Assembly (NCBI RefSeq): GCF_963921235.1
Contig: NC_086109.1
Span: 11,594,001 to 11,658,000 of the forward strand
Direction: 5' to 3'
Source of the DNA: Mobula hypostoma
Lineage: Eukaryota
Length of the DNA stretch: 64,000 nt
The notes below the pieces were generated by a model. It did not search any database. It worked only from the letters and a program-made list of their open reading frames with translations, and had not been told where the DNA came from. This document shows positions 1 to 64,000 of the stretch, one piece after another. Numbering within the stretch: position 1 is the stretch's first letter; the number at the start of each line of letters is the position of its first letter. Both the position numbers and the translations under genes were made by a program.

Positions 1-45
1 CCTCCACCAGCGTCGCCGGCAGCCCCCATTCCATACACTTTTTAG

Positions 46-1830
46 ACCAAAAGACCATAAGATATAGGAGCAGAAGTAGACCATTCGGCACATCGAGTCT
101 GCTCCACCATTCAATCATGGGCTTATCCAGTTTTTACAGTCATCCCCAGTCCCCTGCTTTCAGCCCATACCAGTTGATGCCCTGGCTAATCAAGAACCTA
201 TCTATCTCTGCCTTAAACATATCCAATGACTTGACCTCCACAGCCTCTCGTCGCAACACATTCCACAGATTTACCACCCTCTGACTCAAGTAATTTCTCT
301 GCATATCTGTTCTAAATGGATGCCTTTCAATCCTGAAGTTGTGCCCTCTTGTCCTAGAATCCCCTACCGTGGGAAATAATTTTGCCTTATCTAATCTGTT
401 CAAGCTTTTCAACAATCTGAATGTTTCTGAGAACCCCCCCCCCGACCCAATTCTCCTGAACTCCAGGGAATACAGCCCAAGAGCTGACAGACATTCGTCA
501 TATGGTAACCCTTTCATTCCTGGAATCATTCTCGTGAATCTTCTCTGAACCCTCTCCAATGTCAGTATATCCTTTCTAAAATAAGGAGCCCAAAATTGCA
601 CACAATACTGTAAGTGTGGTCTCACGAGTGCCTTATAGAGCCTCAACATCATATCCCTGCTCTTATATTCTATACTTCTGGAAATGAATGCCCACATTGC
701 ATTTGCCTTCTTCACAACCAACTCAACCTGGAGGTTAACCTTTAGGGTATCTTGCATAAGGACTCCCAAGTCCATTTGCATCTCTGCATTTTGAATTTTC
801 TCTTATCTAAATAATAGTCTGCCCATTTATTTCTTCCACCAAAGTGCATGACTATACACTTTCCAACATTGTATTTCATTTGCCACTTCTTTGCCCATTC
901 CCTTAAACTATCTAAGTCTCTCTGCAGGATCTCTGTTTCCTCAACATTACCTGCTCCTCCTCCTGTCTTTGTATCATCGGCAAAGTTAGTCACCAATCCA
1001 TATACCGTAGTCCAAATCATTGACATACATTGTAAAAAGCAGCGGTCCTAACACCGACCCCTGTGGAACCGCAGGCAATCGGTAGCCAGCTAGAATAGGA
1101 TCCCTTTAATCCCACTCTCTGTTTTCTGCTGACCAGCCAATGCTCCACCCATGCTAGAAACTCCCTTGTAATTCCATGGGCTTTCATCTTGCTAAGCAGC
1201 CTCATGAGTGGCACCTTGTCAAAGGCCTTCTGAAAATCAAAGATTTTCCATGTCTACTGCATCTCCTTTGTCTAATCTGCTTGTAATTTCCTTAAAGAAT
1301 TGCAGTAGGCTTGTCAGGAAGGATTTTCCTTTCAGGAAGCCATGCTGGCTTTGGCCTATCTTGTCATGTGTCTCCAGGTACACCGTAATCTCATCCCTAA
1401 CAATTGATTCCAACAACTTTCTAACTACTGATGTCAGGCTAACAGCTCTATAGTTTCCTTTCTGCTGCCTCTCACCCTTCTTAAATAGTAGAGTAACATT
1501 TGCAATTTCCCAGTCATCCGGTACAATGCCAGAATCTATCGATTCTTGAAAGATCATTGTTAATGCCTCCCCAATCTCTCCAGCTACTTCCTTCAGAATC
1601 CGAGGGTGCATTCCATCAGGTTGAGGAGATTTATCCACTCTCAGACCATAAAGTTTCCTGAGCACCTTCTCAGTCGTAATTTTCACCGCACAAACTTCAC
1701 TTCCCTGACACTCACGAATGTCCAGTATACTGCAGATGTCTTCCACTGTGAAGACTGATGCAAAATACACATTCAATTCCTCTGCCATCTCTGCATCTCT
1801 CATTACAATATCTCCAGCGTCATTTTTGAG
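46..1830 (-). mobile_element. CR1-clade LINE, 5'-truncated, frameshifted ORF2 (RT and C-terminus)
   Basis: ORFs 1237-1803, 742-1026 and 140-781 carry DKSP.PDG.HPR.LKE, FADDTK and LVRPHL.YCVQFW.P; CR1-type 3' tail near 50-80. Confidence 0.92.
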
Positions 1831-1834
1831 GTAT

Positions 1835-2480
1835 TACTTTTTCAAGGTGCCCTCAATGCTGGGGAGGGCCATGATGGAGATGGCTGAATTTGCAACTTCC
1901 TGCAGCTTTTTTCTGATCCTGTATAATGAACCCTCCATACAAGATGGTGATGCAAATAATCGCTTTGGTAACCTAACAAGTCTCCTCCAAGTCCTAATGA
2001 TATATTGCTGCCATCATCCCTTCCTTGTAAATGCATGAATGTGTTGGGCCCAGGGTAGAGCTTCAGAGATGTTGATGCCCAGGAACTTGAATCTGTTCAT
2101 TCTTTCCACTGCTGATCCGTTGATAAAGACGGGTGTGTGTTTCTTCAACTTTTCCTTCCTGAAGACCACAATCAATTCCTTGGTCTTACTGACATTGTGT
2201 GCAAGATTGTTGTTTCGACAACACACATTCAGTTGATCTATCTCGCTCCTCTATGTCTCATCATCACTGTCTGAAATTTCACCGACAATGTATGTGTCAT
2301 TGGCAAGTTTATAGATGGCATTTGATCTCTGCCCAGCGGCACAGTCATGGGTGAAGAGAGAGTAGAGCAGTGGGTTAAGTACGTATTCTTGTGGTGTACC
2401 AGAGTTGATTGTGAACAAAGAGGAGATGATGTTTTTGATATAAACATAGAGCAGGCCCTTTGTCTCATGACCTTTTAACC
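1835..2480 (-). mobile_element. Rex1/Babar LINE fragment
   Basis: [18 protein letters not shown]...VER...FKFLG. Confidence 0.65.
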
Positions 2481-3234
2481 TAGGAAGATTAATCTAATCT
2501 TTCCCCTCTACATAGCCCTCCGTTTTCCTGGCATCCATATTCAGAGTTTCTTAAATGTCCCTAATGTATCTGCCTCTATAATCATCCCTGGCAGGCATTC
2601 CACGCACCCACCAATCTCTGTGCAAAGAGCTTACCTGTGACATTTACTGCACACACACAAAATGCTGGAGGAACTCAGCAGACCAGGCAGCATCTATGGA
2701 AAAAAGTAATCAACTTTTTGGGCTGAGAGCCTAGTTGTGTTTCTAACTCAGAAGGACATCACAGTAGTACTTGGAGAGGATATTCCTGATGGATCATCCA
2801 GTGAGGCAGTGTGGATGGAATTCAGAAATAAGAAGGGAATGATCAGTTTGAAGGAATGTTATCATAGCCTCAATAGTCAGCAGGAATTACAGGAGCAAAT
2901 ATGTTGGCAATCACAGGTAGCTGTAAGAGCACAAACAATTTTAAATTTCCTAATATTGACTGGGACTGCCATGCTGCTAAGGACTAGCATGGGGCAGAAT
3001 TTTCTAGGAAATCAGTAGCACGAGAGATGCTTTCACTGGAATACACACAAAATGATGAAAGAACCCTGCAGTTCAGGCAGCGCCAAGGAAGTTAATAAGC
3101 AGTCAATGTTTCAGGCTGAAACCCTTCATCAGGCCTTGGCCTGAAATGTTGACAATTTCTTCATTTTCATAGATGCTGCCTGAACTGCTGATTTCCCCCA
3201 GCATTTTGTGTTTATTGTCCAGGAATGTTTTCTC

Positions 3235-3845
3235 AAGAAATATGTAGATTGCCCTACTGGAGAGGGGGCAACAGTTGACCAACACCAATGCCCTTGAACA
3301 GAAAGTCCTACAAAAGGTAGTCGATATGGCCTCGTCCTTCATGAGTAAAGGACCATTGAGCACATCCACATAAAACCCTGTTGCAGCAAAGCAGCATTTA
3401 TCATCAGGGACCCCTACCATCTCAGACATGCAGTCTTCTTGCTGCTGCCATCAGGAAGAAGGTACAAGAGCCTTAGGAATCACACCATCAGGTTCAGGAA
3501 CAGTAACTATCCCTCAACTATCAGGCTCTTGAATCAAATTGGATAACTTCACTCAACTTCAATTCCCCATCATTGCAATGTTCCGCCAACCACTGGACTC
3601 ACTTTCAAGGACACTTCATCTCACGTTCTTGATATTTATTTCTCATTATTTCATCTTTTTGTATTTGCACAGTTTATTGTCTTCAGCACTCTGTTTGAAC
3701 ACCCAGGTAGGGTGGTCTTTCATTGATTGTGATCTGTATGTTATTCCAGAGGTTTATTGAGTATGCCGACAAAGAAATTAATCTCAGGGTTGTATCTGGT
3801 GACATACATGTCCTTCGATAATAAAATTTAATTTGAACATTGAAA
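3235..3845 (+). mobile_element. Rex1/Babar-type 3' fragment
   Basis: Degraded HP.H..F.LLPSGRRY region and ataaaatttaatttgaacattga tail. Confidence 0.55.
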
Positions 3846-4192
3846 TGTGGTGGGAGAAGTTACTGAATTGTAGCAGGGGGAGCATTTGGGACCAGTGACC
3901 GTTTTTCCATGAGCATTAAAATAGTTATAGAAAAATATATGTTTGCTCCTCAGTTGAAGTCCTAATTTGGGGCAATGCTAATTCCAAATGGTATTAGATA
4001 GGAATTTGGAAATATTGACTGGGAGAGGCTGCCTACAGGTAGAGAGATGGCTGGCAATTGGGAGGACTTTAAAAGTGAATTAGGGAGAATTCAGGGCCAA
4101 CGTATTCCAGTTAGAGAGAAGGGCAAAGCTGGCAGGATTAGGTGGACAAGGGGCATTGAGGCTCTGATTAGGAAGAAATTGAGTCATATTTA

Positions 4193-4806
4193 TATAACGC
4201 TCAGTTATGTTGGTTTGTATATGTCTCGGGGAAATCCCACCCAGCACCTGTCTTAAAGCTTCCCACAGAGTTGGTTGCCGCCCGAAACAATCCCAAACAT
4301 CAATCATCAGCCAGCACACCCAGTACGTTTTACCAAGTACACTTTATAGATATTACTAATTCTATGACATTAATATAAATTCGATACAGAAAAGGAAGTA
4401 ATGAAAATAAAGGTGCCAAGACTTATCAAAGTCCAAGTTCTTCATGTGCAACCGTTGGAGCTCAATTGATTCCTGACGACCACCCGAATCCTGTCGACTC
4501 ATGGCTCGGGACCACCTGAAGTGATCGACTGGAGCCTTTCCGCACGTCCGCCGTCCTCCTCGTCTCTCCTCTGACTCCCCCCAAAAACCCCATCCCCAGT
4601 CATATGAGACAGCATTATCACCCGAAAACAAAATGATACATGACCACCCATTGGCTAATAGCACCCTGCTATCTGTATTAACTCAAGCAACTGTCTAGCT
4701 AGAGACTTTCTCAGCATTTAACATAGCAGAGAAGCATCCCCCAGTATAACATAACAAAGAAGCCACTTTAAATTTAACATACAAAGAAAAAGAAAGACCC
4801 CGTACA
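4193..4806 (-). mobile_element. Solo LTR (Gypsy-type)
   Basis: Starts TGTACGGGG and ends GCGTTATA (CA>TA); 4-bp TSD TTTA on both sides. Shares gagctccaacggtt..actttgataag with the 19992-20708 LTR. Confidence 0.78.
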
Positions 4807-6283
4807 TTTAAATTATAGACATTTGTGGAGGGGAGGGATCGTGGGGAGCGTTGCGTTCAGATCTTATGGTCACTCATCTTTGGGATGTCTGCCTGTGAGT
4901 GGGCATTGGGGAGAAGGCAGGTGTGTCTTTCCTTTTTGTTGAAACTTTAGCCTCCCCAGTACTTCTTCCATTAATTGGAATTAATTGCTGTTGACGTCAC
5001 TGGTCACTCCGTGTCAAGAATTGTCACTGTCCTGGGAATTCCCAGCCACAAAAGGCTTGATAAATGGGAACCCTGCATCAGCATCATGTGCGATTGACCA
5101 ATTTCCATTCAAGTACATGGTGTTCCCTACAATATTGTGCTGTTGGCAACAAGAACAGACTCCCTAAGGTATTGACTCTGTGTTCTTGAATGTAGAGTCA
5201 TAGAGCGCTACAGCACAAACCCATTCTGAACTATTTTGCTGCTGCGACCCCTTCCCACCATTTACCTATCCTAATATCTCAGAAAAGTTGAAAACAAAAC
5301 CAACATCCATCTGTTCTGCTGGCAGCTTCTTCCACACTCTAACCAACCTCTGAGTGAAGAACTTCCCCCTCATCTTTCTCTTAAACATTTCACCTTTCAC
5401 CTTTAATCATGACCTCTAGTTCTTGTCCCACCCAACCTCACTGGAAAGAGCCTGCTTGTATTTACACTTATCATTTTGTATACCTCATTCAAATCTCCCC
5501 TTAATCTCAAATGGTCCAGGGAACAAAGTCCGAAGCTGTTCAACGTTTCCTCATAACTCTGGTTGTCAAGTCCCAGCAACGTCCTTGTAAATTTTCTCTT
5601 CTGTCTTGCAATCTTATTAAAGGTCAAAGTACATTTATTATCAATGTATGTATGCAGTACACAACCCTGAAATTCGTCTTCCCCACAGACTATCACAGAA
5701 CAAAACTACAGAACCAACCCTTTGAAAATGAATCAAAGCCCCCCCCTCACGCGCATAAAAAGCACGCAAGCACTAACAAGAAAAACCGAGCAAAAGCAGG
5801 GAATATAAAGACACAAATTCAAGAGGCATATTTCAGTACAGTTTAGCTCAGTGTTCCATTATCTGCAGGCCACCCTGATTCAAAAATGTCCCAAAAGCAG
5901 TAACAAAAAACACGACCAGAACTAGAACATATCATAAACCTGAGAGTCCAAATCTACAGATTTTCCTGTAGATATATTTCCTGGAGTTAGATGACTAGAA
6001 CATCTCTGATCTTAATTCTTCTTTCTCTGGTGGCCATATCTTCATCAGTCCAGGCTCTGAGTTCTGGATTCAAACCTGAAGTCTCTCAGTCCCTGTTGAT
6101 GATGCTCATTTAATCCCAGCTCGTTGACTGAGCGCTGGGTCATGTGTGCTTATAACAGGTCTTGTGATTCAGTGGCAAATTCTGACGACACTGCTATGGA
6201 GCACCTCGGGACTTGTCTACCATATTCCTGTTGTTGCATTATTACAAAGGATTGGTCAATAGCGTTTACAAAGTTCAGTCATC

Positions 6284-6289
6284 TTTATT
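6284..6289 (-). terminator. Candidate polyadenylation signal (AATAAA) of gene A
   Basis: Plus-strand tttatt at 6284-6289, downstream of the gene A stop. The surrounding 3'UTR (about 6190-6395) aligns with 42620-42840 of gene B. Confidence 0.5.
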
Positions 6290-6417
6290 CAATCTGGATT
6301 ATTTTGACCAGTATTGTTTGTGCAAAATTTTACACAATCTTTCATTTGGTAAAAAATAAAACATTTCACATCACTGAGAGCAACTTGTGAGTTCAGGTCA
6401 AAATACTACCGGTCCTT

Positions 6418-6499
6418 TCAGCGAATCTCTGGTCTGGAAACTGGGCTGATTTGTCTTAGTCGTAGGTTCTGCTTTTCATGGACTTTCTCATTTACTTGT
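6418..6499 (-). CDS. Gene A cytoplasmic/terminal exon ([26 protein letters not shown])
   Basis: Acceptor ctttctgtttttctag|A in phase 2, TGA at 6418-6420, AATAAA about 130 nt downstream. Confidence 0.78.
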
Positions 6500-9400
6500 C
6501 TAGAAAAACAGAAAGTCACTGATTAAGAGGTGAGAATTGCAATATGATTGATGATATTTCTCATCAAGGGACACTGTTGATAGTCTCCAGGTGGAGTGTC
6601 AGGGGTGGATGGATTTATGTGGTGGTGGGTGTGGATGGTGTGTTGGTAGGCTGGTGTGCGAGTCTGTTAAACTGTGGGGCTTCCTTGGGGCTGTAGTGCG
6701 TGGAGTGTGGATGTTGGATGATGTGCAGGCTGGTGGGTCCAAAGGGAGAAGACTGAGCTGTTTGCTGCAGGATTTGTGAGTGAAGTGCCATAAAGTTGTT
6801 TGGGGAGTGGGTGTGGAGCGGGAGCTGTCTAATAACATTCCAGAAGGGTATGGTGAAATTAGATTGGAGATAAATGGAAGCGTAGTGTCAGGGCATGCAT
6901 GTGATGAGATTTGTATGTCTCCAAATGGTGACCACCCTCTCTAGCCCTGAAAAGCTAAACATGAGTGTGCAGTGCTATTTCATCAGAAGAATAATTTTTA
7001 TAGATTGAGTTTGAGAATCTGGCTCAAGGACTGAAGGCCCTGAGGTGGCCTGGCCTGGATTGTCTATGTGTGTGGGGTGGGGTGGTGAGTTAGTGTATGG
7101 AAGGGATGGGAAAGGGACTAGTTTTGCTGTTATTGATTTGTTTTGTTGTTGTTGTTCCGGTTGTTGCTTACATTGTTCTGCGGAGAAATGTGGAATGCTA
7201 TTTTGTTACCATAATGTGTGGTGACACTTGTGAATGTCCTTGGGTGTGCTGGTTGTTAATAGAAATGATGCATTTCATTGTATGTTGCAATGTACATGTG
7301 AATCTGAATTCAAATACAGTTATTAGCCTTCATTTCAATATTATTCTTCTCATATGGTCTGTACACATTTTGTTCAGGTGTATAACCATTTGTGTGTCGC
7401 CGCTGCTGTTTCACTCCAAGGATAATGGTTAGTAGATACAATCACAAAAATTGCATGCCAATATCTTTATTTTGTTAGTAAGTCAAAGAGATTCAATATT
7501 TCAAGGAGCTCTCTAACAAGCTTCTAAATATGTACTTTTGAAAGTATCTTGACTTGTTACATTGTGGTCTGGTAATTGCAGAAAAATAAGTAGCTGAAGA
7601 GGGTAGTGGACTTTGCCTATTACATCATGGGAACGTCCTTCCCCACCACTGGGCATATCTACAGGTGCCGGAGCCTTGTGAAGGCAACAACCATCATGCA
7701 AGATCCATCATTTGGACTATGCATTTGTCACAGCTACCATCAGACAGGAGGTACAGAAGCCTGAAGTTTGGCATCACCAGGTTCAAGGTTCAACCATTTG
7801 GTTCTTGAAGGAACTGCAGAACCGTAATCTCTCTCTCAGTATTCATTTATTTAGAGATACAGCGTGGAACAGGCTCTTCTGGCCCTGTGAGTTGTGCCGG
7901 TCAGTAAACCACCTCTTTAACCCCAGGCTTATCATAGAGCGACTTACATAGACTAATTAACCTACGAACTGCTGTGTCTGAGGAAATCACAGCACTCAAG
8001 GAAACCCACGTGCACTCGGGAAAGACCTACAGGTTTCCTTAATGAGGATACAGGAATTGAATTCTGAGCTCTGCCGCCCCCAGCTGTAATAGCATCACGC
8101 TAACTGCTACAATAACGTGGCAGTCTGTAATCAGAATCAGGTTTAATATCTCTGGCCTATATCGTAAAATTTGCTGTTTTTGCAGCGGCAGGACATTGCA
8201 ATATATAAGAATAAAAAACTGGATTGCAGTAAGTATATATATGTAAAACAGTGAAATTAAATAAGTAGTGCTGAAAAAAGCAGTAAGGTAAGTTTATGGG
8301 TTCAATTTTGATTCAGAAATCAGATGGCAGAGGGGAAGAATTGTTCCTCTATTGGTGAGTGTGTGCCTTCAGGATCCTGTGTCTCTTGTAGAAGAGGTCG
8401 CGTGCGAGGTGATGGGAGCCCTTAATAATGGATACCACTTTTTGAGGCATTGCTGTATGGCAACTATATGATCACTTTCACATCTTTGCAATAATTGATT
8501 TTTTTTGTCTAATTGAGTTCTTCCTTTTATATTTTTATATAATTCATGTTTTAATGTTGTGCACCTGATACTCTGTCTGCGTTGCTGCTGCATGTTCTTC
8601 GTTGAACTTGTGCACGCACGTATCTATGCAAATGACAATAAGTTCAACTTTGACATAATGTGCAGGTTATAATCTGTTCTGTGTGAAGCAGTTATCTCAG
8701 GGAATTCACAGCAACTCTTCAGATTCTGCCTTTGATTGCATTTAATGTTAACATGGAAGTGAAGAGATTGGAAACAATATACCTTTGAACAGCTGTCATG
8801 CAAAGTATTGAAACGGTGCAAAGAACCAGAACTCCAAAGACTATCCAGCGGGTCAGAGCCCAAAAGTGGTGAATTTTCCGCTGTGTTCCTGATGGACCAA
8901 GAAAATATAATTATTGCTCACAGAGTAATCAGTAACCGAAACAGTGTAGGGAAAGTTTGAAAATGTTAGGACTTTATTCCCTGGTGCATTGAGAAATGAA
9001 GCGAGACTTGATCGAGGTTTACAAAATTATGAGGGGTTTAGACAGGGTAAATGCTAGCAAGCTATTTTCCACAGAAGTTGGGTGAGACTAGAACTTGAGG
9101 TCATGGGTTAGGTGTGAACAGTGAAATGTTTAAGGGGAATATGAGGGTGAACTTCTTCAATCAGAGGTTGGTGAGAGTAGAATTTGCAGCCAGCTGAAGT
9201 GGAGGATATAGAATTGTTCTGGTGGATGGAGTCAGAGGGATGAATTGGAGGGTTGTTTTTCAGTACTGAGCCCTGTACTGCAGGAACTGGTGCCAAGTAC
9301 CCACTTGTTTGTCGTCCATATTAACCATTTGAATGAGCGAGTAGTTGGCATGACTCATATAGTTTCCGGGCAGATGACACCAAAATTGGTGTTTAGTGGA

Positions 9401-12400
9401 CAATAAAGAAGTTTTCTTTGATTATAACAGGATCGTTATTTATTTGGAGAGCGGGGCAAAGTATAGCAGATAGAATTTAAGTAGGATAAGTGTGAAGTGT
9501 TACATTTTGGGAAGGTAAACCAAGGCAGGACTTACACAGTAAATGGCAGGTCCCTGTAGAAGGTTGTAAAAAAGTTAGTCCTGATGGGAGCCAAACAGTC
9601 TGTCAGCAGGGTAGGTAGGATCCCTCATGATATTGTTTGTCTTTTCCCGACACTTTTCAAGGACACGCAGTATATACAGAAAGGTACTGGTAAAAGGCCA
9701 GCAATATTATGAAGGATTACAGCCATCCTGTCCATCTCTTTGTCTCACTCACATTAAGATAGAGACTATACAATATCCACACCAGCACCACTGGACTGAA
9801 GACCAGTTACTTCTCCCAAAACAATAGACTGATTAACACCTTCATGTTCCTTCCTCATTCCCTCTCCCTTTGTTCACCTTTCCCTCTCCCTCTGCCCATC
9901 ACTCACTTATACACTTATCCACCTGGGTTTCCTCTCCTTTGGCCTTACCCTTTCTATTCCTTTCCTCCCTACCTGGTTTTATCTGGTTATCATACTTTCA
10001 TCAAGTTCCACTTATCACCCTCCAGCCTTTGACCTCACCTTCACCCTCCCCTCCCCCACTTGACTCCACCTGACCTTTTTTTAGGTCCTTATCTCTTCTC
10101 CCCGATCACCCAGCAGCCTCTTGTGTCTGAACTTCCCTGTCCCCCACCCTTACCTGCCCATTAACCCCACATCATCTGGTCACACCTATCACCTATCTGT
10201 CCCTACCACTTTCCTCCCTGTCACCTATTTATACTGACGGTCTGCTCTTTACCCTCTCACCCCGATGCAGGGGTTTGGCTACTTGGCATATTGTGCTCCT
10301 CCAGGGGTTTGATATTTTTTAATTCAGATTCCAGCATCTGCAGTCTTTTGTGCTCCCCTCTCACAATTTATGTTGATCACCCCCAGAAAAAATCTTACAT
10401 ATTTTAATAAGGTCATCTTGCATCCTTCTAAAAGTAGACTGCACACTCATTGGAGTATGCATCAAAGTCTAGTGTTGCAAAACTTTTAACTTTGTTGGAC
10501 AATCCCTCCAGGCCTCCAGGATCCCTCCAGGAACATCCCAGAGATCCTTCTCTGAACTGCCTTCATGAAATCTTTTCTTAAATAGGAAGATCAAAATTAT
10601 TCACGATAGTCTAATTGAGGTCTCACTAGCAACCAGAAGACTTCCCTGCCATGATACTCCAACCCTGGTGAAGAAAGGGCCAACGGTCCATTAGCCTTCC
10701 CGACCTAACTCACTATGTGCTGGCTTTCTGTGCACAAGGATACCCAAACCTTTTAACACTGCAACTTTCTGCAGTTTCTTCTCTACTCAAATAGATTTAA
10801 TGTTCTTTTGCTCATCTTTCCAAAGTATCAACTTCACATCTTCGTCCACTCGTTTAATCTTTCAGAATCTCTGTGAATTATTACCCACCTCACAGCTTGC
10901 TTTCCTGCCTATCTTTGCATTGAGTCATAGTGAAGTAGAAAAGTACAGGAGAGAAACAGGCCCTTTGGCCAATCCAGTCCATGCCAAACCATTTAAACTG
11001 ACTACTCCCATTGGCCTGCATCTGGGTCATAGCCCGCCATACCCCTCCCATCCACGTAGCTATCTGCACTTCTCTTAAACATTGAAATTGAGCTCGCACA
11101 CATCACTTACACTGGTAGCTCATTCCACACACTCACAACACTCTGAGTGAAGATGTTTCCTCTCATGTTCCCCTTAAACATTTCACCTTTCACCCTTAAC
11201 TCATGATCTCTAGTTGCAGTTGCACCCAACTTCAATGGAAAAAAAAACCTACTTGCATTTATCCTATCTATACACCACATACTTTCCAAGAAATAAAGTC
11301 CTAACCTATTCAATCTTTCCCTATAACTCAGGTCTTCCTGTCCTGGCAACATCCTTGAATTTTTTTTTCTGTACTCTTTCAACCTTAATGACACCTTTTC
11401 TGTAGGTAGGTGACCAAAACATTGCCTGCAGGGGTGACCGTATATTGGAATTGAATTGATTTATTGCTTACATCCTTCATATACATGAGGAGTAAAAATC
11501 TTTACGTTATGTCTCTGTCTAAATGTGCAATGCGTAATTTATAGTATGTAGAACAGGACAGTCGATCTAGCATAGAAATACAATTGTATCAGCCTGAATT
11601 ATTCAGTCTGATGGTCTGGTGGAAGAAACTGTGTCAGAGCCTGTTGGTTCTGGCTTTAGTGCTGCGGTACCATTTTCCCGATGATAGCAGCTGGAACAGT
11701 TTGTGGTTGGCGTACTTAATGATCCTTCGGGCCCTTTTTACGCACCTGTCTTTGTAAAGATCCTGAATAGTGGGAAGTTCACATTTACAGGTGCGTTGGG
11801 CTGTCCTGCAATTGAGGGAAGTACAGCTCCCATATCAAGCACTGATGCAGTCAGTCAGGATGCTCTCAGCTGTGCCCCTGTAGAAACTCCTTAGGATTTG
11901 GGGACTCATACCAAACTTCTTTAACTGTCTGAGGTGAAAGAGGCTTTTTTCACCACATAGCCGGTATGTGCACGGAAAGTGAGATCCTCAGTGATGTGTA
12001 TACCGAGGAACTTAAAGCTGTTCACCCACTCAACCAGAGATCCATTGATGTCAATAGGGGTTAGCCTGTCTCCATTCCTCCTGTCGTCCACAACCAGCTC
12101 CTTTGTTATTGTAACATTGAGGGAGAGGTTGTTCTCTTGACACCACTGTGTCAGGGTGATGACTTCTTCTCTGTAGGCTGTCTCATTATTATTTGAGATA
12201 AGGCCAATCAATGTAGTATCATCAGCAAATTTAATTAGCATATTGGAGCTGTGGGTGGCGACACAGTCATGGTATACATAGAGTAAAGGAGCGGCTTAGG
12301 ATACAGCCCTGAGGGGCTCTTGTGTTGAGGGTCAGAGGGGCAGAGGTGACAGGAGGTCCAGGATCCAGCTGTACAAGGCAGTGTGAAGGCCGAGGTCTCT

Positions 12401-15400
12401 GAGCTTCTTGTCGAGCCTGGAGGGAATTATGGTGTTGAATGCTGAACTCTAGTCCAAGAACAGCATTCTCACATAAACATCCTTCTCCAGATGTGTAAGG
12501 ATAGTGTGTATAGCTGTGTCTATTATGTCATTTGTCGATCGGTTGTGTCAGTAGGTGAATTGCAGGGGGGTCCAGTACGGGTGGTAGTGTGCTGCAGGTG
12601 TAGTCCTGGACCAGCCTCTCAAAGCATTTGTCTATTACTGATGTGAGTGCAACAGGACACTAGTCATTCAGCATGTTACCTTAGTCTTTTTAGGTACAGG
12701 AACCATGGTGGATGTTTTGAAGCAGGAGGGCACTCTACACTGGGAGAGGGTGATATTAAACACACCTGACAGTTGTGCTGTGCACATCCTGAGTACCCAC
12801 CTGGGGATGCCGTCCAGTCTCGCAGCCTTGCGACTCCCTACTCACTTCCGAAGAGGAAATGATATACTTGGTGTGCGTTTGTCCAGTTACAGAGTAGAAA
12901 AACTTAAAAGGAATTGCTCTTGGCTCTCGCGCAGGAGGACTTAAAACTAAAAAAAAATACTGGAGCGTATGGAGGCAACTGACAGGGAGTTCACGGACAG
13001 TATGACCCGGCTGACGACGAACATTGAAAAACTGACTAACTCTGTTGCATTAATAAAGCACCTTGTTAAATGTATAAAACATGTCTGCATCAGTATTATC
13101 CTGTATTTCCATACGATGTTACATTAGGCTGTTACACATCTATTGTCAGAGAAGTACTTACATAAATAGATAAACCACCTTCATACAAGCAAGGACAGAA
13201 AATGGGGCAAAGTGAGTATACTTATTTATTCAGTAAGCTATGGGTCAAGGTATTTGGTGAGTACATTTCTAACACTTCTGGCTTCAGTCCCGTTGCCGTC
13301 TGTTCTGAAATTGTTAGGTTATGTGGGGGTTGCGTTCAAGAAAACAACGAAATGCCGCGCTGCGGCCATCTGTTCTGGCACGTCATGACAGCGTTTTTAA
13401 ATAGTCAAAAAAGCTCACTTTACAATTTAACTGTCTCACCGTTCACACTGACTGCGCGTTATAACAGCCGTACAGCAGTGCTTGTGTAGTACCAAGAAGA
13501 AGCAGAAAAAGCATTGTTGTTGTGGTGTTGTCAGGACAGCGTTTTTAAATCTCTCCGTTTACCCTGTACACACTACAACGGATATTAGGCGTTTTCAGAT
13601 TTATTCACTCTGGAGACCGTTTCTGAAAATCTCTGTTTTCGGGGGATGAAAATGCCGTTTTAGTCTGGACAGAGGGTCAAAACAAAGAGAAAAAGCTTCA
13701 TTTTCAAAATTATCCAGTGTAGTGTGGACGTAGCCTGAGATAGATACACTGACACATATGTTTTGGTCTTATTCTATATTGGAACAGTTCTGGAAGTTGG
13801 TTTTTTCAACAATTTCTAAAGCTCTTAAACTTAGTCTACAACCTAATTAATTAACTGTGCTTTTTGGAATAATTCCTCAAAATATTCATGGTATTTCTGT
13901 GTCTGACCAACATGTTATTGCATTTGTTACATTGATGGCTAGGAGGGCCATTTTGTTGAAGTGGAAGGAGACATCAGCTCCCACTTTGTCACAATGGTTC
14001 TCTCAAGTGATGCTATGTCTTAGTTTGGAGAAAATTAGAAGTCGAACCTTTGAACCTTTATTTGATTTTGAGAAAAGATGGGGTTCATTTGCTCGTTATT
14101 ATCATTTGAGCTAATTGATAGATTTTTTCCACGATCTAATTGTAAATTTTTTGGTATATTTTCTTTTCTTGCTGGCGGTTTGATGTTTATTTTTTGAAGC
14201 TTTTTGTATGACGCATGGCTCCGGGGTTGTACACCTAACGGGTTCTTTTTTTCCTCACTTTTCTGCTTAGTAGGTTTTTTTCAATCTTTAAGATAATGTC
14301 TTTTTTGAGACATTGTCAGTGTTGTTACTGTAATGTACTAGTGTTACTTTTGTATAATATAACGATAAAAAGATTTGAAAAGAAAGAACAATTAGAATAA
14401 ATAAATAATTTTATATTTCTTTGTACTTTTAAGGATAGAGGTTAGAGGAAAGGGGAAAATCTTGCCTGAAATACCTGTTGCAGTTCTTTGAGGAAGTAAC
14501 AAACAGGATACACAAAGGAGGGTGTCGTTTGCTTGGGTTTTCAAAAGGCCTTTGTCAAGGAACCACACATGAGGTTGATAACAAGTTAAATTCCTGTGGT
14601 ATTGGAGGAAAGATACCAGCATAAGTAGAGTATTGGCTGACTGGCAGAGGGCAACAGTGGGAATAAATGGGGAATTTTCTGGTAAGCTGCCGGTGACCAG
14701 TGGTGTTCCACAGGGTTTGGTTTTGGGTGCACTTCTTTTCACATTATATGCCAATCATTTGGATGATGGAATTGATCACTTTGTGGCCAGATTTACAGAC
14801 AATTTAAAGAGAGGCAAAAAGACAGGTAATTTTGAGGAGGTGGGCAGCCTGCACAAGGTTTTAGACAGATAATGGCATAGACTATTTTTTAAATGAGGAG
14901 GAAATTCAAAAACGAGAGGTACAAAGGGACTTGGGATTCATTTTGCAGAATTCCTTAAAGGTTAACTTGCAGTTTGAGTCAATGGTATGGAAGGTAAATG
15001 TTATGTTAGCATTCATATTGAGAGGACAAGAATATAAAAGCAATGATGTCCAGTAATACCAAGTCTTCATAAGGCCATTGGTCAGATCACACAGAGTATT
15101 GTGAGCAGTTTTAGGCTTCTTATCGAAGAAAAGATGTGCTGGCATTGGAGAGGAGCACAAGAATGATTCTGGGAATGAAAGCATTAACATTTAAGTTGCA
15201 TTTGATTGGTCTGGGCTTATACTTGCTGACATTTGGAAGAATGATGTGGGAGGATCTCGCTGAAATGAAATGAATATTGAAAAAACTGCAGCAACACACA
15301 CAAAAAATGTTGGTGAACGCAGCAGGCCAGGCAGCATCTATAGGAAGAGGTACAGTCAACGTTTTGGGCCGGGACCCTTCGTCAGGACAAGCTGAAAGAG

Positions 15401-18400
15401 GAGATGGTAAGAGATTTGAAAGTGGGAGGGGGAGGGGGAGATCTGATATGATGGGAGAAGACAGGAGGGGGAAGGGTTGAAGCCAAGAGCTGGAAAGTTG
15501 ATTGGTAAAAGGGATACGAGGCTGGAGAAGGGAGAAGATCATGGGATGGGAGGCCTAGGGAGAAAGAAGCGGGGGGTGGGGAAAGCCCAGAGGATGGGCA
15601 AGGAGTTACCAAATTTATCACCTCACGGGAGCTCCCATCCACTGCTATCAACCTTACAGTTCCAACACAACTCACTTCCCATTTCTACCTCCTACCCAAG
15701 ATCCACAAACCTGCTTGTCCAGGTAGACCCATTGTCTCAGCTTGCTCCTGCCCCACCAAACTCATTTCTGCATACCTCTACACTGTTTTATCCCCCCTTG
15801 TTCAATTCCTTCCTTCCTATGTTCATGACAGCTCTCACACTCTGAATTTTTTCAATGATTTTGTGCTCCCTGGCTGTCACCGCTTTATTTTCACCATGGA
15901 TGTCCAGTCCCTATATACCTCCATCCCCCACCAGGAAGGTCTCAAAGCTCTCCGCTTCTTTTTGGATTCCAGACCTAATCAGTTTCCCTCTACCACCATT
16001 CTCCTCCATCTAGTGGAATTAGTCCTTACTCTTAATAATTTCTGCTTTGGCTCCTCCCACTTCCTCCAAACTAAAGGTGTAGCCATGGGCACCCATATGG
16101 GTCCCAGCTATGCCTGCCTTTTTGTTTGCTTTGTGGAACAATCCATGTTCCAAGCCTGTACTGGTATCTGTCCCCCACTTTTACTTTGCTACATCGAGGA
16201 CTGCATTGGCGCTGCTTCCTGCAAGCATGCTGAGCTCGTTGACTTCATTAACTTTGCCTCCAACTTTCACCCTTCCTTCAAGTTTACCTGGTCCATTTCC
16301 GACACCTCCCTCCCCTTTCTAGATCTTTCTGTCTCTATCTCTGGAGACAGCTTATCTACTGATGTCTACTATAAGCCTATGGACTCTCATAGCTACCTGG
16401 ACTATTCTTCTTCCCATCCTGTCTCTTCCAAAAATGCCATCCCCTTCTCGCAATTCCTCTGTCTCCGCCGCATCTTCTCTCAGGATGAGGCTGTTCATTC
16501 CAGGATGAAGGAGATGTCCTCCTTTGTTAGAGAAAGGGGCTTCCCTTCCTCCACCATCAACTCTGCTCTCAAACGCATCTCTCCCATTTCATGCACATCT
16601 GCTCTCACCCCATCCTCCCGCCACCCCACTAGGAATAGGATTTCCCTTGACCTCACCTACCACTCCACCAGCCTCTGTGTCCAACATATAATTCTCTGTA
16701 ACTTCCGCCACCTCCAACGGGATCCCACCACTAAGCACATCTTTCCCTTCCCCCCTCTCTCTGCTTTCCGCAGGGATCGCTCCCTACGTGACTCCCTTGT
16801 CCATTCATCCCCTCCATCCCTCCCCACTGATCTCCCTCCCAGCACTTACACTTGTAAGCGGAACAAGTGCTACAGATGCCCTTACACTTCCTCCCTCACC
16901 ACCATTCAGGGCCCCAGACAGTCCTTCCAGGTGAGGCGACACTTCACCTGTGAGTCGGCTGGGGTGATATACTGCATCTGGTGCTCCCAATGTGGCCTTC
17001 TATATATTGGCGAGGCCTGACGCAGACCGGGAGATCATTTCACTGAACACCTATGGTCTGTCTGCCAAAGAAAGCAGGATCTCCCAGTGGCCGCACATTT
17101 TAATTCCACGTCCCATTCCCATTCTGATATGTCTATCCACGGCCTCCTCTACTGTCAAGATGAAGCCACGCTTAGGTTGGAGGAACAACACCTTATATTC
17201 TGTCTGGGTAGCCTCCAACCTGATGGCATGAATATTGACTTCTCTAACTTCTGTTAATGTCCCACCTCCCCTTTGTACCCAATCCCTTATTTATTTATTT
17301 ACTTACTTACTTTCTTTTCCCTTTTTTTTTCCACTTTTCTCCCTCTGTCCCTCTCACTGTAACTCCTTGTCCATCCCCTGGGCTTCCCCCCTCCCCCTCC
17401 CCCTTTCTTTCGCCCTAGGCCTCCCATCCCATGATTCTCTCCTTTCTCCAGCCTCGTATCCCTTTTGCCAATCAACTTTCCAGCTCTTTCCTCCCCCTCC
17501 TGTCTTCTCCTATCATTCAGATCTCCCCCCACCACTTTCAAATCTCTTACTATCTCTTTTTTCAGTTAGTCCTGATGAAGGGTCTTGGCCTGAAACATCA
17601 ACTGTACCTCTTCCTATAGATGCTGCCTGGCCTGCTGCATTCACCAGCATTTTTTGTGTGTGTTGCTTGAATTTCCAGCATCTGCAGATTTCCTCGTGTT
17701 TGCGTTGAAACAATTGTGTTCATTGCAACAGATATCTGTGGAAGCCAGGTCGAGGCAGGAGGAAGAGAGAGCAGCGCGCCGTGTGCGCGCAGCCCTCCGG
17801 TGAAAATTATATCGTATCGTTAAATAGGGGCCGTGGACAATTCTGATTTGATGGAGACAGCCATGAAAGCACAGAGGAACATCTGGAGAAATTTCTGAAA
17901 CGCAGGTTCGCTGCTGTTGTTACTGCGTGATCGAGAATCTTCCGGAGGGAAGGCCTCAAGATCCCCAGCTTTGCCTGCTGTTGGCGACCGAGATTGAGGT
18001 CGAATCATTCGGATAGAGATGGTGCTCGGTACTTGGTATCGGAGAGCTGATCGGAGGCTCGAAGTTTTCGGACGATTCAGAGTCAGACTGTGGTCGGGCA
18101 TGGCAGGGAGAGTTTTTCTTCCTTCTCCCATCTGCGTGAGATGTGGGACATTTGAGAGACTTTGAACTTTTTACTGTGCCACGGACTGTTCTTCATCAGG
18201 TTATGGTATTGTTGCACTGTTGTAACTATATGTTATAATTATGTGGTTTTGTTAGTTTTTTTCAGTCTTGGTCTGTCCTGTGTTTTGTGATATTACACCG
18301 AAAGAAATATTGTATCATTTCTTAATGCATGCATTACTAAATGACAATAAAAGAGAACTGCATGTCTTCATAATCTAATCTAATGGGGTATACTCAAAGT

Positions 18401-21400
18401 GGGGGTTTGCAGGTTCTTGGTTAGTCTGGATTGTCAAAGGTTACAGGGCAGGGAGAAGACAGAAGAATGGGGTTGAGAGAGATAATAGATCATTAGTAAT
18501 GGAATGGTGGAACAAAAGGGATGAGATTCCTTCTCACTCTTATGCACGTTATTAAACTTCTTTCAATACTTTCTGAATTCCACAAGCTGTGTTGTCTGTG
18601 TGCTTTTAGGGTGAAGGACATTCCTTCTGAGCTGAAGAAAAAGTTGGGTTTAGGGGAGGGGTACGATGCCATGATCAACATTGGTACTGATGATAAAGGT
18701 GGGACTAGGATGGAGTTTCTGATGAAGGATTATAAGAGGTTTGGGGGAAATTGCATGTTTACCGAGTGAACAGGACTGAGCACTCTTTCATGCAGAATGT
18801 TCCACAACAAATGGACATAAAGGAAAGACGATGGTGTATGTGTTATTAATCAGGAAAGATGTCAGAGTGGTGTTCAGTTGTTAGGGTTGAGTCTGTGAGT
18901 AGTAACATAGAATCAGAATGGGTTAAAATTCCAAAGTACACCCTCCAAAATGTGACCCTATATTAGTGCAGAGCATAAATGTGGAAATCACTAGGGCATG
19001 TTTGAATGGAACTGCAATTGTCACAGGAACGTTTAGTAGGAATTGGAATTGTTTGATTATTGTCACATGTACCGAGATCCAGTGGAAAGCTTTTGTTTGA
19101 ACTCCCTCCAGACAGATCATTCTCTACATCAGTATGTCAAGGCAGTAAAAAGAAATCAGAATGCAGACTGTAATATGCAGTTACAGAGAAATGCAAGGAA
19201 CACAATGAGGTAGATTGGAAGATCTGAGGTTCAGCTTTGAGTGTCTGAAAGGTCTGCTCAGGATCTGTTCACAGTGGTACAGAAGGTGTCCTTGAGCCTG
19301 GTGGTACATGCTGTCAAGCATTTGCACTTTCTGATAGACAGGAGGAGGGAGAAGAGCAAATTATCAGGTTGAGGGGGGTCCTTGAGTATTGATGGATGCT
19401 TTCCTGAGCCATAGATGAGAGATAGAAGTACAGAGAGAGACCAAAGAAGGGAGACTGGTTTAACTGATGGATTGAGGTATGTTCACAGCTCTTGTTGTCT
19501 TGATAGATTGTTTTCAAATACTGAAAAGTGTCATAACTGAAGAGACAGGCTGATGTTTTATGATCTGGAAAGGTGTACTGGGACCTCAGCTGATGAGTCC
19601 CGAAATGGCTTTGAAACAGTACTACTGCAGCAGCATGATGACATATGTCAACCTGTGACCTGTGCGTCAAGGGTTTTAGCAAGCGTGGAAGACAACTACG
19701 TACAAATAGAGAAAGCATTTCTCGCCAGCAAATATGTATGCATAGAGTTCCATCTGTACATCTGTGGACGAGGTTTTGAAGTGGAGACAGACCATAAACC
19801 ATTGGTCTCTTTTCTGTCCAAACCACTGAATGACCGTCCCATGAGGATACAGCACATGTTGAGAAGGCTGCAGAAATATGATGTGAAGATGATCAAAACT
19901 GTGGGAAAATAAAAGTTTGCTGCTGATGCGTTGTCTTGTGCAATTTATGAGAAAGAACAGATTGATCAAGAGGTTAATTCAGATATACATGTGTAAGGGG
20001 GTTTCGACTTTTATGTTACTGCGGAGGCTAATTAAAATGGCGTCTTTGTTATGTTAATCTGGGGAATGCGGCTTTGTTGTGTTAAACGCTGAGAAAGTTT
20101 GCGCTAGCAGCTTGTTTTTCCTTTAGAGTGTGATAAGAAAGTGCTATTAACCAATTGGGATAGTTGTTATGGTTTTGGTGTATTTGAAGATACTGTATGC
20201 GGTGGGGGGGGGGTTTGGGGCAGAAGGCGGGAGAGCGAGACAGAGGATGGACCAGGTGCTGTGAGTCCGCTAACGGGGTCGGACCCCGAGCGGGACGTTC
20301 GGCGAGGAGACGGAGACGGACTCGTGTGGTGCGTCTGGTCGACCACTGTTGTTGGTCCCAGGCGGCCGGTCGAGGTGGTCCAAGGGGGGGGTCGCAGGGT
20401 GAAGAAGAAGGTTCTTGAGCTCCAACGGTTTTTGTGCACGAAGAGATTGAACTTTGATAAGTGTGGCGCCTTTTATTTTCCTTTTATATTTTATTCTCTC
20501 TTAATTATATAGTTCCAGTAATATCTATAAACTGTAAATCATTTAATTGCATCTGGTGTATTGTCTGTTATTTGGGCGGGGTGGGGTAGCTCACACAGCA
20601 TCCACACAAACGAATTACCCAGTTTGGCGGGGCCGAGGCTGTTTCCTTAGACGACAGCGAGCCGAGCGACCCTGAGGGTGGCCGGGGGTGGCGGGGGTGC
20701 AGGCTACACAGGTTTTTGTTGACATGATTGTCACTTCCCTTCCAATATCTCCAAAAAGACCAGAGCAGATTAGGAAAGCAGCAGGGTCAGATGAAACAAT
20801 GGAAGAAACCATAGAAAAACTACAGCACAGAAACAGGCCTTTTGGCCCTTCTTGGCTGTGCCAAACCATTTTCTGCCTAGTCCCACTGACCTGCACACGG
20901 ACCATATCCCTCCATACACCTCCCATCCATGTATCGATCTAATTTATTCTTAAATGTTAAAAAAGAACCCGCATTTACCACCTCGTCTGGCAGCTCATTC
21001 CATACTCCCACCACTCTCTGTGTGTAGAAGCCCCCCCTAATGTTCCCTTTAAACTTCCCTCCCCCTCACCCTTAACCCATGTCCTCTGGTTTTTTTCTCC
21101 CCTTGCCTCAGTGGAAAAAGCCTGCTTGCATTCACTCTATCTATACCCATCATAATTTTATATACCTCTATCAAATCTCCCCTCATTCTTCTACGCTGCA
21201 GGGAATAAAGTCCTAACCTATTCAACCTTTCTCTGTAACTGAGTTTCTCAAGTCCCGGCAACATCCTTGTAAACCTTCTCTGCACTCTTTCAACCTTATT
21301 TATATCCTTCCTGTAATTTGGTGACTAAAACTGAACACAATACTCCAGATTCGGCCTCACCAATGCCTTATACAACCTCATCATAACATTCCAGCTCTTA

Positions 21401-24400
21401 TACTCAATACTTTGATTAATGAAGGCCAATGTACCAAAAACTCTCTTTATGACCCTATCTACCTGTGACGCCACTTTTAGGGAATTTTGTATCTGTATTC
21501 CCAGATCCCTCTGTTCTACTGCACTCCTCAGTGCCTTACCATTAACCCTGTATGTTCTACCTTGGTTTGTCCTTCCAACGTGCAATACCTCACACTTGTC
21601 AGTATTAAACTCCATCTGCCATTTTTCAGCCCATTTTTCCAGCTGGTCCAAGTCCCTCTGCAGGCTCCGAAAACCTTCCTCACTGTCTACTTCACCTCCA
21701 GTCTTTGTATCATCAGCAAATTTGCTGATCCAATTTACCACATTATCATCCAGATCATTGTTATAGATGACAAATAACAATGGACCCAGCACTGATCCCT
21801 GTGGCACACCACTAGTCACAGGCCTCCACTCGGAGAAGCAATTCTCTACTACCACTCTTTGGCTTCTTCCATTGAGCCAATGTCTAATCCAATTTACCAC
21901 CTCTCCATGTATACCTAGCAACTGTATTTTCCTAACTAACCTCCCAATGCGGGACCTTGTCAAAGGCCTTACTGAAGTCCATGTAGACAATATCCACTGC
22001 CTTCCCTTCATCCACTTTCCTGGTAACCTCCTCGAAAAACTCCAATAGATTGGTCAAACATGACCTACCACGCACAAAGCCATGTTGACTCTCCCTAATA
22101 AGTCCCTGTCTATCCAAATGCTTGTAGATTCTGTCTCTTAGTACTCCCTCCAATAACTTACCTACTACCGACGTTAAATTTACTGGCCTATAATTTCCCG
22201 GATTACTTTTCAATCCCTTTTTAAACAATGGAACAACATGAGCCACTCTCCAATCCTCCGGCACCTAACCTGCAGACAGCGACATTTTAAATATTTCTGC
22301 CAGGGCCCCCGCAATTTCAACACTAGTCTCCTTCAAGGTCCGAGGGAACACCCTATCAGGTCCTGGGGATTTATCCACTTTAATTTTCCTCAAGACAGCA
22401 TACACCTCCTCCTTTTCAATCTGTACAGTTTCCATGATCTCACTACTTGTTTCCCCTAATTCCATAGACTTCATGCCAGTTTCCTTAGTAAACACAGATG
22501 CAAAAAACCTATTTAAGATCTCTCCCATTTCGTTTGGTTCCGCACATAGCCGACCGCTCTGATCTTCAAGAGGACCAATTTTATCCCTTACAATCCTTTT
22601 GCTCTTAATATACCTGTAAAAGCTCTTTGGATTATCCTTCACTTTGACTGCCAAGGCAACCTCATGTCTTCTTTTAGCCCTCCTGATTTCTTTCTTAAGT
22701 ATTTTCTTGCACTTCTTATACTCCTCAAGCACCTTATTTACTCCCTGTTTCCTATACATGTCATACAACTCCCTCTTCTTCTTTATCAGAGTTGCAATAT
22801 CCCTTGAGAACCAAGGTTCCTTGTTCGTATTCACTTTGCCTTTACTCCTGACAGGAACATACAAACTCTGCACTCTCAAAATTTCTCCTTTGAAGGCTTC
22901 CCACCTACCGATCACATCTTTGCCAGAGAACAACCTGTCTCAATCCACGCTTTTTAGATCCTTTCTTATTTCTTCAGATTTGGCCTTCTTCCAGTTCAGA
23001 ACCTCAGCCCTAGGACCAGATCTATCCTTGTCCATGATCAAGTTGAAACTAATGGTATTATGATCACTGGAACCAAAGTGCTCCCCTGCACAGACTTCCG
23101 TCACTTGTCCTAACTCGTTTCCTAACAGGAGATCCAATATTGCATCCCCTCTAGTTGGTCCCTCTATATATTGATTTAGAAAACTTTCCTGAACACATTT
23201 TACAAACTCTAAACCATCTAGACCCCTAACAGTATTGGAGTCCCAATCAATATATGGAAAATTAAAATCCCCTACCACCACAACTTTATGTTTCCTGCAG
23301 TTGACTGCTATCTCTCTGCAGATTTGTTCTTCTAATTCTCGTTGACTATTGGGTGGTCTGTAATACAATCCCACTAATGTGGCCATACCTTTCCTGTTTC
23401 TCAGCTCCACCCATAAGGACTCAGTAGACAAGCCCTCTAATCTGTCCTGCCTGAGCACTGCTGTAATATTTTCCCTAACAAGCAATGCTACTCCCCAACC
23501 TTTCATTTCTCTGCCTCGATCACATCTGAAACATCGGAACCCTGGAATATTAAGCTGCCAGTCCTGCCCCTCCTGTAGCCAAGTTTCACTAATTGCTATA
23601 ACGTCATAATTCCACGTGTCAATCCACGCCCTCAACTCATCTGCCTTCCCCGCAATACTCCTAGCATTGAAATATATACACCTCAGAAGATTTTTACCAC
23701 CACTCACAACCTTTCTATTAGCGGATTTGCTTGAACTTTTAACATCATTTATTTTCACCCCAGCCACACTGTCAGCTCTGGCACTCTGGTTCCCATCCCC
23801 CTGCAAATCTAGTTTAAAGCCTCCCCAATAGCACTAACAAACCTCCCTGAAAGGATATTGGTCCCCCTGTAGGTCAAGTGTAACCCGTCTCTCTTGTACA
23901 GGTCCCACCTACCCCAGAAGAGGTCCCAATGATCCTGAAATCTGAAATCCTGCCCCCTACACCAGTTCCTCAGCCACTTGTTCATCCTCCAGAGCATCCT
24001 ATTCTTACCCTCACTGGCACGTAGCACAGGTAGCAATCCTGAGATTACCACCCTTGAGGTCCTGCTTTTCAACTTCCTACCAAGCTCTCTATACTCACTC
24101 TCCAGGACCTCCTCACTCTTCCTTTCTATGTCATTGGTACCGATGTGCACCACGACATCTGGCTGATCACCCTCCCACTTTAGAATGTCATGCAAGCGAT
24201 CAGAGACATCCTTGACCCTGGCACCCGGGAGGCAACAAACCATCCTGGATTCTCTGTCACGACCACAGAACCTCCTATCTGCACCTCTAACTATCGAGTC
24301 TCCTATCACTACCGCTCTCCTCTTTTTCCACCCTCCCTCCTGCACTGCAGAGCCAGACTAAGTGCCAGAGATCCGGCTACTGCAGCTTGTTCCAGGTAAG

Positions 24401-27400
24401 TCATCCCCCCCAACAGTATCCAATGTGGTATACTTGTTGTTGAGGGGAATGGCCACAGGGGAACCCTGCTCTGCCTGCTCTTTCCTCTTCCCTCGCTTGA
24501 CAGTGACCCAATTTCCTGTCCTCTGCTCCTTTGGCGTAACTACCTCCCTGTAGCTACGATCTGTAATCTCCTCATTCTCCCGAATGATCTGCAGGTCATC
24601 CAGCTCCTGCTCCAGTTCCCTAATGCGGTTTGCTAGGAGCTGCAGCTGGATGCACTTCTTGTAGGTGTCGTTGTCAGGGACACCGGAGGGCTCCCTGACT
24701 TCCCACATCCTGCAAGAGGAGCATTCCAACATCCTGCCTGGCATTCTCTCTACTCTAAACAATCTGAACAAAAATCTTACCGGAACCTACCCTGGCCTCT
24801 GCCTGTTGAGCCAAAGCTGTCCCACTCTGACTCAGTCCACTCTGACAATGGCTGCTACAATGATGGCCGCTGTATACGGTGGTCTGCTTTTAAACCTTGG
24901 CGCGCTATGTCACGCGCCTGCGCAGTGCAGACCTTTCTCCCCAAGCAGTGTTTAAAAAAAAAACGACTTTTTCTACCCGATTTCTTCACTCCCTTCTTCT
25001 CAGCTGCTTGCTTCGACTGAAACACTCAAAGATACAATATGGAAAGCATTAACAGCAGCTAAGAATGACTGTCCAATGATTATTCTGGATTCTTGGGCAT
25101 CCAGAGTTGAACCGTTGGTAGTGAAAGGTATGTTTGTCTTTGATGGAAGCTTGTATAGCTCCGGGGTTGTGCTCCCAATAGGTTTTTTTTCCCGGTTTTT
25201 TAAGTTAGTAGGGTTTTTTTCTCTTAGTTAGTAGGGGTTCTTTTTTTTCCTTCCTTTTTTTCTTTCAAAAAATATTCTTAACACTTTATTTTTTCTTCTT
25301 ATTATTGATATATTGCTTAGCTTTGTTAATCAGTTATTTGCTAATTTAATTCTTTATTGTACATATCGACATATTGACTTGATTATCTTAAATGTATTTT
25401 TTTGTTGATCTTTAATAATAATTGATAAAAAAGATTTAAAAAATGAAAATGGAGCAGTTTTGTGATTCCTGTGTTGCTATGCAAGGAAATGCTCCAGAGG
25501 ATGCACAAAGGGCATCTTGGTGAGGAAGGTGTAAACGTAGAGCCTGTGAAGTGATATACTGGTCAAGAATGAACTGAGCCATCAAGCAGAGAATTGCTCC
25601 ATGTGAAATAGGCCTTACCTACAGACAAACAGAACTGCTTACACCAACACCCTGTACCAGACAGCTAGTACTTCAATGTTGGAGTGGGTTTGTTTGATTG
25701 TAATGGGAAGAATCACATTGTTATAACAAACTACTTTTCCAATTACCCAGATATTGCAACACTGCAATCAACATCCAGCAAAGCAACCATCACCTTCCTG
25801 AAAGCTGTGTTTGCAAGGCAGGGAGTTCCACGTGATGTAGTGTCAGACAAGGGGCAACAATTGGAGCTGTGAATTTCAGTCATTTGCCAATGAATGAGGG
25901 TTTTGACGTACAACATCAGTGAAAATCTAGCAGAGAGTTTAGTCAAATTAATGAAGGGCCTCATGAAGAAAGTGCAAGATGGATGAGAGGATTTCCACAA
26001 AAGTCTAATGATTTACAGATGTGTGCCACCGCAGAATGGCCTTTCACCAGCCCAAGTGCTGATGGGTCGACACACATGCACTAACCTTCCATGCATGAAA
26101 TCCTGTTCACACCTAAATGAGCACACAAGGTAAAACTGGCTAAAGTAAAAGGGAAAGAAAAACAGCAAGAGTATCATGACAATACTGCAAAAAAATACTA
26201 CCAGTCCCGAAGCCTGGAAATCATATGAATTCGAGATCATGATTTTGGCACATGGTCCATGCAAGGATACGTACAAGAGGATGCAGATCCATATTCCTAT
26301 CACATCCAGATGGAGCAAAACATCTCCAAGAAGGAATCATGTGGCTGTACGGTCACAAGCTCCAACCCATAGCTGTGACATGTCACCTGTCAGTACACCA
26401 AAGGGGCTAGCATATGTAAAAAATGAACTTGTTGATCAGAGTTCTCAGAAAGACACAAGTATTAACGCAGCAAATACAAGCAATACTCCTGTGGAAATGA
26501 ATAGCAGACCAAAAAGGACCATTAAACAATCTCAGAGACTGAACAGGTACTTTGAATCTGTCTTCACTAGGGAAGACACAAACAATCTCCCAGATGTAAT
26601 ATTGGCCAGAGGACCTAGGGTGATGGAGGAAATGAAGGAAATTTGCATCAGGCACAAAATGGTGTTAGGTAAACTGATATGACTGAAGGTTGATAAATCC
26701 CCAGGGCCTGATGGTCTGCATCTTAGGGTACTTAAGGAGGTGGCTCTAGAAATCGTGGACGCATTGGTAATCATTTTCCAATGTTCTATAGATTCAGGAT
26801 CAGTTCCTGCAGATTGGAGGGTAGCTAATGTTATCCCAATTTTTAAGAAAGGATGGAGAGAGAAAACAGGCAATTATAGACCAGGTAGTCTGACATCAGT
26901 GGTGGAAGATGCTGGAGTCAATTATAAAAGATGAAATAGGGGCATATTTGGATAGCAGTAGCAGGATAGGTGCAAGTCAGCATGGATTTATGAAGGGGAA
27001 ATCATGCTTGACTAATCTTCTGGAATTTCTTGAGGATGTAACTATGAAAATGGACATGGGAAAGCCAATGGATGTAGTGTACCTGGACTTTCAGAAAGCC
27101 TTTGATAAGGTCCCACATAGGAGATTAGAGGGCAAAATTAGAGCACATGGTATTGGGGGTAGGATACTGACATGGATAGAAAATTGGTTGGCAGACAGAA
27201 ACAAAGAGTAGGGATTAACGGGTCCTTTTCCGAATGGCAGGCAGTGACTAGTGGGGTACCGCAAGGCTCAGTGTTGGGACCGCAGCTATTTACAGTATAC
27301 ATTAATGATTTAGATGAAGGGATTAAAAGTAACATTAGCAAATTTGCAGATGACACAAAGCTGGGTGACAGTGTGAAATGTGAGGAGGATGTTATGAAAA

Positions 27401-30400
27401 TGCATGGTGACTTGGACAGATTGGGTGAGTGGGCAGATGCATGGCAGATTCAATTTAATGTAGATAAATGTGAGGTTATCCACTTTGGTGGCAAGAACAG
27501 GAAGGCAGATTACTATCTGAATGTTGTCAAGTTAGGAAAGGGGAAGTACAATGAGATCTGGGTGTTCTTGTTTATCAGTCACTGAAAATAAGCATACAGG
27601 TGCAGCAGGCAGTGAAGAAACTAAGGGTATGCTGGCCTTCATAACAAGGGGAGTTGAGTATAGGAGCAATGAGGTGCTTCTGCAGCTGTACAGGGCCCTG
27701 CTGAGACCTCACCTGGAGTATTGTGTGCAGTTTTGGTCTCCAAATTTGAAGAAGGACATTCTTGCCATGGAGGGAGTACAGCGTAGGTTCACTGGGTTAA
27801 TTCCAGGGATGGCGGGAATATCATATGTTGAAACATTGGAGCACCTGGGCTTGTATACACTGGAATTTAGAAGGATAAGCGGGGATCTGATTGAAACAGT
27901 TAAGATTTTTAAGGGATTGGACATGCTAGAGGCAGGAAACATGTTCCCGATGTTGGGGGAGTCCAGAACCAGAGACCACAGTTTAAGAATAAGGGGTTGA
28001 CTATTTAGAACGGAGTTGAGGAAAAACTTTTTCACACAGAGGTTTGTGGATCTGTGGAATGCTCTGCCTCAGAAGGCAGTGGAGGCCAATTCTCTGGATT
28101 CTTTCAAGAAAGAATTAGATAGAGCTCTTAAAGATAGCGGAGTCAAGGGATATGGGGAGAAGGCAGGAGCAGGGTACTGATCGTGGATGATCAACCGTGA
28201 TCACAGTGAATGGCGGTGCTGGCTCGAATGGCCGAATGGCTTACTCCTGCATCTATTGTCTATTGACTATTGAATGTAAGCTGATGAGTAGATAAGTGAT
28301 TGCAGCTGCTCATTACAATTGAAGTTGAAATGTTCAACAGTTGAGAATTTGAATAAAAAAGAGAAAAGTGACTGGCTACAGAATGTGGATATCTCCTTTG
28401 GAATGAATTATTCTTCCTTGCAGGTTTATGAGCACGTAGAATTGTAGCAACACACGTAAAAGTTGCTGGTGAATGCAGCAGGCCAGGCAGCATCTGTAGG
28501 AAGAGGTGCAGTCGACTTTTCAGGCCGAGACCCTTCGTCAGGACTAACTGAAGGAAGAGTGAGTAAGGGATTTGAAAGTTGGAGGGGGAGGGGGAGATCC
28601 AAAATGATAGGAGAAGACAGGAGGGGGAGGGATGGAGCCAAGAGCTGGACAGGTGATAAGGCAAAAGGGATACGAGAGGATCATGGGACAGGAGGTCCGG
28701 GAAGAAAGACAAGGGGGGGGGACCCAGAGGATGGGCAAGAGGTATATTCAGAGGGACAGAGGGAGAAAAAGGAGAGTGAGAGAAAGAATGTGTGTATAAA
28801 AATAAGTAACAGATGGGGTACGAGAGGGAGGTGGGGCATTAGCGGAAGTTAGAGAAGTTGATGTTCATGCCATCAGGTTGGAGGCGACCCAGACGGAATA
28901 TAAGGTGTTGTTCCTCCAACCTGAGTGTGGCTTCATCTTTACAGTAGAGGAGGCTGTGGATAGACATGTCAGAATGGGAATGGGATGTGGAATTAAAATG
29001 TGTGGCCACTGGGAGATCCTGCTTTCTCTGGCGGACAGAGCGTAGGTGTTCAGCAAAGCGATCTCTCAGTCTGCGTCGGGTCTCGCCAATATATAAAAGG
29101 CCACATCGGGAGCACCGGACGCAGTATATCACCCCAGTCGACTCACAGGTGAAGTGTTGCCTCACCTGGAAGGACTGTTTGGGGCCCTGAATGGTGGTAA
29201 GGGAGGAAGTGTAAGGGCATGTGTAGCACTTGTTCCGCTTACACGGATAAGTGCCAGGAGGGAGATCAGTGGGGAGGGATGGAGGGGACGAATGGACAAG
29301 GGAGTCGCGTAGGGAGCGATCCCTGCGGAATGCAGAGAGTGGGGGGAGGGAAAAACGTGCTTAGTGGTGGGATCCCGTTGGAGGTGGCGGAAGTTACGGA
29401 GAATAATATGTTGGACCTGGAGGCTGGTGGGGTGGTAGGTGAGGACCAGGGAAACCCGATTCCTAGTGGGGTGGTGGGAGGATGGAGTGAGAGCAGATGT
29501 ACGTGAAATGGGGGAGATGCGTTTAAGAGCAGAGTTGATAGTGGAGGAAGGGAAACCCCTTTCTTTAAAAAAGGAAGACATCTCCCTTGTCCTAGAATGA
29601 AAAGCCTCATCCTGAGAGCAGATGCGGCGGAGACGGAGGAATTGCGAGAAGGGGATGGCGTTTTTGCAAGAGACAGGGTGAGAAGAGGAATAGTCCAGAT
29701 AGCTGTGAGAGTCAGTAGGCTTATAGTAGACATCAGTGGATAAGCTGTCTCCAGAGACAGAGACAGAAAGATCTAGAAAGGGGAGGGAGGTGTCGGAAAT
29801 GGACCAGGTAAACTTGAGGGCAGGGTGAAAGTTGGAGGCAAAGTTAATAAAGTCAACGAGCTCTGCATGCGTGCAGGAAGCAGTGCCAATGCAGTCATCG
29901 ATGTAGCGAAGGAAAAGTGGGGGATAGATACCAGAATAGGCACGGAACATAGATTGTTCCACAAAGCCAACAAAAAGGCAGGCATAGCTAGGACCCATAC
30001 GGGTGCCCATAGCTACACCTTTAGTTTGGAGGAAGTGGGAGGAGCCAAAGGAGAAATTATTAAGAGTAAGGACTAGTTCCGCTAGACGGAGCAGAGTGGT
30101 GGTAGAGGGGAACTGATTAGGTCTGGAATCCAAAAAGAAGCATAGAGCTTTGAGACCTTCCTGATGAGGGATGGAAGTATATAGGGACTGGACATCCATG
30201 GTGAAAATAAAGCGGTGGGGGCCAGGGAACTTAAAATCATCAAAAAGTTTAAGAGCGTGAGAAGTGTCACGAACATAGGTAGGAAGGGATTGAACAAGGG
30301 GGGATAAAACCGTGTCGAGGTATGCAGAAATGAGTTCAGTGGGGCAGGAGCAAGCTGAGACAATAGGTCGGCCAGGACAGGCAGGTTTGTGGATCTTGGG

Positions 30401-33400
30401 TAGGAGGTAGAAACGGGAAGTGCGAGGTGTGGGAACTATAAGGTTGGTAGCAGTGGATGGGAGATCCCCTGAGCGGATAAAGTCGGTGATGGTGTGGGAG
30501 ACAATGGCCTGGTGCTCCTTAGTGGGGTCACGATCGAGGGGTAAATAAGAGGAGGTATCCGCGAGTTGTCGCTGTGCCTCGGCAAGGTAGAGGTCAGTAC
30601 GCCAGACTACAACGGCACCCCCCTTATCAGCGGGTTTAATAATAATGTTAGGATTAGTGCGGAGGGAGTGGAGAGCAGAGCGTTCCGAAGGAGTGAGGTT
30701 AGATTGGGGACAAGGTGCGGTGAAGTCGAGACGGTTGATGTCCCATCGGCAGTTAGCGACAAAGAGATCCAGAGCAGACAGAAGACCAGACCGGGGTGTC
30801 CATGAAGAAGAGGAGGTTTGAAGACGGGAGAAGGGGTCATTGGTGGGGGTGGAAGAGTCCTTGCCAAAGAAGTAGGCTCGGAGACGGAGACGGCAGAAGA
30901 AAAGTTCCGCGTCATGGTGAACACGGAACTCGCTGAGGTGTGACAAAGGTGAGGCCCTTACTGAGGACAGAGCGCTCTGCTTCCGACAGTTGAAGGTCGG
31001 AGGGGATGGTAAAGACACGGCACGGATGAGAGCTGGAATCAGAGGGTGGAGGGGAGAGGCTGGGGGTGTCAATGGAGAGGGGAGGGTTGGGGTGAGAGGA
31101 AGATGGAGCCTCTGAGAACCCAGGAGCTGACGATGGGATCTGAAGGAGATGGGATTGCAGAGTATTGGTGGGGCAAGGGGAGACGGGAGTCACAATAGCA
31201 GCACATAAAGACCCGTCCTGGAGTCAAGGCTGGAATCTTGAGAGCTCAGATCAGAGGGGGGAGGGGGGAGGCTGGGGTTGTCAGTGGAGAGGGGAGGGTT
31301 GGGGTGAGAGGAAGATGGAGCCTCTGAGGGCCCAGGAGCTGATGGTGGGATCTGAGGGAGACGGAGTTGCAGAGTGGTGGTGGGGGACGGGGAGACGGGA
31401 GTCACAATAGCAGCATATAAAGACCCGGCCTGGAGTCGCAGTTGGTGGTTGCGCAATCACTTTGAATGTGTCCATGGTCATTGCTGGAGTCCGGGTTTTG
31501 AATATGCCCTGAGGTGTTGGAGCCAGTGAGATCAATGGCAGAGGTAGAATTGTATTTGTTTTTCTTTCAAGAAGGAAGATATGTTATTATGTGTGCATAT
31601 TAAATAACTTCAGTTCCCAGTGGGCAACGTGAGAGGTTCACCTGGTATGAAAAGCTACAATGGCGACCTGGTTGCATAGGTCAAGGGTTGAGCAGCAGTT
31701 CAGTAATAAAATGTTCTCACATTTTATTGATTATGAACATACCTCAGAAGCCTCTTTATTAGATAAAGGCAATGCGTAATAAAATGGGCACTGAGTGTAA
31801 TTTCTGGAATCTTTCTAAACAGTGATCTGACAAAGTTCCTTTTATTTTGGGGAATTTATTTCTGGTGAAAGTCCATGATCAACCTTTTTGTTATCATCAG
31901 TTTTGAGGAAAGTAGTGATTTCTGTGGACACTCTCCAGATGAGCTTTTGTGTTCCTGGTCAAAGAATGTTCCTGAGAGTTTCCCAGTTCCCTGAAAATTC
32001 CCTCAGCAGCTGGGACTACATTTCCCCCTCCATCCATACTGGGACATCTCCCACACCGAAGCTGGGCTCTTGCTGTTGGTCACAAGCGCAGATCCCACTG
32101 GGTCAACATTTCTGTGCTGAACCAAGGTGACAGAGTGAAAGCAGAAGGTTCCTGATCCCAGTCTGTCCACTTCTGGGACTACAGGGAAAAGGCCTGGCCT
32201 CCAACTCCCACTGGAGCATCTGAGATTGGAGAGTGGGAATAGGGTTTGTGGGGATGGAGAGAGAAGGAAGAACACTGAGGAAGGGGAGAGTGATCAGTGT
32301 GGAGAGGGGAAGAAAGGGAGGGTAAAGGTGAAGGGTGGATATAAAATGTTCTGGTAATATCCCGCAGGGATGTGAAGATAAAGTTGAAGATTTCATCTCT
32401 TTAATAATTGAGACAGAGATAATGTAAACTGTTAACTGTTCAGCAAAGGATTCCCACATCTTATCATTTGTATTTTGTTCAGATTGCCAGAAATCCCAAC
32501 CATTCTTTTAGTGCAGTTGTAATGAGCAGTTTGTAGGAAGGACAGGGAGCAGGGCTGAGAGGCTGCAAAGGAGATTCACTGGGATGTTGCCTGATAGGCA
32601 ACGATTAAATTATGTGGAAAGACTAGAGAGACTAGATTGTATTTTTTGGGGAGGTGAAGACTGAAGGGGGACTGACTGATATCTGCCAAACTATATGGGG
32701 AATAGATGGAATTGTTTGTGGTAAACTTCGGCTCACAGTTTTTGTAACCAGGGACTGAAGTTTAAGGTAAGGAATAAAAGATTTAGAGGGCATATAAAGA
32801 ATATTTTTACTTCACCCAGAGGTGAGGGAGGAAATTCTCAGGCTGGGAGAGTGAAGAAAAATATTAACATACCTTCAGAAACCTCCAGTGAAATGGTCAA
32901 CCTTTTGTTCGGTTTCCACATTTCCCTTTCTATCATACACTGGTATAGCCCTTCATCACTCATCTTTAGATTGTCCATGGTTACTGAAAATATCCCTTGT
33001 ATTTTGTTGTCAGTCATTGATACTTGTCCTTTTTGTGGCTGCTCAGTCGAAACCAGATCATTACAACCAACGTAAGTTTCACCTCTACACCATTTCTTCA
33101 CGTAGTCCTTGTATTTCTGATCATACCGACATTCCACAGTGACTGATTCTCCCACTACTCCTCTGACCTTCTTAGGTCCAGTTAATGCAGTTGAGCCTGT
33201 GAAGAGATTAATAATGAAAGGTCACTCACATGTCACCAGAACAAAGGGCAGTAAGCAATATAAACTCATCATTTCAGTTGTTCAGAAAATTCCATGATTT
33301 TGCAGAGATCATGTTCCATTTTAATAGTTTATCCCTGATGTTAATCCTTATTTCACTGAGATTGTTCTTGAAGTTACAGTGAAAGCGGAATCGCTCAGTT

Positions 33401-36400
33401 AGGCATTTCCAACTTGTGCATCTGCTGTTTCTTCTGTTGGTCCGTTGGTTCAATCTGTGCAGATTGGAAGTAGCATCTCCAACTTGCTGACAATCAACAC
33501 TGGTTCTCCTCAGGGATGTGAGTTTAGCCAACTTCTCTTCTTGGGGTGCCCCACAAGGCTGTGTACTCAGCCCCCTGCTGTACTCACTGTACACCCATGA
33601 TTGTGTAGCCAAGCTTCCATCGAACTCAATATATAAGTTTGCTGATGACACCACAATTGTAGGCCGTATCTCGGGTAATGATGAGTTTGAGTACAGAGAG
33701 GAAATTAAGAACCTGGTAGCATGGTGTGAAGACGATCACCTATCCCTCAATGTCAGCAAGACGAAGGAATTGGTTGTTGACTTCAGAAGGAGTAGCGGAC
33801 CGCACGACCCCATTTAGATCGGTGGTGTGCAAGCGGTACAGGTCAAAAGCTTTAAGTTCCTCAGGGTCAATATCACAAATAAACCTGACTTGGCCCAACC
33901 AAACAGAGTCCACTGCCAAGAAGGCCCACCAGCGCCTTTACTTCCTGAGAAATCTAAAGAAATTTGGTCTGGCCACTAAATCCCTCACTAATTTTTATAG
34001 ATGCACCGTAGAAAGCATTCTTCTAGGGTGCATCACATCTAGTATGGAAGTTGTCCTGTCCAAGTCCAGAAGAAGCTACAGAAAATCATGAACACAGCCC
34101 AGCATATCACACAAACCAATCTTCCGTCCCTGGACTCACTTAACACCGCACGCAGTCGGAGCAGTGCTGCCAGGATAATCAAGGACACGACCCACCAGCC
34201 AACACACTTTTTGTCCCTTTTCCCTCTGAGAGAAGGCCCAGGAGCTTGAAGTCTCGTACGGCAAGATTTGGGAACAGCTTCTTTCGAACTGTGATAAGAT
34301 TGCTGAACTGATCCTGACCCGGATCTGGGCCGTACCCTCCAAATATCTGGACCTGCCTCTCGGTTTTTTTGCACTAACTTACTTTCCCTTTTCTATTTTC
34401 TATTTATGATTTATAATTAAAATTTTTAATATTTACTATTGATTTGTACTCCTGGGAGCGGGAAGTGCAGAATCAAATATCGCTGTGATGCTAGTATGCT
34501 CTAGAATCAGAATCAGAGTCAGAATCCTTTATTATCGCCAAGTACGTGGACACATACAAGGAATTTGATGCCGGTTTCCCTGAGCTCTCGCTGTACAGAA
34601 TCAAAAAGCAAACAAAACAATAGTGCAAATAATCGTGAACTATATACAATGAGGTATACCTGTATATGTACAGGTGGATTTTGTTTATAATAGACTAAAA
34701 TTCAAGTGTTTATACGACTGATGGGATACAGAAAGAAACTTTTCTTGTACCTATTTGTCCTGGCATACAGTGATCTAAAGCGCCTACCAGAAGGAAGGAG
34801 TTGGAACAGGTGATGTCCAGGGTGTGATGGGTCTACAATGATGCTGCTTGCTCGCTTCCTGACTCCAGATGCATATAAGTCCTGGATTGAGGGCAGCTTC
34901 ACATCAATAATCCTTTCCGCAGCCCTGATGGTTCGTTGGAGTCTATTCTTGTCTTGTTTGGTAGCTGATCTGAACCAGACAGTGATGGACGAACAGAGAA
35001 CAGACTGGATTGTTGCTGAATAGAATTGAATCAGCAGCTCCTGAGGCAGGTTGTACTTCCTGAGTTGACGTAGGAAATCAATTGTTTGGTGACAATAAAG
35101 TTTAAAGCCGGTGGGAGGAGAGGATGATAATAAAAGTGAGACAACATTTTCCAGGACCATGGTGCTACATGAAACGATGCAAAAACTACACTGAACTACG
35201 TAAGAAAAAAACACAAAAACTACACTAGACTACAGACCTATCCAGGACTGCATAAAGTGCACAAAACAGTGCAGGCATTACAAGAAATAATAAACAAGAC
35301 AGTAGGCACAGTAGAGTAGGTTGGTGTCAAGCCAGGCTCTGGGTATTGAGGAGTCTGATGGCTTGGGGGAAGAAACTGTTACATAGTGTGGTCGTGAGAG
35401 CCCGAATGCTTCGGTGCCTTTTTCCAGATGGCAGGAGGGAGAAGAGTTTATATGAGGGGTGTGTGGGGTCCTTCTTAATGCTGTTTGCTTTGCGGATGCA
35501 GCATGTGTTGTAAATGTCTGTAATGTCTCAAACGTCATCCAGAAATTTGCTGATGGCACAGCCATTGTAGGCAGAATGTCAGATGGTGACGAGAGGGCAT
35601 ACAAGAATGGGATATACCAGCTAGTTGAGTGGTGTCACAGGAACAACCTTGCACTCAGTGCATGCAAGACCAAAGAGCTTATTATTTCAATTCAAAAAGG
35701 TAAGATGAGGGAACACATGTTAATCCTCAGAGAAGGATCAGAAGTGGAGACAGTGAGCAACTTCAAGTTCCTGGGTGTTCGTATGTATGAGGACCTAACC
35801 TGGTTCCGTTATATTGACACAGCTATGAAAAAGGCTATATTTCATTCGCAGTTTGAGGAGATTTGGTATGTTACCTACAATCCTCAGACATTTCTATAGA
35901 TGTACCATGAAAAGCAATCTGACTGGCTGCATCATCATCTAGTATCAGAAACAACTTCTGCCCATCTGCTCTCCGCTTTCTGAATGGACATTGAGCTCAT
36001 GAGCAGTAGATCACTTCTTTTTCTATTTTTGCAGTATTTATGCAATAAAACAATTTTTATCTATTATGCATTTTTTCAGCTCTCAGCAATTTACTTCGAT
36101 CCTGTGCAGTCTCATATCAAATGGTGATACAAACAACTGTAATTCAGTTTTTTCCTATATTATCATGTATGGCGTTGTGCAGCTGGTGCAAAGTTAACAA
36201 ATTTCACAAAATATGTTGGTGATATTAAACCTGATTCTGATTCTGATCCTTGTTGAGGGCAGGTTGTGATTCCTGGGAAAATGATCCCTGCTTGGTTCAG
36301 CGAAAGAGTCATCACATTCTTAGGGGCAACCAGAGGTAGAGAATAAATTCTGGCCTTGTCAATGATGCCCAGATCTGAATGAAATTATTGGGGGATCATC

Positions 36401-37661
36401 CAGTGTGGCTTTATTCAGGGCTCTGTGTGGATACTGGCAGCTCGAGAACATCTTCACACTGTACTTCATCCAGTCTCTGAAACGTAACATCATTCAATTC
36501 TCTTTCCAGTCACTGGTAACGTGGGCAGTGGACAGCACACTCCCCATTGTGTAGTGTAAGGAGCCGGTGTGGAGATGTGTGATCAGATCAATCACCAGTT
36601 ACCATCGAGGAATTCAGTGACCTGATCTTCAGAGACTGGGTAAAGCCCACCGTGCAGATGTGCTCAAGCTACCAGGGCCCGCTGTGTTGCAGTTTATTGC
36701 GGTGAGCAGAAGATTTTCAGCAGAAGGGAGACATCGGCACAAATTCTGCAAATATAAAACCAAGAAGAGCTTGTAGTGCTTCCTGATTTCAGAAGAACAT
36801 CTGTTTCCAAAAGGTTGGGTTGCACATATTTTTATTAGAGTGTCCTATAATTCAACGTTTTCCTGTGCAGTGTGTAGAGAGTGTCATAGAGACATAGAGT
36901 CATTGAACACTACAGTATGGAAAAAGCCCTTCAGCCCATCTAGTCTATGTTGAACTATTAATCTGCCTAGACCCGTCAACCTTCACCCAGACTGTAGTCC
37001 TCCATGCCCATTCCATCCGTGTACTTATCCAAATTTCTTTTGAATATTGAAATGGAACCTGCATCCACCACTTCGCGAGCGGTCCGCTGTGGCTTTCTCA
37101 GGCTGACTGTACCCCACCCAGTGCCAGTGGTGTGTTCCGGGTAAAGCTGAGTGGGTGATGTTCTGGCCACTGAGTCAGAGAGTTGCCGGTTCCTCTCGCA
37201 CGCCAGGAGCCTGAGCACTGATGGAGTGTACATCTGAGGGAGCTTGGCACTGTTAGAGGACCCTCCTTGTTCAGGATGAGAATTATCCCCGACACCAAGG
37301 GCAAGTGGCAGGGTAGAGGGCAGTTATCGCTTTGCTATTCAGGAGAATTTGCTGTGTACACATTGGCTACGCACAACACCACACAGACTCTGATGGAGGT
37401 TACTGCAGGATCCTGCAGACTGAGTGTTTTACCATTAGCTGAACTACCGAGCGAGGGAACAACATCAGAATTTCCTGTTTTTCATCAGTTGCTTTGACAA
37501 AAACACTTTAGGCCACTTGTTAATAATTCTAAAGATCAGGTTACTTTATAAAACAATGATTTACCTGAAAAGATATCAACAGAGATGAGAGCCAGTAAAG
37601 CGATTGATTCCACAATCCTGGGCCGTTTCTGGTGAGTGAGTTCACCCTGCACCAACTCCAT
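6418..37661 (-). CDS. Gene A: single-V CD300/pIgR-like membrane receptor; join(37565-37661, 32873-33196, 8783-8888, 6418-6499), 202 aa
   Basis: Four AG/GT exons, each homologous to a gene B exon. They sum to 609 nt and read open from ATG to TGA. The direct V-to-TM join across a 24-kb intron is inferred from phase only. Confidence 0.7.
7840..8135 (-). mobile_element. tRNA-derived V-SINE-like element
   Basis: tRNA-like head (gtagcagttagcgtgatgctattacagc..ttcaattc), tgggtttcct central motif, LINE-like tail. Confidence 0.55.
8783..8888 (-). CDS. Gene A transmembrane exon ([36 protein letters not shown])
   Basis: Acceptor ttttcttggtccatcag|GA and donor AAG|gtatat; 106 nt, phase 1-2; paralog of 44295-44402. 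Confidence 0.85.
9850..10350 (+). mobile_element. Degraded Penelope pLTR fragment
   Basis: Pyrimidine-rich tract ending in the gattccagcatctgcagtc motif shared with other pLTR copies. Confidence 0.5.
10925..11450 (-). mobile_element. CR1 3' fragment
   Basis: RMLPG.E.LSY.ERL.RLGLY..E and RG...RV.GE.F.GN.RGN.FTQ.VV..WN.LP. Confidence 0.7.
11450..12845 (-). mobile_element. Rex1/Babar LINE RT fragment
   Basis: [26 protein letters not shown]...[18 protein letters not shown]. Confidence 0.82.
12850..13736 (+). mobile_element. PIF/Harbinger DNA transposon remnant (right end)
   Basis: Terminal gtagtgtggacgtagcc (reverse complement GGCTACGTCCACACTAC, a Harbinger-type TIR). Internal frameshifted [38 protein letters not shown] resembles the Myb/SANT-like ORF C-terminus. 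No left TIR found. Confidence 0.62.
13745..14390 (+). mobile_element. L1/Tx1-type LINE 3' end
   Basis: ORF2 C-terminus [21 protein letters not shown]...LSLEKIR...FEKRW, T-rich 3'UTR, A-rich tail. Confidence 0.75.
14440..15290 (+). mobile_element. Degraded CR1 RT fragment
   Basis: [18 protein letters not shown]. Confidence 0.7.
15290..17705 (+). mobile_element. Penelope-like element, 5'-truncated, with inverted 5' pLTR copy
   Basis: ORF 15863-17020 ([33 protein letters not shown] start [16 protein letters not shown]). 15290-15608 is the reverse complement of about 17340-17660. Confidence 0.9.
17567..17603 (+). ncRNA. Minimal hammerhead motif in Penelope pLTR (degenerate)
   Basis: TAGTC-CTGATGA-agggtcttggcct-GAAA-C-ATC-AACT. 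Confidence 0.5.
17725..18382 (+). repeat. Unclassified retroposon-like interspersed repeat
   Basis: CpG-rich body, aaatgacaataaaaga and (taatc)n tail; no coding similarity recognised. Confidence 0.4.
18600..19030 (+). mobile_element. Highly degraded CR1 ORF1 esterase/endonuclease remnant
   Basis: RVKDI...GEG.DA.I.IGTDD.G...E.L..DY..FG. Confidence 0.5.
19992..20708 (+). mobile_element. Solo LTR inserted in Gypsy pol
   Basis: TGTAAGGGG...GGCTACA with TSD CATG/CAGG; removing it restores SDIQVFVDM in pol. Confidence 0.8.
20810..25018 (-). mobile_element. Full-length CR1 LINE (ORF1 Cys-rich/coiled-coil + SGNH esterase; ORF2 endonuclease + RT), inactivated
   Basis: ORF1 [10 protein letters not shown]...IRELEQEL and [18 protein letters not shown]; ORF2 [45 protein letters not shown] few stops and frameshifts; possible TSD GAAAC (20805-09/25019-23). 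Confidence 0.95.
25150..25445 (+). mobile_element. L1/Tx1 3'UTR fragment
   Basis: Matches the T-rich UTR and tail of 14130-14390 (gctccggggttgt...gataaaaagattt). Confidence 0.55.
26560..28272 (+). mobile_element. CR1 LINE, 5'-truncated RT and 3' end
   Basis: ORFs 26909-27211, 27172-27585 and 27551-28000; ctattgtctattgactattg tail. Confidence 0.9.
28445..31445 (-). mobile_element. Near full-length Penelope-like element (RT + GIY-YIG, 3' pLTR with hammerhead)
   Basis: 636-aa ORF ([36 protein letters not shown]) and GIY-YIG ORF 28839-29165. Two lesions: a small deletion near 30945 and a 1-nt loss in a C-run near 29345. Confidence 0.93.
28510..28545 (-). ncRNA. Minimal hammerhead motif in Penelope pLTR
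   Basis: AGTC-CTGACGA-agggtctcggcct-GAAA-A-GTC-GACT (stem III C>A). Confidence 0.6.
32873..33196 (-). CDS. Gene A V-type Ig exon VA ([44 protein letters not shown]...[28 protein letters not shown])
   Basis: 324 nt, acag|GC to GAAG|gtatgt, open, CD300/pIgR Cys pattern. Confidence 0.93.
33520..34505 (+). mobile_element. Rex1/Babar LINE, 5'-truncated
   Basis: [34 protein letters not shown]; [16 protein letters not shown]; (agaatc)n tail. Confidence 0.85.
34505..35230 (-). mobile_element. Rex1/Babar LINE 3' fragment
   Basis: [35 protein letters not shown]...[21 protein letters not shown]. Confidence 0.82.
35520..36240 (+). mobile_element. Older Rex1/Babar fragment (probable continuation of 33480-33520)
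   Basis: [19 protein letters not shown]...[17 protein letters not shown]. Confidence 0.68.
37130..37375 (+). mobile_element. Degraded DeuSINE/SacSINE1-like element in gene A intron 1
   Basis: gagtcagagagttgccggttc head, tgagggagcttggcactgttagagg and ttgctgtgtacacattggct motifs, recognised from memory of the family. Confidence 0.45.
37565..37661 (-). CDS. Gene A exon 1, leader [33 protein letters not shown]
   Basis: 97 nt, strong donor TCAG|gtaaat, phase 1; same length as and homologous to the gene B leader. Confidence 0.82.
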
Positions 37662-37803
37662 ATTTCAGCAGTGTCAACCTGATCAGCTCCCTGTACTGTG
37701 TCTGACTTGGTCACTTCCTTATTCAGATGTCTCAAAGAGACTAGTTCCTCTTCTGGTAAAAAAAAAAGCACAAATGAACAGTGGTACAAGATTAGTTCTG
37801 TGC

Positions 37804-37818
37804 CTCACTTCCTGACTC
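37804..37818 (-). promoter_or_regulatory. Conserved ETS-type promoter element GAGTCAGGAAGTGAG (gene A)
   Basis: 15-mer identical to 59872-59886, about 140 nt upstream of the ATG; contains GGAAGT. A second AGGAAGTGA lies near 37711-37719. Confidence 0.55.
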
Positions 37819-38269
37819 TTCCATGGTGAAGGCACCAATCAGGACTGCGCTGGAACTGTCCCACCAGCCTGTGTTGGAGTGGCTATTTCCTGCGTTCTGA
37901 GCTCACTGTGCGTGAAGGTGGGCACTTGCCTCATCATGCACAGCCCCAACCTGTCCAGCCTTCCTCAACGTCTCATGCATTCTTCTCATAAACATATACA
38001 CCTACAGCAGGTCCACCACGATTCACATTACAAACACCTTAAATGAGAATTCAGGCATTGAAGCTCCTTCAATAATTCCAAAAGACTGAAGTTGGGTAAA
38101 TACTGAAAGGCTTTTATTCGCAGTGAGACATGACCTCCATGCTAAGTGTCTGCCCCTGGTCTGAGGGGAAGGAGCAGGGTGAATACGCCTTTATTCAGTG
38201 CTCTGTGGGAGGAGCCACAGGGGCAGTCAGCAGAGGGGTGTGTCCAGACAGTTAACCCAGTTACCACAC

Positions 38270-38291
38270 ATATATATATATATATATATAT
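38270..38291. repeat. (AT)11 microsatellite
   Basis: Direct reading. Confidence 0.95.
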
Positions 38292-38879
38292 GGTTTACCA
38301 CAGGAATGTTATCTTCAAAGGATGGAGAAAACAAGGGGTGAAGGAATACATAAGCTGTATTCTGGAACAGGAAACAGGACTTTAAAAAATTTAAATGCAG
38401 CCATGTGGGCAAATGTTTTAAGTGTATACTTGGCTTCGTATCACTGAATCAGGATTGGGAGGGGAAACTTCAAAGACTACCAGTATATGGCAGCATGAAG
38501 AGGGGTGGGTGGATAGGGAATGGGTAGGAGATGATATAGGGTGAACAAGTTGTGAGGAAAGAATGGGAAAGGTGAAAAAAAGGAGAAGCTATCTAGGTGG
38601 ACAGGTGAGTGCGTGTGGCAGGAGAGCACCTGCTCAGTGGGTTATCTGACAATTCAATGCTCATACTCCTGTGTTGTAAGCTCTGCTGGAAGATTTGAGT
38701 TGTGCAACTGCCTATTTCAGATGAAGTGTTGATAATTAGCAGAAGTGAGTAATAGCCCCATCTTCTTCGAATGTAAAACTGGGAAGTAACTGTGATGCTT
38801 CCTCATTCCTCATTTGCTTTCAACAGACAATTGTGTCTACTGTGAGGGTCCTGTGGTTCAGATTTTTTTAAAGATAAAG

Positions 38880-39150
38880 ATTAGCTTTATTTGTCACATG
38901 TATGGTGAAATGTGTCATTTGCATCAACGACCAACACAGTCTGAGGATATGCTGGGACAGCCCATAATTGTCATTGTACTTCAAACGCCAACATAGCATG
39001 ACCACAACTGACTAATTCTAACCCATGTCTTTGGAATGTGGGAAGAAACTGGAACAGTGGAGGAAACACCCACAGTGAAGCAAAGAAAGTATAAAGTCCT
39101 TACAGACAGTGGCGGGAATTGAACACCAATGATTGACTGCTAGTGACTGC
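38880..39150 (-). mobile_element. tRNA-derived SINE
   Basis: cagtggcgggaattgaacacc head, tctttggaatgtgggaagaaactgga V-type domain. Confidence 0.55.
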
Positions 39151-39879
39151 ATTGCCTGACCTGCTATGTGACATGTCTGTGTTAATTCAGTGGGCGATAC
39201 TCTGGGGCCACAGAGCCAGAACAATATTGGTTCAGATCCCATGCCAGAATCCTGAGCACGGAGGGAGTTCAGAACTTTCAGAGGTGCTGTCTGACACTTT
39301 GATGAGACTGATAGCTGAGAGGCTGTCTGCTCTCTCAAAACCCTGAGAAAGTTCACCTGACAAGATTTTAATAATAGGGTAGGAAAGGTACTCCTTTTTC
39401 TATGCCAGGAATTATCCCTGCACCCAGGGAAAACAAGGCAGGCAGTATGGACATCCACTCGTTGCTGTTTGCAGGAGCTTTCCGGGCAGAAGTTGCCTTC
39501 CTCTTTCCTGCGTCTGCGGCGGTCACTGAAGGAAGTCAAGAAGTCAGCACAATATTAGGAGCCTGTACGACTGTGAGTTGATAGTCTTTAGCTCAAAGCC
39601 CCAGTGCTGAGAGCAACGTTGTGGCTTACTGACTTTTGTCCACTCAATTGATCAGAGTTTTTCAAATGACTTATTGCTAATTATAAGGAACATCATTGTT
39701 TTTCCAAAAAAAAAAGAGATTTGGTTGATATGGAATCCACAGACACATGCATGACCGATACAACAGTTCCCATAGTCTGGGCCATTGCAGGTGGGTGAAT
39801 TCACCCTCCCTCCAAGAGAAGCACAGCCTTGTTGTGGTTTGGAGGCTTGCATGTCTCACTAACCAGAGAGCTATGCTGG

Positions 39880-40150
39880 CTGGATTGATGGATTTATGCT
39901 ACGGCTCTTGGTAGTGTCTCCATGGCAAGCATGTCAAAGGGTAGAGGACAGACTAAGAGTGGTCCCAACGGTCCTCCAGATTTGGGAGCTTAGCTCAGGG
40001 CTAACAACCATGACTGGGAAAACAAAACTGTTATGGAAACCACAATGAAGAATCCTTCTACATCTGTGTGCAGTGGTGGCCAAACACAGACAGAGATGGA
40101 GGACCTTCATTGCTGCTCTCAACACCAATAGTGAAATGGGCAGTAAGTAG
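39880..40150 (+). mobile_element. Short RTE-derived element
   Basis: gctcagggctaacaacc..aaaacaaaactgttatggaaac 5' motif joined to a gatggaggaccttcattgctgc..gggcagtaagtag 3' end. Confidence 0.45.
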
Positions 40151-41510
40151 GAATTCTTAACTCTGTGCTTCAACTGTGTTGAATCAGTTGTGTCCCTGAG
40201 CTGTCTTTAAGTTGGTCACTTTGTTCAGACAATAATGAAAGAAACCAGTTTCTCATTCTTGAAACAAATCAATTTATTTCTCGGCTCCCCAGCCGTTCCA
40301 CCATGGGCAATGACCCAAACAGGAGTGTGTTGTAACAACCTCTACTTAGCTGATTGATGCATCTCCAAGAACGTTCCAGATTCTCAACCATCACCTACTA
40401 GACATTTGTCTGTTTAACTTGATTTCCATCCATTATCCCCACACATTCCCTTCCTGCATGATGGATGCACTGTAACCACACTCTCCTCAAAGTATCTGGA
40501 ATTAAGCTGTCCAGGATTCTTCAACTTACCATGTGTTGCTGAAAAATATATCTGAATCTGAGGATCTTCCAGTTTACTGCTCTTGAACTCTGGGCAATAA
40601 CCCCTTACACGGAATACCAGACCATGCAGAGAAGATATATCCATGAACTACTTTCTTGGAAAGGTAAACTATTTCCACTTCAATCAGAAACAAATATTTC
40701 CCTGTCCCCTGATTTCAAAAGGAGGAAACCCTGCCTCCCTGTCCAGCTCCAAGCCACTTTCTGAGTGTTTTTCTGGAAAATGATCAGCTCTGTATATATG
40801 ATGCCCTGTCTAACCATTGTACCAAGTAGAATTGAGTCTGGGACAGGGCATTTAGTTCCTGGAAATTAGCAACCCATGGGACCTCTTTAATTGACCTTAT
40901 TGGGATGACAGGTCGCTCCAGCATTAGACAAGCCCAACCCAGGCTGCTTCCTGATAGCCTGAAATGACATTGTTTGTGCTCTGGGCTAGCTCACATCAAT
41001 ATTATTTAATTCCAGCATCTCATAGAAGATTGGCCGGTCAGTTTTGGGAAGTGCAGCTGACACTGAACAGGCTCTGGGGTCTGGAGAGTCATCGGGGATA
41101 TGTTGTCCTTATTTTGGTTCTTCAGCTGCAGCCTCACCAGTGATCCTCCTGGTCATCTGGCTCAACAGTTGTAAGATCACTTATCACCCAATCTATGGAG
41201 CTGGAGCTGTCCTGGTGATATAGAGGCCTAACACACTGGTTTCACAGTAAAAATGACACTGTACTAACACAATTCCATTCAGATAGAGATTATCCCTTAC
41301 AATATGGGACACTTGGCATCTCTTGAAGCTCTGAAATACGGAGACTTCCAGTTCTGAACCCCTCATCATCTCTAATTTGTACCTTCCATGGCCCAGATCC
41401 TGAGTTATTGGAATTCCTTCCCTACAGCTCTCTGGGTCACTTTAAATGCTTGTTAAATCCCACCAGATTGTTTTTGGTCACCTGTGACTCCATGACAAAA
41501 ATTGTCAGAC

Positions 41511-42611
41511 TGTCATGGTCCAGTCTGTGAGGTCTGTGTTCCGGTCCCCGGTCCGGTCCTTGGACTCCGGACTCCGGGTCTTCCGGATGTCCCTTGTTTC
41601 AGTTGGGCTTAATCATAGGCACCTGATGCTCGTCTTGGGGCTGGGAATATAAGTGGCCCTGGGACTGAGTGTGGTTGCTGGCTTGTCTTGTCAGTATCCT
41701 GTCCTCACCTCTGTGGGGTAAGTCAGGCTGGCTTTGTTGTACCCTGCGGTTGGATCTGACCCTTCCTGATCTTGCCTCTGTTGGGTAAGCCAGGCCCCCT
41801 TCTCTCCCCCCCCCCCCCGAGCCTTGCCTGCAACCTTGTCAAGTTCTGCCACTGGAGTGAGACTGGAGCCTTGCTGTGTCAAGATAAGGAACTGTCTATA
41901 GTTGAGTTGGAACTGTATCTGTGTCCACGCCCTCGCTAGGTAGGTTCGGCTATTTGCCGCTACCTAGTGTTGGGAACTGTCTTGTCGTGTTCAGCATTCT
42001 GTGTAGAGTCCCAGCCCTCAGTCCTGTTCTCAAGGAGGAGTCCTGGCTCTGTGTTCCATGTCCCTGTGTTCCTGTCTCTCAAGTCCAAGGCTCTGTGTTC
42101 CTGTGCTCTAGACCAAGCTCTGTGTTTCTGTCCTCCCCAAGACTAAGGCTCTGTGTTGTGTGTTCCTGTCATCCCAAGTCCAAGGTTCCTAGGTTCCTGT
42201 CATCGCAAATCCAAGGCTCTGCTATTCCTGAGTACCAAGTCAAAGCTTTGTGTTCTCGTCCTGTGCTGGATTCCCTCGTCCTGTGCCGGAGTTCCCTCTT
42301 CTTGCCCAAGAGTCTCTCGTTCTGTCCTGTAGCCTCGCCTAGTTCTGTCTCCCAGGACCACGTCATGTCTTCACCTAGTTCTGGGGTCCGAGCCCGAGTC
42401 AAGACTCAGGTTCTGGGTCCTTCTCCAGTCTCTGGCTCGGAGTCCAAGCCCAGGCTCCTAGTTCCCAGTTCCTTGTCCTGGTCCCACTTGCCTAGCCAAT
42501 GTCCTAGTTCAAGTCTGTGTTCTTGTCCCAGGTCTCTAGTCAAGTCCTGTTCCTAGTTCTTCAGTATCTATGTCTTGCATTTGGATCCGCCAACCACACC
42601 CCCTTATGACA
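41511..42611. mobile_element. Solo LTR (1.1 kb) with internal ctgtgttcctgt-type repeats
   Basis: Terminal inverted TGTCAT...ATGACA; perfect 5-bp TSD CAGAC (41506-10/42612-16). Confidence 0.85.
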
Positions 42612-43152
42612 CAGACAATGTTACTTCAGTCTTTACCATGACATTCTAGGTGCTATGGAAATGAAATTTGTTGTTGTCTTATTACAAAGGATTGTTCAAA
42701 CATTACAAAATCCAGTCACTGTATCCACTCCGGATTATTTTGACGAACATCATTTGCTTTGGTTGCGCTGGGTTTTACAAACTCATACAGTAAAAATGGA
42801 AAATAATGCATCGTATTGAGAGCAGCTTGTGAGATCAATCAAAACACACAAAATGCTGGAAGAACTCATCAGGTCAGGCAGCATCCATGGAGGGGAATAG
42901 TCAAATTTCTGGCTGAGCGACTTCATCGATCTCATGTTGAAATATCAACACTTTATTTCTCTCTGTAGATACTGCCTGACCTGTTGAGTTCATCCAGCAT
43001 TTTGTGTGTGCTACTCTGCATTTCCAGCACCTGAAGAATCCCTTGTGTTCAAGTCAGTTCTGGTGATTTTCTGGATCTTAATCAGTGTCTGCAAATGCTG
43101 CACTAACCTATCTGTGGATTTACAAAATTCTGGAATCTGGTCAATAAGAAAT

Positions 43153-43291
43153 CTACTGGAGGAATACAACGGGTTCAGCTGTATCTGTGGTGTGAAAATA
43201 TGCTGTCGCCATTTTGGGTCGAGACCCTGCATTAGGACCGATCCATCTGTGTTGTGGGTTCTGTTTTTCAGGGCACGTCGCACCAGCCTGT
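43153..43291 (-). CDS. Gene B cytoplasmic/terminal exon (QAGATCPEKQNPQHRWIGPNAGSRPKMATAYFHTTDTAEPVVFLQ*)
   Basis: Acceptor ttttctgtttttctag|A in phase 2; shares EKQN with the gene A tail; TAG at 43153-43155. Confidence 0.75.
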
Positions 43292-46200
43292 CTAGAAAAA
43301 CAGAAAATCCAGTGTTAGGGATTGAGGGATGAGAAGGATCAGAATAGTTGATGATATTTCTCTTCAGCAAACACTAGTGATAATTTCCTTATGTGGGTGC
43401 TGGAACAATGCAATAAGGACTCTGCAGTGGTGGGTGTTGATGCTGTGGGGTTGGGCCATTCTGTATCTGCCTGGGGAAACTGAAAATATGTGGTGGTAGT
43501 GTAAAGTTGTCTGAGCTGGAGGTTGGGTGGAGCGATAAAGGATTGCGGATGGCTTACTTCCGTGAGTGAGGCTCCATTTAGGAGTTAAAGATTAGCTTTA
43601 TTTCACACAAGTACATCGAAACGTAAAAACGTACAGTGAAATACGCCATTTGTGTCATCGACCAACACAGTCTGAGGATGGTGCTGGGGGCAGCCCACAA
43701 GTGTCACTGCTCTTCTGACGCCAACACAGCATGTCCACACCTCAGTAACCCAAACACCTCCATCTTTGGAAAGGGGGAGGGACACCAATGTGGTAACAGG
43801 GAGAACTTAAATATCCTCACAGCAGCGGGAATTGAACCGCGATCGGTGATCACTGGTGCTGTAAGATGTCGAACTAAGCATTATGCTATCGTCTTTCCTT
43901 AGTCTATTGAGCTACGTGAGATACTTGGCCAGTGGTGAAACTAAATTGGGTATGAGTGGAGCTGTGTGAGCAGGATCCCTGGTGCATGTGAGGAGCATTT
44001 TACATCTCCAAATGCCTAGTAACCTCTGTGGCCCTGAAAAGCTAAGCATAACATGTGGAGTATGTTAACTTAACTATTATATTGTTTTAATGTGTATCCT
44101 TTAACTGTTACTTTCAGCCACTTTAAGACATTTAACCATTAATGGATCTCCACCGTCATTTCACTCTAATCGTTAGTTTGCAGTTACAGATGCTTATGTG
44201 ACACTCTGAATTAATTAGCAAGGACTAATTTGAAGCTTCCACTTTTAATTGTGATTCATACGACGTGGAAGTGATGGGGTTGGAAACAATATACCTTTGA
44301 AAAGCTGTCATGCAAAGTATCGAAACAGTGCAAAGAAGCAGAGCTCCGAGGAGTATCCAACGGGTCAGAGTCCAAACATGATGAATTATTGACACATAGT
44401 TCCTGATGAACCAAGAAAATATCATTAGTTACACACAGAGTAATCAGTAAGTGCCACTGAGAAATGCATTTTATCGAATACGTGTTATCAGCAAATGATA
44501 GATACATTTTATTAAAATGGTTCAAAAAGCCAGGTCACTGAAGAATATTAACTGGATCACAGCCAAATCATGGTGAATTTTCAACTCACAGACACTGATG
44601 GAGAAAGGAAACATAATTAACAACACGCAGAGAATTCTGTAACAGTTGGGAAACGCCTTGTCCTCACATTGCACATGAAATCATTCAACGTGATGCATGG
44701 AGTATCGAGCAGTCTGCTGGTTGAGTGCTGATTCTCCAACCTATGCCCATGCCTTGGAACTGTCGCACTGCCAGTGAAACTGAGTGAAATTAATGTTATC
44801 ATATCTATGTATATATTTCTATATACTTAATGCACACTAGACCTTGTTTCCCCATCACAGTGCATAGCGGAGATAAATATAGTCAGCAACTGTGACGCTG
44901 AGGCTGTGAGGTCGCTCCAGCTGCTCTGTTTCGCGTTTGCGAACCTTGCGGCGATTCGCCCTGGTAACATGATGAGCTGATACCTAGTCTTTGAGCCTAC
45001 TCTGGGGATTTGGATCTAAGGACTCAACTTGGTACAAAATGCTGCTGTTGTTCCTCGCTTCTTTTGTTTGCACGATTTGTTTTTTTTTTCTCTTTTTCTA
45101 TGCATTGAAGGTTGGTCTTTACTTTTTAAAATTGGATTCTTTTGGGTTTCTTGCTTTGTGGCTGCCAAGGCTATATAATCTATACATTCTTTGATAATAA
45201 GTGTACTTGGAATCTTTGAACTTTACCAGCGATCAGAGTGATTTCATGTTGAATACTGATGTATATTTACTGGGTTGTTTTCCCCTTCCTTGAACCTTTT
45301 GTGTGCAGACAATCCTGCTGGAGTAAAGTCCACCATGTTGGTGTTCTGCCAGAATTATTCCTGGATAGCCCCAGGAGAGGAAGATCAGGTTGCAGAGACT
45401 GTTCTTCAGGCATTTTCTTCTCAATGTGTTGAAAAGAGGGAATTTCTGCTGTGTACAATGAGGTGCAACTAAGGCAAAGAAAATGCTCATCATGAAATCA
45501 CTGTGATCTTTGGTTGGGTTGTTCACCAAGCCCGGAGGTTAGGTCGCAAAGGTTTCGTGTCCAGTCGAGGTGACAACATCAATACGCAATTTGGGTGTTT
45601 CTGCCGAGTGCTCGCAGAAGCACAAAACAAGAAAACAAGAGAATTCTTAAAAGTTTGGTTCTCAACAGAAGACTCTATTAACAAGCATATTGGACTAGAT
45701 GCAAATTACGAACCTGTGTCTGTGGGATCGGGGGCAAGGGAACACCCAAGGAACCACCGATCAGTGACTGCTAACCAGGGACATGGGCCAGCAAGCCAGT
45801 GGTGATCACTCAGCTATCTGTTTCGCTTGGACCTAGTGTAAACTAGTGGCCAGTGCGACAGCCTACCTATCAGAACTCTGAGTCAGACCAATACAAACGC
45901 AAGCATTCGGCAGAAACAGCACTCATTTGCACACTGATGATGTCATCTCGACTGCTGTTGTAACATTTGCGACCCAACCGCCAGGCTCAGTGAACAGCTC
46001 TACAAACAAGCAGCCAACCTGAGCTACCGTCTACTCTTTCCTTTCAAGTCACTGCGATCACTGGAAAAATTGCTGACTATATTCATCTTGAGCTGTCCTG
46101 AGAGTACTGCAACATTGAGGTAAAGCTGTGGAAGTCTGAGTTGGCCCATGAAATGGCTGATCTGATCTGAATCAATGAAGCAAAAGTCTCAGTGGATCCT

Positions 46201-49200
46201 TCTAACCTGGTGGGAATTCCGTTCTGAGATGAGCTGGTCCACGTGGTTGCATTAGTAGTTTCCATGGTGCTTGCCTCATTTTCTGGAGGGTAAAGTAGAC
46301 AAAATATCTGAATATTGAAAGTTTGAAAGCAGCTTCTATCCCATCTCCATGAAGTGTGGGCAGTGCCCCACTTAGGTCACTTGCTCAGTGCCTGAAGGTC
46401 CTTGGTTCAAATCTTACTGCAGATGGTCATTGTGGTTCCCTCCTGACAAGGCCATCTTCATACAGGCTAAGCCCTATGAGCTCTCAAACATTCCCCAACT
46501 TCTATCATGAGCCTCAGTCTGGTTAGACATCGCCAGTGGAAGCACCGTTGTGTGACTTGCAGCTGTGTCTGACCTAGGAAGGGTGGGGCAATCAAGGGGT
46601 TGTGGCTGATAGGACAATGTGCAAGAGACCTGGCAATCATTCCTTTCAATTTGGAGAGTTTATTTCTTGTGAGAGTCCATGCTTGCGTTGTCTTCAGTTA
46701 TTAGAGAAAAAGGGTGACAATATATTCCTGATTTTTGGGACGCTCCCAGAGGTTCCTGAATTTGGGGCACTCTCAGGGAGATTCTTTGGCCATTCTTTGT
46801 CCCTGGTCATAGAATGTTGCTGAGAGTGTCCCAAATTCAGGAAAATCTCTGGTGCAGCAAGGACCACATCTAACCTCTTCACCTAAGGATGTCCACTGCT
46901 GTCATTACTTTGCCCCTGTGGCTGGAGTCTTGGAGCTGGTCACCAATCTAGATCCCACTGACACAGCATTCCTGTATCGGACTGAGGAGTGGGGTGAAGG
47001 TAGAGGGGCTCTGAGCCCAATCTGTCCACTGCTGGTACAGGGAACAGGCCTGACATAGAAACATAGAAAACCTACAGCACAATACAGGGTTGTGCCGAAC
47101 ATGTCCCTACCTTAGAAATTACTAGACTTACCTATAGCCCTCTATTTTACTAAGCTCCATGTACCTATCTAAAAGTCTCTTAAAAGACCCTATTGTATCT
47201 ACCTCCCCCACAGTTGCCGGCGGCCCATTCCACGCACTCACCACTGAGAAAAAAAACTTACCCCTGACATCTCCTCCGTACCTACTTCCAAGCACCTTAA
47301 AACTGTGTCCTCTCGTGCTAGACATTTCAGCTTTGGGAAAAAGCCTCTAACTATCCACAGGATCTATGCCTCTCATCATCTTATACACCTCTATCAGGTC
47401 ACCTCTCATCCTCCATTGCTCCAAGGAAAAAAGACCAAGTTCATTCAACCTATTCTGATAAGGCATGCTCCCCAGTCCAGGCAACATCCTTGTAAATCTC
47501 CTCTGCACACTTTCTATGGCTTCCACGTCCTTCCTGTAGTGAGGCAACCAGAACTGAGCACAGTACTCCAAGTAGGGTCTGACCAGGGTCCTATATAGCT
47601 GCAATATTACCTCTCAGCTCCCAAATTCAATTCCACGATTGATGAATGCCAATACACCGTACGTGTTCTTAACCACAGAGACAACCTGCACAGCTGCTTT
47701 GAGGGCCCTATGGACTTAGACCCCAAGATCCCTCTGATCCTCCACACTGCCAAGAGTCTTACCATTAATACTATATTCTGCCATCATATTTGACTTGCCA
47801 AAATGAACCACCTCACACTTATCTGGGTTGAACTCCATCTGCCACTTCTCAGCCCAGTTTTGCATCCTATCAATGTCCTGCTGTAAACTCTGACAGCCCT
47901 CCACACTATCCGCAACACACCCAACCTTTGTGTCATCAGCAGACTTACTAACCCATCCCTCTACTTCCTCATCCAGGTTATTTATAAAAATCATGAAAAG
48001 TAAGGGTCCTAGAACAGATCCTTGAGGCACTCCACTGGTGACTGACCTCCATGCAGAATATGATCCATCTACAACTATTCTTTGCCTTCTGTGGGCAAGC
48101 CAGTTCTGGATCCACAAAGCAATGTCCCCTTGGATCCCATGCCTCCTTACTTTCTTAAGCCTGGCATGGGGTACCTTATCAAGTGCCTTGCTGAAATCCA
48201 TATACACTACATCTACTGCTCTTTCTTCATCAATGTGTTTAGTCACATCCTAAAAAAATTCAATTAGACTCGTAAGGCATGACCTGCCCTTGACAAAGCC
48301 ATGATGACTACTCCTAATCGTATTATACCTCTCAAAATGTTCATAAATCCTGCCTCTCAGGATCTTCTCCATCAACTTACCAACCACTGAGGTAAGACTC
48401 ACTGGACTATAATTTCCTGGGCTATCTCTACTCCCTTCCTTGAATAAAGGAACAACATCTGCAACCCTCCAATCCTCCGGAACCTCTCCCGTCCCCATTG
48501 ATGATGCAAAGATCATTGCCAGAGGCTCAGCAATCTCCTCCCTCTCCTCCCACAGTAGCCTGGGGTACATCTTATTCGGTCCCAGCGACTTATCCAACTT
48601 GATGCTTTCCAAAAGCTCCAGCACATCCTCTTTCTTAATATCTACATGCTCAAGCTTTTCAGTCTGCTGCAAGTCATCACTACAATCATCAAGATCCTTT
48701 TCACAGTGAATACTGAAGTAAAGTATTCATTAAGTTCCTCTGCTATTTCCTCCTGTTCCATCCACACTTTCCCTCTGTCATAATTGATAGGTCCTATTTT
48801 TTTCATGTCTTATCCTCTTGCTTTTCACATACTTGTAGGATGCCTTGGAGTTTTCCTTAATCCTGCCCACCAAGGCCTTCTCATGGCCCCTTCTGGCTCT
48901 CCTAATTTCCTTCTTAAGCTTCTTCCTATTAGCCTCATAATCTTCTAGATTTCTAACATTACCTAGTTCTCTGAACCTTTTGTAAGCTTTTCTTTTCTTC
49001 TTGACTAGATTTATTACAGCCTTTGTACACCACAGTTCCTGTACCCTACCATAACCTCCCTGTCTCATTGGAATGTACCTATGCAGAACTCCACACAAAT
49101 ATCCCCTGAGTATTTCCCACATTTCTTCCATACATTTCCCTGAGAACATCTGTTTCCAATTTATGCCTCCAATTTCCTGCCTGATAGCCTCATAATTCCC

Positions 49201-52200
49201 CTTACTCCAACTAAATGCTTTTCTAATTTGTCTGTTCCTATCTCTCTCCAATGCTACTGTAAAGGAGACAGAATTATGATCACTATCTCCAAGATGCCCT
49301 CCCACTGAGAGATCTGACACCTGACCAGGTTCATTTCCCCATACCAAATCAAGTACAGCCTCTCCTCTTGTAGGCTTATCTACATATTGTGTCAAGAAAC
49401 CTTCCTGAACACACCTAACAAACTCCACCCCATCTAAACCCCTTGCTCTAGGAAGGTGCCAATGGATATTTGGGAAATTAAAATCTCCCATCGCAACAAC
49501 TGTTATTATTACACCTTTCCAGAATCTGTTTCCCTATCTGCTCCTCGATATCCCTGTTACTATTGGGCGGCCTATAAAAAAACACCCAGTAAAGTTATTG
49601 ACCCCTTCCTTTTCCTAACCTCCACGCACAGAGACTCCGTACACAATCCCTCCATGGCGTGCACCTATTTGCAGCCGTGACACTATCTCTGATCAACAGT
49701 GCCACACCCACACCTCTTTTGCCTCCCTCCCTGTCCTTTCTGAAACATCTAAGACCCGGCACTTGAAGTAACCATTCCTGTCTCTGAGCCATCCAAGTCT
49801 CTAATGACCTCCAGCTCCCACTGCTTGGAAACTGGAGATCTAAGAGGGGAGTGCGGAGGTGAAACGGGGGTCGGGTGAAGTAGCTCAAAGAAAGAGGCTG
49901 AGAGAAAGGAGGGGTTGATCAGTTCACAGAAGAGGAATAAAGGGCAATAAGAAAAGGACATTTGAAGGTGCTAATAGGGTATCTACCTCTACCATTAAAT
50001 CTAGAGATGCTGACTGACCTATTGAGAATTTCCCATGATGTGTACCTTCTGTGTTGGCTCAGTGCAAAGACCAGACAGACATTTTTGCTCGGGGGAAATG
50101 ATTGGTAGAATTGGCAGAACTGGATCAAGGTGAAGCAATGGAATCACCACTGTGTGTGAGTGGTGAACGTGAGCTTGGTGGGCAGGGGAACAGGGGTTGG
50201 GCTGGTTCCTCTCCTCCTGTTTCAGTGAGACTCAGCACAAGGTCTGATCTTAGAACCGCAGTCTTTTGGGGAAAATGTCTTATCAACAGCTGAAAAGCTG
50301 GCCGCCGGGATCTTCCTGTCAGGTTTATCAGCTCATTCATACTCCCCCCAGGAAGGTGGAGCTCTTCTTTGTCCTTATCGGCTGCACCCCTGCAAATGAG
50401 TTCCCATCTCTTTAATGGTACTGAGTCACAGTCAGAGCTGAGGGAGGGAATTCCTAAGCTGCGATTTTCTAATATGGAAGCTTGACGAGAAATTGTAAAC
50501 GTACCTTCAGAAACTTCCAGTGAAATGATAAACCTTTTTCTCGGTACGTATATTACCCTCTCCATTATACACTGATACACCCCTTCATCACTCTTCATTA
50601 GATTGTCCACGGTTACCGAAAGAATCCCTCGTATTTTGTTGTCAGTCATTGATACTCGTCCTCTTCGTGGCTGGTCAGTCGAAACCACAGTGGAACAACC
50701 CACGTGAGGATCACCTCTACACCATTTCTTCACGTAGTCCTTATACTTCGGATCATACTGGCATTCCACAGTGACTGACTGTCTCACTGCTCCTCTAACC
50801 TTCTCAGGTCCAGTTAATGCACCTGAGCCTGTTGGCACATGAATAATGGAAGTTACCCACACGTCATCAGCACAAGGTGCATTTAGCAACATACACTCAT
50901 CTTATTAACTGCTTAGAGAATCTCGCAGAGATCATGTTCCTCTTGAATATTTTATCCCGGGTGTTAATCCTCATTTCACCGAGTTGTTCCTCAAATTACA
51001 GTAAAAGCTATAATGGGTGGTCAGGCGTTCACAACTTGCGTGTCTGTTGTTTCTTGTTGTGAGCAGGCTGTGAATCCTGGAGAAATGATCCCTGCTGTAG
51101 TTCAGTGAGGGAGCCGCCACCTCCTCAGCGGCAACATGAGATGGCAGATAGGTTCTGGCCTGGTCACTGTTGTAATGAGTTTACTGGGGGATCATCCAGT
51201 GAGGATCTCTGGGTGAACCTGAGAAATAAGAAGGGGTTGATCATTCTACTCCAGGCGGGCTAATCATCAATGGGTATAAAAGGAACCTTCAAAGTGGTTG
51301 CAGAAAGTTTTAAAAAAAAAATTAGTTTTCTTTCATAGTAGGGGATATCATGATTCCTTATAAACAGTGGGACTGCCTTAGTGCTTAGGGCTTTAATGTG
51401 ACAGAATTTAAGTGTATTCAGGAAAATTCTCAAGCAATATATCGAATGCTTTACTCTGAAGATGGCAAAGTTTGATCTACTCTTTGGACCACGATCAATT
51501 GGGGTATGGCATATTCTGTGGTATTAAATAGGAACTTGGCAAAGTTGACTGTGACACAGAAATGGCTTGCTGGTGCGAAGGGAAGCGTGAGGGTTTATAG
51601 TTGTTTATTGGGTTAGAGGTCTGTGACCAGCATTGTGCCTCAGGTGCTGGTGCGAGGCGGATTGTAATTTGTCACGATATCAGGAAAAGGACATCTGCAG
51701 GTGATTATTTATACAGCAATATAAAAGATTTTTCTTTCATAATTGATAAAAATAAAGCAACCAGTCAGTCTTCCAGTGTATTAAAAAAATTCTCACTGAG
51801 ATATTGTTAGGACTGCCATCAATTCCAGCCTTTCTAACTCAGTTCCTAGTGATCACTAATGCTTATTTTCTCACCTGCTGGTAACTTCAGACATTTATTC
51901 TCAGTTCTACTCCACCTCCTGACTCAAATCTTGGTACCTGTCCCAATCTTTAACCAGTTCTTTACCACACAAGCTTTACTCTCTGCTCTCCCTACCCTAT
52001 CAACAACCTTTCTTTGTCTTCTGTCCATCCACGCTACTCTTCCCCTGCCATTTTCTTCTTGGGACACATCGCCCCTACTGGTGTAGAGGCCATGGATAGA
52101 AGCTCAGCAGAGTCCACTGTCCTGGGCCAGTCTTTCAAATTTTCCCAGGTGTAACCCATCTCCATGGTGTATCTTTCCTCTCCCATGGATGAGATCTTTG

Positions 52201-55200
52201 GAGCTTCTGTTGGTGTTTCTGTAGCTCTGGGTTTTCACGAGATTTTTTTTTCTTACTTTAATTTATTTAGTGATATAGTGCAGAGTAGGCCCTTCCAGAA
52301 ACTCACCTATTTAACCCTAGGCTAATCTCAGGACAATTTACAATTAGCTTACTAACTGGTACGTCTTTGGATTGTGGGAGGAAACCGGAGCATCAGGAGG
52401 AAAGTCACAGGAAGAAAGTACAAACTTTCTTACTGAGAACACTGGAATTGAACGCCAAACTCCAATGCCCCATGCTTAAGTAGTGTTGAGCTAACCACCA
52501 TGCTACTGTGGGTTGCTAGCCTCATGCTGAACTCTTCTCCTTTTGCATCTGGGCTTGGGACTGTCCATTTGTGGAGTCTTCCCTCTACCTGCGACTGAAC
52601 AAATTTTTGACCTCAAATGCTTCCATTACCAATGAAAGAGTATCTAGCTGAATCATTAGCTCTATTCTCCTTGCCATTGATTTTAGTTAACCTGCTGTAC
52701 GTATCCAGGGATGAGGCATGAGTTGTGGTTAGTGAAAGGGAGGAAATTCACAGGATGAGATTTTCAAACTTGGGAATGTGATGTCAAATTGTATACATAC
52801 CTTCAAGAGATGTCTGCACATCTATTGATTTTATTTTCTTTTCTATTAGTAATTTCAGCTCCTAGTCTTCTATTTACCACCCATCTGTCTGCTTCTCTGA
52901 ATTGTAACTTCTGCATTTCCTCAAAATATTGGCCGTTCAGATTGACCTGAAACATTAAGGTTGTTTTCTCCCCACGGATGGTGCCTGACCTGCTGAGTAT
53001 TTCCCACATGATCCACTTTATTTTTTACTTTCTGTGTGGCTCAGTCCAAAGACCAGATCACCCTTCCTATCTGGGAATTTATTGCTGGAGCTGGACTTAG
53101 TTGAAGCAATGTGCGAGAGGTGAGGGTGAGCTTGGTAGGCAAGAGGACAGGTGTGAAGCTTGTTCCTCTCCTCCTGCTCCAGTGAGAGTCGGCTTAATGT
53201 CTGATCTCAGAGCCACTGTCTTTGTGGAAGTGACCCATCAGCAGGAGAACAACTGGCCATTGAGACCTTCCCGTTGGTTCAGGGTTTCACAGTCCATTCA
53301 CATCCTTCCAGGAGGTTGGGGCTCTTAGTGTGTCCCCATAGGCTGAGATCCTCAGTAATTGCGGACTCAGTCCTTTGATGCCCAGGGATGAAGCACTGAA
53401 TTGTGGTCAGTGCAAGGAGGGAATTCCTAAGCTACGATTTTTAAACTTGGGAATGAAAGACAAATTATTAACATACCTTCAGACACCTCGAGTGAAATGG
53501 TAAACCTTTCATTTGGTGTCAACATTGCCCTTTCTATCATACACTGGTACAGCCCTTCATCACTCTTCCTTAGATTGTCCATGGTTACTGAAAGTATCCC
53601 TCGTGTTTTGTAATCGGTCATTGTTATTCGTTCACTTCGTGGCTGGTCAGTTGAAACCACAGCGGAACAACCAATGTGTGAATCACCTCTGCACCATTTC
53701 TTCACGTAGTCCCTGTATCTCAGATCATACCAACATTCCACAGTGACTGATTGTCCCACTGCTCCTCTGACCTTTTCAGGTCCAGTTAGTGCACCTGAGC
53801 CTGTGGGTACATGAATAGTAAAAGATTACCCATGCATCATCAGCACAAAGTGCATTTAGCAAGATAAACTCATCATGTCTACTAGAACATGGAACATGGA
53901 ACAAAGAACAGCACCGCAGAGGAAAAGGCCATTTGGCCCATTGTGTTGTGCCAAGCCAGCTAAAAACCAAATCTAATATACCCAAACACTCATCCATCTA
54001 CCTACAACATGTCCATATCTCCGCATTGTCCTGCCTATATAAAAGTCTCTGAAAAGCTTCTGATATATTTGCCTCTACCACCATATCAGGCAGCACATTC
54101 CAGGCATCCATAACTCTGAGTAAAGAAACTTACTCCTCACACCACCCTTGAGCCTACTGTTCTGAGAGCTTCATGGTTGTGCAGAGATCATGTTCCACTT
54201 TAATATTTTATCCTTGGTGTTAATCCTCATTTCTTTGAGATTGTTTGTCAATGTTCAGTGAATGCGGAACCGCTCACCCTAATATGTCTAAGCTTTGTAT
54301 TTGGTGTTTCTTGTTTGGGTTGCGAATTCTGCTGAAATGATAACTGCAGTGGTTCAGCGAGGGAGGCATGATCTTGCGGAGCAACCAGAGATAGCAATAA
54401 ATTCTGGCCTTCCCACTGATGCCCAGGTTTAAATGAATTTACTGGGGTTCCAGTGAAGCTTTATGGATGAAACTGGGGTGTATGGGGTGTCAGGGAGGGG
54501 TAGCACCTCTGGTGGGGGAACATGTCGCGTCCATTTCAGGGCGGTTAGTCCACCTTTGGTCCCCACCTGGTACTCAGCTCTCACCTGTGGCTCCCCGTAG
54601 CTGTTTGCATGCGACAGCGGCCACACCCCGGGCAACAGCTTTGACAAGCCGGCTAAACCAGGTGAGGGTAGCCGACGGGTCTCAAACCCTCGGTGAGATA
54701 GGGAGTTGTCTATCCCAGCATGTGAAGACAGACTCTGGTGGATTGAGTGGACGAGACCAATGGAAGGTCCAATAGTCAAGAAGGCAGTCTCTGCAAGCGT
54801 CGTGAAATGTGTAGAGCAGGACAAGACACAGAAGACGTCCTGGTCATCCACTGCGCCTAGTCCCATCTCCAGCCATCTTGACTCTGTCTTGCCACTGGAT
54901 CCAGATGGGAATTGGGAAGAGAGAGTGAGGCTGACACTGAGCAACTCTCCCTCACTTAAATCCAACTCACGCGCTAGTCTCGACACCATCATAATGGTGT
55001 CAAGGTCCTCATCGATGTCGACAATGGACGAACAATGATTGAAACTGAGAAATGAGGATGGGTTAACATACAAAACACCGGAGGAACTCAGCAGGTCAGG
55101 CAGCATCTATGGGAATGAATGAACAGTCAACATTTCAGCCTGAAACCCTACTTCAGAACTGTCATGTAAGGGGGAAGACACTAGAATAAAAAGATGTGGG

Positions 55201-58200
55201 GAGGAGAAGGAGATAAGCCAGAAGGTGATAGGTGAAGCCAAGTGTGTGGGAAAGCTAAAGGGCTGGAGAAGAAGTAATCTGATAGGAGAGTAGAAGAAAC
55301 CATGGGATAAAAGGAAGGAGGGGCAGCAGGTGATAAGCAAGTGAGGAGAAGAGATAAGAGGTCAGAGTAGAGAATAGAGGAAGAGGGAGGAAGGTGGCAA
55401 AAAAATGATCAGAAACAGAAATTGATGATCATACCATTTGGTTGGAGGCTACCTGGATGGAATGAGGTGTTGCTCCTCCATCCTGGGAGTGGCCTCATCA
55501 TGGCAAAAGGGTAAGCCAAGGACCGACATGTCAAAATGGGGATAGGAATTAAGATGGTTGCCTTCTAGGAAATTCAGCTTTTGATGGATGTGCTTGACAA
55601 AGCAGCACTCCAAGTTACACCTGGAAGACTGGGGCTCTGAATGGAGTTACGGGAGGAGGTGAATGAACAGGTATAGCATTTTTGTCACTTGCACAGATAT
55701 GTGCCAGGAGATAGATTAATGGGGAAGGGATTTACAGACAAGGAAATCATAAAGGGAGCAATTACTGGAGAAGCTGAGAGTGAGGGATGATTATAAGACC
55801 ATAAGATTATGATGTGTTTGTTGGTAGAATCCTGTTAAAATGGCAGAAATTGGGGAGAATGGTATCTTGGAATCAAGGGGTGAGCGTAGATGTCCAGGAA
55901 GTAAAAGTGATTCAGGTGGGAGCAGCATCAATGGTGGAGAAAGAGAAAGCCTGTTCTTTGAAGGAGGAGGACATATCTGATGTTCTCAAAATGAAAGCTT
56001 CATCATGGGAACAGATGTGGGAGAGACGAAGGAACTAAGAAAAGGGAAAAGCATTTTGATAGGCAATATGATGGGAAGAGGAATAGCCAAGATAGCTATG
56101 GGATTCAGTAGGCTGACCCAAAGAAAATACAATGGAGTCATGGTGTGCGGACACGAGCTCAGTATTGTAGGAGCAGGCAAAGGCCATAGGCTGACCTGGA
56201 CAGTCAGGTTTGTGAATCTTAGACAGGAGGTTGAAATGAGGAGTCTGGGGTAAGGGACCTACGAGCTTGGTGGTGGTGGATAAGATTTACCAAAGTTGAT
56301 GAGGTTAGTGATGGTATCAGAGACAATTTTCTGATCACTTTATTCAGATTGTACCATAAGCTGTCTCACCACACCTTGTACTATTGTAAATTAACTCCCC
56401 CAGCTCCTGTATTCCATACCTTAACTGATGAAGGCCAATATACCAAACTTCTTCACCATCCTGTCTGCCTGTGTCGCTGCTTTCAGCAAATTGTGTACTT
56501 TTACTCTTAGGTTTGACCATACATGTATTGATTTTCTTTTCTATTCTGTTGGTAATTTGAGCTCTTGGTTTTCTCTCCAACCACCCCACCCTTCTCCTTC
56601 TCTGCATTGTAACTCTTGCATTTCCTCTAAGTATAGGCAGTTCAGATTGATCTAGAACATTAAGATTGTTTTCTGCTCAGAGATGCTGCCTGGCCTGCTG
56701 AGTATTTCCCCCATTATTCACTTTATTTTGTATTTTCTGTGTGGCTCAGTCCAAAGACCAGATCACCCTTCCTATCTGGGAATTTATTGCTAGAATTGGC
56801 AGAGCTGGATAGAGTTGAAGCAATGTAATCACAACAATGTGTGAGTGGTGATGGTGAGCTTTGATGGATAGGGGAACAGATGTGTAGCTCGCCCTTCCCC
56901 TTCTGTTCCAGTAAGAGTCAGTACAGTGTCTGATATTGAAGCAACTGTCTTCAGGGAAGTGACCCATCAACAGCAGAACAGTCGGCCATTGGGACCTTTC
57001 CATCAGTTTAGTGTTTGACAGTCCATTCATACCTTCCCAGGAGGTTGGGGCTGTTAGTGTGTCCCAATAGGCTGGGATCCTCACTAAATAAGGCTCCGAT
57101 CCTTGATCCCCTGGGATGAGGCACTGAGTCATGAATAGTGTGAGGGAGTGAATTTGGGATTTTCAAATTTTGGAACAAAAGGGAAATTGTTAACGTACCT
57201 TCAGAAACCTCCAGTGAAATGGTAAACCTTTTATTCGGTACATATATTAACCTCTCCATTACACACTGGTACAGCCCTTCATCACTCTTCCTTAGATTGT
57301 TCACAGTTATCAAAAGAATCCTTTGTGTTTTGTTATCAGTCATCAATATTCGTCTTCTTTGTGGCTGGTCAGTTGAAACCACTGTGGAACAACCAATGGA
57401 AAGATCACCTTTACACCACTTTTTCATGTAGTCCATGTATATCCGATCATACCGACATTCCACAGTGACTGATTGCCCCACTACTCCTCTAATCTTCTCA
57501 GGTCCAGTTAATGCACCAGAGCCTGTGGGTACATTAATAATGAAAGATTACCCACACATCATCAGCACAAAGTATACTGAGCAATGTAAACCAATCATGC
57601 ATACTGTTCAAAGAGTTTCCTGATTTTGAAGAGATCATGTCCCACTTTAATAGTTTATCTTTGATGTTAATCCTCATTTCATTGAGATTGTTCCTCAACG
57701 TTTAGTTAAAGCAGAATGGCTCACCCTAATGATTCTGAACTCTGTGTCTGTTGTTTCTCATTTTGAATGTGTTGTGAATTCTGTGGAAATGATTGCTGCA
57801 GTGGTTCAGTGAGGGAGTGATCACCTTCCTAGGGGCAACTAGGGATTGCAATAAATTCTGGCCATGCCACTGATGATCACATTGTTATAAAGTTTCTGGG
57901 GCCCCAGTTGGCCTCATTGGTGATAGCAGGAAATAAGTAGGGGTTAACACATACAACTTGACAGGTCAGTCAGTGTCTATGGAAATGAACAGAGTCAACG
58001 TTTCAGATCAAGACCCTTCGTCAGGACTGGAAATGAAGGGGGAAGACAACAGAATAAAATGATGGGGGGAGGGGAAGAAGATAAACTAGAAGGTGATAGG
58101 TGAAGCCAGATATGTGGGAAAGCTGAAGAACTGGAGAAGGAGGAATCTGATAGCAGAAGACAATGGATCACAGGAGAAAGGGAAGAAGGAGGAACACGAG

Positions 58201-59736
58201 GAGATGGTGATAGGCAGGTGAGGAGAAGAGATAACAGGCCAGAGTGGAGAATAGAAGAAAGGGGATGAGGGAGGGCTGGAACATGGACTGTTCCACGTGA
58301 CTAACGAAAAGACAGACATAAATGATGTCCATGTGGTTGCCTATGGCTACTCAGTGAGCTTGGAGAAAATGGGAGGAGCTGAAGAAGAAATTGGTGAGGG
58401 TGGGTACCAGTTCTGCTGGATGGAGGAGGGTGGTGATGGAGTGGAAATGATGGGGTCTTTTTTTGAGGAAGATGCAGAGAACTTTAAGGATCTCCTCTAC
58501 AGCAGTTTTTCATGTAGTCCTTGTATCATACCGATCATACTGACAATCAACAGTGCAACACAAGCTACTGTTCAAAGAGTTTCATGATTTTGTAGATATG
58601 GTGTTCCACATTAGTATTTTATCCCTGGTGATAGCCCTAATATCTCTGATTTTTTTTTTTCCTCACGTCATAGTGAAAGCAGAATCACCCAGCCTGATGT
58701 TTCCAACCTGTCCCTATGTTGTTCAAGTTGTGAACAGATTGTGAACATTGGAGAAATAATCCTTGCTGTGGTTCAAAGTGGACGGCACCAGCTCCTCCAC
58801 AGGGGCATCCAGGATGGGTAACAAATAACAGCAATGCCACCGATGCCCTGACCACAACGATAACATAAATTTAAGACTAAAAGGCCACCATAAATAGGTG
58901 CAGAATTAGGCCATCTAGCCTGCACTGCCATTTGATCATGGCTGAGTTATTTTCCCTCTCGATTCTATTCTCCAGCTTTTTCCCCGTAGCCTTTGACACT
59001 CTTACAAATTAAGAACCTGTCGACCTCCACCAAATCCTTTCATAGAGTTGGGCCTAAAGTTACTCACAACTTAATGGCTGCATATTATTTATTTATCTAG
59101 ACCATCATAATTAAAGGACAAAACAGTTTGCTGAGGTTCCTCATTATTCCGCTGTCCCCAGCTGCTACTTCAAGTTTGCCCATTTGTAATTGGAGCTGTT
59201 TCCTCTCCTGTAATTGAATATCCAAGCTGGAAATTTTACAGAGGGACAGTTTCCATGGATGATTTATCCCTGACATATTCCCCAATAAAATTCTGTCAAT
59301 CTACATTGGGAGGATCGCTAAATGCAGAAATATTGGTCCGACAGTGGAGATATTTTAGTTGTTGCTCTGTCTGTGTTGAAACTACTGCCCACATGGCAGA
59401 GAGTCCAGGCTATTTCTGGGATCATCTTGCTGTGCACCCATTGCACCTCTTGACCAGAATCCTGGATAATTCACGACAGCAAATGGCATTATTCTCAACG
59501 GTTCATCTTCAGCTCTCCCACCCAGTGCATGATCCGACATCAGCAGAACTTCCTGCATCTGTCAGTGTTATTCATTAGAAAACTGTACAGTACTTGTTAA
59601 TATCTATAAACATCATATATTTTAGATATAATGCTTTACCTGATACAAAACCAGTGGAGATGAGAACCAACAGAGCGATAGCTCCCATTGTCCTGGGGTG
59701 TCTTTGGTGCATGAATTCACCCAACACCAGCTCCAT
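43153..59736 (-). CDS. Gene B: CD300/pIgR-like (CMRF35-like) type I membrane receptor with 3 V-type Ig domains; join(59640-59736, 57199-57522, 53477-53800, 50505-50828, 46207-46282, 44295-44402, 43153-43291), 463 aa
   Basis: All seven exons have AG/GT boundaries with compatible phases (1,1,1,1,2,2). They sum to 1392 nt, an open frame from ATG to TAG. The V domains show the CD300/pIgR pattern GP..V.G..G.SV.V.C.Y...K.WC.G.....C...D.G.Y.C. Confidence 0.85.
43580..43900 (-). mobile_element. tRNA-derived SINE
   Basis: Same family as 38880-39150 (gcagcgggaattgaaccgc head, caacacagtctgaggatg tail). Confidence 0.55.
44295..44402 (-). CDS. Gene B transmembrane exon ([36 protein letters not shown])
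   Basis: Acceptor ttttcttggttcatcag|G and donor AAG|gtatat; 108 nt, phase 2-2. Hydrophobic segment with an Arg; paralogous to 8783-8888. Confidence 0.88.
45516..46000 (+). mobile_element. Miniature Penelope-like element (second family) with inverted pLTR arms
   Basis: 45516-45612 is an imperfect reverse complement of 45902-46000. The centre encodes AQNKKTREFLKVWFSTEDSINKHIGLDANYEP (GIY-YIG C-terminus-like); ctgatgatgtcatctcgac is a hammerhead-like core. Confidence 0.65.
46207..46282 (-). CDS. Gene B Ser/Thr-rich stalk exon (E-NEASTMETTNATTWTSSSQNGIPT-R)
   Basis: Acceptor ctactttaccctccag|AA and donor AG|gttaga; 76 nt, phase 1-2, which bridges V (phase 1) to TM (phase 2). Mucin-like composition with an NAT sequon. 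Confidence 0.75.
47053..49800 (-). mobile_element. CR1 LINE, ORF2 (endonuclease + RT) with frameshifts, 5'-truncated
   Basis: ORFs 48778-49491, 48250-48672, 47716-48246 and 47347-47604; (ctatgttt)n tail at 47053-47070. Confidence 0.92.
50505..50828 (-). CDS. Gene B V-type Ig exon VB3 ([44 protein letters not shown]...DEGVYQCIMERVIYVPRKRFIISLEVSE)
   Basis: 324 nt, acag|GC to GAAG|gtacgt, open, same Cys pattern. Confidence 0.93.
52250..52505 (-). mobile_element. V-SINE inserted in an RTE-like fragment (52080-52565)
   Basis: tttcctcctgatgctccggtttcctcccacaatccaaagacg central V-domain on the minus strand. Confidence 0.65.
53477..53800 (-). CDS. Gene B V-type Ig exon VB2 ([44 protein letters not shown]...[28 protein letters not shown])
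   Basis: 324 nt, acag|GC to GAAG|gtatgt, open, same Cys pattern. Confidence 0.93.
54476..55039 (+). mobile_element. Short non-autonomous retroposon (probably RTE-related) carrying the HDV-like ribozyme at its 5' end
   Basis: 564-bp insertion into the V-flanking module, bounded by the direct repeat TGAAACTG (54468-54475 / 55040-55047); no coding capacity. RTE affinity is inferred. Confidence 0.6.
54484..54668 (+). ncRNA. HDV-like (delta-like) self-cleaving ribozyme candidate
   Basis: P1 GGGGTGT(54484-90)/ACACCCC(54623-29); P2 CTCTCACCTG/CAGGTGAGGG; P3 GGC/GCC; L3 starting TCCCCG; J1/4 GGGCAAC; P4 GCTT-TGAC-AAGC; J4/2 GGCTAA with candidate catalytic C54653. Element order matches the HDV nested double pseudoknot. 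Confidence 0.7.
55060..56340 (-). mobile_element. Degraded Penelope-like element
   Basis: pLTR/hammerhead remnant at 55080-55160; tgaaagcttcatcatgggaacagatg parallels the 29595-29630 RT segment. Confidence 0.6.
57199..57522 (-). CDS. Gene B V-type Ig exon VB1 ([44 protein letters not shown]...[28 protein letters not shown])
   Basis: 324 nt, acag|GC to GAAG|gtacgt, four Cys in the CD300/pIgR arrangement, no stops. Confidence 0.93.
57950..58480 (-). mobile_element. Penelope pLTR fragment
   Basis: Purine-rich pLTR body with the hammerhead at 57993-58028. Confidence 0.55.
57993..58028 (-). ncRNA. Minimal type I hammerhead ribozyme motif (Penelope pLTR)
   Basis: AGTC-CTGACGA-agggtcttgatct-GAAA-C-GTT-GACT: intact core, stem I agtc/gact, palindromic minimal stem III. 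Confidence 0.6.
58501..58555 (-). pseudogene. Decayed fourth V exon remnant of gene B
   Basis: Minus strand reads ACT GTT GAT TGT CAG TAT GAT CGG..TAC AAG GAC TAC ATG AAA (TVDCQYDR/YKDYMK, frameshifted). It is followed by the same upstream-intron module (58560-58850) that flanks every intact V exon. Confidence 0.75.
59640..59736 (-). CDS. Gene B exon 1, leader/signal peptide MELVLGEFMHQRHPRTMGAIALLVLISTGFVS-G
   Basis: 97 nt from ATG to the donor CAG|gtaaag, phase 1. It has a hydrophobic h-region and is homologous to the 37565-37661 exon. Confidence 0.85.
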
Positions 59737-59871
59737 ACTTCAGTTGCCTTAGATCAGTTGGGTCTCTGTGTTATTTTTGAGTTTTCCAGTTCTTTATTTA
59801 ATAAGCACAAGAGGGGATCAATTCTGCTTTTGCCATGACGTATATGCTGTTGTGCTAGCAACCTTTGGTGT

Positions 59872-59886
59872 CTCACTTCCTGACTC
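59872..59886 (-). promoter_or_regulatory. Conserved ETS-type promoter element GAGTCAGGAAGTGAG (gene B)
   Basis: Identical 15-mer at the equivalent distance from the gene B ATG, while the flanks have diverged. Confidence 0.55.
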
Positions 59887-59989
59887 GCCAACCAGTCAAT
59901 TGCAGACAATGCAGCAGTTAGGACCGTGTCAGAATATTTTTCTATTCCCTTGGATTTGTTCAGCTTCAAGCATTCAGGCGTCATGGAAG

Positions 59990-60490
59990 GAAAGAGGAGA
60001 GAACGCGCACCAGTCCTCACATAGGGCACAGCAGTGGAAAGGCATAGCGGCTTCATAAGTTCCTCGGTGTCAACGCCTCTGACTGGTATGGAGAGGACAT
60101 TGCACAGGACTGGTAAAAGCTGCAGAACGTTGCAAACTCAGCAAGCACTGTCATTACACCCGCCTTCCCTGCATCGACGACATCTTCAAAAGGCGATGCC
60201 TCAAAAAGGCGACTTCCATCATTACGGACCCCCATCACCCAGAACGTGCCCTCTTCCCATTGTTACCATCATGGAGTAGTTACTGGAGCCTCACTGAACA
60301 CACTAGAAACACTTTCTTCCTTTCCAACATCAGATTTCTGGTGAACACTACCTCACTATTTTGCTTTATTTCCCTACTTAATTTTCTTTTGACAAGTTAC
60401 TTTTTATTTTGAGGTACTGCACTGCACTGCTGCTGAAAAGGTACAAATTTCATGAGAGAGGTCAGTGATATTAAACCTGATTCTGATTTT
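59990..60490 (+). mobile_element. Rex1/Babar 3' fragment
   Basis: tctgactggtatggag..catcttcaaaaggcgatgcctcaaaaaggc..cccatcacccag; aaacctgattctgatt tail. Confidence 0.6.
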
Positions 60491-60914
60491 CATTCTGATT
60501 CAGATTCATTTTGCAGAATCTCAATGTCATCCAGGAGAAGTTTTCTCGTGTGACTGACTCTCCAACCACCGTCCTAAACATTCCCTTTTTTGCAGAGCTG
60601 ACCCACTGTGACTACAGTGTGTTTCTTTTTCATAATGTACAGCACCATCTCTTCCAGGCTTCCTCAACGTCTGATCTGGAAATGATTCTGTTATCATGGC
60701 TCTGATCTCCCTTCAGTTTACTGTTCCATTCAGTCCTGTCCCACAGAGATTGTCCCATTCCCTGCAGCCTTGAAGTAATATGCAATCCTGCTGCCTGTGC
60801 CCTAGACTATACCATCTAAACACAACTACATTGTGACTTGTGACTGGACTTTGATTTATTTGACCACATTTCTCCACATCAGCTCAGTTCCAACATACTT
60901 TCACAGATGGTTGT

Positions 60915-63900
60915 AGAACATAGAACATAGAATAGTACAGCACAGTACAGGCCCTTCGGCCCACAATGTTGTGCCGACCCTCAAACCCTGCCTCCCATAT
61001 AAGCCCCCACCTTAGATTCCTCCATATACCTGTCTAGTAGTCTCTTAAACTTCACTAGTGTATCTGCCTCCACCACTGACTCAGACAGTGCATTCCACGC
61101 ACCAACCACTCCCTGAGTAAAAAAAACCTTCCTCTAATATCCCCCTTGAACTTCCTGCCCCTTACCTTAAAGCCATGTCCTCTTGTATTGAGCAGTGGTG
61201 CCCTGGGAAAGAGGTGCTGGCTATCCACTCTATCTATTCCTCTTATTATCTTGTACACCTCTATCATGTCTCCTCTCATCCTCCTTCTCTCTAAAGAGTA
61301 AAGCCCTAGCTCCCTTAATCTCTGATCATATTGCATACTTTCTAAACCAGGCAGCATCCTGGTAAATCTCCTCTGTACCCTTTCCAATGCTTCCACATCT
61401 TTCCTATAGTGAGGTGACCAGAACTGGACACAATACTCCAAGTGTGGCCTAACCAGAGTTTTATAGAGCTGCATCATTACATCGCGACTCTTAAACTCTA
61501 TCCCTCGACTTATGAAAGCTAACACCCCATAAGCTTTCTTATCTACCCTATCCACCTGTGAGGCAACTTTCAGGGATCTGTGGACATGTACCCCGAGATC
61601 CCTCTGCTCCTCCACACTACCAAGTATCCTGCCATTTACTTTGTACTCAGCCTTGGAGTTTGTCCTTCCAAAGTGTACCACCTCACACTTCTCCGGGTTG
61701 AATTCCATCTGCCACTTCTCAGCCCACTTCTGCATCCTATCAATGTCTCTCTGCAATCTTTGACAATCCTCTATACTATCTACAACACCACCAACCTTTG
61801 TGTCGTCTGCAAACTTGCCAACCCACCCTTCTACCCCCACATCCAGGTCGTTAATAAAAATCACGAAAAGTAGAGGTCCCACAACAGATCCTTGTGGGAC
61901 ACCACTAGTCACAATCCTCCAATCTGAATGTACTCCCTCCACCACCACCCTCTGCCTTCTGCAGGCAAGCCAATTCTGAATCCACCTGGCCAAAATTCCC
62001 TGAATCCCATGCTTTCTAACTTTCTGAATAAGCCTACCGTGTGGAACCTTGTCAAATGCCTTACTAAAATCCATATAGATCACATCCACTGCACTACCCT
62101 CATCTATATGCCTGGTCACCTCCTCAAAGAACTCTATCAGGCTTGTTAGACACGATCTGCCCTTCACAAAGCCATGCTGACTGTCCCTGATCAGACCATG
62201 ATTCTCTGAATGCCTATAGATCCTATCTCTAAGAATCTTTTCCAACAGCTTTCCCACCACAGACGTAAGGCTCATTGGTCTATAACTACCCGGACTATCC
62301 CTACTACCTTTTTTGAACAAGGGAACAACATTCGCCTCCCTCCAATCCTCCGGTACCATTCCCGTGGACAACGAGGACATAAAGATCCTAGCCAGAGGCT
62401 CAGCAATCTCTTCTCTCGCCTCGTGGAGCAGCCTGGGGAATATTCCGTCAGACCCCGGGGACTTATCTGTCCTAATGTATTTTAACAACTCCAACACCTC
62501 CTCTCCCTTAATATCAGCGTGCTCCAGAACATCAACCTCACTCATATTGTCCTCACCATCATCAAGTTCCCTCTCATTGGTGAATACCGAAGAGAAGTAT
62601 TCATTGAGGACCTCGCTCACTTCCACAGCCTCCAGGCACATCTTCCCACCTTTATCTCTAATTGGTCCTACCTTCACACCTGTCATCCTTTTTTTTTCTT
62701 CACATAATTGAAGAATGCCTTGGGGTTTTCATTTACCCTACTCGCCAAGGCCTTCTCATGCCCCCTTCTTGCTCTTCTCAGCCCCTTCTGAAGCTCCTTT
62801 CTTGCTTTCCTACATTCCTCAATAGACCCAGCTGATCCTTGCTTCCTAAACCTCATGTATGCTGCCTTCTTCCTCCTGACTAGATTTTCCACCTCACTTG
62901 TCACCCATGGTTCCTTCACCCTACCATTCTTTATCTTCCTCACCGGGACAAATTTATCCCTTACATCCCGCAAGAGATCTCTAAACATCGACCACATGTC
63001 CATAGTACATTTCCCTGCAAAAACATCATCCCAATTCACACCCGCAAGTTCTAACCTTATAGCCTCATAATTTGCCTTTCCCCAATTAAAAATTTTCCTG
63101 TCCTCTTTGATTCTATCCTTTTCCATGATAATTATAAGGCCAGGGAGCGGTGGTCACTGTCCCCCAGATGCTCACCCACTGAGAGATCTGTGACCTGACC
63201 CGGTTCATTACCTGGTACTAGATCTAGTATGGCATTCCCCCTGGTCGGCCTGTCCACATACTGTGAAAGGAATCCGTCCTGGACACACTTAACAAATTCT
63301 GCCCCATCTAAACCCTTGGAACTAATCAGGTGCCAATCAATATTAGGGAAGTTAAAGTCACCCATGATAACAACCCTGTTATTTTTGTACCTTTCTAAAA
63401 TCTGCCTCCCAATCTGCTCCTCTATCTCTGCTGCTACCAGGGGTTCTATAGAATACCCCCAGTAGAGTAACTGCTCCCTTCCTGTTCCTGACTTCCACCC
63501 ATATTGACTCAAAAGCGGATCCTGCTACATTACCCACCCTTTCTGTAGCTGTAATAGTATCCCTGACCAGTAATGCCACCCCTCGTCCCCTTTTTCCGCC
63601 CTCTCTATCCCTTTTAAAGCACTGAAATACAGGAATATTGAGAATCCATTCCTGCCCTGGTGCCAGCCAAGTCTCTGTAATGGCCACTACATCATAATTC
63701 CCTGTATGTATCCAAGCTCTCAGTTCATCACCTTTGTTCCTGATGCTTCTTGCATTGAGATACACACATTTCAGCCCTTCTACCTTACTGTCTTTACACC
63801 ATTTATTCTGCTTCTCTTTCCTCAAAGCCTCTCTGTATGTTAGATCTGGCTTTACTCCATGCACTTCTTTCACTGCTCTAGCGCTCTGGGTCCCATCCCC

Positions 63901-64000
63901 CTCACAAATTAGTTTAAACCCTCCCGAACCATGCTAGCAAACCTACCTGCAAGAATATTGCTCCGCCTCGAGTTCAGGTGCAACCCATCCAATCTGTACA
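60915..64000 (-). mobile_element. CR1 LINE (ORF2 nearly complete), continues beyond the window
   Basis: 543-aa RT ORF 61055-62686 plus endonuclease ORFs 62683-63873; (ctatgtt)n tail at 60915-60932. Confidence 0.95.

Follow-up and report, generated by a model that had tools for sequence, protein, structure and literature searches.

Two tandem CD300/pIgR-like receptor genes with one and three V domains in the devil ray Mobula hypostoma

Gene models and shared sequence

The window, that is, the whole 64,000-nucleotide stretch of DNA that was analysed, comes from the devil ray Mobula hypostoma, in agreement with the cartilaginous fish source proposed in the original prediction. It carries two tandem paralogues on the minus strand, hereafter called gene 1 (202 aa) and gene 2 (463 aa) (Table 1). 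No flanking non-family genes were found in the window, only LINE fragments. Both earlier models were rebuilt exactly with canonical GT/AG sites: the 202-aa model was reproduced at once, and the 463-aa model required a 76-nt stalk exon that the original prediction did not mention. Gene 1 consists of a leader exon, one V exon, a transmembrane (TM) exon and a tail exon; its ORF is intact across these four exons, and its leader is identical to residues 1-32 of the RefSeq protein XP_062922428.1. Gene 2 consists of a leader exon, three V exons, the stalk exon, a TM exon and a tail exon, all seven open and bordered by canonical splice sites, with the frame closing exactly at 463 residues. The V numbers proposed earlier, one versus three, were recovered, and all four V exons are intact phase 1-1 units of 324 nt with AG/GT borders.

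Table 1. Positions within the window of the exons and other features of gene 1 and gene 2
Feature	Position	Strand	Remarks
Gene 1 leader exon	37565..37661	-	ATG at 37661; signal peptide; phase 1 end, donor GTAAAT
Gene 1 V exon	32873..33196	-	CD300/pIgR-type V-set with WC-x7-C; Pfam, PDB, AF2/Foldseek
Gene 1 TM exon	8783..8888	-	106 nt; donor 8783 used in RNA contigs
Gene 1 last coding exon	6418..6499	-	27-aa tail; stop TGA 6418-6420; acceptor 6499 used in RNA contigs
Gene 1 3'UTR, at least	5687..6417	-	RNA-type contig X4, 6499->5687, no gaps or differences
Gene 2 leader exon	59640..59736	-	Three in-frame ATGs, first at 59736
Degenerate V cassette (pseudo-exon)	58485..58649	-	Internally deleted; between gene 2 leader and V1; blastn
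Gene 2 V1 exon	57199..57522	-	324 nt, phase 1-1
Gene 2 V2 exon	53477..53800	-	324 nt, phase 1-1
Gene 2 V3 exon	50505..50828	-	324 nt, phase 1-1
Gene 2 stalk exon	46207..46282	-	76 nt, phase 1 to 2; ENEASTMETTNATTWTSSSQNGIPT; Ser/Thr-rich; one N-glycosylation site
Gene 2 TM exon	44295..44402	-	108 nt
Gene 2 last coding exon	43153..43291	-	46-aa tail, without ITIM or ITAM
Gene 2 3'UTR block common to gene 1	42669..42847	-	Sequence match to 6229-6406

As proposed earlier, leader, V, TM and tail exons form paralogous pairs that are collinear between the genes, with matches far beyond chance (E 1e-12 to 1e-112). Nucleotide identity reaches 73% for the leader exons and 84.6% over 188 nt for the TM exons, flanks included. 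The common 3'UTR sequence, previously placed at 6190-6395 and 42620-42840, was found as a block of 70% identity (Table 1), which in gene 2 is separated from the stop codon by a repeat insertion (~42840-43050). Similarity in the last intron, proposed at 6500-7050 versus 43300-44060, was likewise found, as collinear blocks (6500-6651 vs 43292-43456, 6851-6973 vs 43933-44061, and 8721-8782 vs 44234-44294). A further 470-nt block (31760-32300 vs 46560-47160, 75%) was considered as an exon and rejected; its indels do not keep the frame, and we therefore read it as intron or old repeat sequence. The pseudo-exon upstream of V1 was detected by blastn in two segments (33073-33141 vs 58485-58555, 80%; 33279-33359 vs 58569-58649, 77%), and tblastn matches in this region are weak.

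The stalk exon is needed in gene 2 because the TM exon is out of frame without it: direct use of the acceptor homologous to that of gene 1 causes a frameshift (GTMCQ-stop). A donor 4 nt downstream of V3 gave a product of 439 aa and was dropped once tblastn with the Hemitrygon stalk (P0002 residues 243-284, E 1e-3) had revealed the 76-nt exon; this exon, also matched by P0005 residues 374-415 (E 5e-5), has AG/GT borders and brings the product to exactly 463 aa. Stalk homology extends 51 nt beyond the donor of the model, a GT is lacking at the ancestral exon end, and the modelled donor is a guess as to the site actually used.

Searches of gene 1 by blastn and tblastn found no stalk exon. In all relatives, a stalk of 25-45 residues precedes the membrane span, followed by a phase-2 TM exon. 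The TM exon of gene 1 is 2 nt shorter than that of its paralogue and can follow the V exon directly without a frameshift, leaving ~10 residues between V domain and membrane. Gene 1 would thus have lost its stalk exon, with a 2-nt deletion at the start of the TM exon keeping the frame, which would place the V domain almost directly on the membrane. The nucleotides left over in the RNA-type contig X4 (see below) and the RefSeq model point to this direct V-to-TM junction. The gene pair illustrates changes in domain number and stalk length through exon duplication, exon loss and frame compensation.

Fold and lineage of the V domains

The original prediction had placed the V domains in the CD300/pIgR/TREM group, whose Cx7C definition is found in the literature (bioRxiv 10.1101/2022.04.21.489081), and Pfam, PDB sequence searches and the predicted fold all support this placement. 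The four V exons match the Pfam V-set with E values of 1e-11 to 2e-15 (1.8e-15 for gene 1), and Cys22, Trp35 and Cys86 show little or no variation in the V-domain alignment. All four domains harbour a WC-x7-C motif between the canonical cysteines, which aligns with KYWCRQGARGGC, the second cysteine pair of human pIgR D1; a second, Cx7C disulfide is accordingly predicted in the V domains of both genes. In the PDB sequence search, the first-ranked proteins are pIgR, CD300lf, CD300a/c, NKp44 and TREM2. The gene 1 V domain matches CD300lf at E 3e-20 and 37-39% identity; pIgR has the best summed score, whereas the best single-domain match is CD300lf (75 bits vs 35 for pIgR D1). The AF2 model of the same domain has a pLDDT of 92.8 and eight predicted beta strands. 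CD300lf/CD300f entries take all ten top places in its Foldseek search (TM-score 0.87-0.92, 32-39% identity), ahead of pIgR D1, CD300a/c, TREM2 and NKp44; the closest solved structure is mouse CD300lf, with a TM-score of 0.90 versus 0.84 for pIgR D1. No other IgSF family ranks above the CD300/pIgR/TREM group by Pfam, PDB sequence or predicted fold. The V exons are better conserved than their own flanks, with dN/dS ratios of 0.39-0.80 among all four and 0.39-0.53 among those of gene 2.

We built the V-domain tree from elasmobranch domains and teleost pIgR domains; the relation to mammalian CD300, PIGR and TREM rests on the PDB sequence and fold searches. V domains of Mobula and Hemitrygon group together in one clade (100/98), there are separate clades for skates, for Narcine and for sharks, and teleost pIgR D1 and D2 make up separate long-branch clades (99/100 and 100/100). 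Judging from the tree, Narcine, skates and Mobula each acquired their multi-V arrays independently. Elasmobranch RefSeq proteins include many paralogues of the family. The lineage-specific, expanding family of the original prediction is borne out by the clustering of V domains by lineage and the separate origin of the arrays. Gene 2 shares 29/32 leader, 96/107 V1 and 101/107 V2 residues with the Mobula birostris protein P0001.

The V exons may be regarded as interchangeable 324-nt phase 1-1 cassettes that would have been multiplied by tandem duplication within the ray lineage. One could imagine that such cassettes behind one leader allow combinatorial exon skipping, yielding receptors with one, two or three V domains on one activating TM module, with stalk loss and the 2-nt deletion as a second route to altered geometry, but we hold this to be quite improbable. 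Less likely still is that cartilaginous fish have their missing Ig-binding (pIgR-like) receptor in the three-V product. The original prediction put the three-V member forward as a candidate Ig-binding or lipid-binding receptor, which it stays.

Receptor class, expression and competing readings

Both TM segments carry an arginine (Arg154 in gene 1, Arg396 in gene 2) inside 19-residue windows with a Kyte-Doolittle hydropathy above 1.6. It sits right at the outer margin of the hydrophobic span and could be a boundary residue. It is part of a motif common to both genes, W-x-x-x-R-W-x-x-(F/L/V)-G-x-L...VS..C, which is also found in M. birostris, Hemitrygon, Leucoraja, Amblyraja, Heterodontus and Carcharodon proteins; the Arg-Trp pair is invariant in nine relatives from rays, skates and sharks. 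A motif search of both genes found no ITIM, ITSM or ITAM in either tail, and relatives with similar ectodomains have ITIM-bearing tails (P0002, P0155, P0140 and P0012); Hemitrygon, Leucoraja and Pristis are among the genera with ITIM-bearing relatives. From the invariant Arg-Trp pair and the short, motif-less tails we infer that both genes encode activating, adaptor-coupled receptors; neither the activating-type TM arginine nor the frame compensation between stalk and TM exons figured in the original prediction. Their V domains would bind ligand and, as the receptors have no signalling motif of their own, the TM arginine would pair with the TM aspartate of an ITAM adaptor of the FcR-gamma or DAP12 type. 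Within their cluster, the two proteins may act as activating counterparts to paralogues that carry ITIMs. In cartilaginous fish, no FcR-gamma chain was reported by a 2014 survey (PMC4016189). Sharks and rays have both retained the Arg-Trp module since their divergence, which points to old adaptor-coupled signalling in cartilaginous fish.

Transcription of gene 1 is documented by RNA-type contigs in which the TM-to-tail splice (6499->8783, GT..AG, minus strand) is used, X4 and X9 from the same species and X12 from a second, sister species. X4 covers the 3' end of gene 1 fully; of its 1362 nt, the 441 nt beyond the aligned stretch have the combined length of the V exon (324), the leader (97) and 20 more. 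Overall, it is probable that the locus holds two tandem paralogues of the elasmobranch CD300/pIgR-like family, encoding activating-type, adaptor-coupled type I membrane proteins whose V domains were duplicated in the ray lineage.

Expression of gene 2 is presumed. Its TM-tail stretch is absent from all RNA-type runs, in contrast to the 3' end of gene 1, and a search for a matching M. hypostoma RefSeq protein between 166 and 528 aa in length gave none, so that gene 2 may be silent. It could even be an unexpressed or decaying copy on its way to becoming a pseudogene, rather than a functional three-V receptor: in M. birostris the orthologue is represented by no more than a 302-aa partial model, gene 2 no longer has the ancestral stalk donor, a repeat has inserted into the 3'UTR and a fourth V cassette has decayed. 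We find this doubtful, given seven open exons with an exact frame, V1 and V2 domains 90-94% identical to the M. birostris orthologues with cysteines and framework kept, and the dN/dS ratios among its V exons; moreover, the RNA sample comprises a few small runs of unspecified tissue. Gene 1, in turn, could be a damaged copy. Every relative has a stalk, the V-TM intron of gene 1 spans 24 kb full of LINE fragments, and the compensation is not strong evidence, since one in three random indels would restore the frame; a transcribed gene with a stalkless product of no receptor function is therefore conceivable. However, the ORF is intact, the transcript is correctly spliced in two runs, the orthologue is transcribed in the second species, and TM and V are conserved, which makes this reading unlikely. 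That all these exons belong to one larger transcription unit with neighbouring genes, and not to two genes, is very unlikely. The idea comes from the 565-aa RefSeq model XP_062922428.1, which is identical to gene 1 over residues 1-195, V-TM and TM-tail junctions included, and then runs chimerically into the V-stalk-TM unit of the next paralogue, outside the window; the M. birostris and Hemitrygon annotations likewise contain chimeric models (P0153, P0004). Against it, X4 reads on without splicing past the RefSeq donor and the stop codon and includes 730 nt of 3'UTR, the two genes have separate leaders with an ATG, separate stop codons and separate 3'UTRs, and the piece linking the RefSeq halves resembles transposon ORFs. 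Two separate genes remain our reading, which corrects the chimeric model and supplies a full model for the three-V gene.

The original prediction held that orthology to pIgR could not be assigned from the window. We agree, and the evidence goes further and speaks against orthology. pIgR has an uncharged TM segment, and its long tail contains signals for sorting and transcytosis; here, we found an arginine at the TM segment and tails of 27 and 46 aa. Because of the TM arginine, the short tails, the multigene cluster and the V-domain tree, in which pIgR is represented by teleost domains, we conclude that the two genes are not pIgR orthologues. A functional counterpart of pIgR, with the three-V protein carrying J chain-containing polymeric IgM across ray epithelia by transcytosis, would fit the RefSeq family name 'polymeric immunoglobulin receptor-like', the tandem array of pIgR-type V domains, the top rank of pIgR by total PDB score and the literature, according to which cartilaginous fish have a J chain (PMC10081254) and no PIGR homologue was found in them by a 2014 survey (PMC4016189). 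Nevertheless, we rate it as highly improbable: single domains match CD300lf better than pIgR D1 in both bit score and TM-score, the TM arginine is of activating type, the 46-aa tail is of a type common to the one-V paralogue, the gene sits in a multigene cluster of 1.3 Mb, the V domains cluster by lineage apart from the teleost pIgR D1 and D2 clades, and multi-V arrays appear independent in Narcine, skates and Mobula.

Comparison with known receptor families

With pIgR (four to five domains in tetrapods, two in teleosts), the ray genes have in common tandem Cx7C V domains encoded by one phase 1-1 exon each, and the highest summed PDB score. They differ from it by the TM arginine, the short tail and the multigene setting, and by V domains that do not group with teleost D1/D2 and match CD300 best. 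Teleost NILT and zebrafish PIGRL are likewise lineage-specific, fast-duplicating, non-rearranging families with Cx6C/Cx7C V domains in variable number and with activating, inhibitory and motif-less members (bioRxiv 10.1101/2022.04.21.489081); they belong to another vertebrate class, and the ray TM module is elasmobranch-specific.

Mammalian CD300 (CMRF35-like/CLM/IREM), CD300lf in particular, is the best sequence and fold match to the ray V domain (TM-score ~0.90). It has a single V-set domain with the extra Cx7C disulfide, and its gene cluster combines activating members (charged TM, short tail) with inhibitory ones (ITIM). In contrast, gene 2 has three V domains, gene 1 is almost devoid of a stalk, and the ray arginine lies at the outer TM edge, in a motif specific to sharks and rays. 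The likeness shown is one of sequence and fold.

Most likely, the family is the one described in skate as MDIR, a match made by description. According to PMC3031540, which cites Cannon et al. 2006, these modular domain immune-type receptors are an activating and inhibitory multigene family of cartilaginous fish whose Ig domains resemble CD300, TREM and pIgR. This portrait agrees with the activating-type genes in the window, their ITIM-bearing elasmobranch relatives and the many paralogues. Among skate RefSeq proteins, the nearest, from Leucoraja and Amblyraja, show 48-55% identity in the V domain and have the TM motif in common; when a skate protein was used as the query, none of the matches bore the name MDIR. 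Besides the description, the comparison with the Raja eglanteria MDIR family runs through unnamed homologues in other skates, and the ray V arrays differ in having arisen within the stingray/devil-ray lineage. The receptor family was already known in sharks and rays; what is new is the addition to the devil-ray CD300/pIgR-like (MDIR-type) cluster of two cleanly resolved members, one of them RNA-supported.

Models of the two receptor genes

The original prediction was of a tandem pair of CD300/pIgR-like receptor genes. A six-frame scan with the Ig hallmark pattern C...W...D.(A/G/S).Y.C detected exactly four open V-type segments in the window (near 33.0, 50.6, 53.6 and 57.3 kb), every one of them on the minus strand, and tblastn searches with these segments and with candidate transmembrane (TM) and tail pieces counted four V, two TM and two tail copies. 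Blastn comparison of one half of the window with the other gave collinear matches between gene 1, with one V domain, and gene 2, with three (see table), bearing out the predicted coordinates and shared sequences of the paralogues.

Exons, collinear matches and LINE-type open reading frames of the two-gene region
Feature	Position	Strand	Remarks
Gene 1 leader	37661-37565	minus	GT/AG joined model
Gene 1 V	33196-32873	minus	GT/AG joined model
Gene 1 TM	8888-8783	minus	GT/AG joined model; 106 nt
Gene 1 tail	6499-6418	minus	GT/AG joined model
Gene 2 leader	59736-59640	minus	
Gene 2 V1	57522-57199	minus	324 nt, phase 1-1
Gene 2 V2	53800-53477	minus	324 nt, phase 1-1
Gene 2 V3	50828-50505	minus	324 nt, phase 1-1
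Gene 2 stalk	46282-46207	minus	76 nt; tblastn with P0002 of Hemitrygon akajei
Gene 2 TM	44402-44295	minus	108 nt
Gene 2 tail	43291-43153	minus	
Match, leader	37515-37668 vs 59592-59743		73% identity
Match, V exon and ~250 nt of upstream intron	around 32873-33196 vs each of the 3 gene 2 V exons		80-83%, E about 1e-110
Match, TM exon with flanks	8751-8935 vs 44263-44450		84.6%
Match, 3'UTR	6229-6406 vs 42669-42847		70%
Match, last intron, block 1	6500-6651 vs 43292-43456		65%
Match, last intron, block 2	6851-6973 vs 43933-44061		70%
Match, last intron, block 3	8721-8782 vs 44234-44294		73%
LINE-type ORFs	21325-24345, 29162-31072, 47716-49491, 61055-62686		Pfam Exo_endo_phos, RVT_1

Joining the four exons of gene 1 gives 609 nt and reproduces the predicted 202 aa. 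For gene 2, a model without a stalk exon was rejected, because the preceding phase-1 V exon would put its TM exon (2 nt longer than that of gene 1) out of frame. The stalk exon, bordered by the acceptor CCCTCCAG and the donor GTTAGA, takes the reading from phase 1 to phase 2; with it, the frame closes at 1392 nt, matching the predicted 463 aa. Homology to Hemitrygon and Mobula stalks runs in frame for 51 nt beyond the modelled donor (46156-46206); GT is absent from the end of the ancestral stalk exon in that stretch, and the upstream donor CAG/GTTAGA preserves the phase, 76 and 127 nt both being 1 mod 3.

A 470-nt block 3' of the gene 1 V exon (31760-32300) and of V3 of gene 2 (46560-47160), 75% identical with frame-breaking indels, is common intron sequence or an old co-duplicated repeat. 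In gene 2, a short dispersed repeat inserted at 42840-43050 separates the stop codon from the shared 3'UTR block; it recurs at 2652-2700, 15298-15364, 17591-17700 and 55066-55138. LINE endonuclease and reverse-transcriptase ORFs occupy the upstream flank and one intron in each gene, the 24-kb one between the V and TM exons in gene 1 and the one between V3 and stalk in gene 2; one such element is present in three copies, about 70-75% alike.

Transcripts and annotation

RNA contigs were aligned to one 6-kb span (5000-10999), which takes in the TM and tail exons of gene 1 and does not reach its V exon, 24 kb from the TM exon, so that the V-to-TM joint is a modelled one. The last exon and 3'UTR of gene 1 are fully contained in X4, a small M. 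hypostoma run (143 Mb), to 71% in X9, also of M. hypostoma, and to 43% in four small runs that come from a second species. Contigs of X4, X9 and X12 (second species) carry the joint 6499->8783, whose CT..AC ends read GT..AG on the minus strand, and unique intron stretches of gene 1 in this span have zero contig coverage; the runs are therefore cDNA and bear out the modelled splice from TM to tail. A 1362-nt X4 contig covers 5687-6499 and 8783-8890 with zero differences, and its 441 nt outside the aligned stretch fit by length the V exon (324 nt), the leader (97 nt) and 20 nt of 5'UTR, so that a stalk exon would not fit in. This contig also continues unspliced past the stop codon and the donor that the RefSeq model uses, in support of a 202-aa product with a 3'UTR no shorter than 730 nt. 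For gene 2, none of the RNA-type runs searched contains the TM-tail stretch.

No trace of a stalk exon was found for gene 1 in a search of the window. In every relative compared, from skates, sharks, Hemitrygon and M. birostris, this junction has R on its left and N/D, nine residues and W on its right, which implies a phase-2 TM exon after a stalk. For this reason, we read the 2-nt deletion in the TM exon of gene 1 as derived and as compensating for stalk loss. In the second-species contigs X12 and X13, the TM-exon match ends 6 nt before the exon start (8883-8888), exactly at the site of this deletion; the orthologue there may differ at these positions or join another exon.

In an exhaustive protein search, 2404 cluster representatives passed E<=1e-3 and 95 passed E<=1e-30. 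They include P0005, the RefSeq entry XP_062922428.1 (565 aa, 'polymeric immunoglobulin receptor-like [Mobula hypostoma]'), whose residues 1-195 are identical to the gene 1 model and which is then spliced out of the terminal exon to a transposon-like piece and a V-stalk-TM unit outside the window. Because the RNA contig is unspliced through the exit point, this entry looks like a chimeric model of gene 1 and the next paralogue. The V domain of the latter (residues 266-372) is identical to that of gene 1 over its first ~42 residues and resembles V2 of gene 2 thereafter, a mosaic that suggests gene conversion or unequal exchange among V exons of the cluster. The closest protein to gene 2 is P0001, a partial 302-aa M. 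birostris model (92.7% identity), and no M. hypostoma protein for this gene was found among the proteins of 166-528 aa. The other relatives, from rays, skates, a sawfish and sharks, carry names assigned automatically, either 'polymeric immunoglobulin receptor-like' or 'CMRF35-like molecule'; the RefSeq family name 'pIgR-like' is likewise automatic.

Identity and evolution of the V domains

All four V exons match Pfam V-set. Against PDB sequences, the V domain of gene 1 gave the top total score with pIgR, from several domains at 33-37 bits each, and the best single-domain score with mouse CD300lf (75.5 bits, E 3e-20), followed by human CD300f, CD300c, CD300a, NKp44, TREM2 and pIgR D1; a profile of 48 V domains ranked the families identically. 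An AlphaFold2 model (pLDDT 92.8) had CD300lf as its best fold match (TM-score 0.87-0.92, 37-39% identity), then human CD300f, pIgR D1 (0.84), CD300a/c, TREM2 and NKp44. These results bear out the predicted CD300/pIgR/TREM-group assignment. The two cysteines of WC-x7-C fall opposite the second cysteine pair of pIgR D1 in the alignment, and a Cx6C/Cx7C pair is described as common to CD300, TREM, NKp44, PIGR and teleost NILT (bioRxiv 10.1101/2022.04.21.489081).

In a maximum likelihood tree of 61 V domains, all those of Mobula and Hemitrygon form a single clade (100/98), with separate clades for skates (100/97), Narcine (100/97) and sharks (97/96), and separate long-branch clades for teleost pIgR D1 and D2. 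As the domains group by elasmobranch lineage, the 5-V Narcine, 3-V skate and 3-V Mobula arrays arose separately, and the predicted lineage-specific family holds. V1 and V2 of gene 2 each pair with an M. birostris orthologue, and V1 and V3 are sisters. The dN/dS values between the four V exons are 0.39-0.80, with differences clustered in CDR-like loops. A fourth V cassette of gene 2, decayed, lies at 58485-58649 between leader and V1; parts of the exon and upstream intron are left, the exon 5' end and acceptor being deleted.

Signalling type and relation to known receptors

Hydropathy analysis assigned each protein a single signal peptide and a single TM segment, which is preceded by or begins with LTRW. 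The Arg-Trp and a downstream (F/L/V)-G-x-L...VS..C are kept in nine relatives from M. birostris, Hemitrygon, Leucoraja, Amblyraja, Heterodontus and Carcharodon. A motif search found no ITIM, ITSM or ITAM in the tails of gene 1 (27 aa) or gene 2 (46 aa). The relatives P0002, P0155, P0140 and the second half of P0012 have similar ectodomains but different, uncharged TM segments and ITIM-rich tails. CD300, KIR and LILR/PIR are paired receptors, and FcR-gamma partners have an Arg close to where the TM segment begins on its outer side. From this paired-receptor pattern, we infer that genes 1 and 2 probably encode activating, adaptor-coupled members.

Neither gene is a pIgR orthologue, since TM segment, tail, copy number and tree all stand against it, which goes beyond the original view that orthology to true pIgR could not be assigned; in a 2014 survey, no PIGR turned up in cartilaginous fish (PMC4016189). 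The observation of a tandem CD300/pIgR-like pair is confirmed and its interpretation supported, the genes being further members of a known receptor family. By description rather than by sequence, they fit the modular domain immune-type receptors (MDIR) described in skate (PMC3031540), and they would work like the CD300-type paired receptors.

Follow-up and report, generated by a model that had tools for sequence, protein, structure and literature searches.

A tandemly copied V exon in Mobula hypostoma most likely serves a three-domain CD300/pIgR-like receptor

Within a 64,000-nt stretch of Mobula hypostoma DNA (NC_086109.1, positions 11,594,001 to 11,658,000; the whole of this stretch is referred to below as the window), the gene that we call gene B most likely encodes an ordinary three-domain, activating-type CD300/pIgR-like receptor whose V exon has been copied in tandem, a reading to which we assign a probability of roughly 0.7. 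A sequence-only reading of the same DNA had drawn attention to an array of interchangeable V cassettes between one leader and one constant membrane module, and had suggested a splice-diversified receptor comparable to Dscam or the clustered protocadherins, with a plain three-domain pIgR-like protein as the simpler alternative. The simpler alternative proved to be the better supported of the two, specifically through the serial joining of V exons in gene models from related species and through an orthologue in Mobula birostris.

Gene B lies on the reverse strand, as do the exons, modules and LINE fragment described for it below, in a region with the character of vertebrate DNA rich in transposable elements. 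Its leader exon (59640-59736) has an ATG at 59736 and a second in-frame ATG at 59688, yields a translation that includes ...MGAIALLVLISTGFVS, and has a phase-1 donor, CAG|gtaaag. Beyond it lie three intact V-set exons, VB1 (57199-57522), VB2 (53477-53800) and VB3 (50505-50828), which were mapped by motif and by tblastn. Each has the length of exactly 324 nt and the 1-1 phase that had been ascribed to it, and each is preceded by an ...ACAG acceptor and followed by a GTA(C/T)GT donor. The translations start with (G)SGALTGPEK and end with ISLEVSE, and all three match the Pfam V-set family (E values of 5.5e-11 to 1.6e-14). Four Cys residues, at positions 22, 36, 44 and 86, are present in every copy, which is the pattern of pIgR and CD300. 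The fourth intact V exon of the window (32873-33196) is part of the neighbouring gene A.

Each V exon of gene B sits in a duplicated module. The VB1 module (56679-57875) comprises approximately 350 nt upstream and 520 nt downstream of the exon, the VB2 module (52818-54454) consists of two pieces (52818-53883 and 54152-54454) with an insertion of ~270 nt interrupting its upstream part at 53884-54151, and the VB3 module spans 50003-51172. Self-comparison and alignment showed these modules to be 74-79% identical over 1.07-1.2 kb, in agreement with the ~1.2-kb intronic repeats noted earlier. Nucleotide identity among the three copies is 81-85% in the exons as against 60-80% in the flanking intron, and the introns of the V array are ordinary GT-AG introns of 2.6-3.4 kb. 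The decayed fourth module that had also been reported is indeed present as psiV (58487-58800), within the intron that separates the leader from V1. What survives of it is the upstream intron block at 58566-58800 together with an exon remnant of ~70 nt (~58487-58560), the acceptor being absent and the 3' two thirds of the exon lost. The ectodomain of gene B would have grown by tandem duplication of a unit of ~1.15 kb made up of one V exon and adjoining intron, a process that would have produced four V copies, one of which decayed while three were retained. The GSGA-LTGP start of each V exon had been taken as the end of a signal peptide, as expected of a leader-proximal exon. Derivation from a leader-proximal exon stands, but the motif was merely carried along by duplication, and repeated linkers of the form SE-GS..ITGP recur in skate, stingray and electric-ray models with several V domains.

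The constant part of gene B was located using batoid relatives as tblastn guides together with direct reading of the DNA, and one stalk, one transmembrane (TM) and one tail exon follow the V array. The stalk exon (46207-46282; 76 nt, phase 1-2) is rich in Ser, Thr and Asn and ends at a CAG|gttaga donor. Gene B has no GT at the position where relatives splice, and the substitute donor gttaga is sub-optimal; skipping of the stalk leads to an immediate premature stop. The TM exon (44295-44402; 108 nt, phase 2-2) carries an Arg within its hydrophobic segment (..WTLTRWILLGALLL..), and the same Arg is found in the TM of gene A. The putative terminal coding exon (43153-43291) was placed by homology alone, namely to the tail exon of gene A with its common ...tttttctag acceptor. 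It would begin at 43291 and reach a stop at ~43155, giving a predicted tail of ~45 aa without an ITIM, and tblastn with the relatives found no pIgR-like tail exon in gene B. Much of the V3-stalk intron is filled by a LINE fragment (47155-49802) with endonuclease and reverse-transcriptase ORFs, which is outside the gene product. An Rfam scan of the window returned no family at gathering score, and a search of NCBIfam, a prokaryote-oriented library, returned only noise. The full conceptual product of gene B is 463 aa in length, and all 8 subsets of V exons remain open (139, 247, 355 or 463 aa), which bears out the claim that any subset would splice in frame to the single stalk, TM and tail.

With respect to family, gene B is predicted to encode a type I membrane receptor of the CD300 (CMRF35-like)/pIgR V-set family. 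A HMMER scan with VB2 recovered 1961 relatives at E ≤ 0.001, the best of which were multi-V proteins of rays and skates, in the form of NCBI models from M. birostris, M. hypostoma, Hemitrygon akajei, Leucoraja erinacea, Amblyraja radiata and Narcine bancroftii annotated as "polymeric immunoglobulin receptor-like" or "CMRF35-like molecule". The first of these names is a label assigned automatically from similarity. The solved structures that matched best were pIgR (4e-33) and CD300f/CLM-1 (1.8e-17), followed by CD300a, NKp44, TLT-1 and TREM2, with the structures of CD300f, CD300a and CLM-6 matching at 1.8e-17 to 4.6e-10. The relatives take two forms, one with an Arg-containing TM and a short tail (P0003, P0007) and the other with an uncharged TM and an ITIM-like tail (P0005, P0202). 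Judged by these features, the batoid relatives and gene B appear to constitute a paired activating/inhibitory family in which gene B would be of the activating type. Our searches gave no evidence of orthology between gene B and pIgR. Because gene B is pIgR-like in sequence and departs from pIgR in both its TM and its tail, it appears better described as a multi-V CD300/pIgR-like receptor than as pIgR itself.

The closest counterpart of gene B is a "polymeric immunoglobulin receptor-like" model from M. birostris (P0002), in which leader, V1, V2 and V3 are joined serially. Identity is 90% between its domain d1 and VB1, 94% between d2 and VB2 and 96% between d3 and VB3, values far above those against the other copies, and P0002 is a one-to-one orthologue of gene B whose three V domains correspond one-to-one to VB1-VB3. 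Since each P0002 domain is closest to its own VB copy, the V triplet predates the split between M. hypostoma and M. birostris, and every copy has been kept. Values of dN/dS among VB1-VB3 are 0.39-0.53, which points to purifying selection on these exons, and the differences between them cluster in CDR-like loops. In a tree of V domains from the wider group, domains fall together by batoid order, so the arrays were expanded or homogenised independently and do not consist of ancient position-specific domains. The V exon of gene A is identical to the first V domain of the M. hypostoma protein XP_062922428 (P0004). With P0002 as query, the protein collections yielded no gene B protein model from M. 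hypostoma and no RNA-derived match nearby, and short ORF fragments from read assemblies gave no match to VB2.

The loci of relatives share this layout, as judged from gene models that are NCBI Gnomon predictions and include at least one chimera (Leucoraja X1). In Leucoraja, model X2 has one leader (at 45711 in locus L001) and three V exons spaced 1.14 kb apart, followed by stalk, TM and tail. The four-V model X1 was considered as an example of cassette skipping and rejected, as its leader is another one, 35 kb upstream, and it represents read-through of two genes. Hemitrygon has models with two and with three V exons. In Narcine (locus L002), a single leader at 10001-10099 precedes four V exons, all of which are included in NCBI isoform X1. 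The other isoforms use a donor inside V1 (X2), skip V3 (X3), skip V1 (X4), lack the TM (X5) or begin with a first exon that ends in a donor 82 nt before V2 (X6).

Under the reading that we prefer, the default mRNA of gene B would run leader-V1-V2-V3-stalk-TM-tail, with all three V exons presumably included, and would be translated into the 463-aa protein. This product would display three serial V domains, each with the two disulfides typical of pIgR and CD300 V domains, and the SE-GSGA-LTGP junctions would act as short inter-domain linkers. With its Arg-containing TM and a tail devoid of ITIMs, the receptor would probably signal via an adaptor with an acidic TM, as judged from CD300, TREM and similar receptors, from which we also infer the type of ligand, and it would probably serve as the activating partner of inhibitory paralogues of the kind seen in relatives. 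Since each V exon is symmetric (phase 1-1), skipping on occasion would give rise to in-frame forms with one or two V domains. Such in-frame skipping is a general property of Ig-domain exons and does not amount to a dedicated mechanism of diversification. That all V exons are always included is nonetheless not guaranteed, given the Narcine isoforms that lack V1 or V3. The proposal that the locus could make receptors of one, two or three domains survives insofar as the reading frames and the Narcine skipping models allow them, yet the Narcine evidence is weak.

Several other explanations of the array were weighed against this one. That VB1, VB2 and VB3 are V exons of separate genes served by hidden leaders or promoters is highly improbable. 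Homologues of the leader in the window are confined to the gene B exon itself and to gene A (37515-37668), and the homology search found none between 50505 and 59560. A de novo scan for leader mini-exons (ATG, hydrophobic core and phase-1 GT donor) recovered both true leaders and found none in the V1-V2 or V2-V3 introns, and no conserved in-frame ATG was found just upstream of the V acceptors, the one present at VB3 alone being attributable to chance. These three approaches uphold the assertion that gene B has a single leader and that none lies between its V exons. In favor of separate genes, model X1 of Leucoraja reads through from a gene upstream that has a leader of its own, and short hydrophobic ORFs precede several V exons in three species, each running up to a GT that stands 29-33 nt ahead of the acceptor. 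As fossil leaders, however, these ORFs were rejected: their frame differs between copies and between species, the implied intron of 29-33 nt is too short, and they align to the true leaders no better than shuffles do (z of -0.7 to 1.7, thus below 2). The single set of stalk, TM and tail after the array likewise argues against separate genes. We consider it just as improbable that a single V exon is chosen for each mRNA, whether by Dscam-like exclusive splicing or by protocadherin-like promoter choice. What recommends exclusive choice is the general layout alone, that is, an array of exons of the same length and phase between constant 5' and 3' exons. Against it, all multi-exon combinations are in frame and present no frame or NMD barrier, and the kilobase introns with their GT-AG ends create neither a steric block nor a U2/U12 incompatibility. 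A short-word complement search and an inverted-repeat finder detected no docking or selector element that would pair a sequence common to all modules with a site near the leader or the stalk; what did turn up were TE-derived inverted pairs (55086-55124 with 52960-52998, 56678-56703, 50000-50020) and complementary matches of 11-13 nt at chance level. The V exons also carry acceptors and have no ATG or leader of their own, and predicted models in four relatives link V exons serially. None of the features tested, then, lends support to the Dscam/protocadherin-like diversification put forward in the sequence-only reading.

Regulated cassette use, in which V exons would be combined differently by tissue or cell state to give one-, two- and three-V receptors at meaningful levels, is fairly unlikely, although more probable than the other rival readings. 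It accords with the open frames of 8/8 V subsets and with Narcine models X3 (without V3), X4 (without V1) and X6 (beginning just before V2). Moreover, ~235 nt upstream of each V exon align at 70-78% identity with the corresponding position in skate and electric ray, compared with 68-74% for the exons, and regulated cassette exons are known for conserved intron at their flanks. Skipping of Ig-domain exons is documented for pIgR itself, the mRNAs of rabbit, hare and bovine pIgR omitting the exon for domains 2-3 (PMC9716071). Other observations weigh on the opposite side. The splice sites of VB1-VB3 hardly differ from those of the sole V exon of gene A, which is obligatory because gene A has no other, and the same conserved upstream block occurs in gene A, so this block is not specific to arrays. 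The identity of introns across orders may only reflect slow neutral change in elasmobranchs. The Narcine isoforms, which are the only evidence for cassette skipping within the batoid family, are weak evidence because the V exons in this species are identical at 69-72/75 of their first 75 nt, and junction reads could have been mis-assigned among such starts. It is doubtful, though conceivable, that batoid tandem V exons in general are regulated cassettes, each with an upstream intronic control block of ~235 nt conserved across rays, skates and electric rays, whose number and combination would be varied from each gene. Less likely again is that gene B is a decaying or unexpressed copy with a V array of no current function. 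One V exon has already decayed, the ancestral stalk donor has been lost, and an annotated M. hypostoma protein for gene B was not found in the databases searched, all of which would fit such a copy; VB1-VB3 nevertheless retain open frames, their four Cys residues and canonical splice sites, the dN/dS values and the 90-96% protein identity to the M. birostris domains speak for maintenance, and the 463-aa model is complete and open.

If the plain three-domain reading is correct, gene B is one more lineage-specific, exon-duplicated CD300/pIgR-like receptor. Automatic annotation already records receptors of this multi-V kind in several rays and skates, and gene B adds another. Its value is mainly that of a fully mapped example, with seven exons and their phases, one decayed copy and a record of recurrent V-exon duplication in cartilaginous fish. 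An earlier survey reported cartilaginous fish to be without a PIGR homologue (PMC4016189), and our literature search found no paper on elasmobranch CD300/pIgR-like genes. Were V choice to be regulated, the locus would represent germline-encoded, splicing-based variation of the binding surface of an innate receptor in an early-branching jawed vertebrate.

In comparison with known systems, gene B is like Dscam1 and the clustered protocadherins in having an array of similar exons beside constant exons. Dscam requires a mechanism that limits each cluster to one exon, whereas the three mechanisms considered for gene B (frame/NMD, steric block and RNA pairing) were all negative. In the clustered protocadherins, as in UGT1A, every variable exon is a first exon that has a promoter and a start codon of its own and only a 5' splice donor; the V exons of gene B, in contrast, have AG acceptors and neither an ATG nor a leader of their own. 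The likeness to pIgR and teleost PIGRL lies in several serial V-type domains (two to five being the criterion for pIgR, and three the number in gene B), mostly encoded by one exon per domain. The long cytoplasmic tail of pIgR, a receptor that binds polymeric Ig with J chain and transports it, carries sorting and transcytosis signals, and gene B differs in having no such tail and in the Arg of its TM, the TM of pIgR being uncharged. Zebrafish copies contain 2-3 Ig domains (PMC4016189). Mammalian CD300 molecules (CLM-1/CD300f, CD300a) share with gene B a V-set domain with the canonical B-F and an extra C-C' disulfide, a stalk, paired activating (charged TM) and inhibitory (ITIM) forms, and an organization in gene clusters. 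They have a single V domain, as opposed to three in gene B, and their ligands are lipids. Closest of all are the batoid models (P0002 and P0004, H. akajei P0003/P0005, L. erinacea XP_055510916/17 and N. bancroftii XP_069798184-190), which share the V-domain family at 53-94% identity, the arrangement of a single leader, 2-5 tandem V exons (315-324 nt, phase 1-1), stalk and TM, and the SE-GS..TGP junctions. These relatives possess either an Arg-containing TM or a tail of the ITIM type; their V exons vary in number by lineage, and several of them are inhibitory, whereas gene B would be activating.

A feature shared by every V exon in the window, including the lone V exon of the neighbouring gene A, was a conserved stretch of ~235 nt immediately upstream, as revealed by alignment of the window copies. 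This block lies at 57523-57760 (core 57618-57707) for VB1, the first of the three V exons of the minus-strand CD300/pIgR-like gene B, at 53801-53883 plus 54152-54300 (core 54171-54260) for VB2, at 50829-51068 (core 50923-51003) for VB3 and at 33197-33436 (core 33292-33381) for the gene A V exon. Specifically, the core of ~85 nt exhibits 80-86% identity between copies, a level equal to that of the exons. Counterparts occupy the same position 5′ of the V exons in Leucoraja and Narcine, where the alignment of the block reaches 70-78% as compared with 68-74% identity for the V exons themselves. The block may represent a control element for splicing or transcription, or may merely reflect slow neutral change.

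With respect to transcript starts, the NCBI isoform X6 of the Narcine locus begins with 'MN' and uses a donor 82 nt 5′ of V2, within the conserved block. Its first exon (L002:16370-16457, where L002 is the Narcine comparison locus) is homologous to the window at about 57605. A GT matching this donor position is present upstream of VB1 and VB3, and is absent 5′ of the gene A V exon and of the skate exons.

The V array of gene B is also accompanied by repeats derived from transposable elements. Short inverted repeats containing the motif ACTCAGCAGGTCAGGCAGCATCT are found on either side of VB2 and of the entire array (55086-55124 with 52960-52998, 56678-56703 and 50000-50020; also 57963-57983), and are 21-39 nt in length with 79-92% complementarity. 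These weak inverted repeats could favour exon loop-out. An Rfam search of the whole window at gathering thresholds, including 54468-55047 in the V1-V2 intron, gave no match. LINE copies of a single family, with endonuclease and reverse-transcriptase ORFs and about 71% identity to one another, are located inside the V3-stalk intron of gene B (47155-49802), immediately 5′ of the gene (61020-63676) and at 21113-22266.

Gene A, a family member of gene B, contains only one V exon (32873-33196), preceded by a leader at 37565-37661, both on the minus strand. Judging from the M. hypostoma model XP_062922428, the next exon after this V exon appears to be a TM exon with an Arg, spliced to it in phase 1 and located ~24 kb downstream (about 8780-8889, minus strand), 3′ of which lies a short tail exon (about 6430-6510, minus strand). 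Domain 1 of XP_062922428 matches the gene A V domain with no differences; in other respects, this model resembles two genes fused together.

In terms of the stalk, the gene B frame stays open beyond the GT at 46206, and the sequence at 46158-46206 is homologous to the longer stalk of its relatives as far as their donor position, where gene B has no GT (CAGATCAG then atcagcc). As read from the genomic sequence, the gene B stalk is probably 25 aa, shorter than the about 43 aa in relatives. A further comparison is provided by Leucoraja isoform X1 (XP_055510916), which takes its leader and initial V exon from an upstream two-V gene and continues into all three V exons of the adjacent downstream gene (L001:10001-17532 and 45711-58416, where L001 is the Leucoraja comparison locus). 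Since X1 omits the downstream gene's own leader, this model probably represents a read-through or a chimera.
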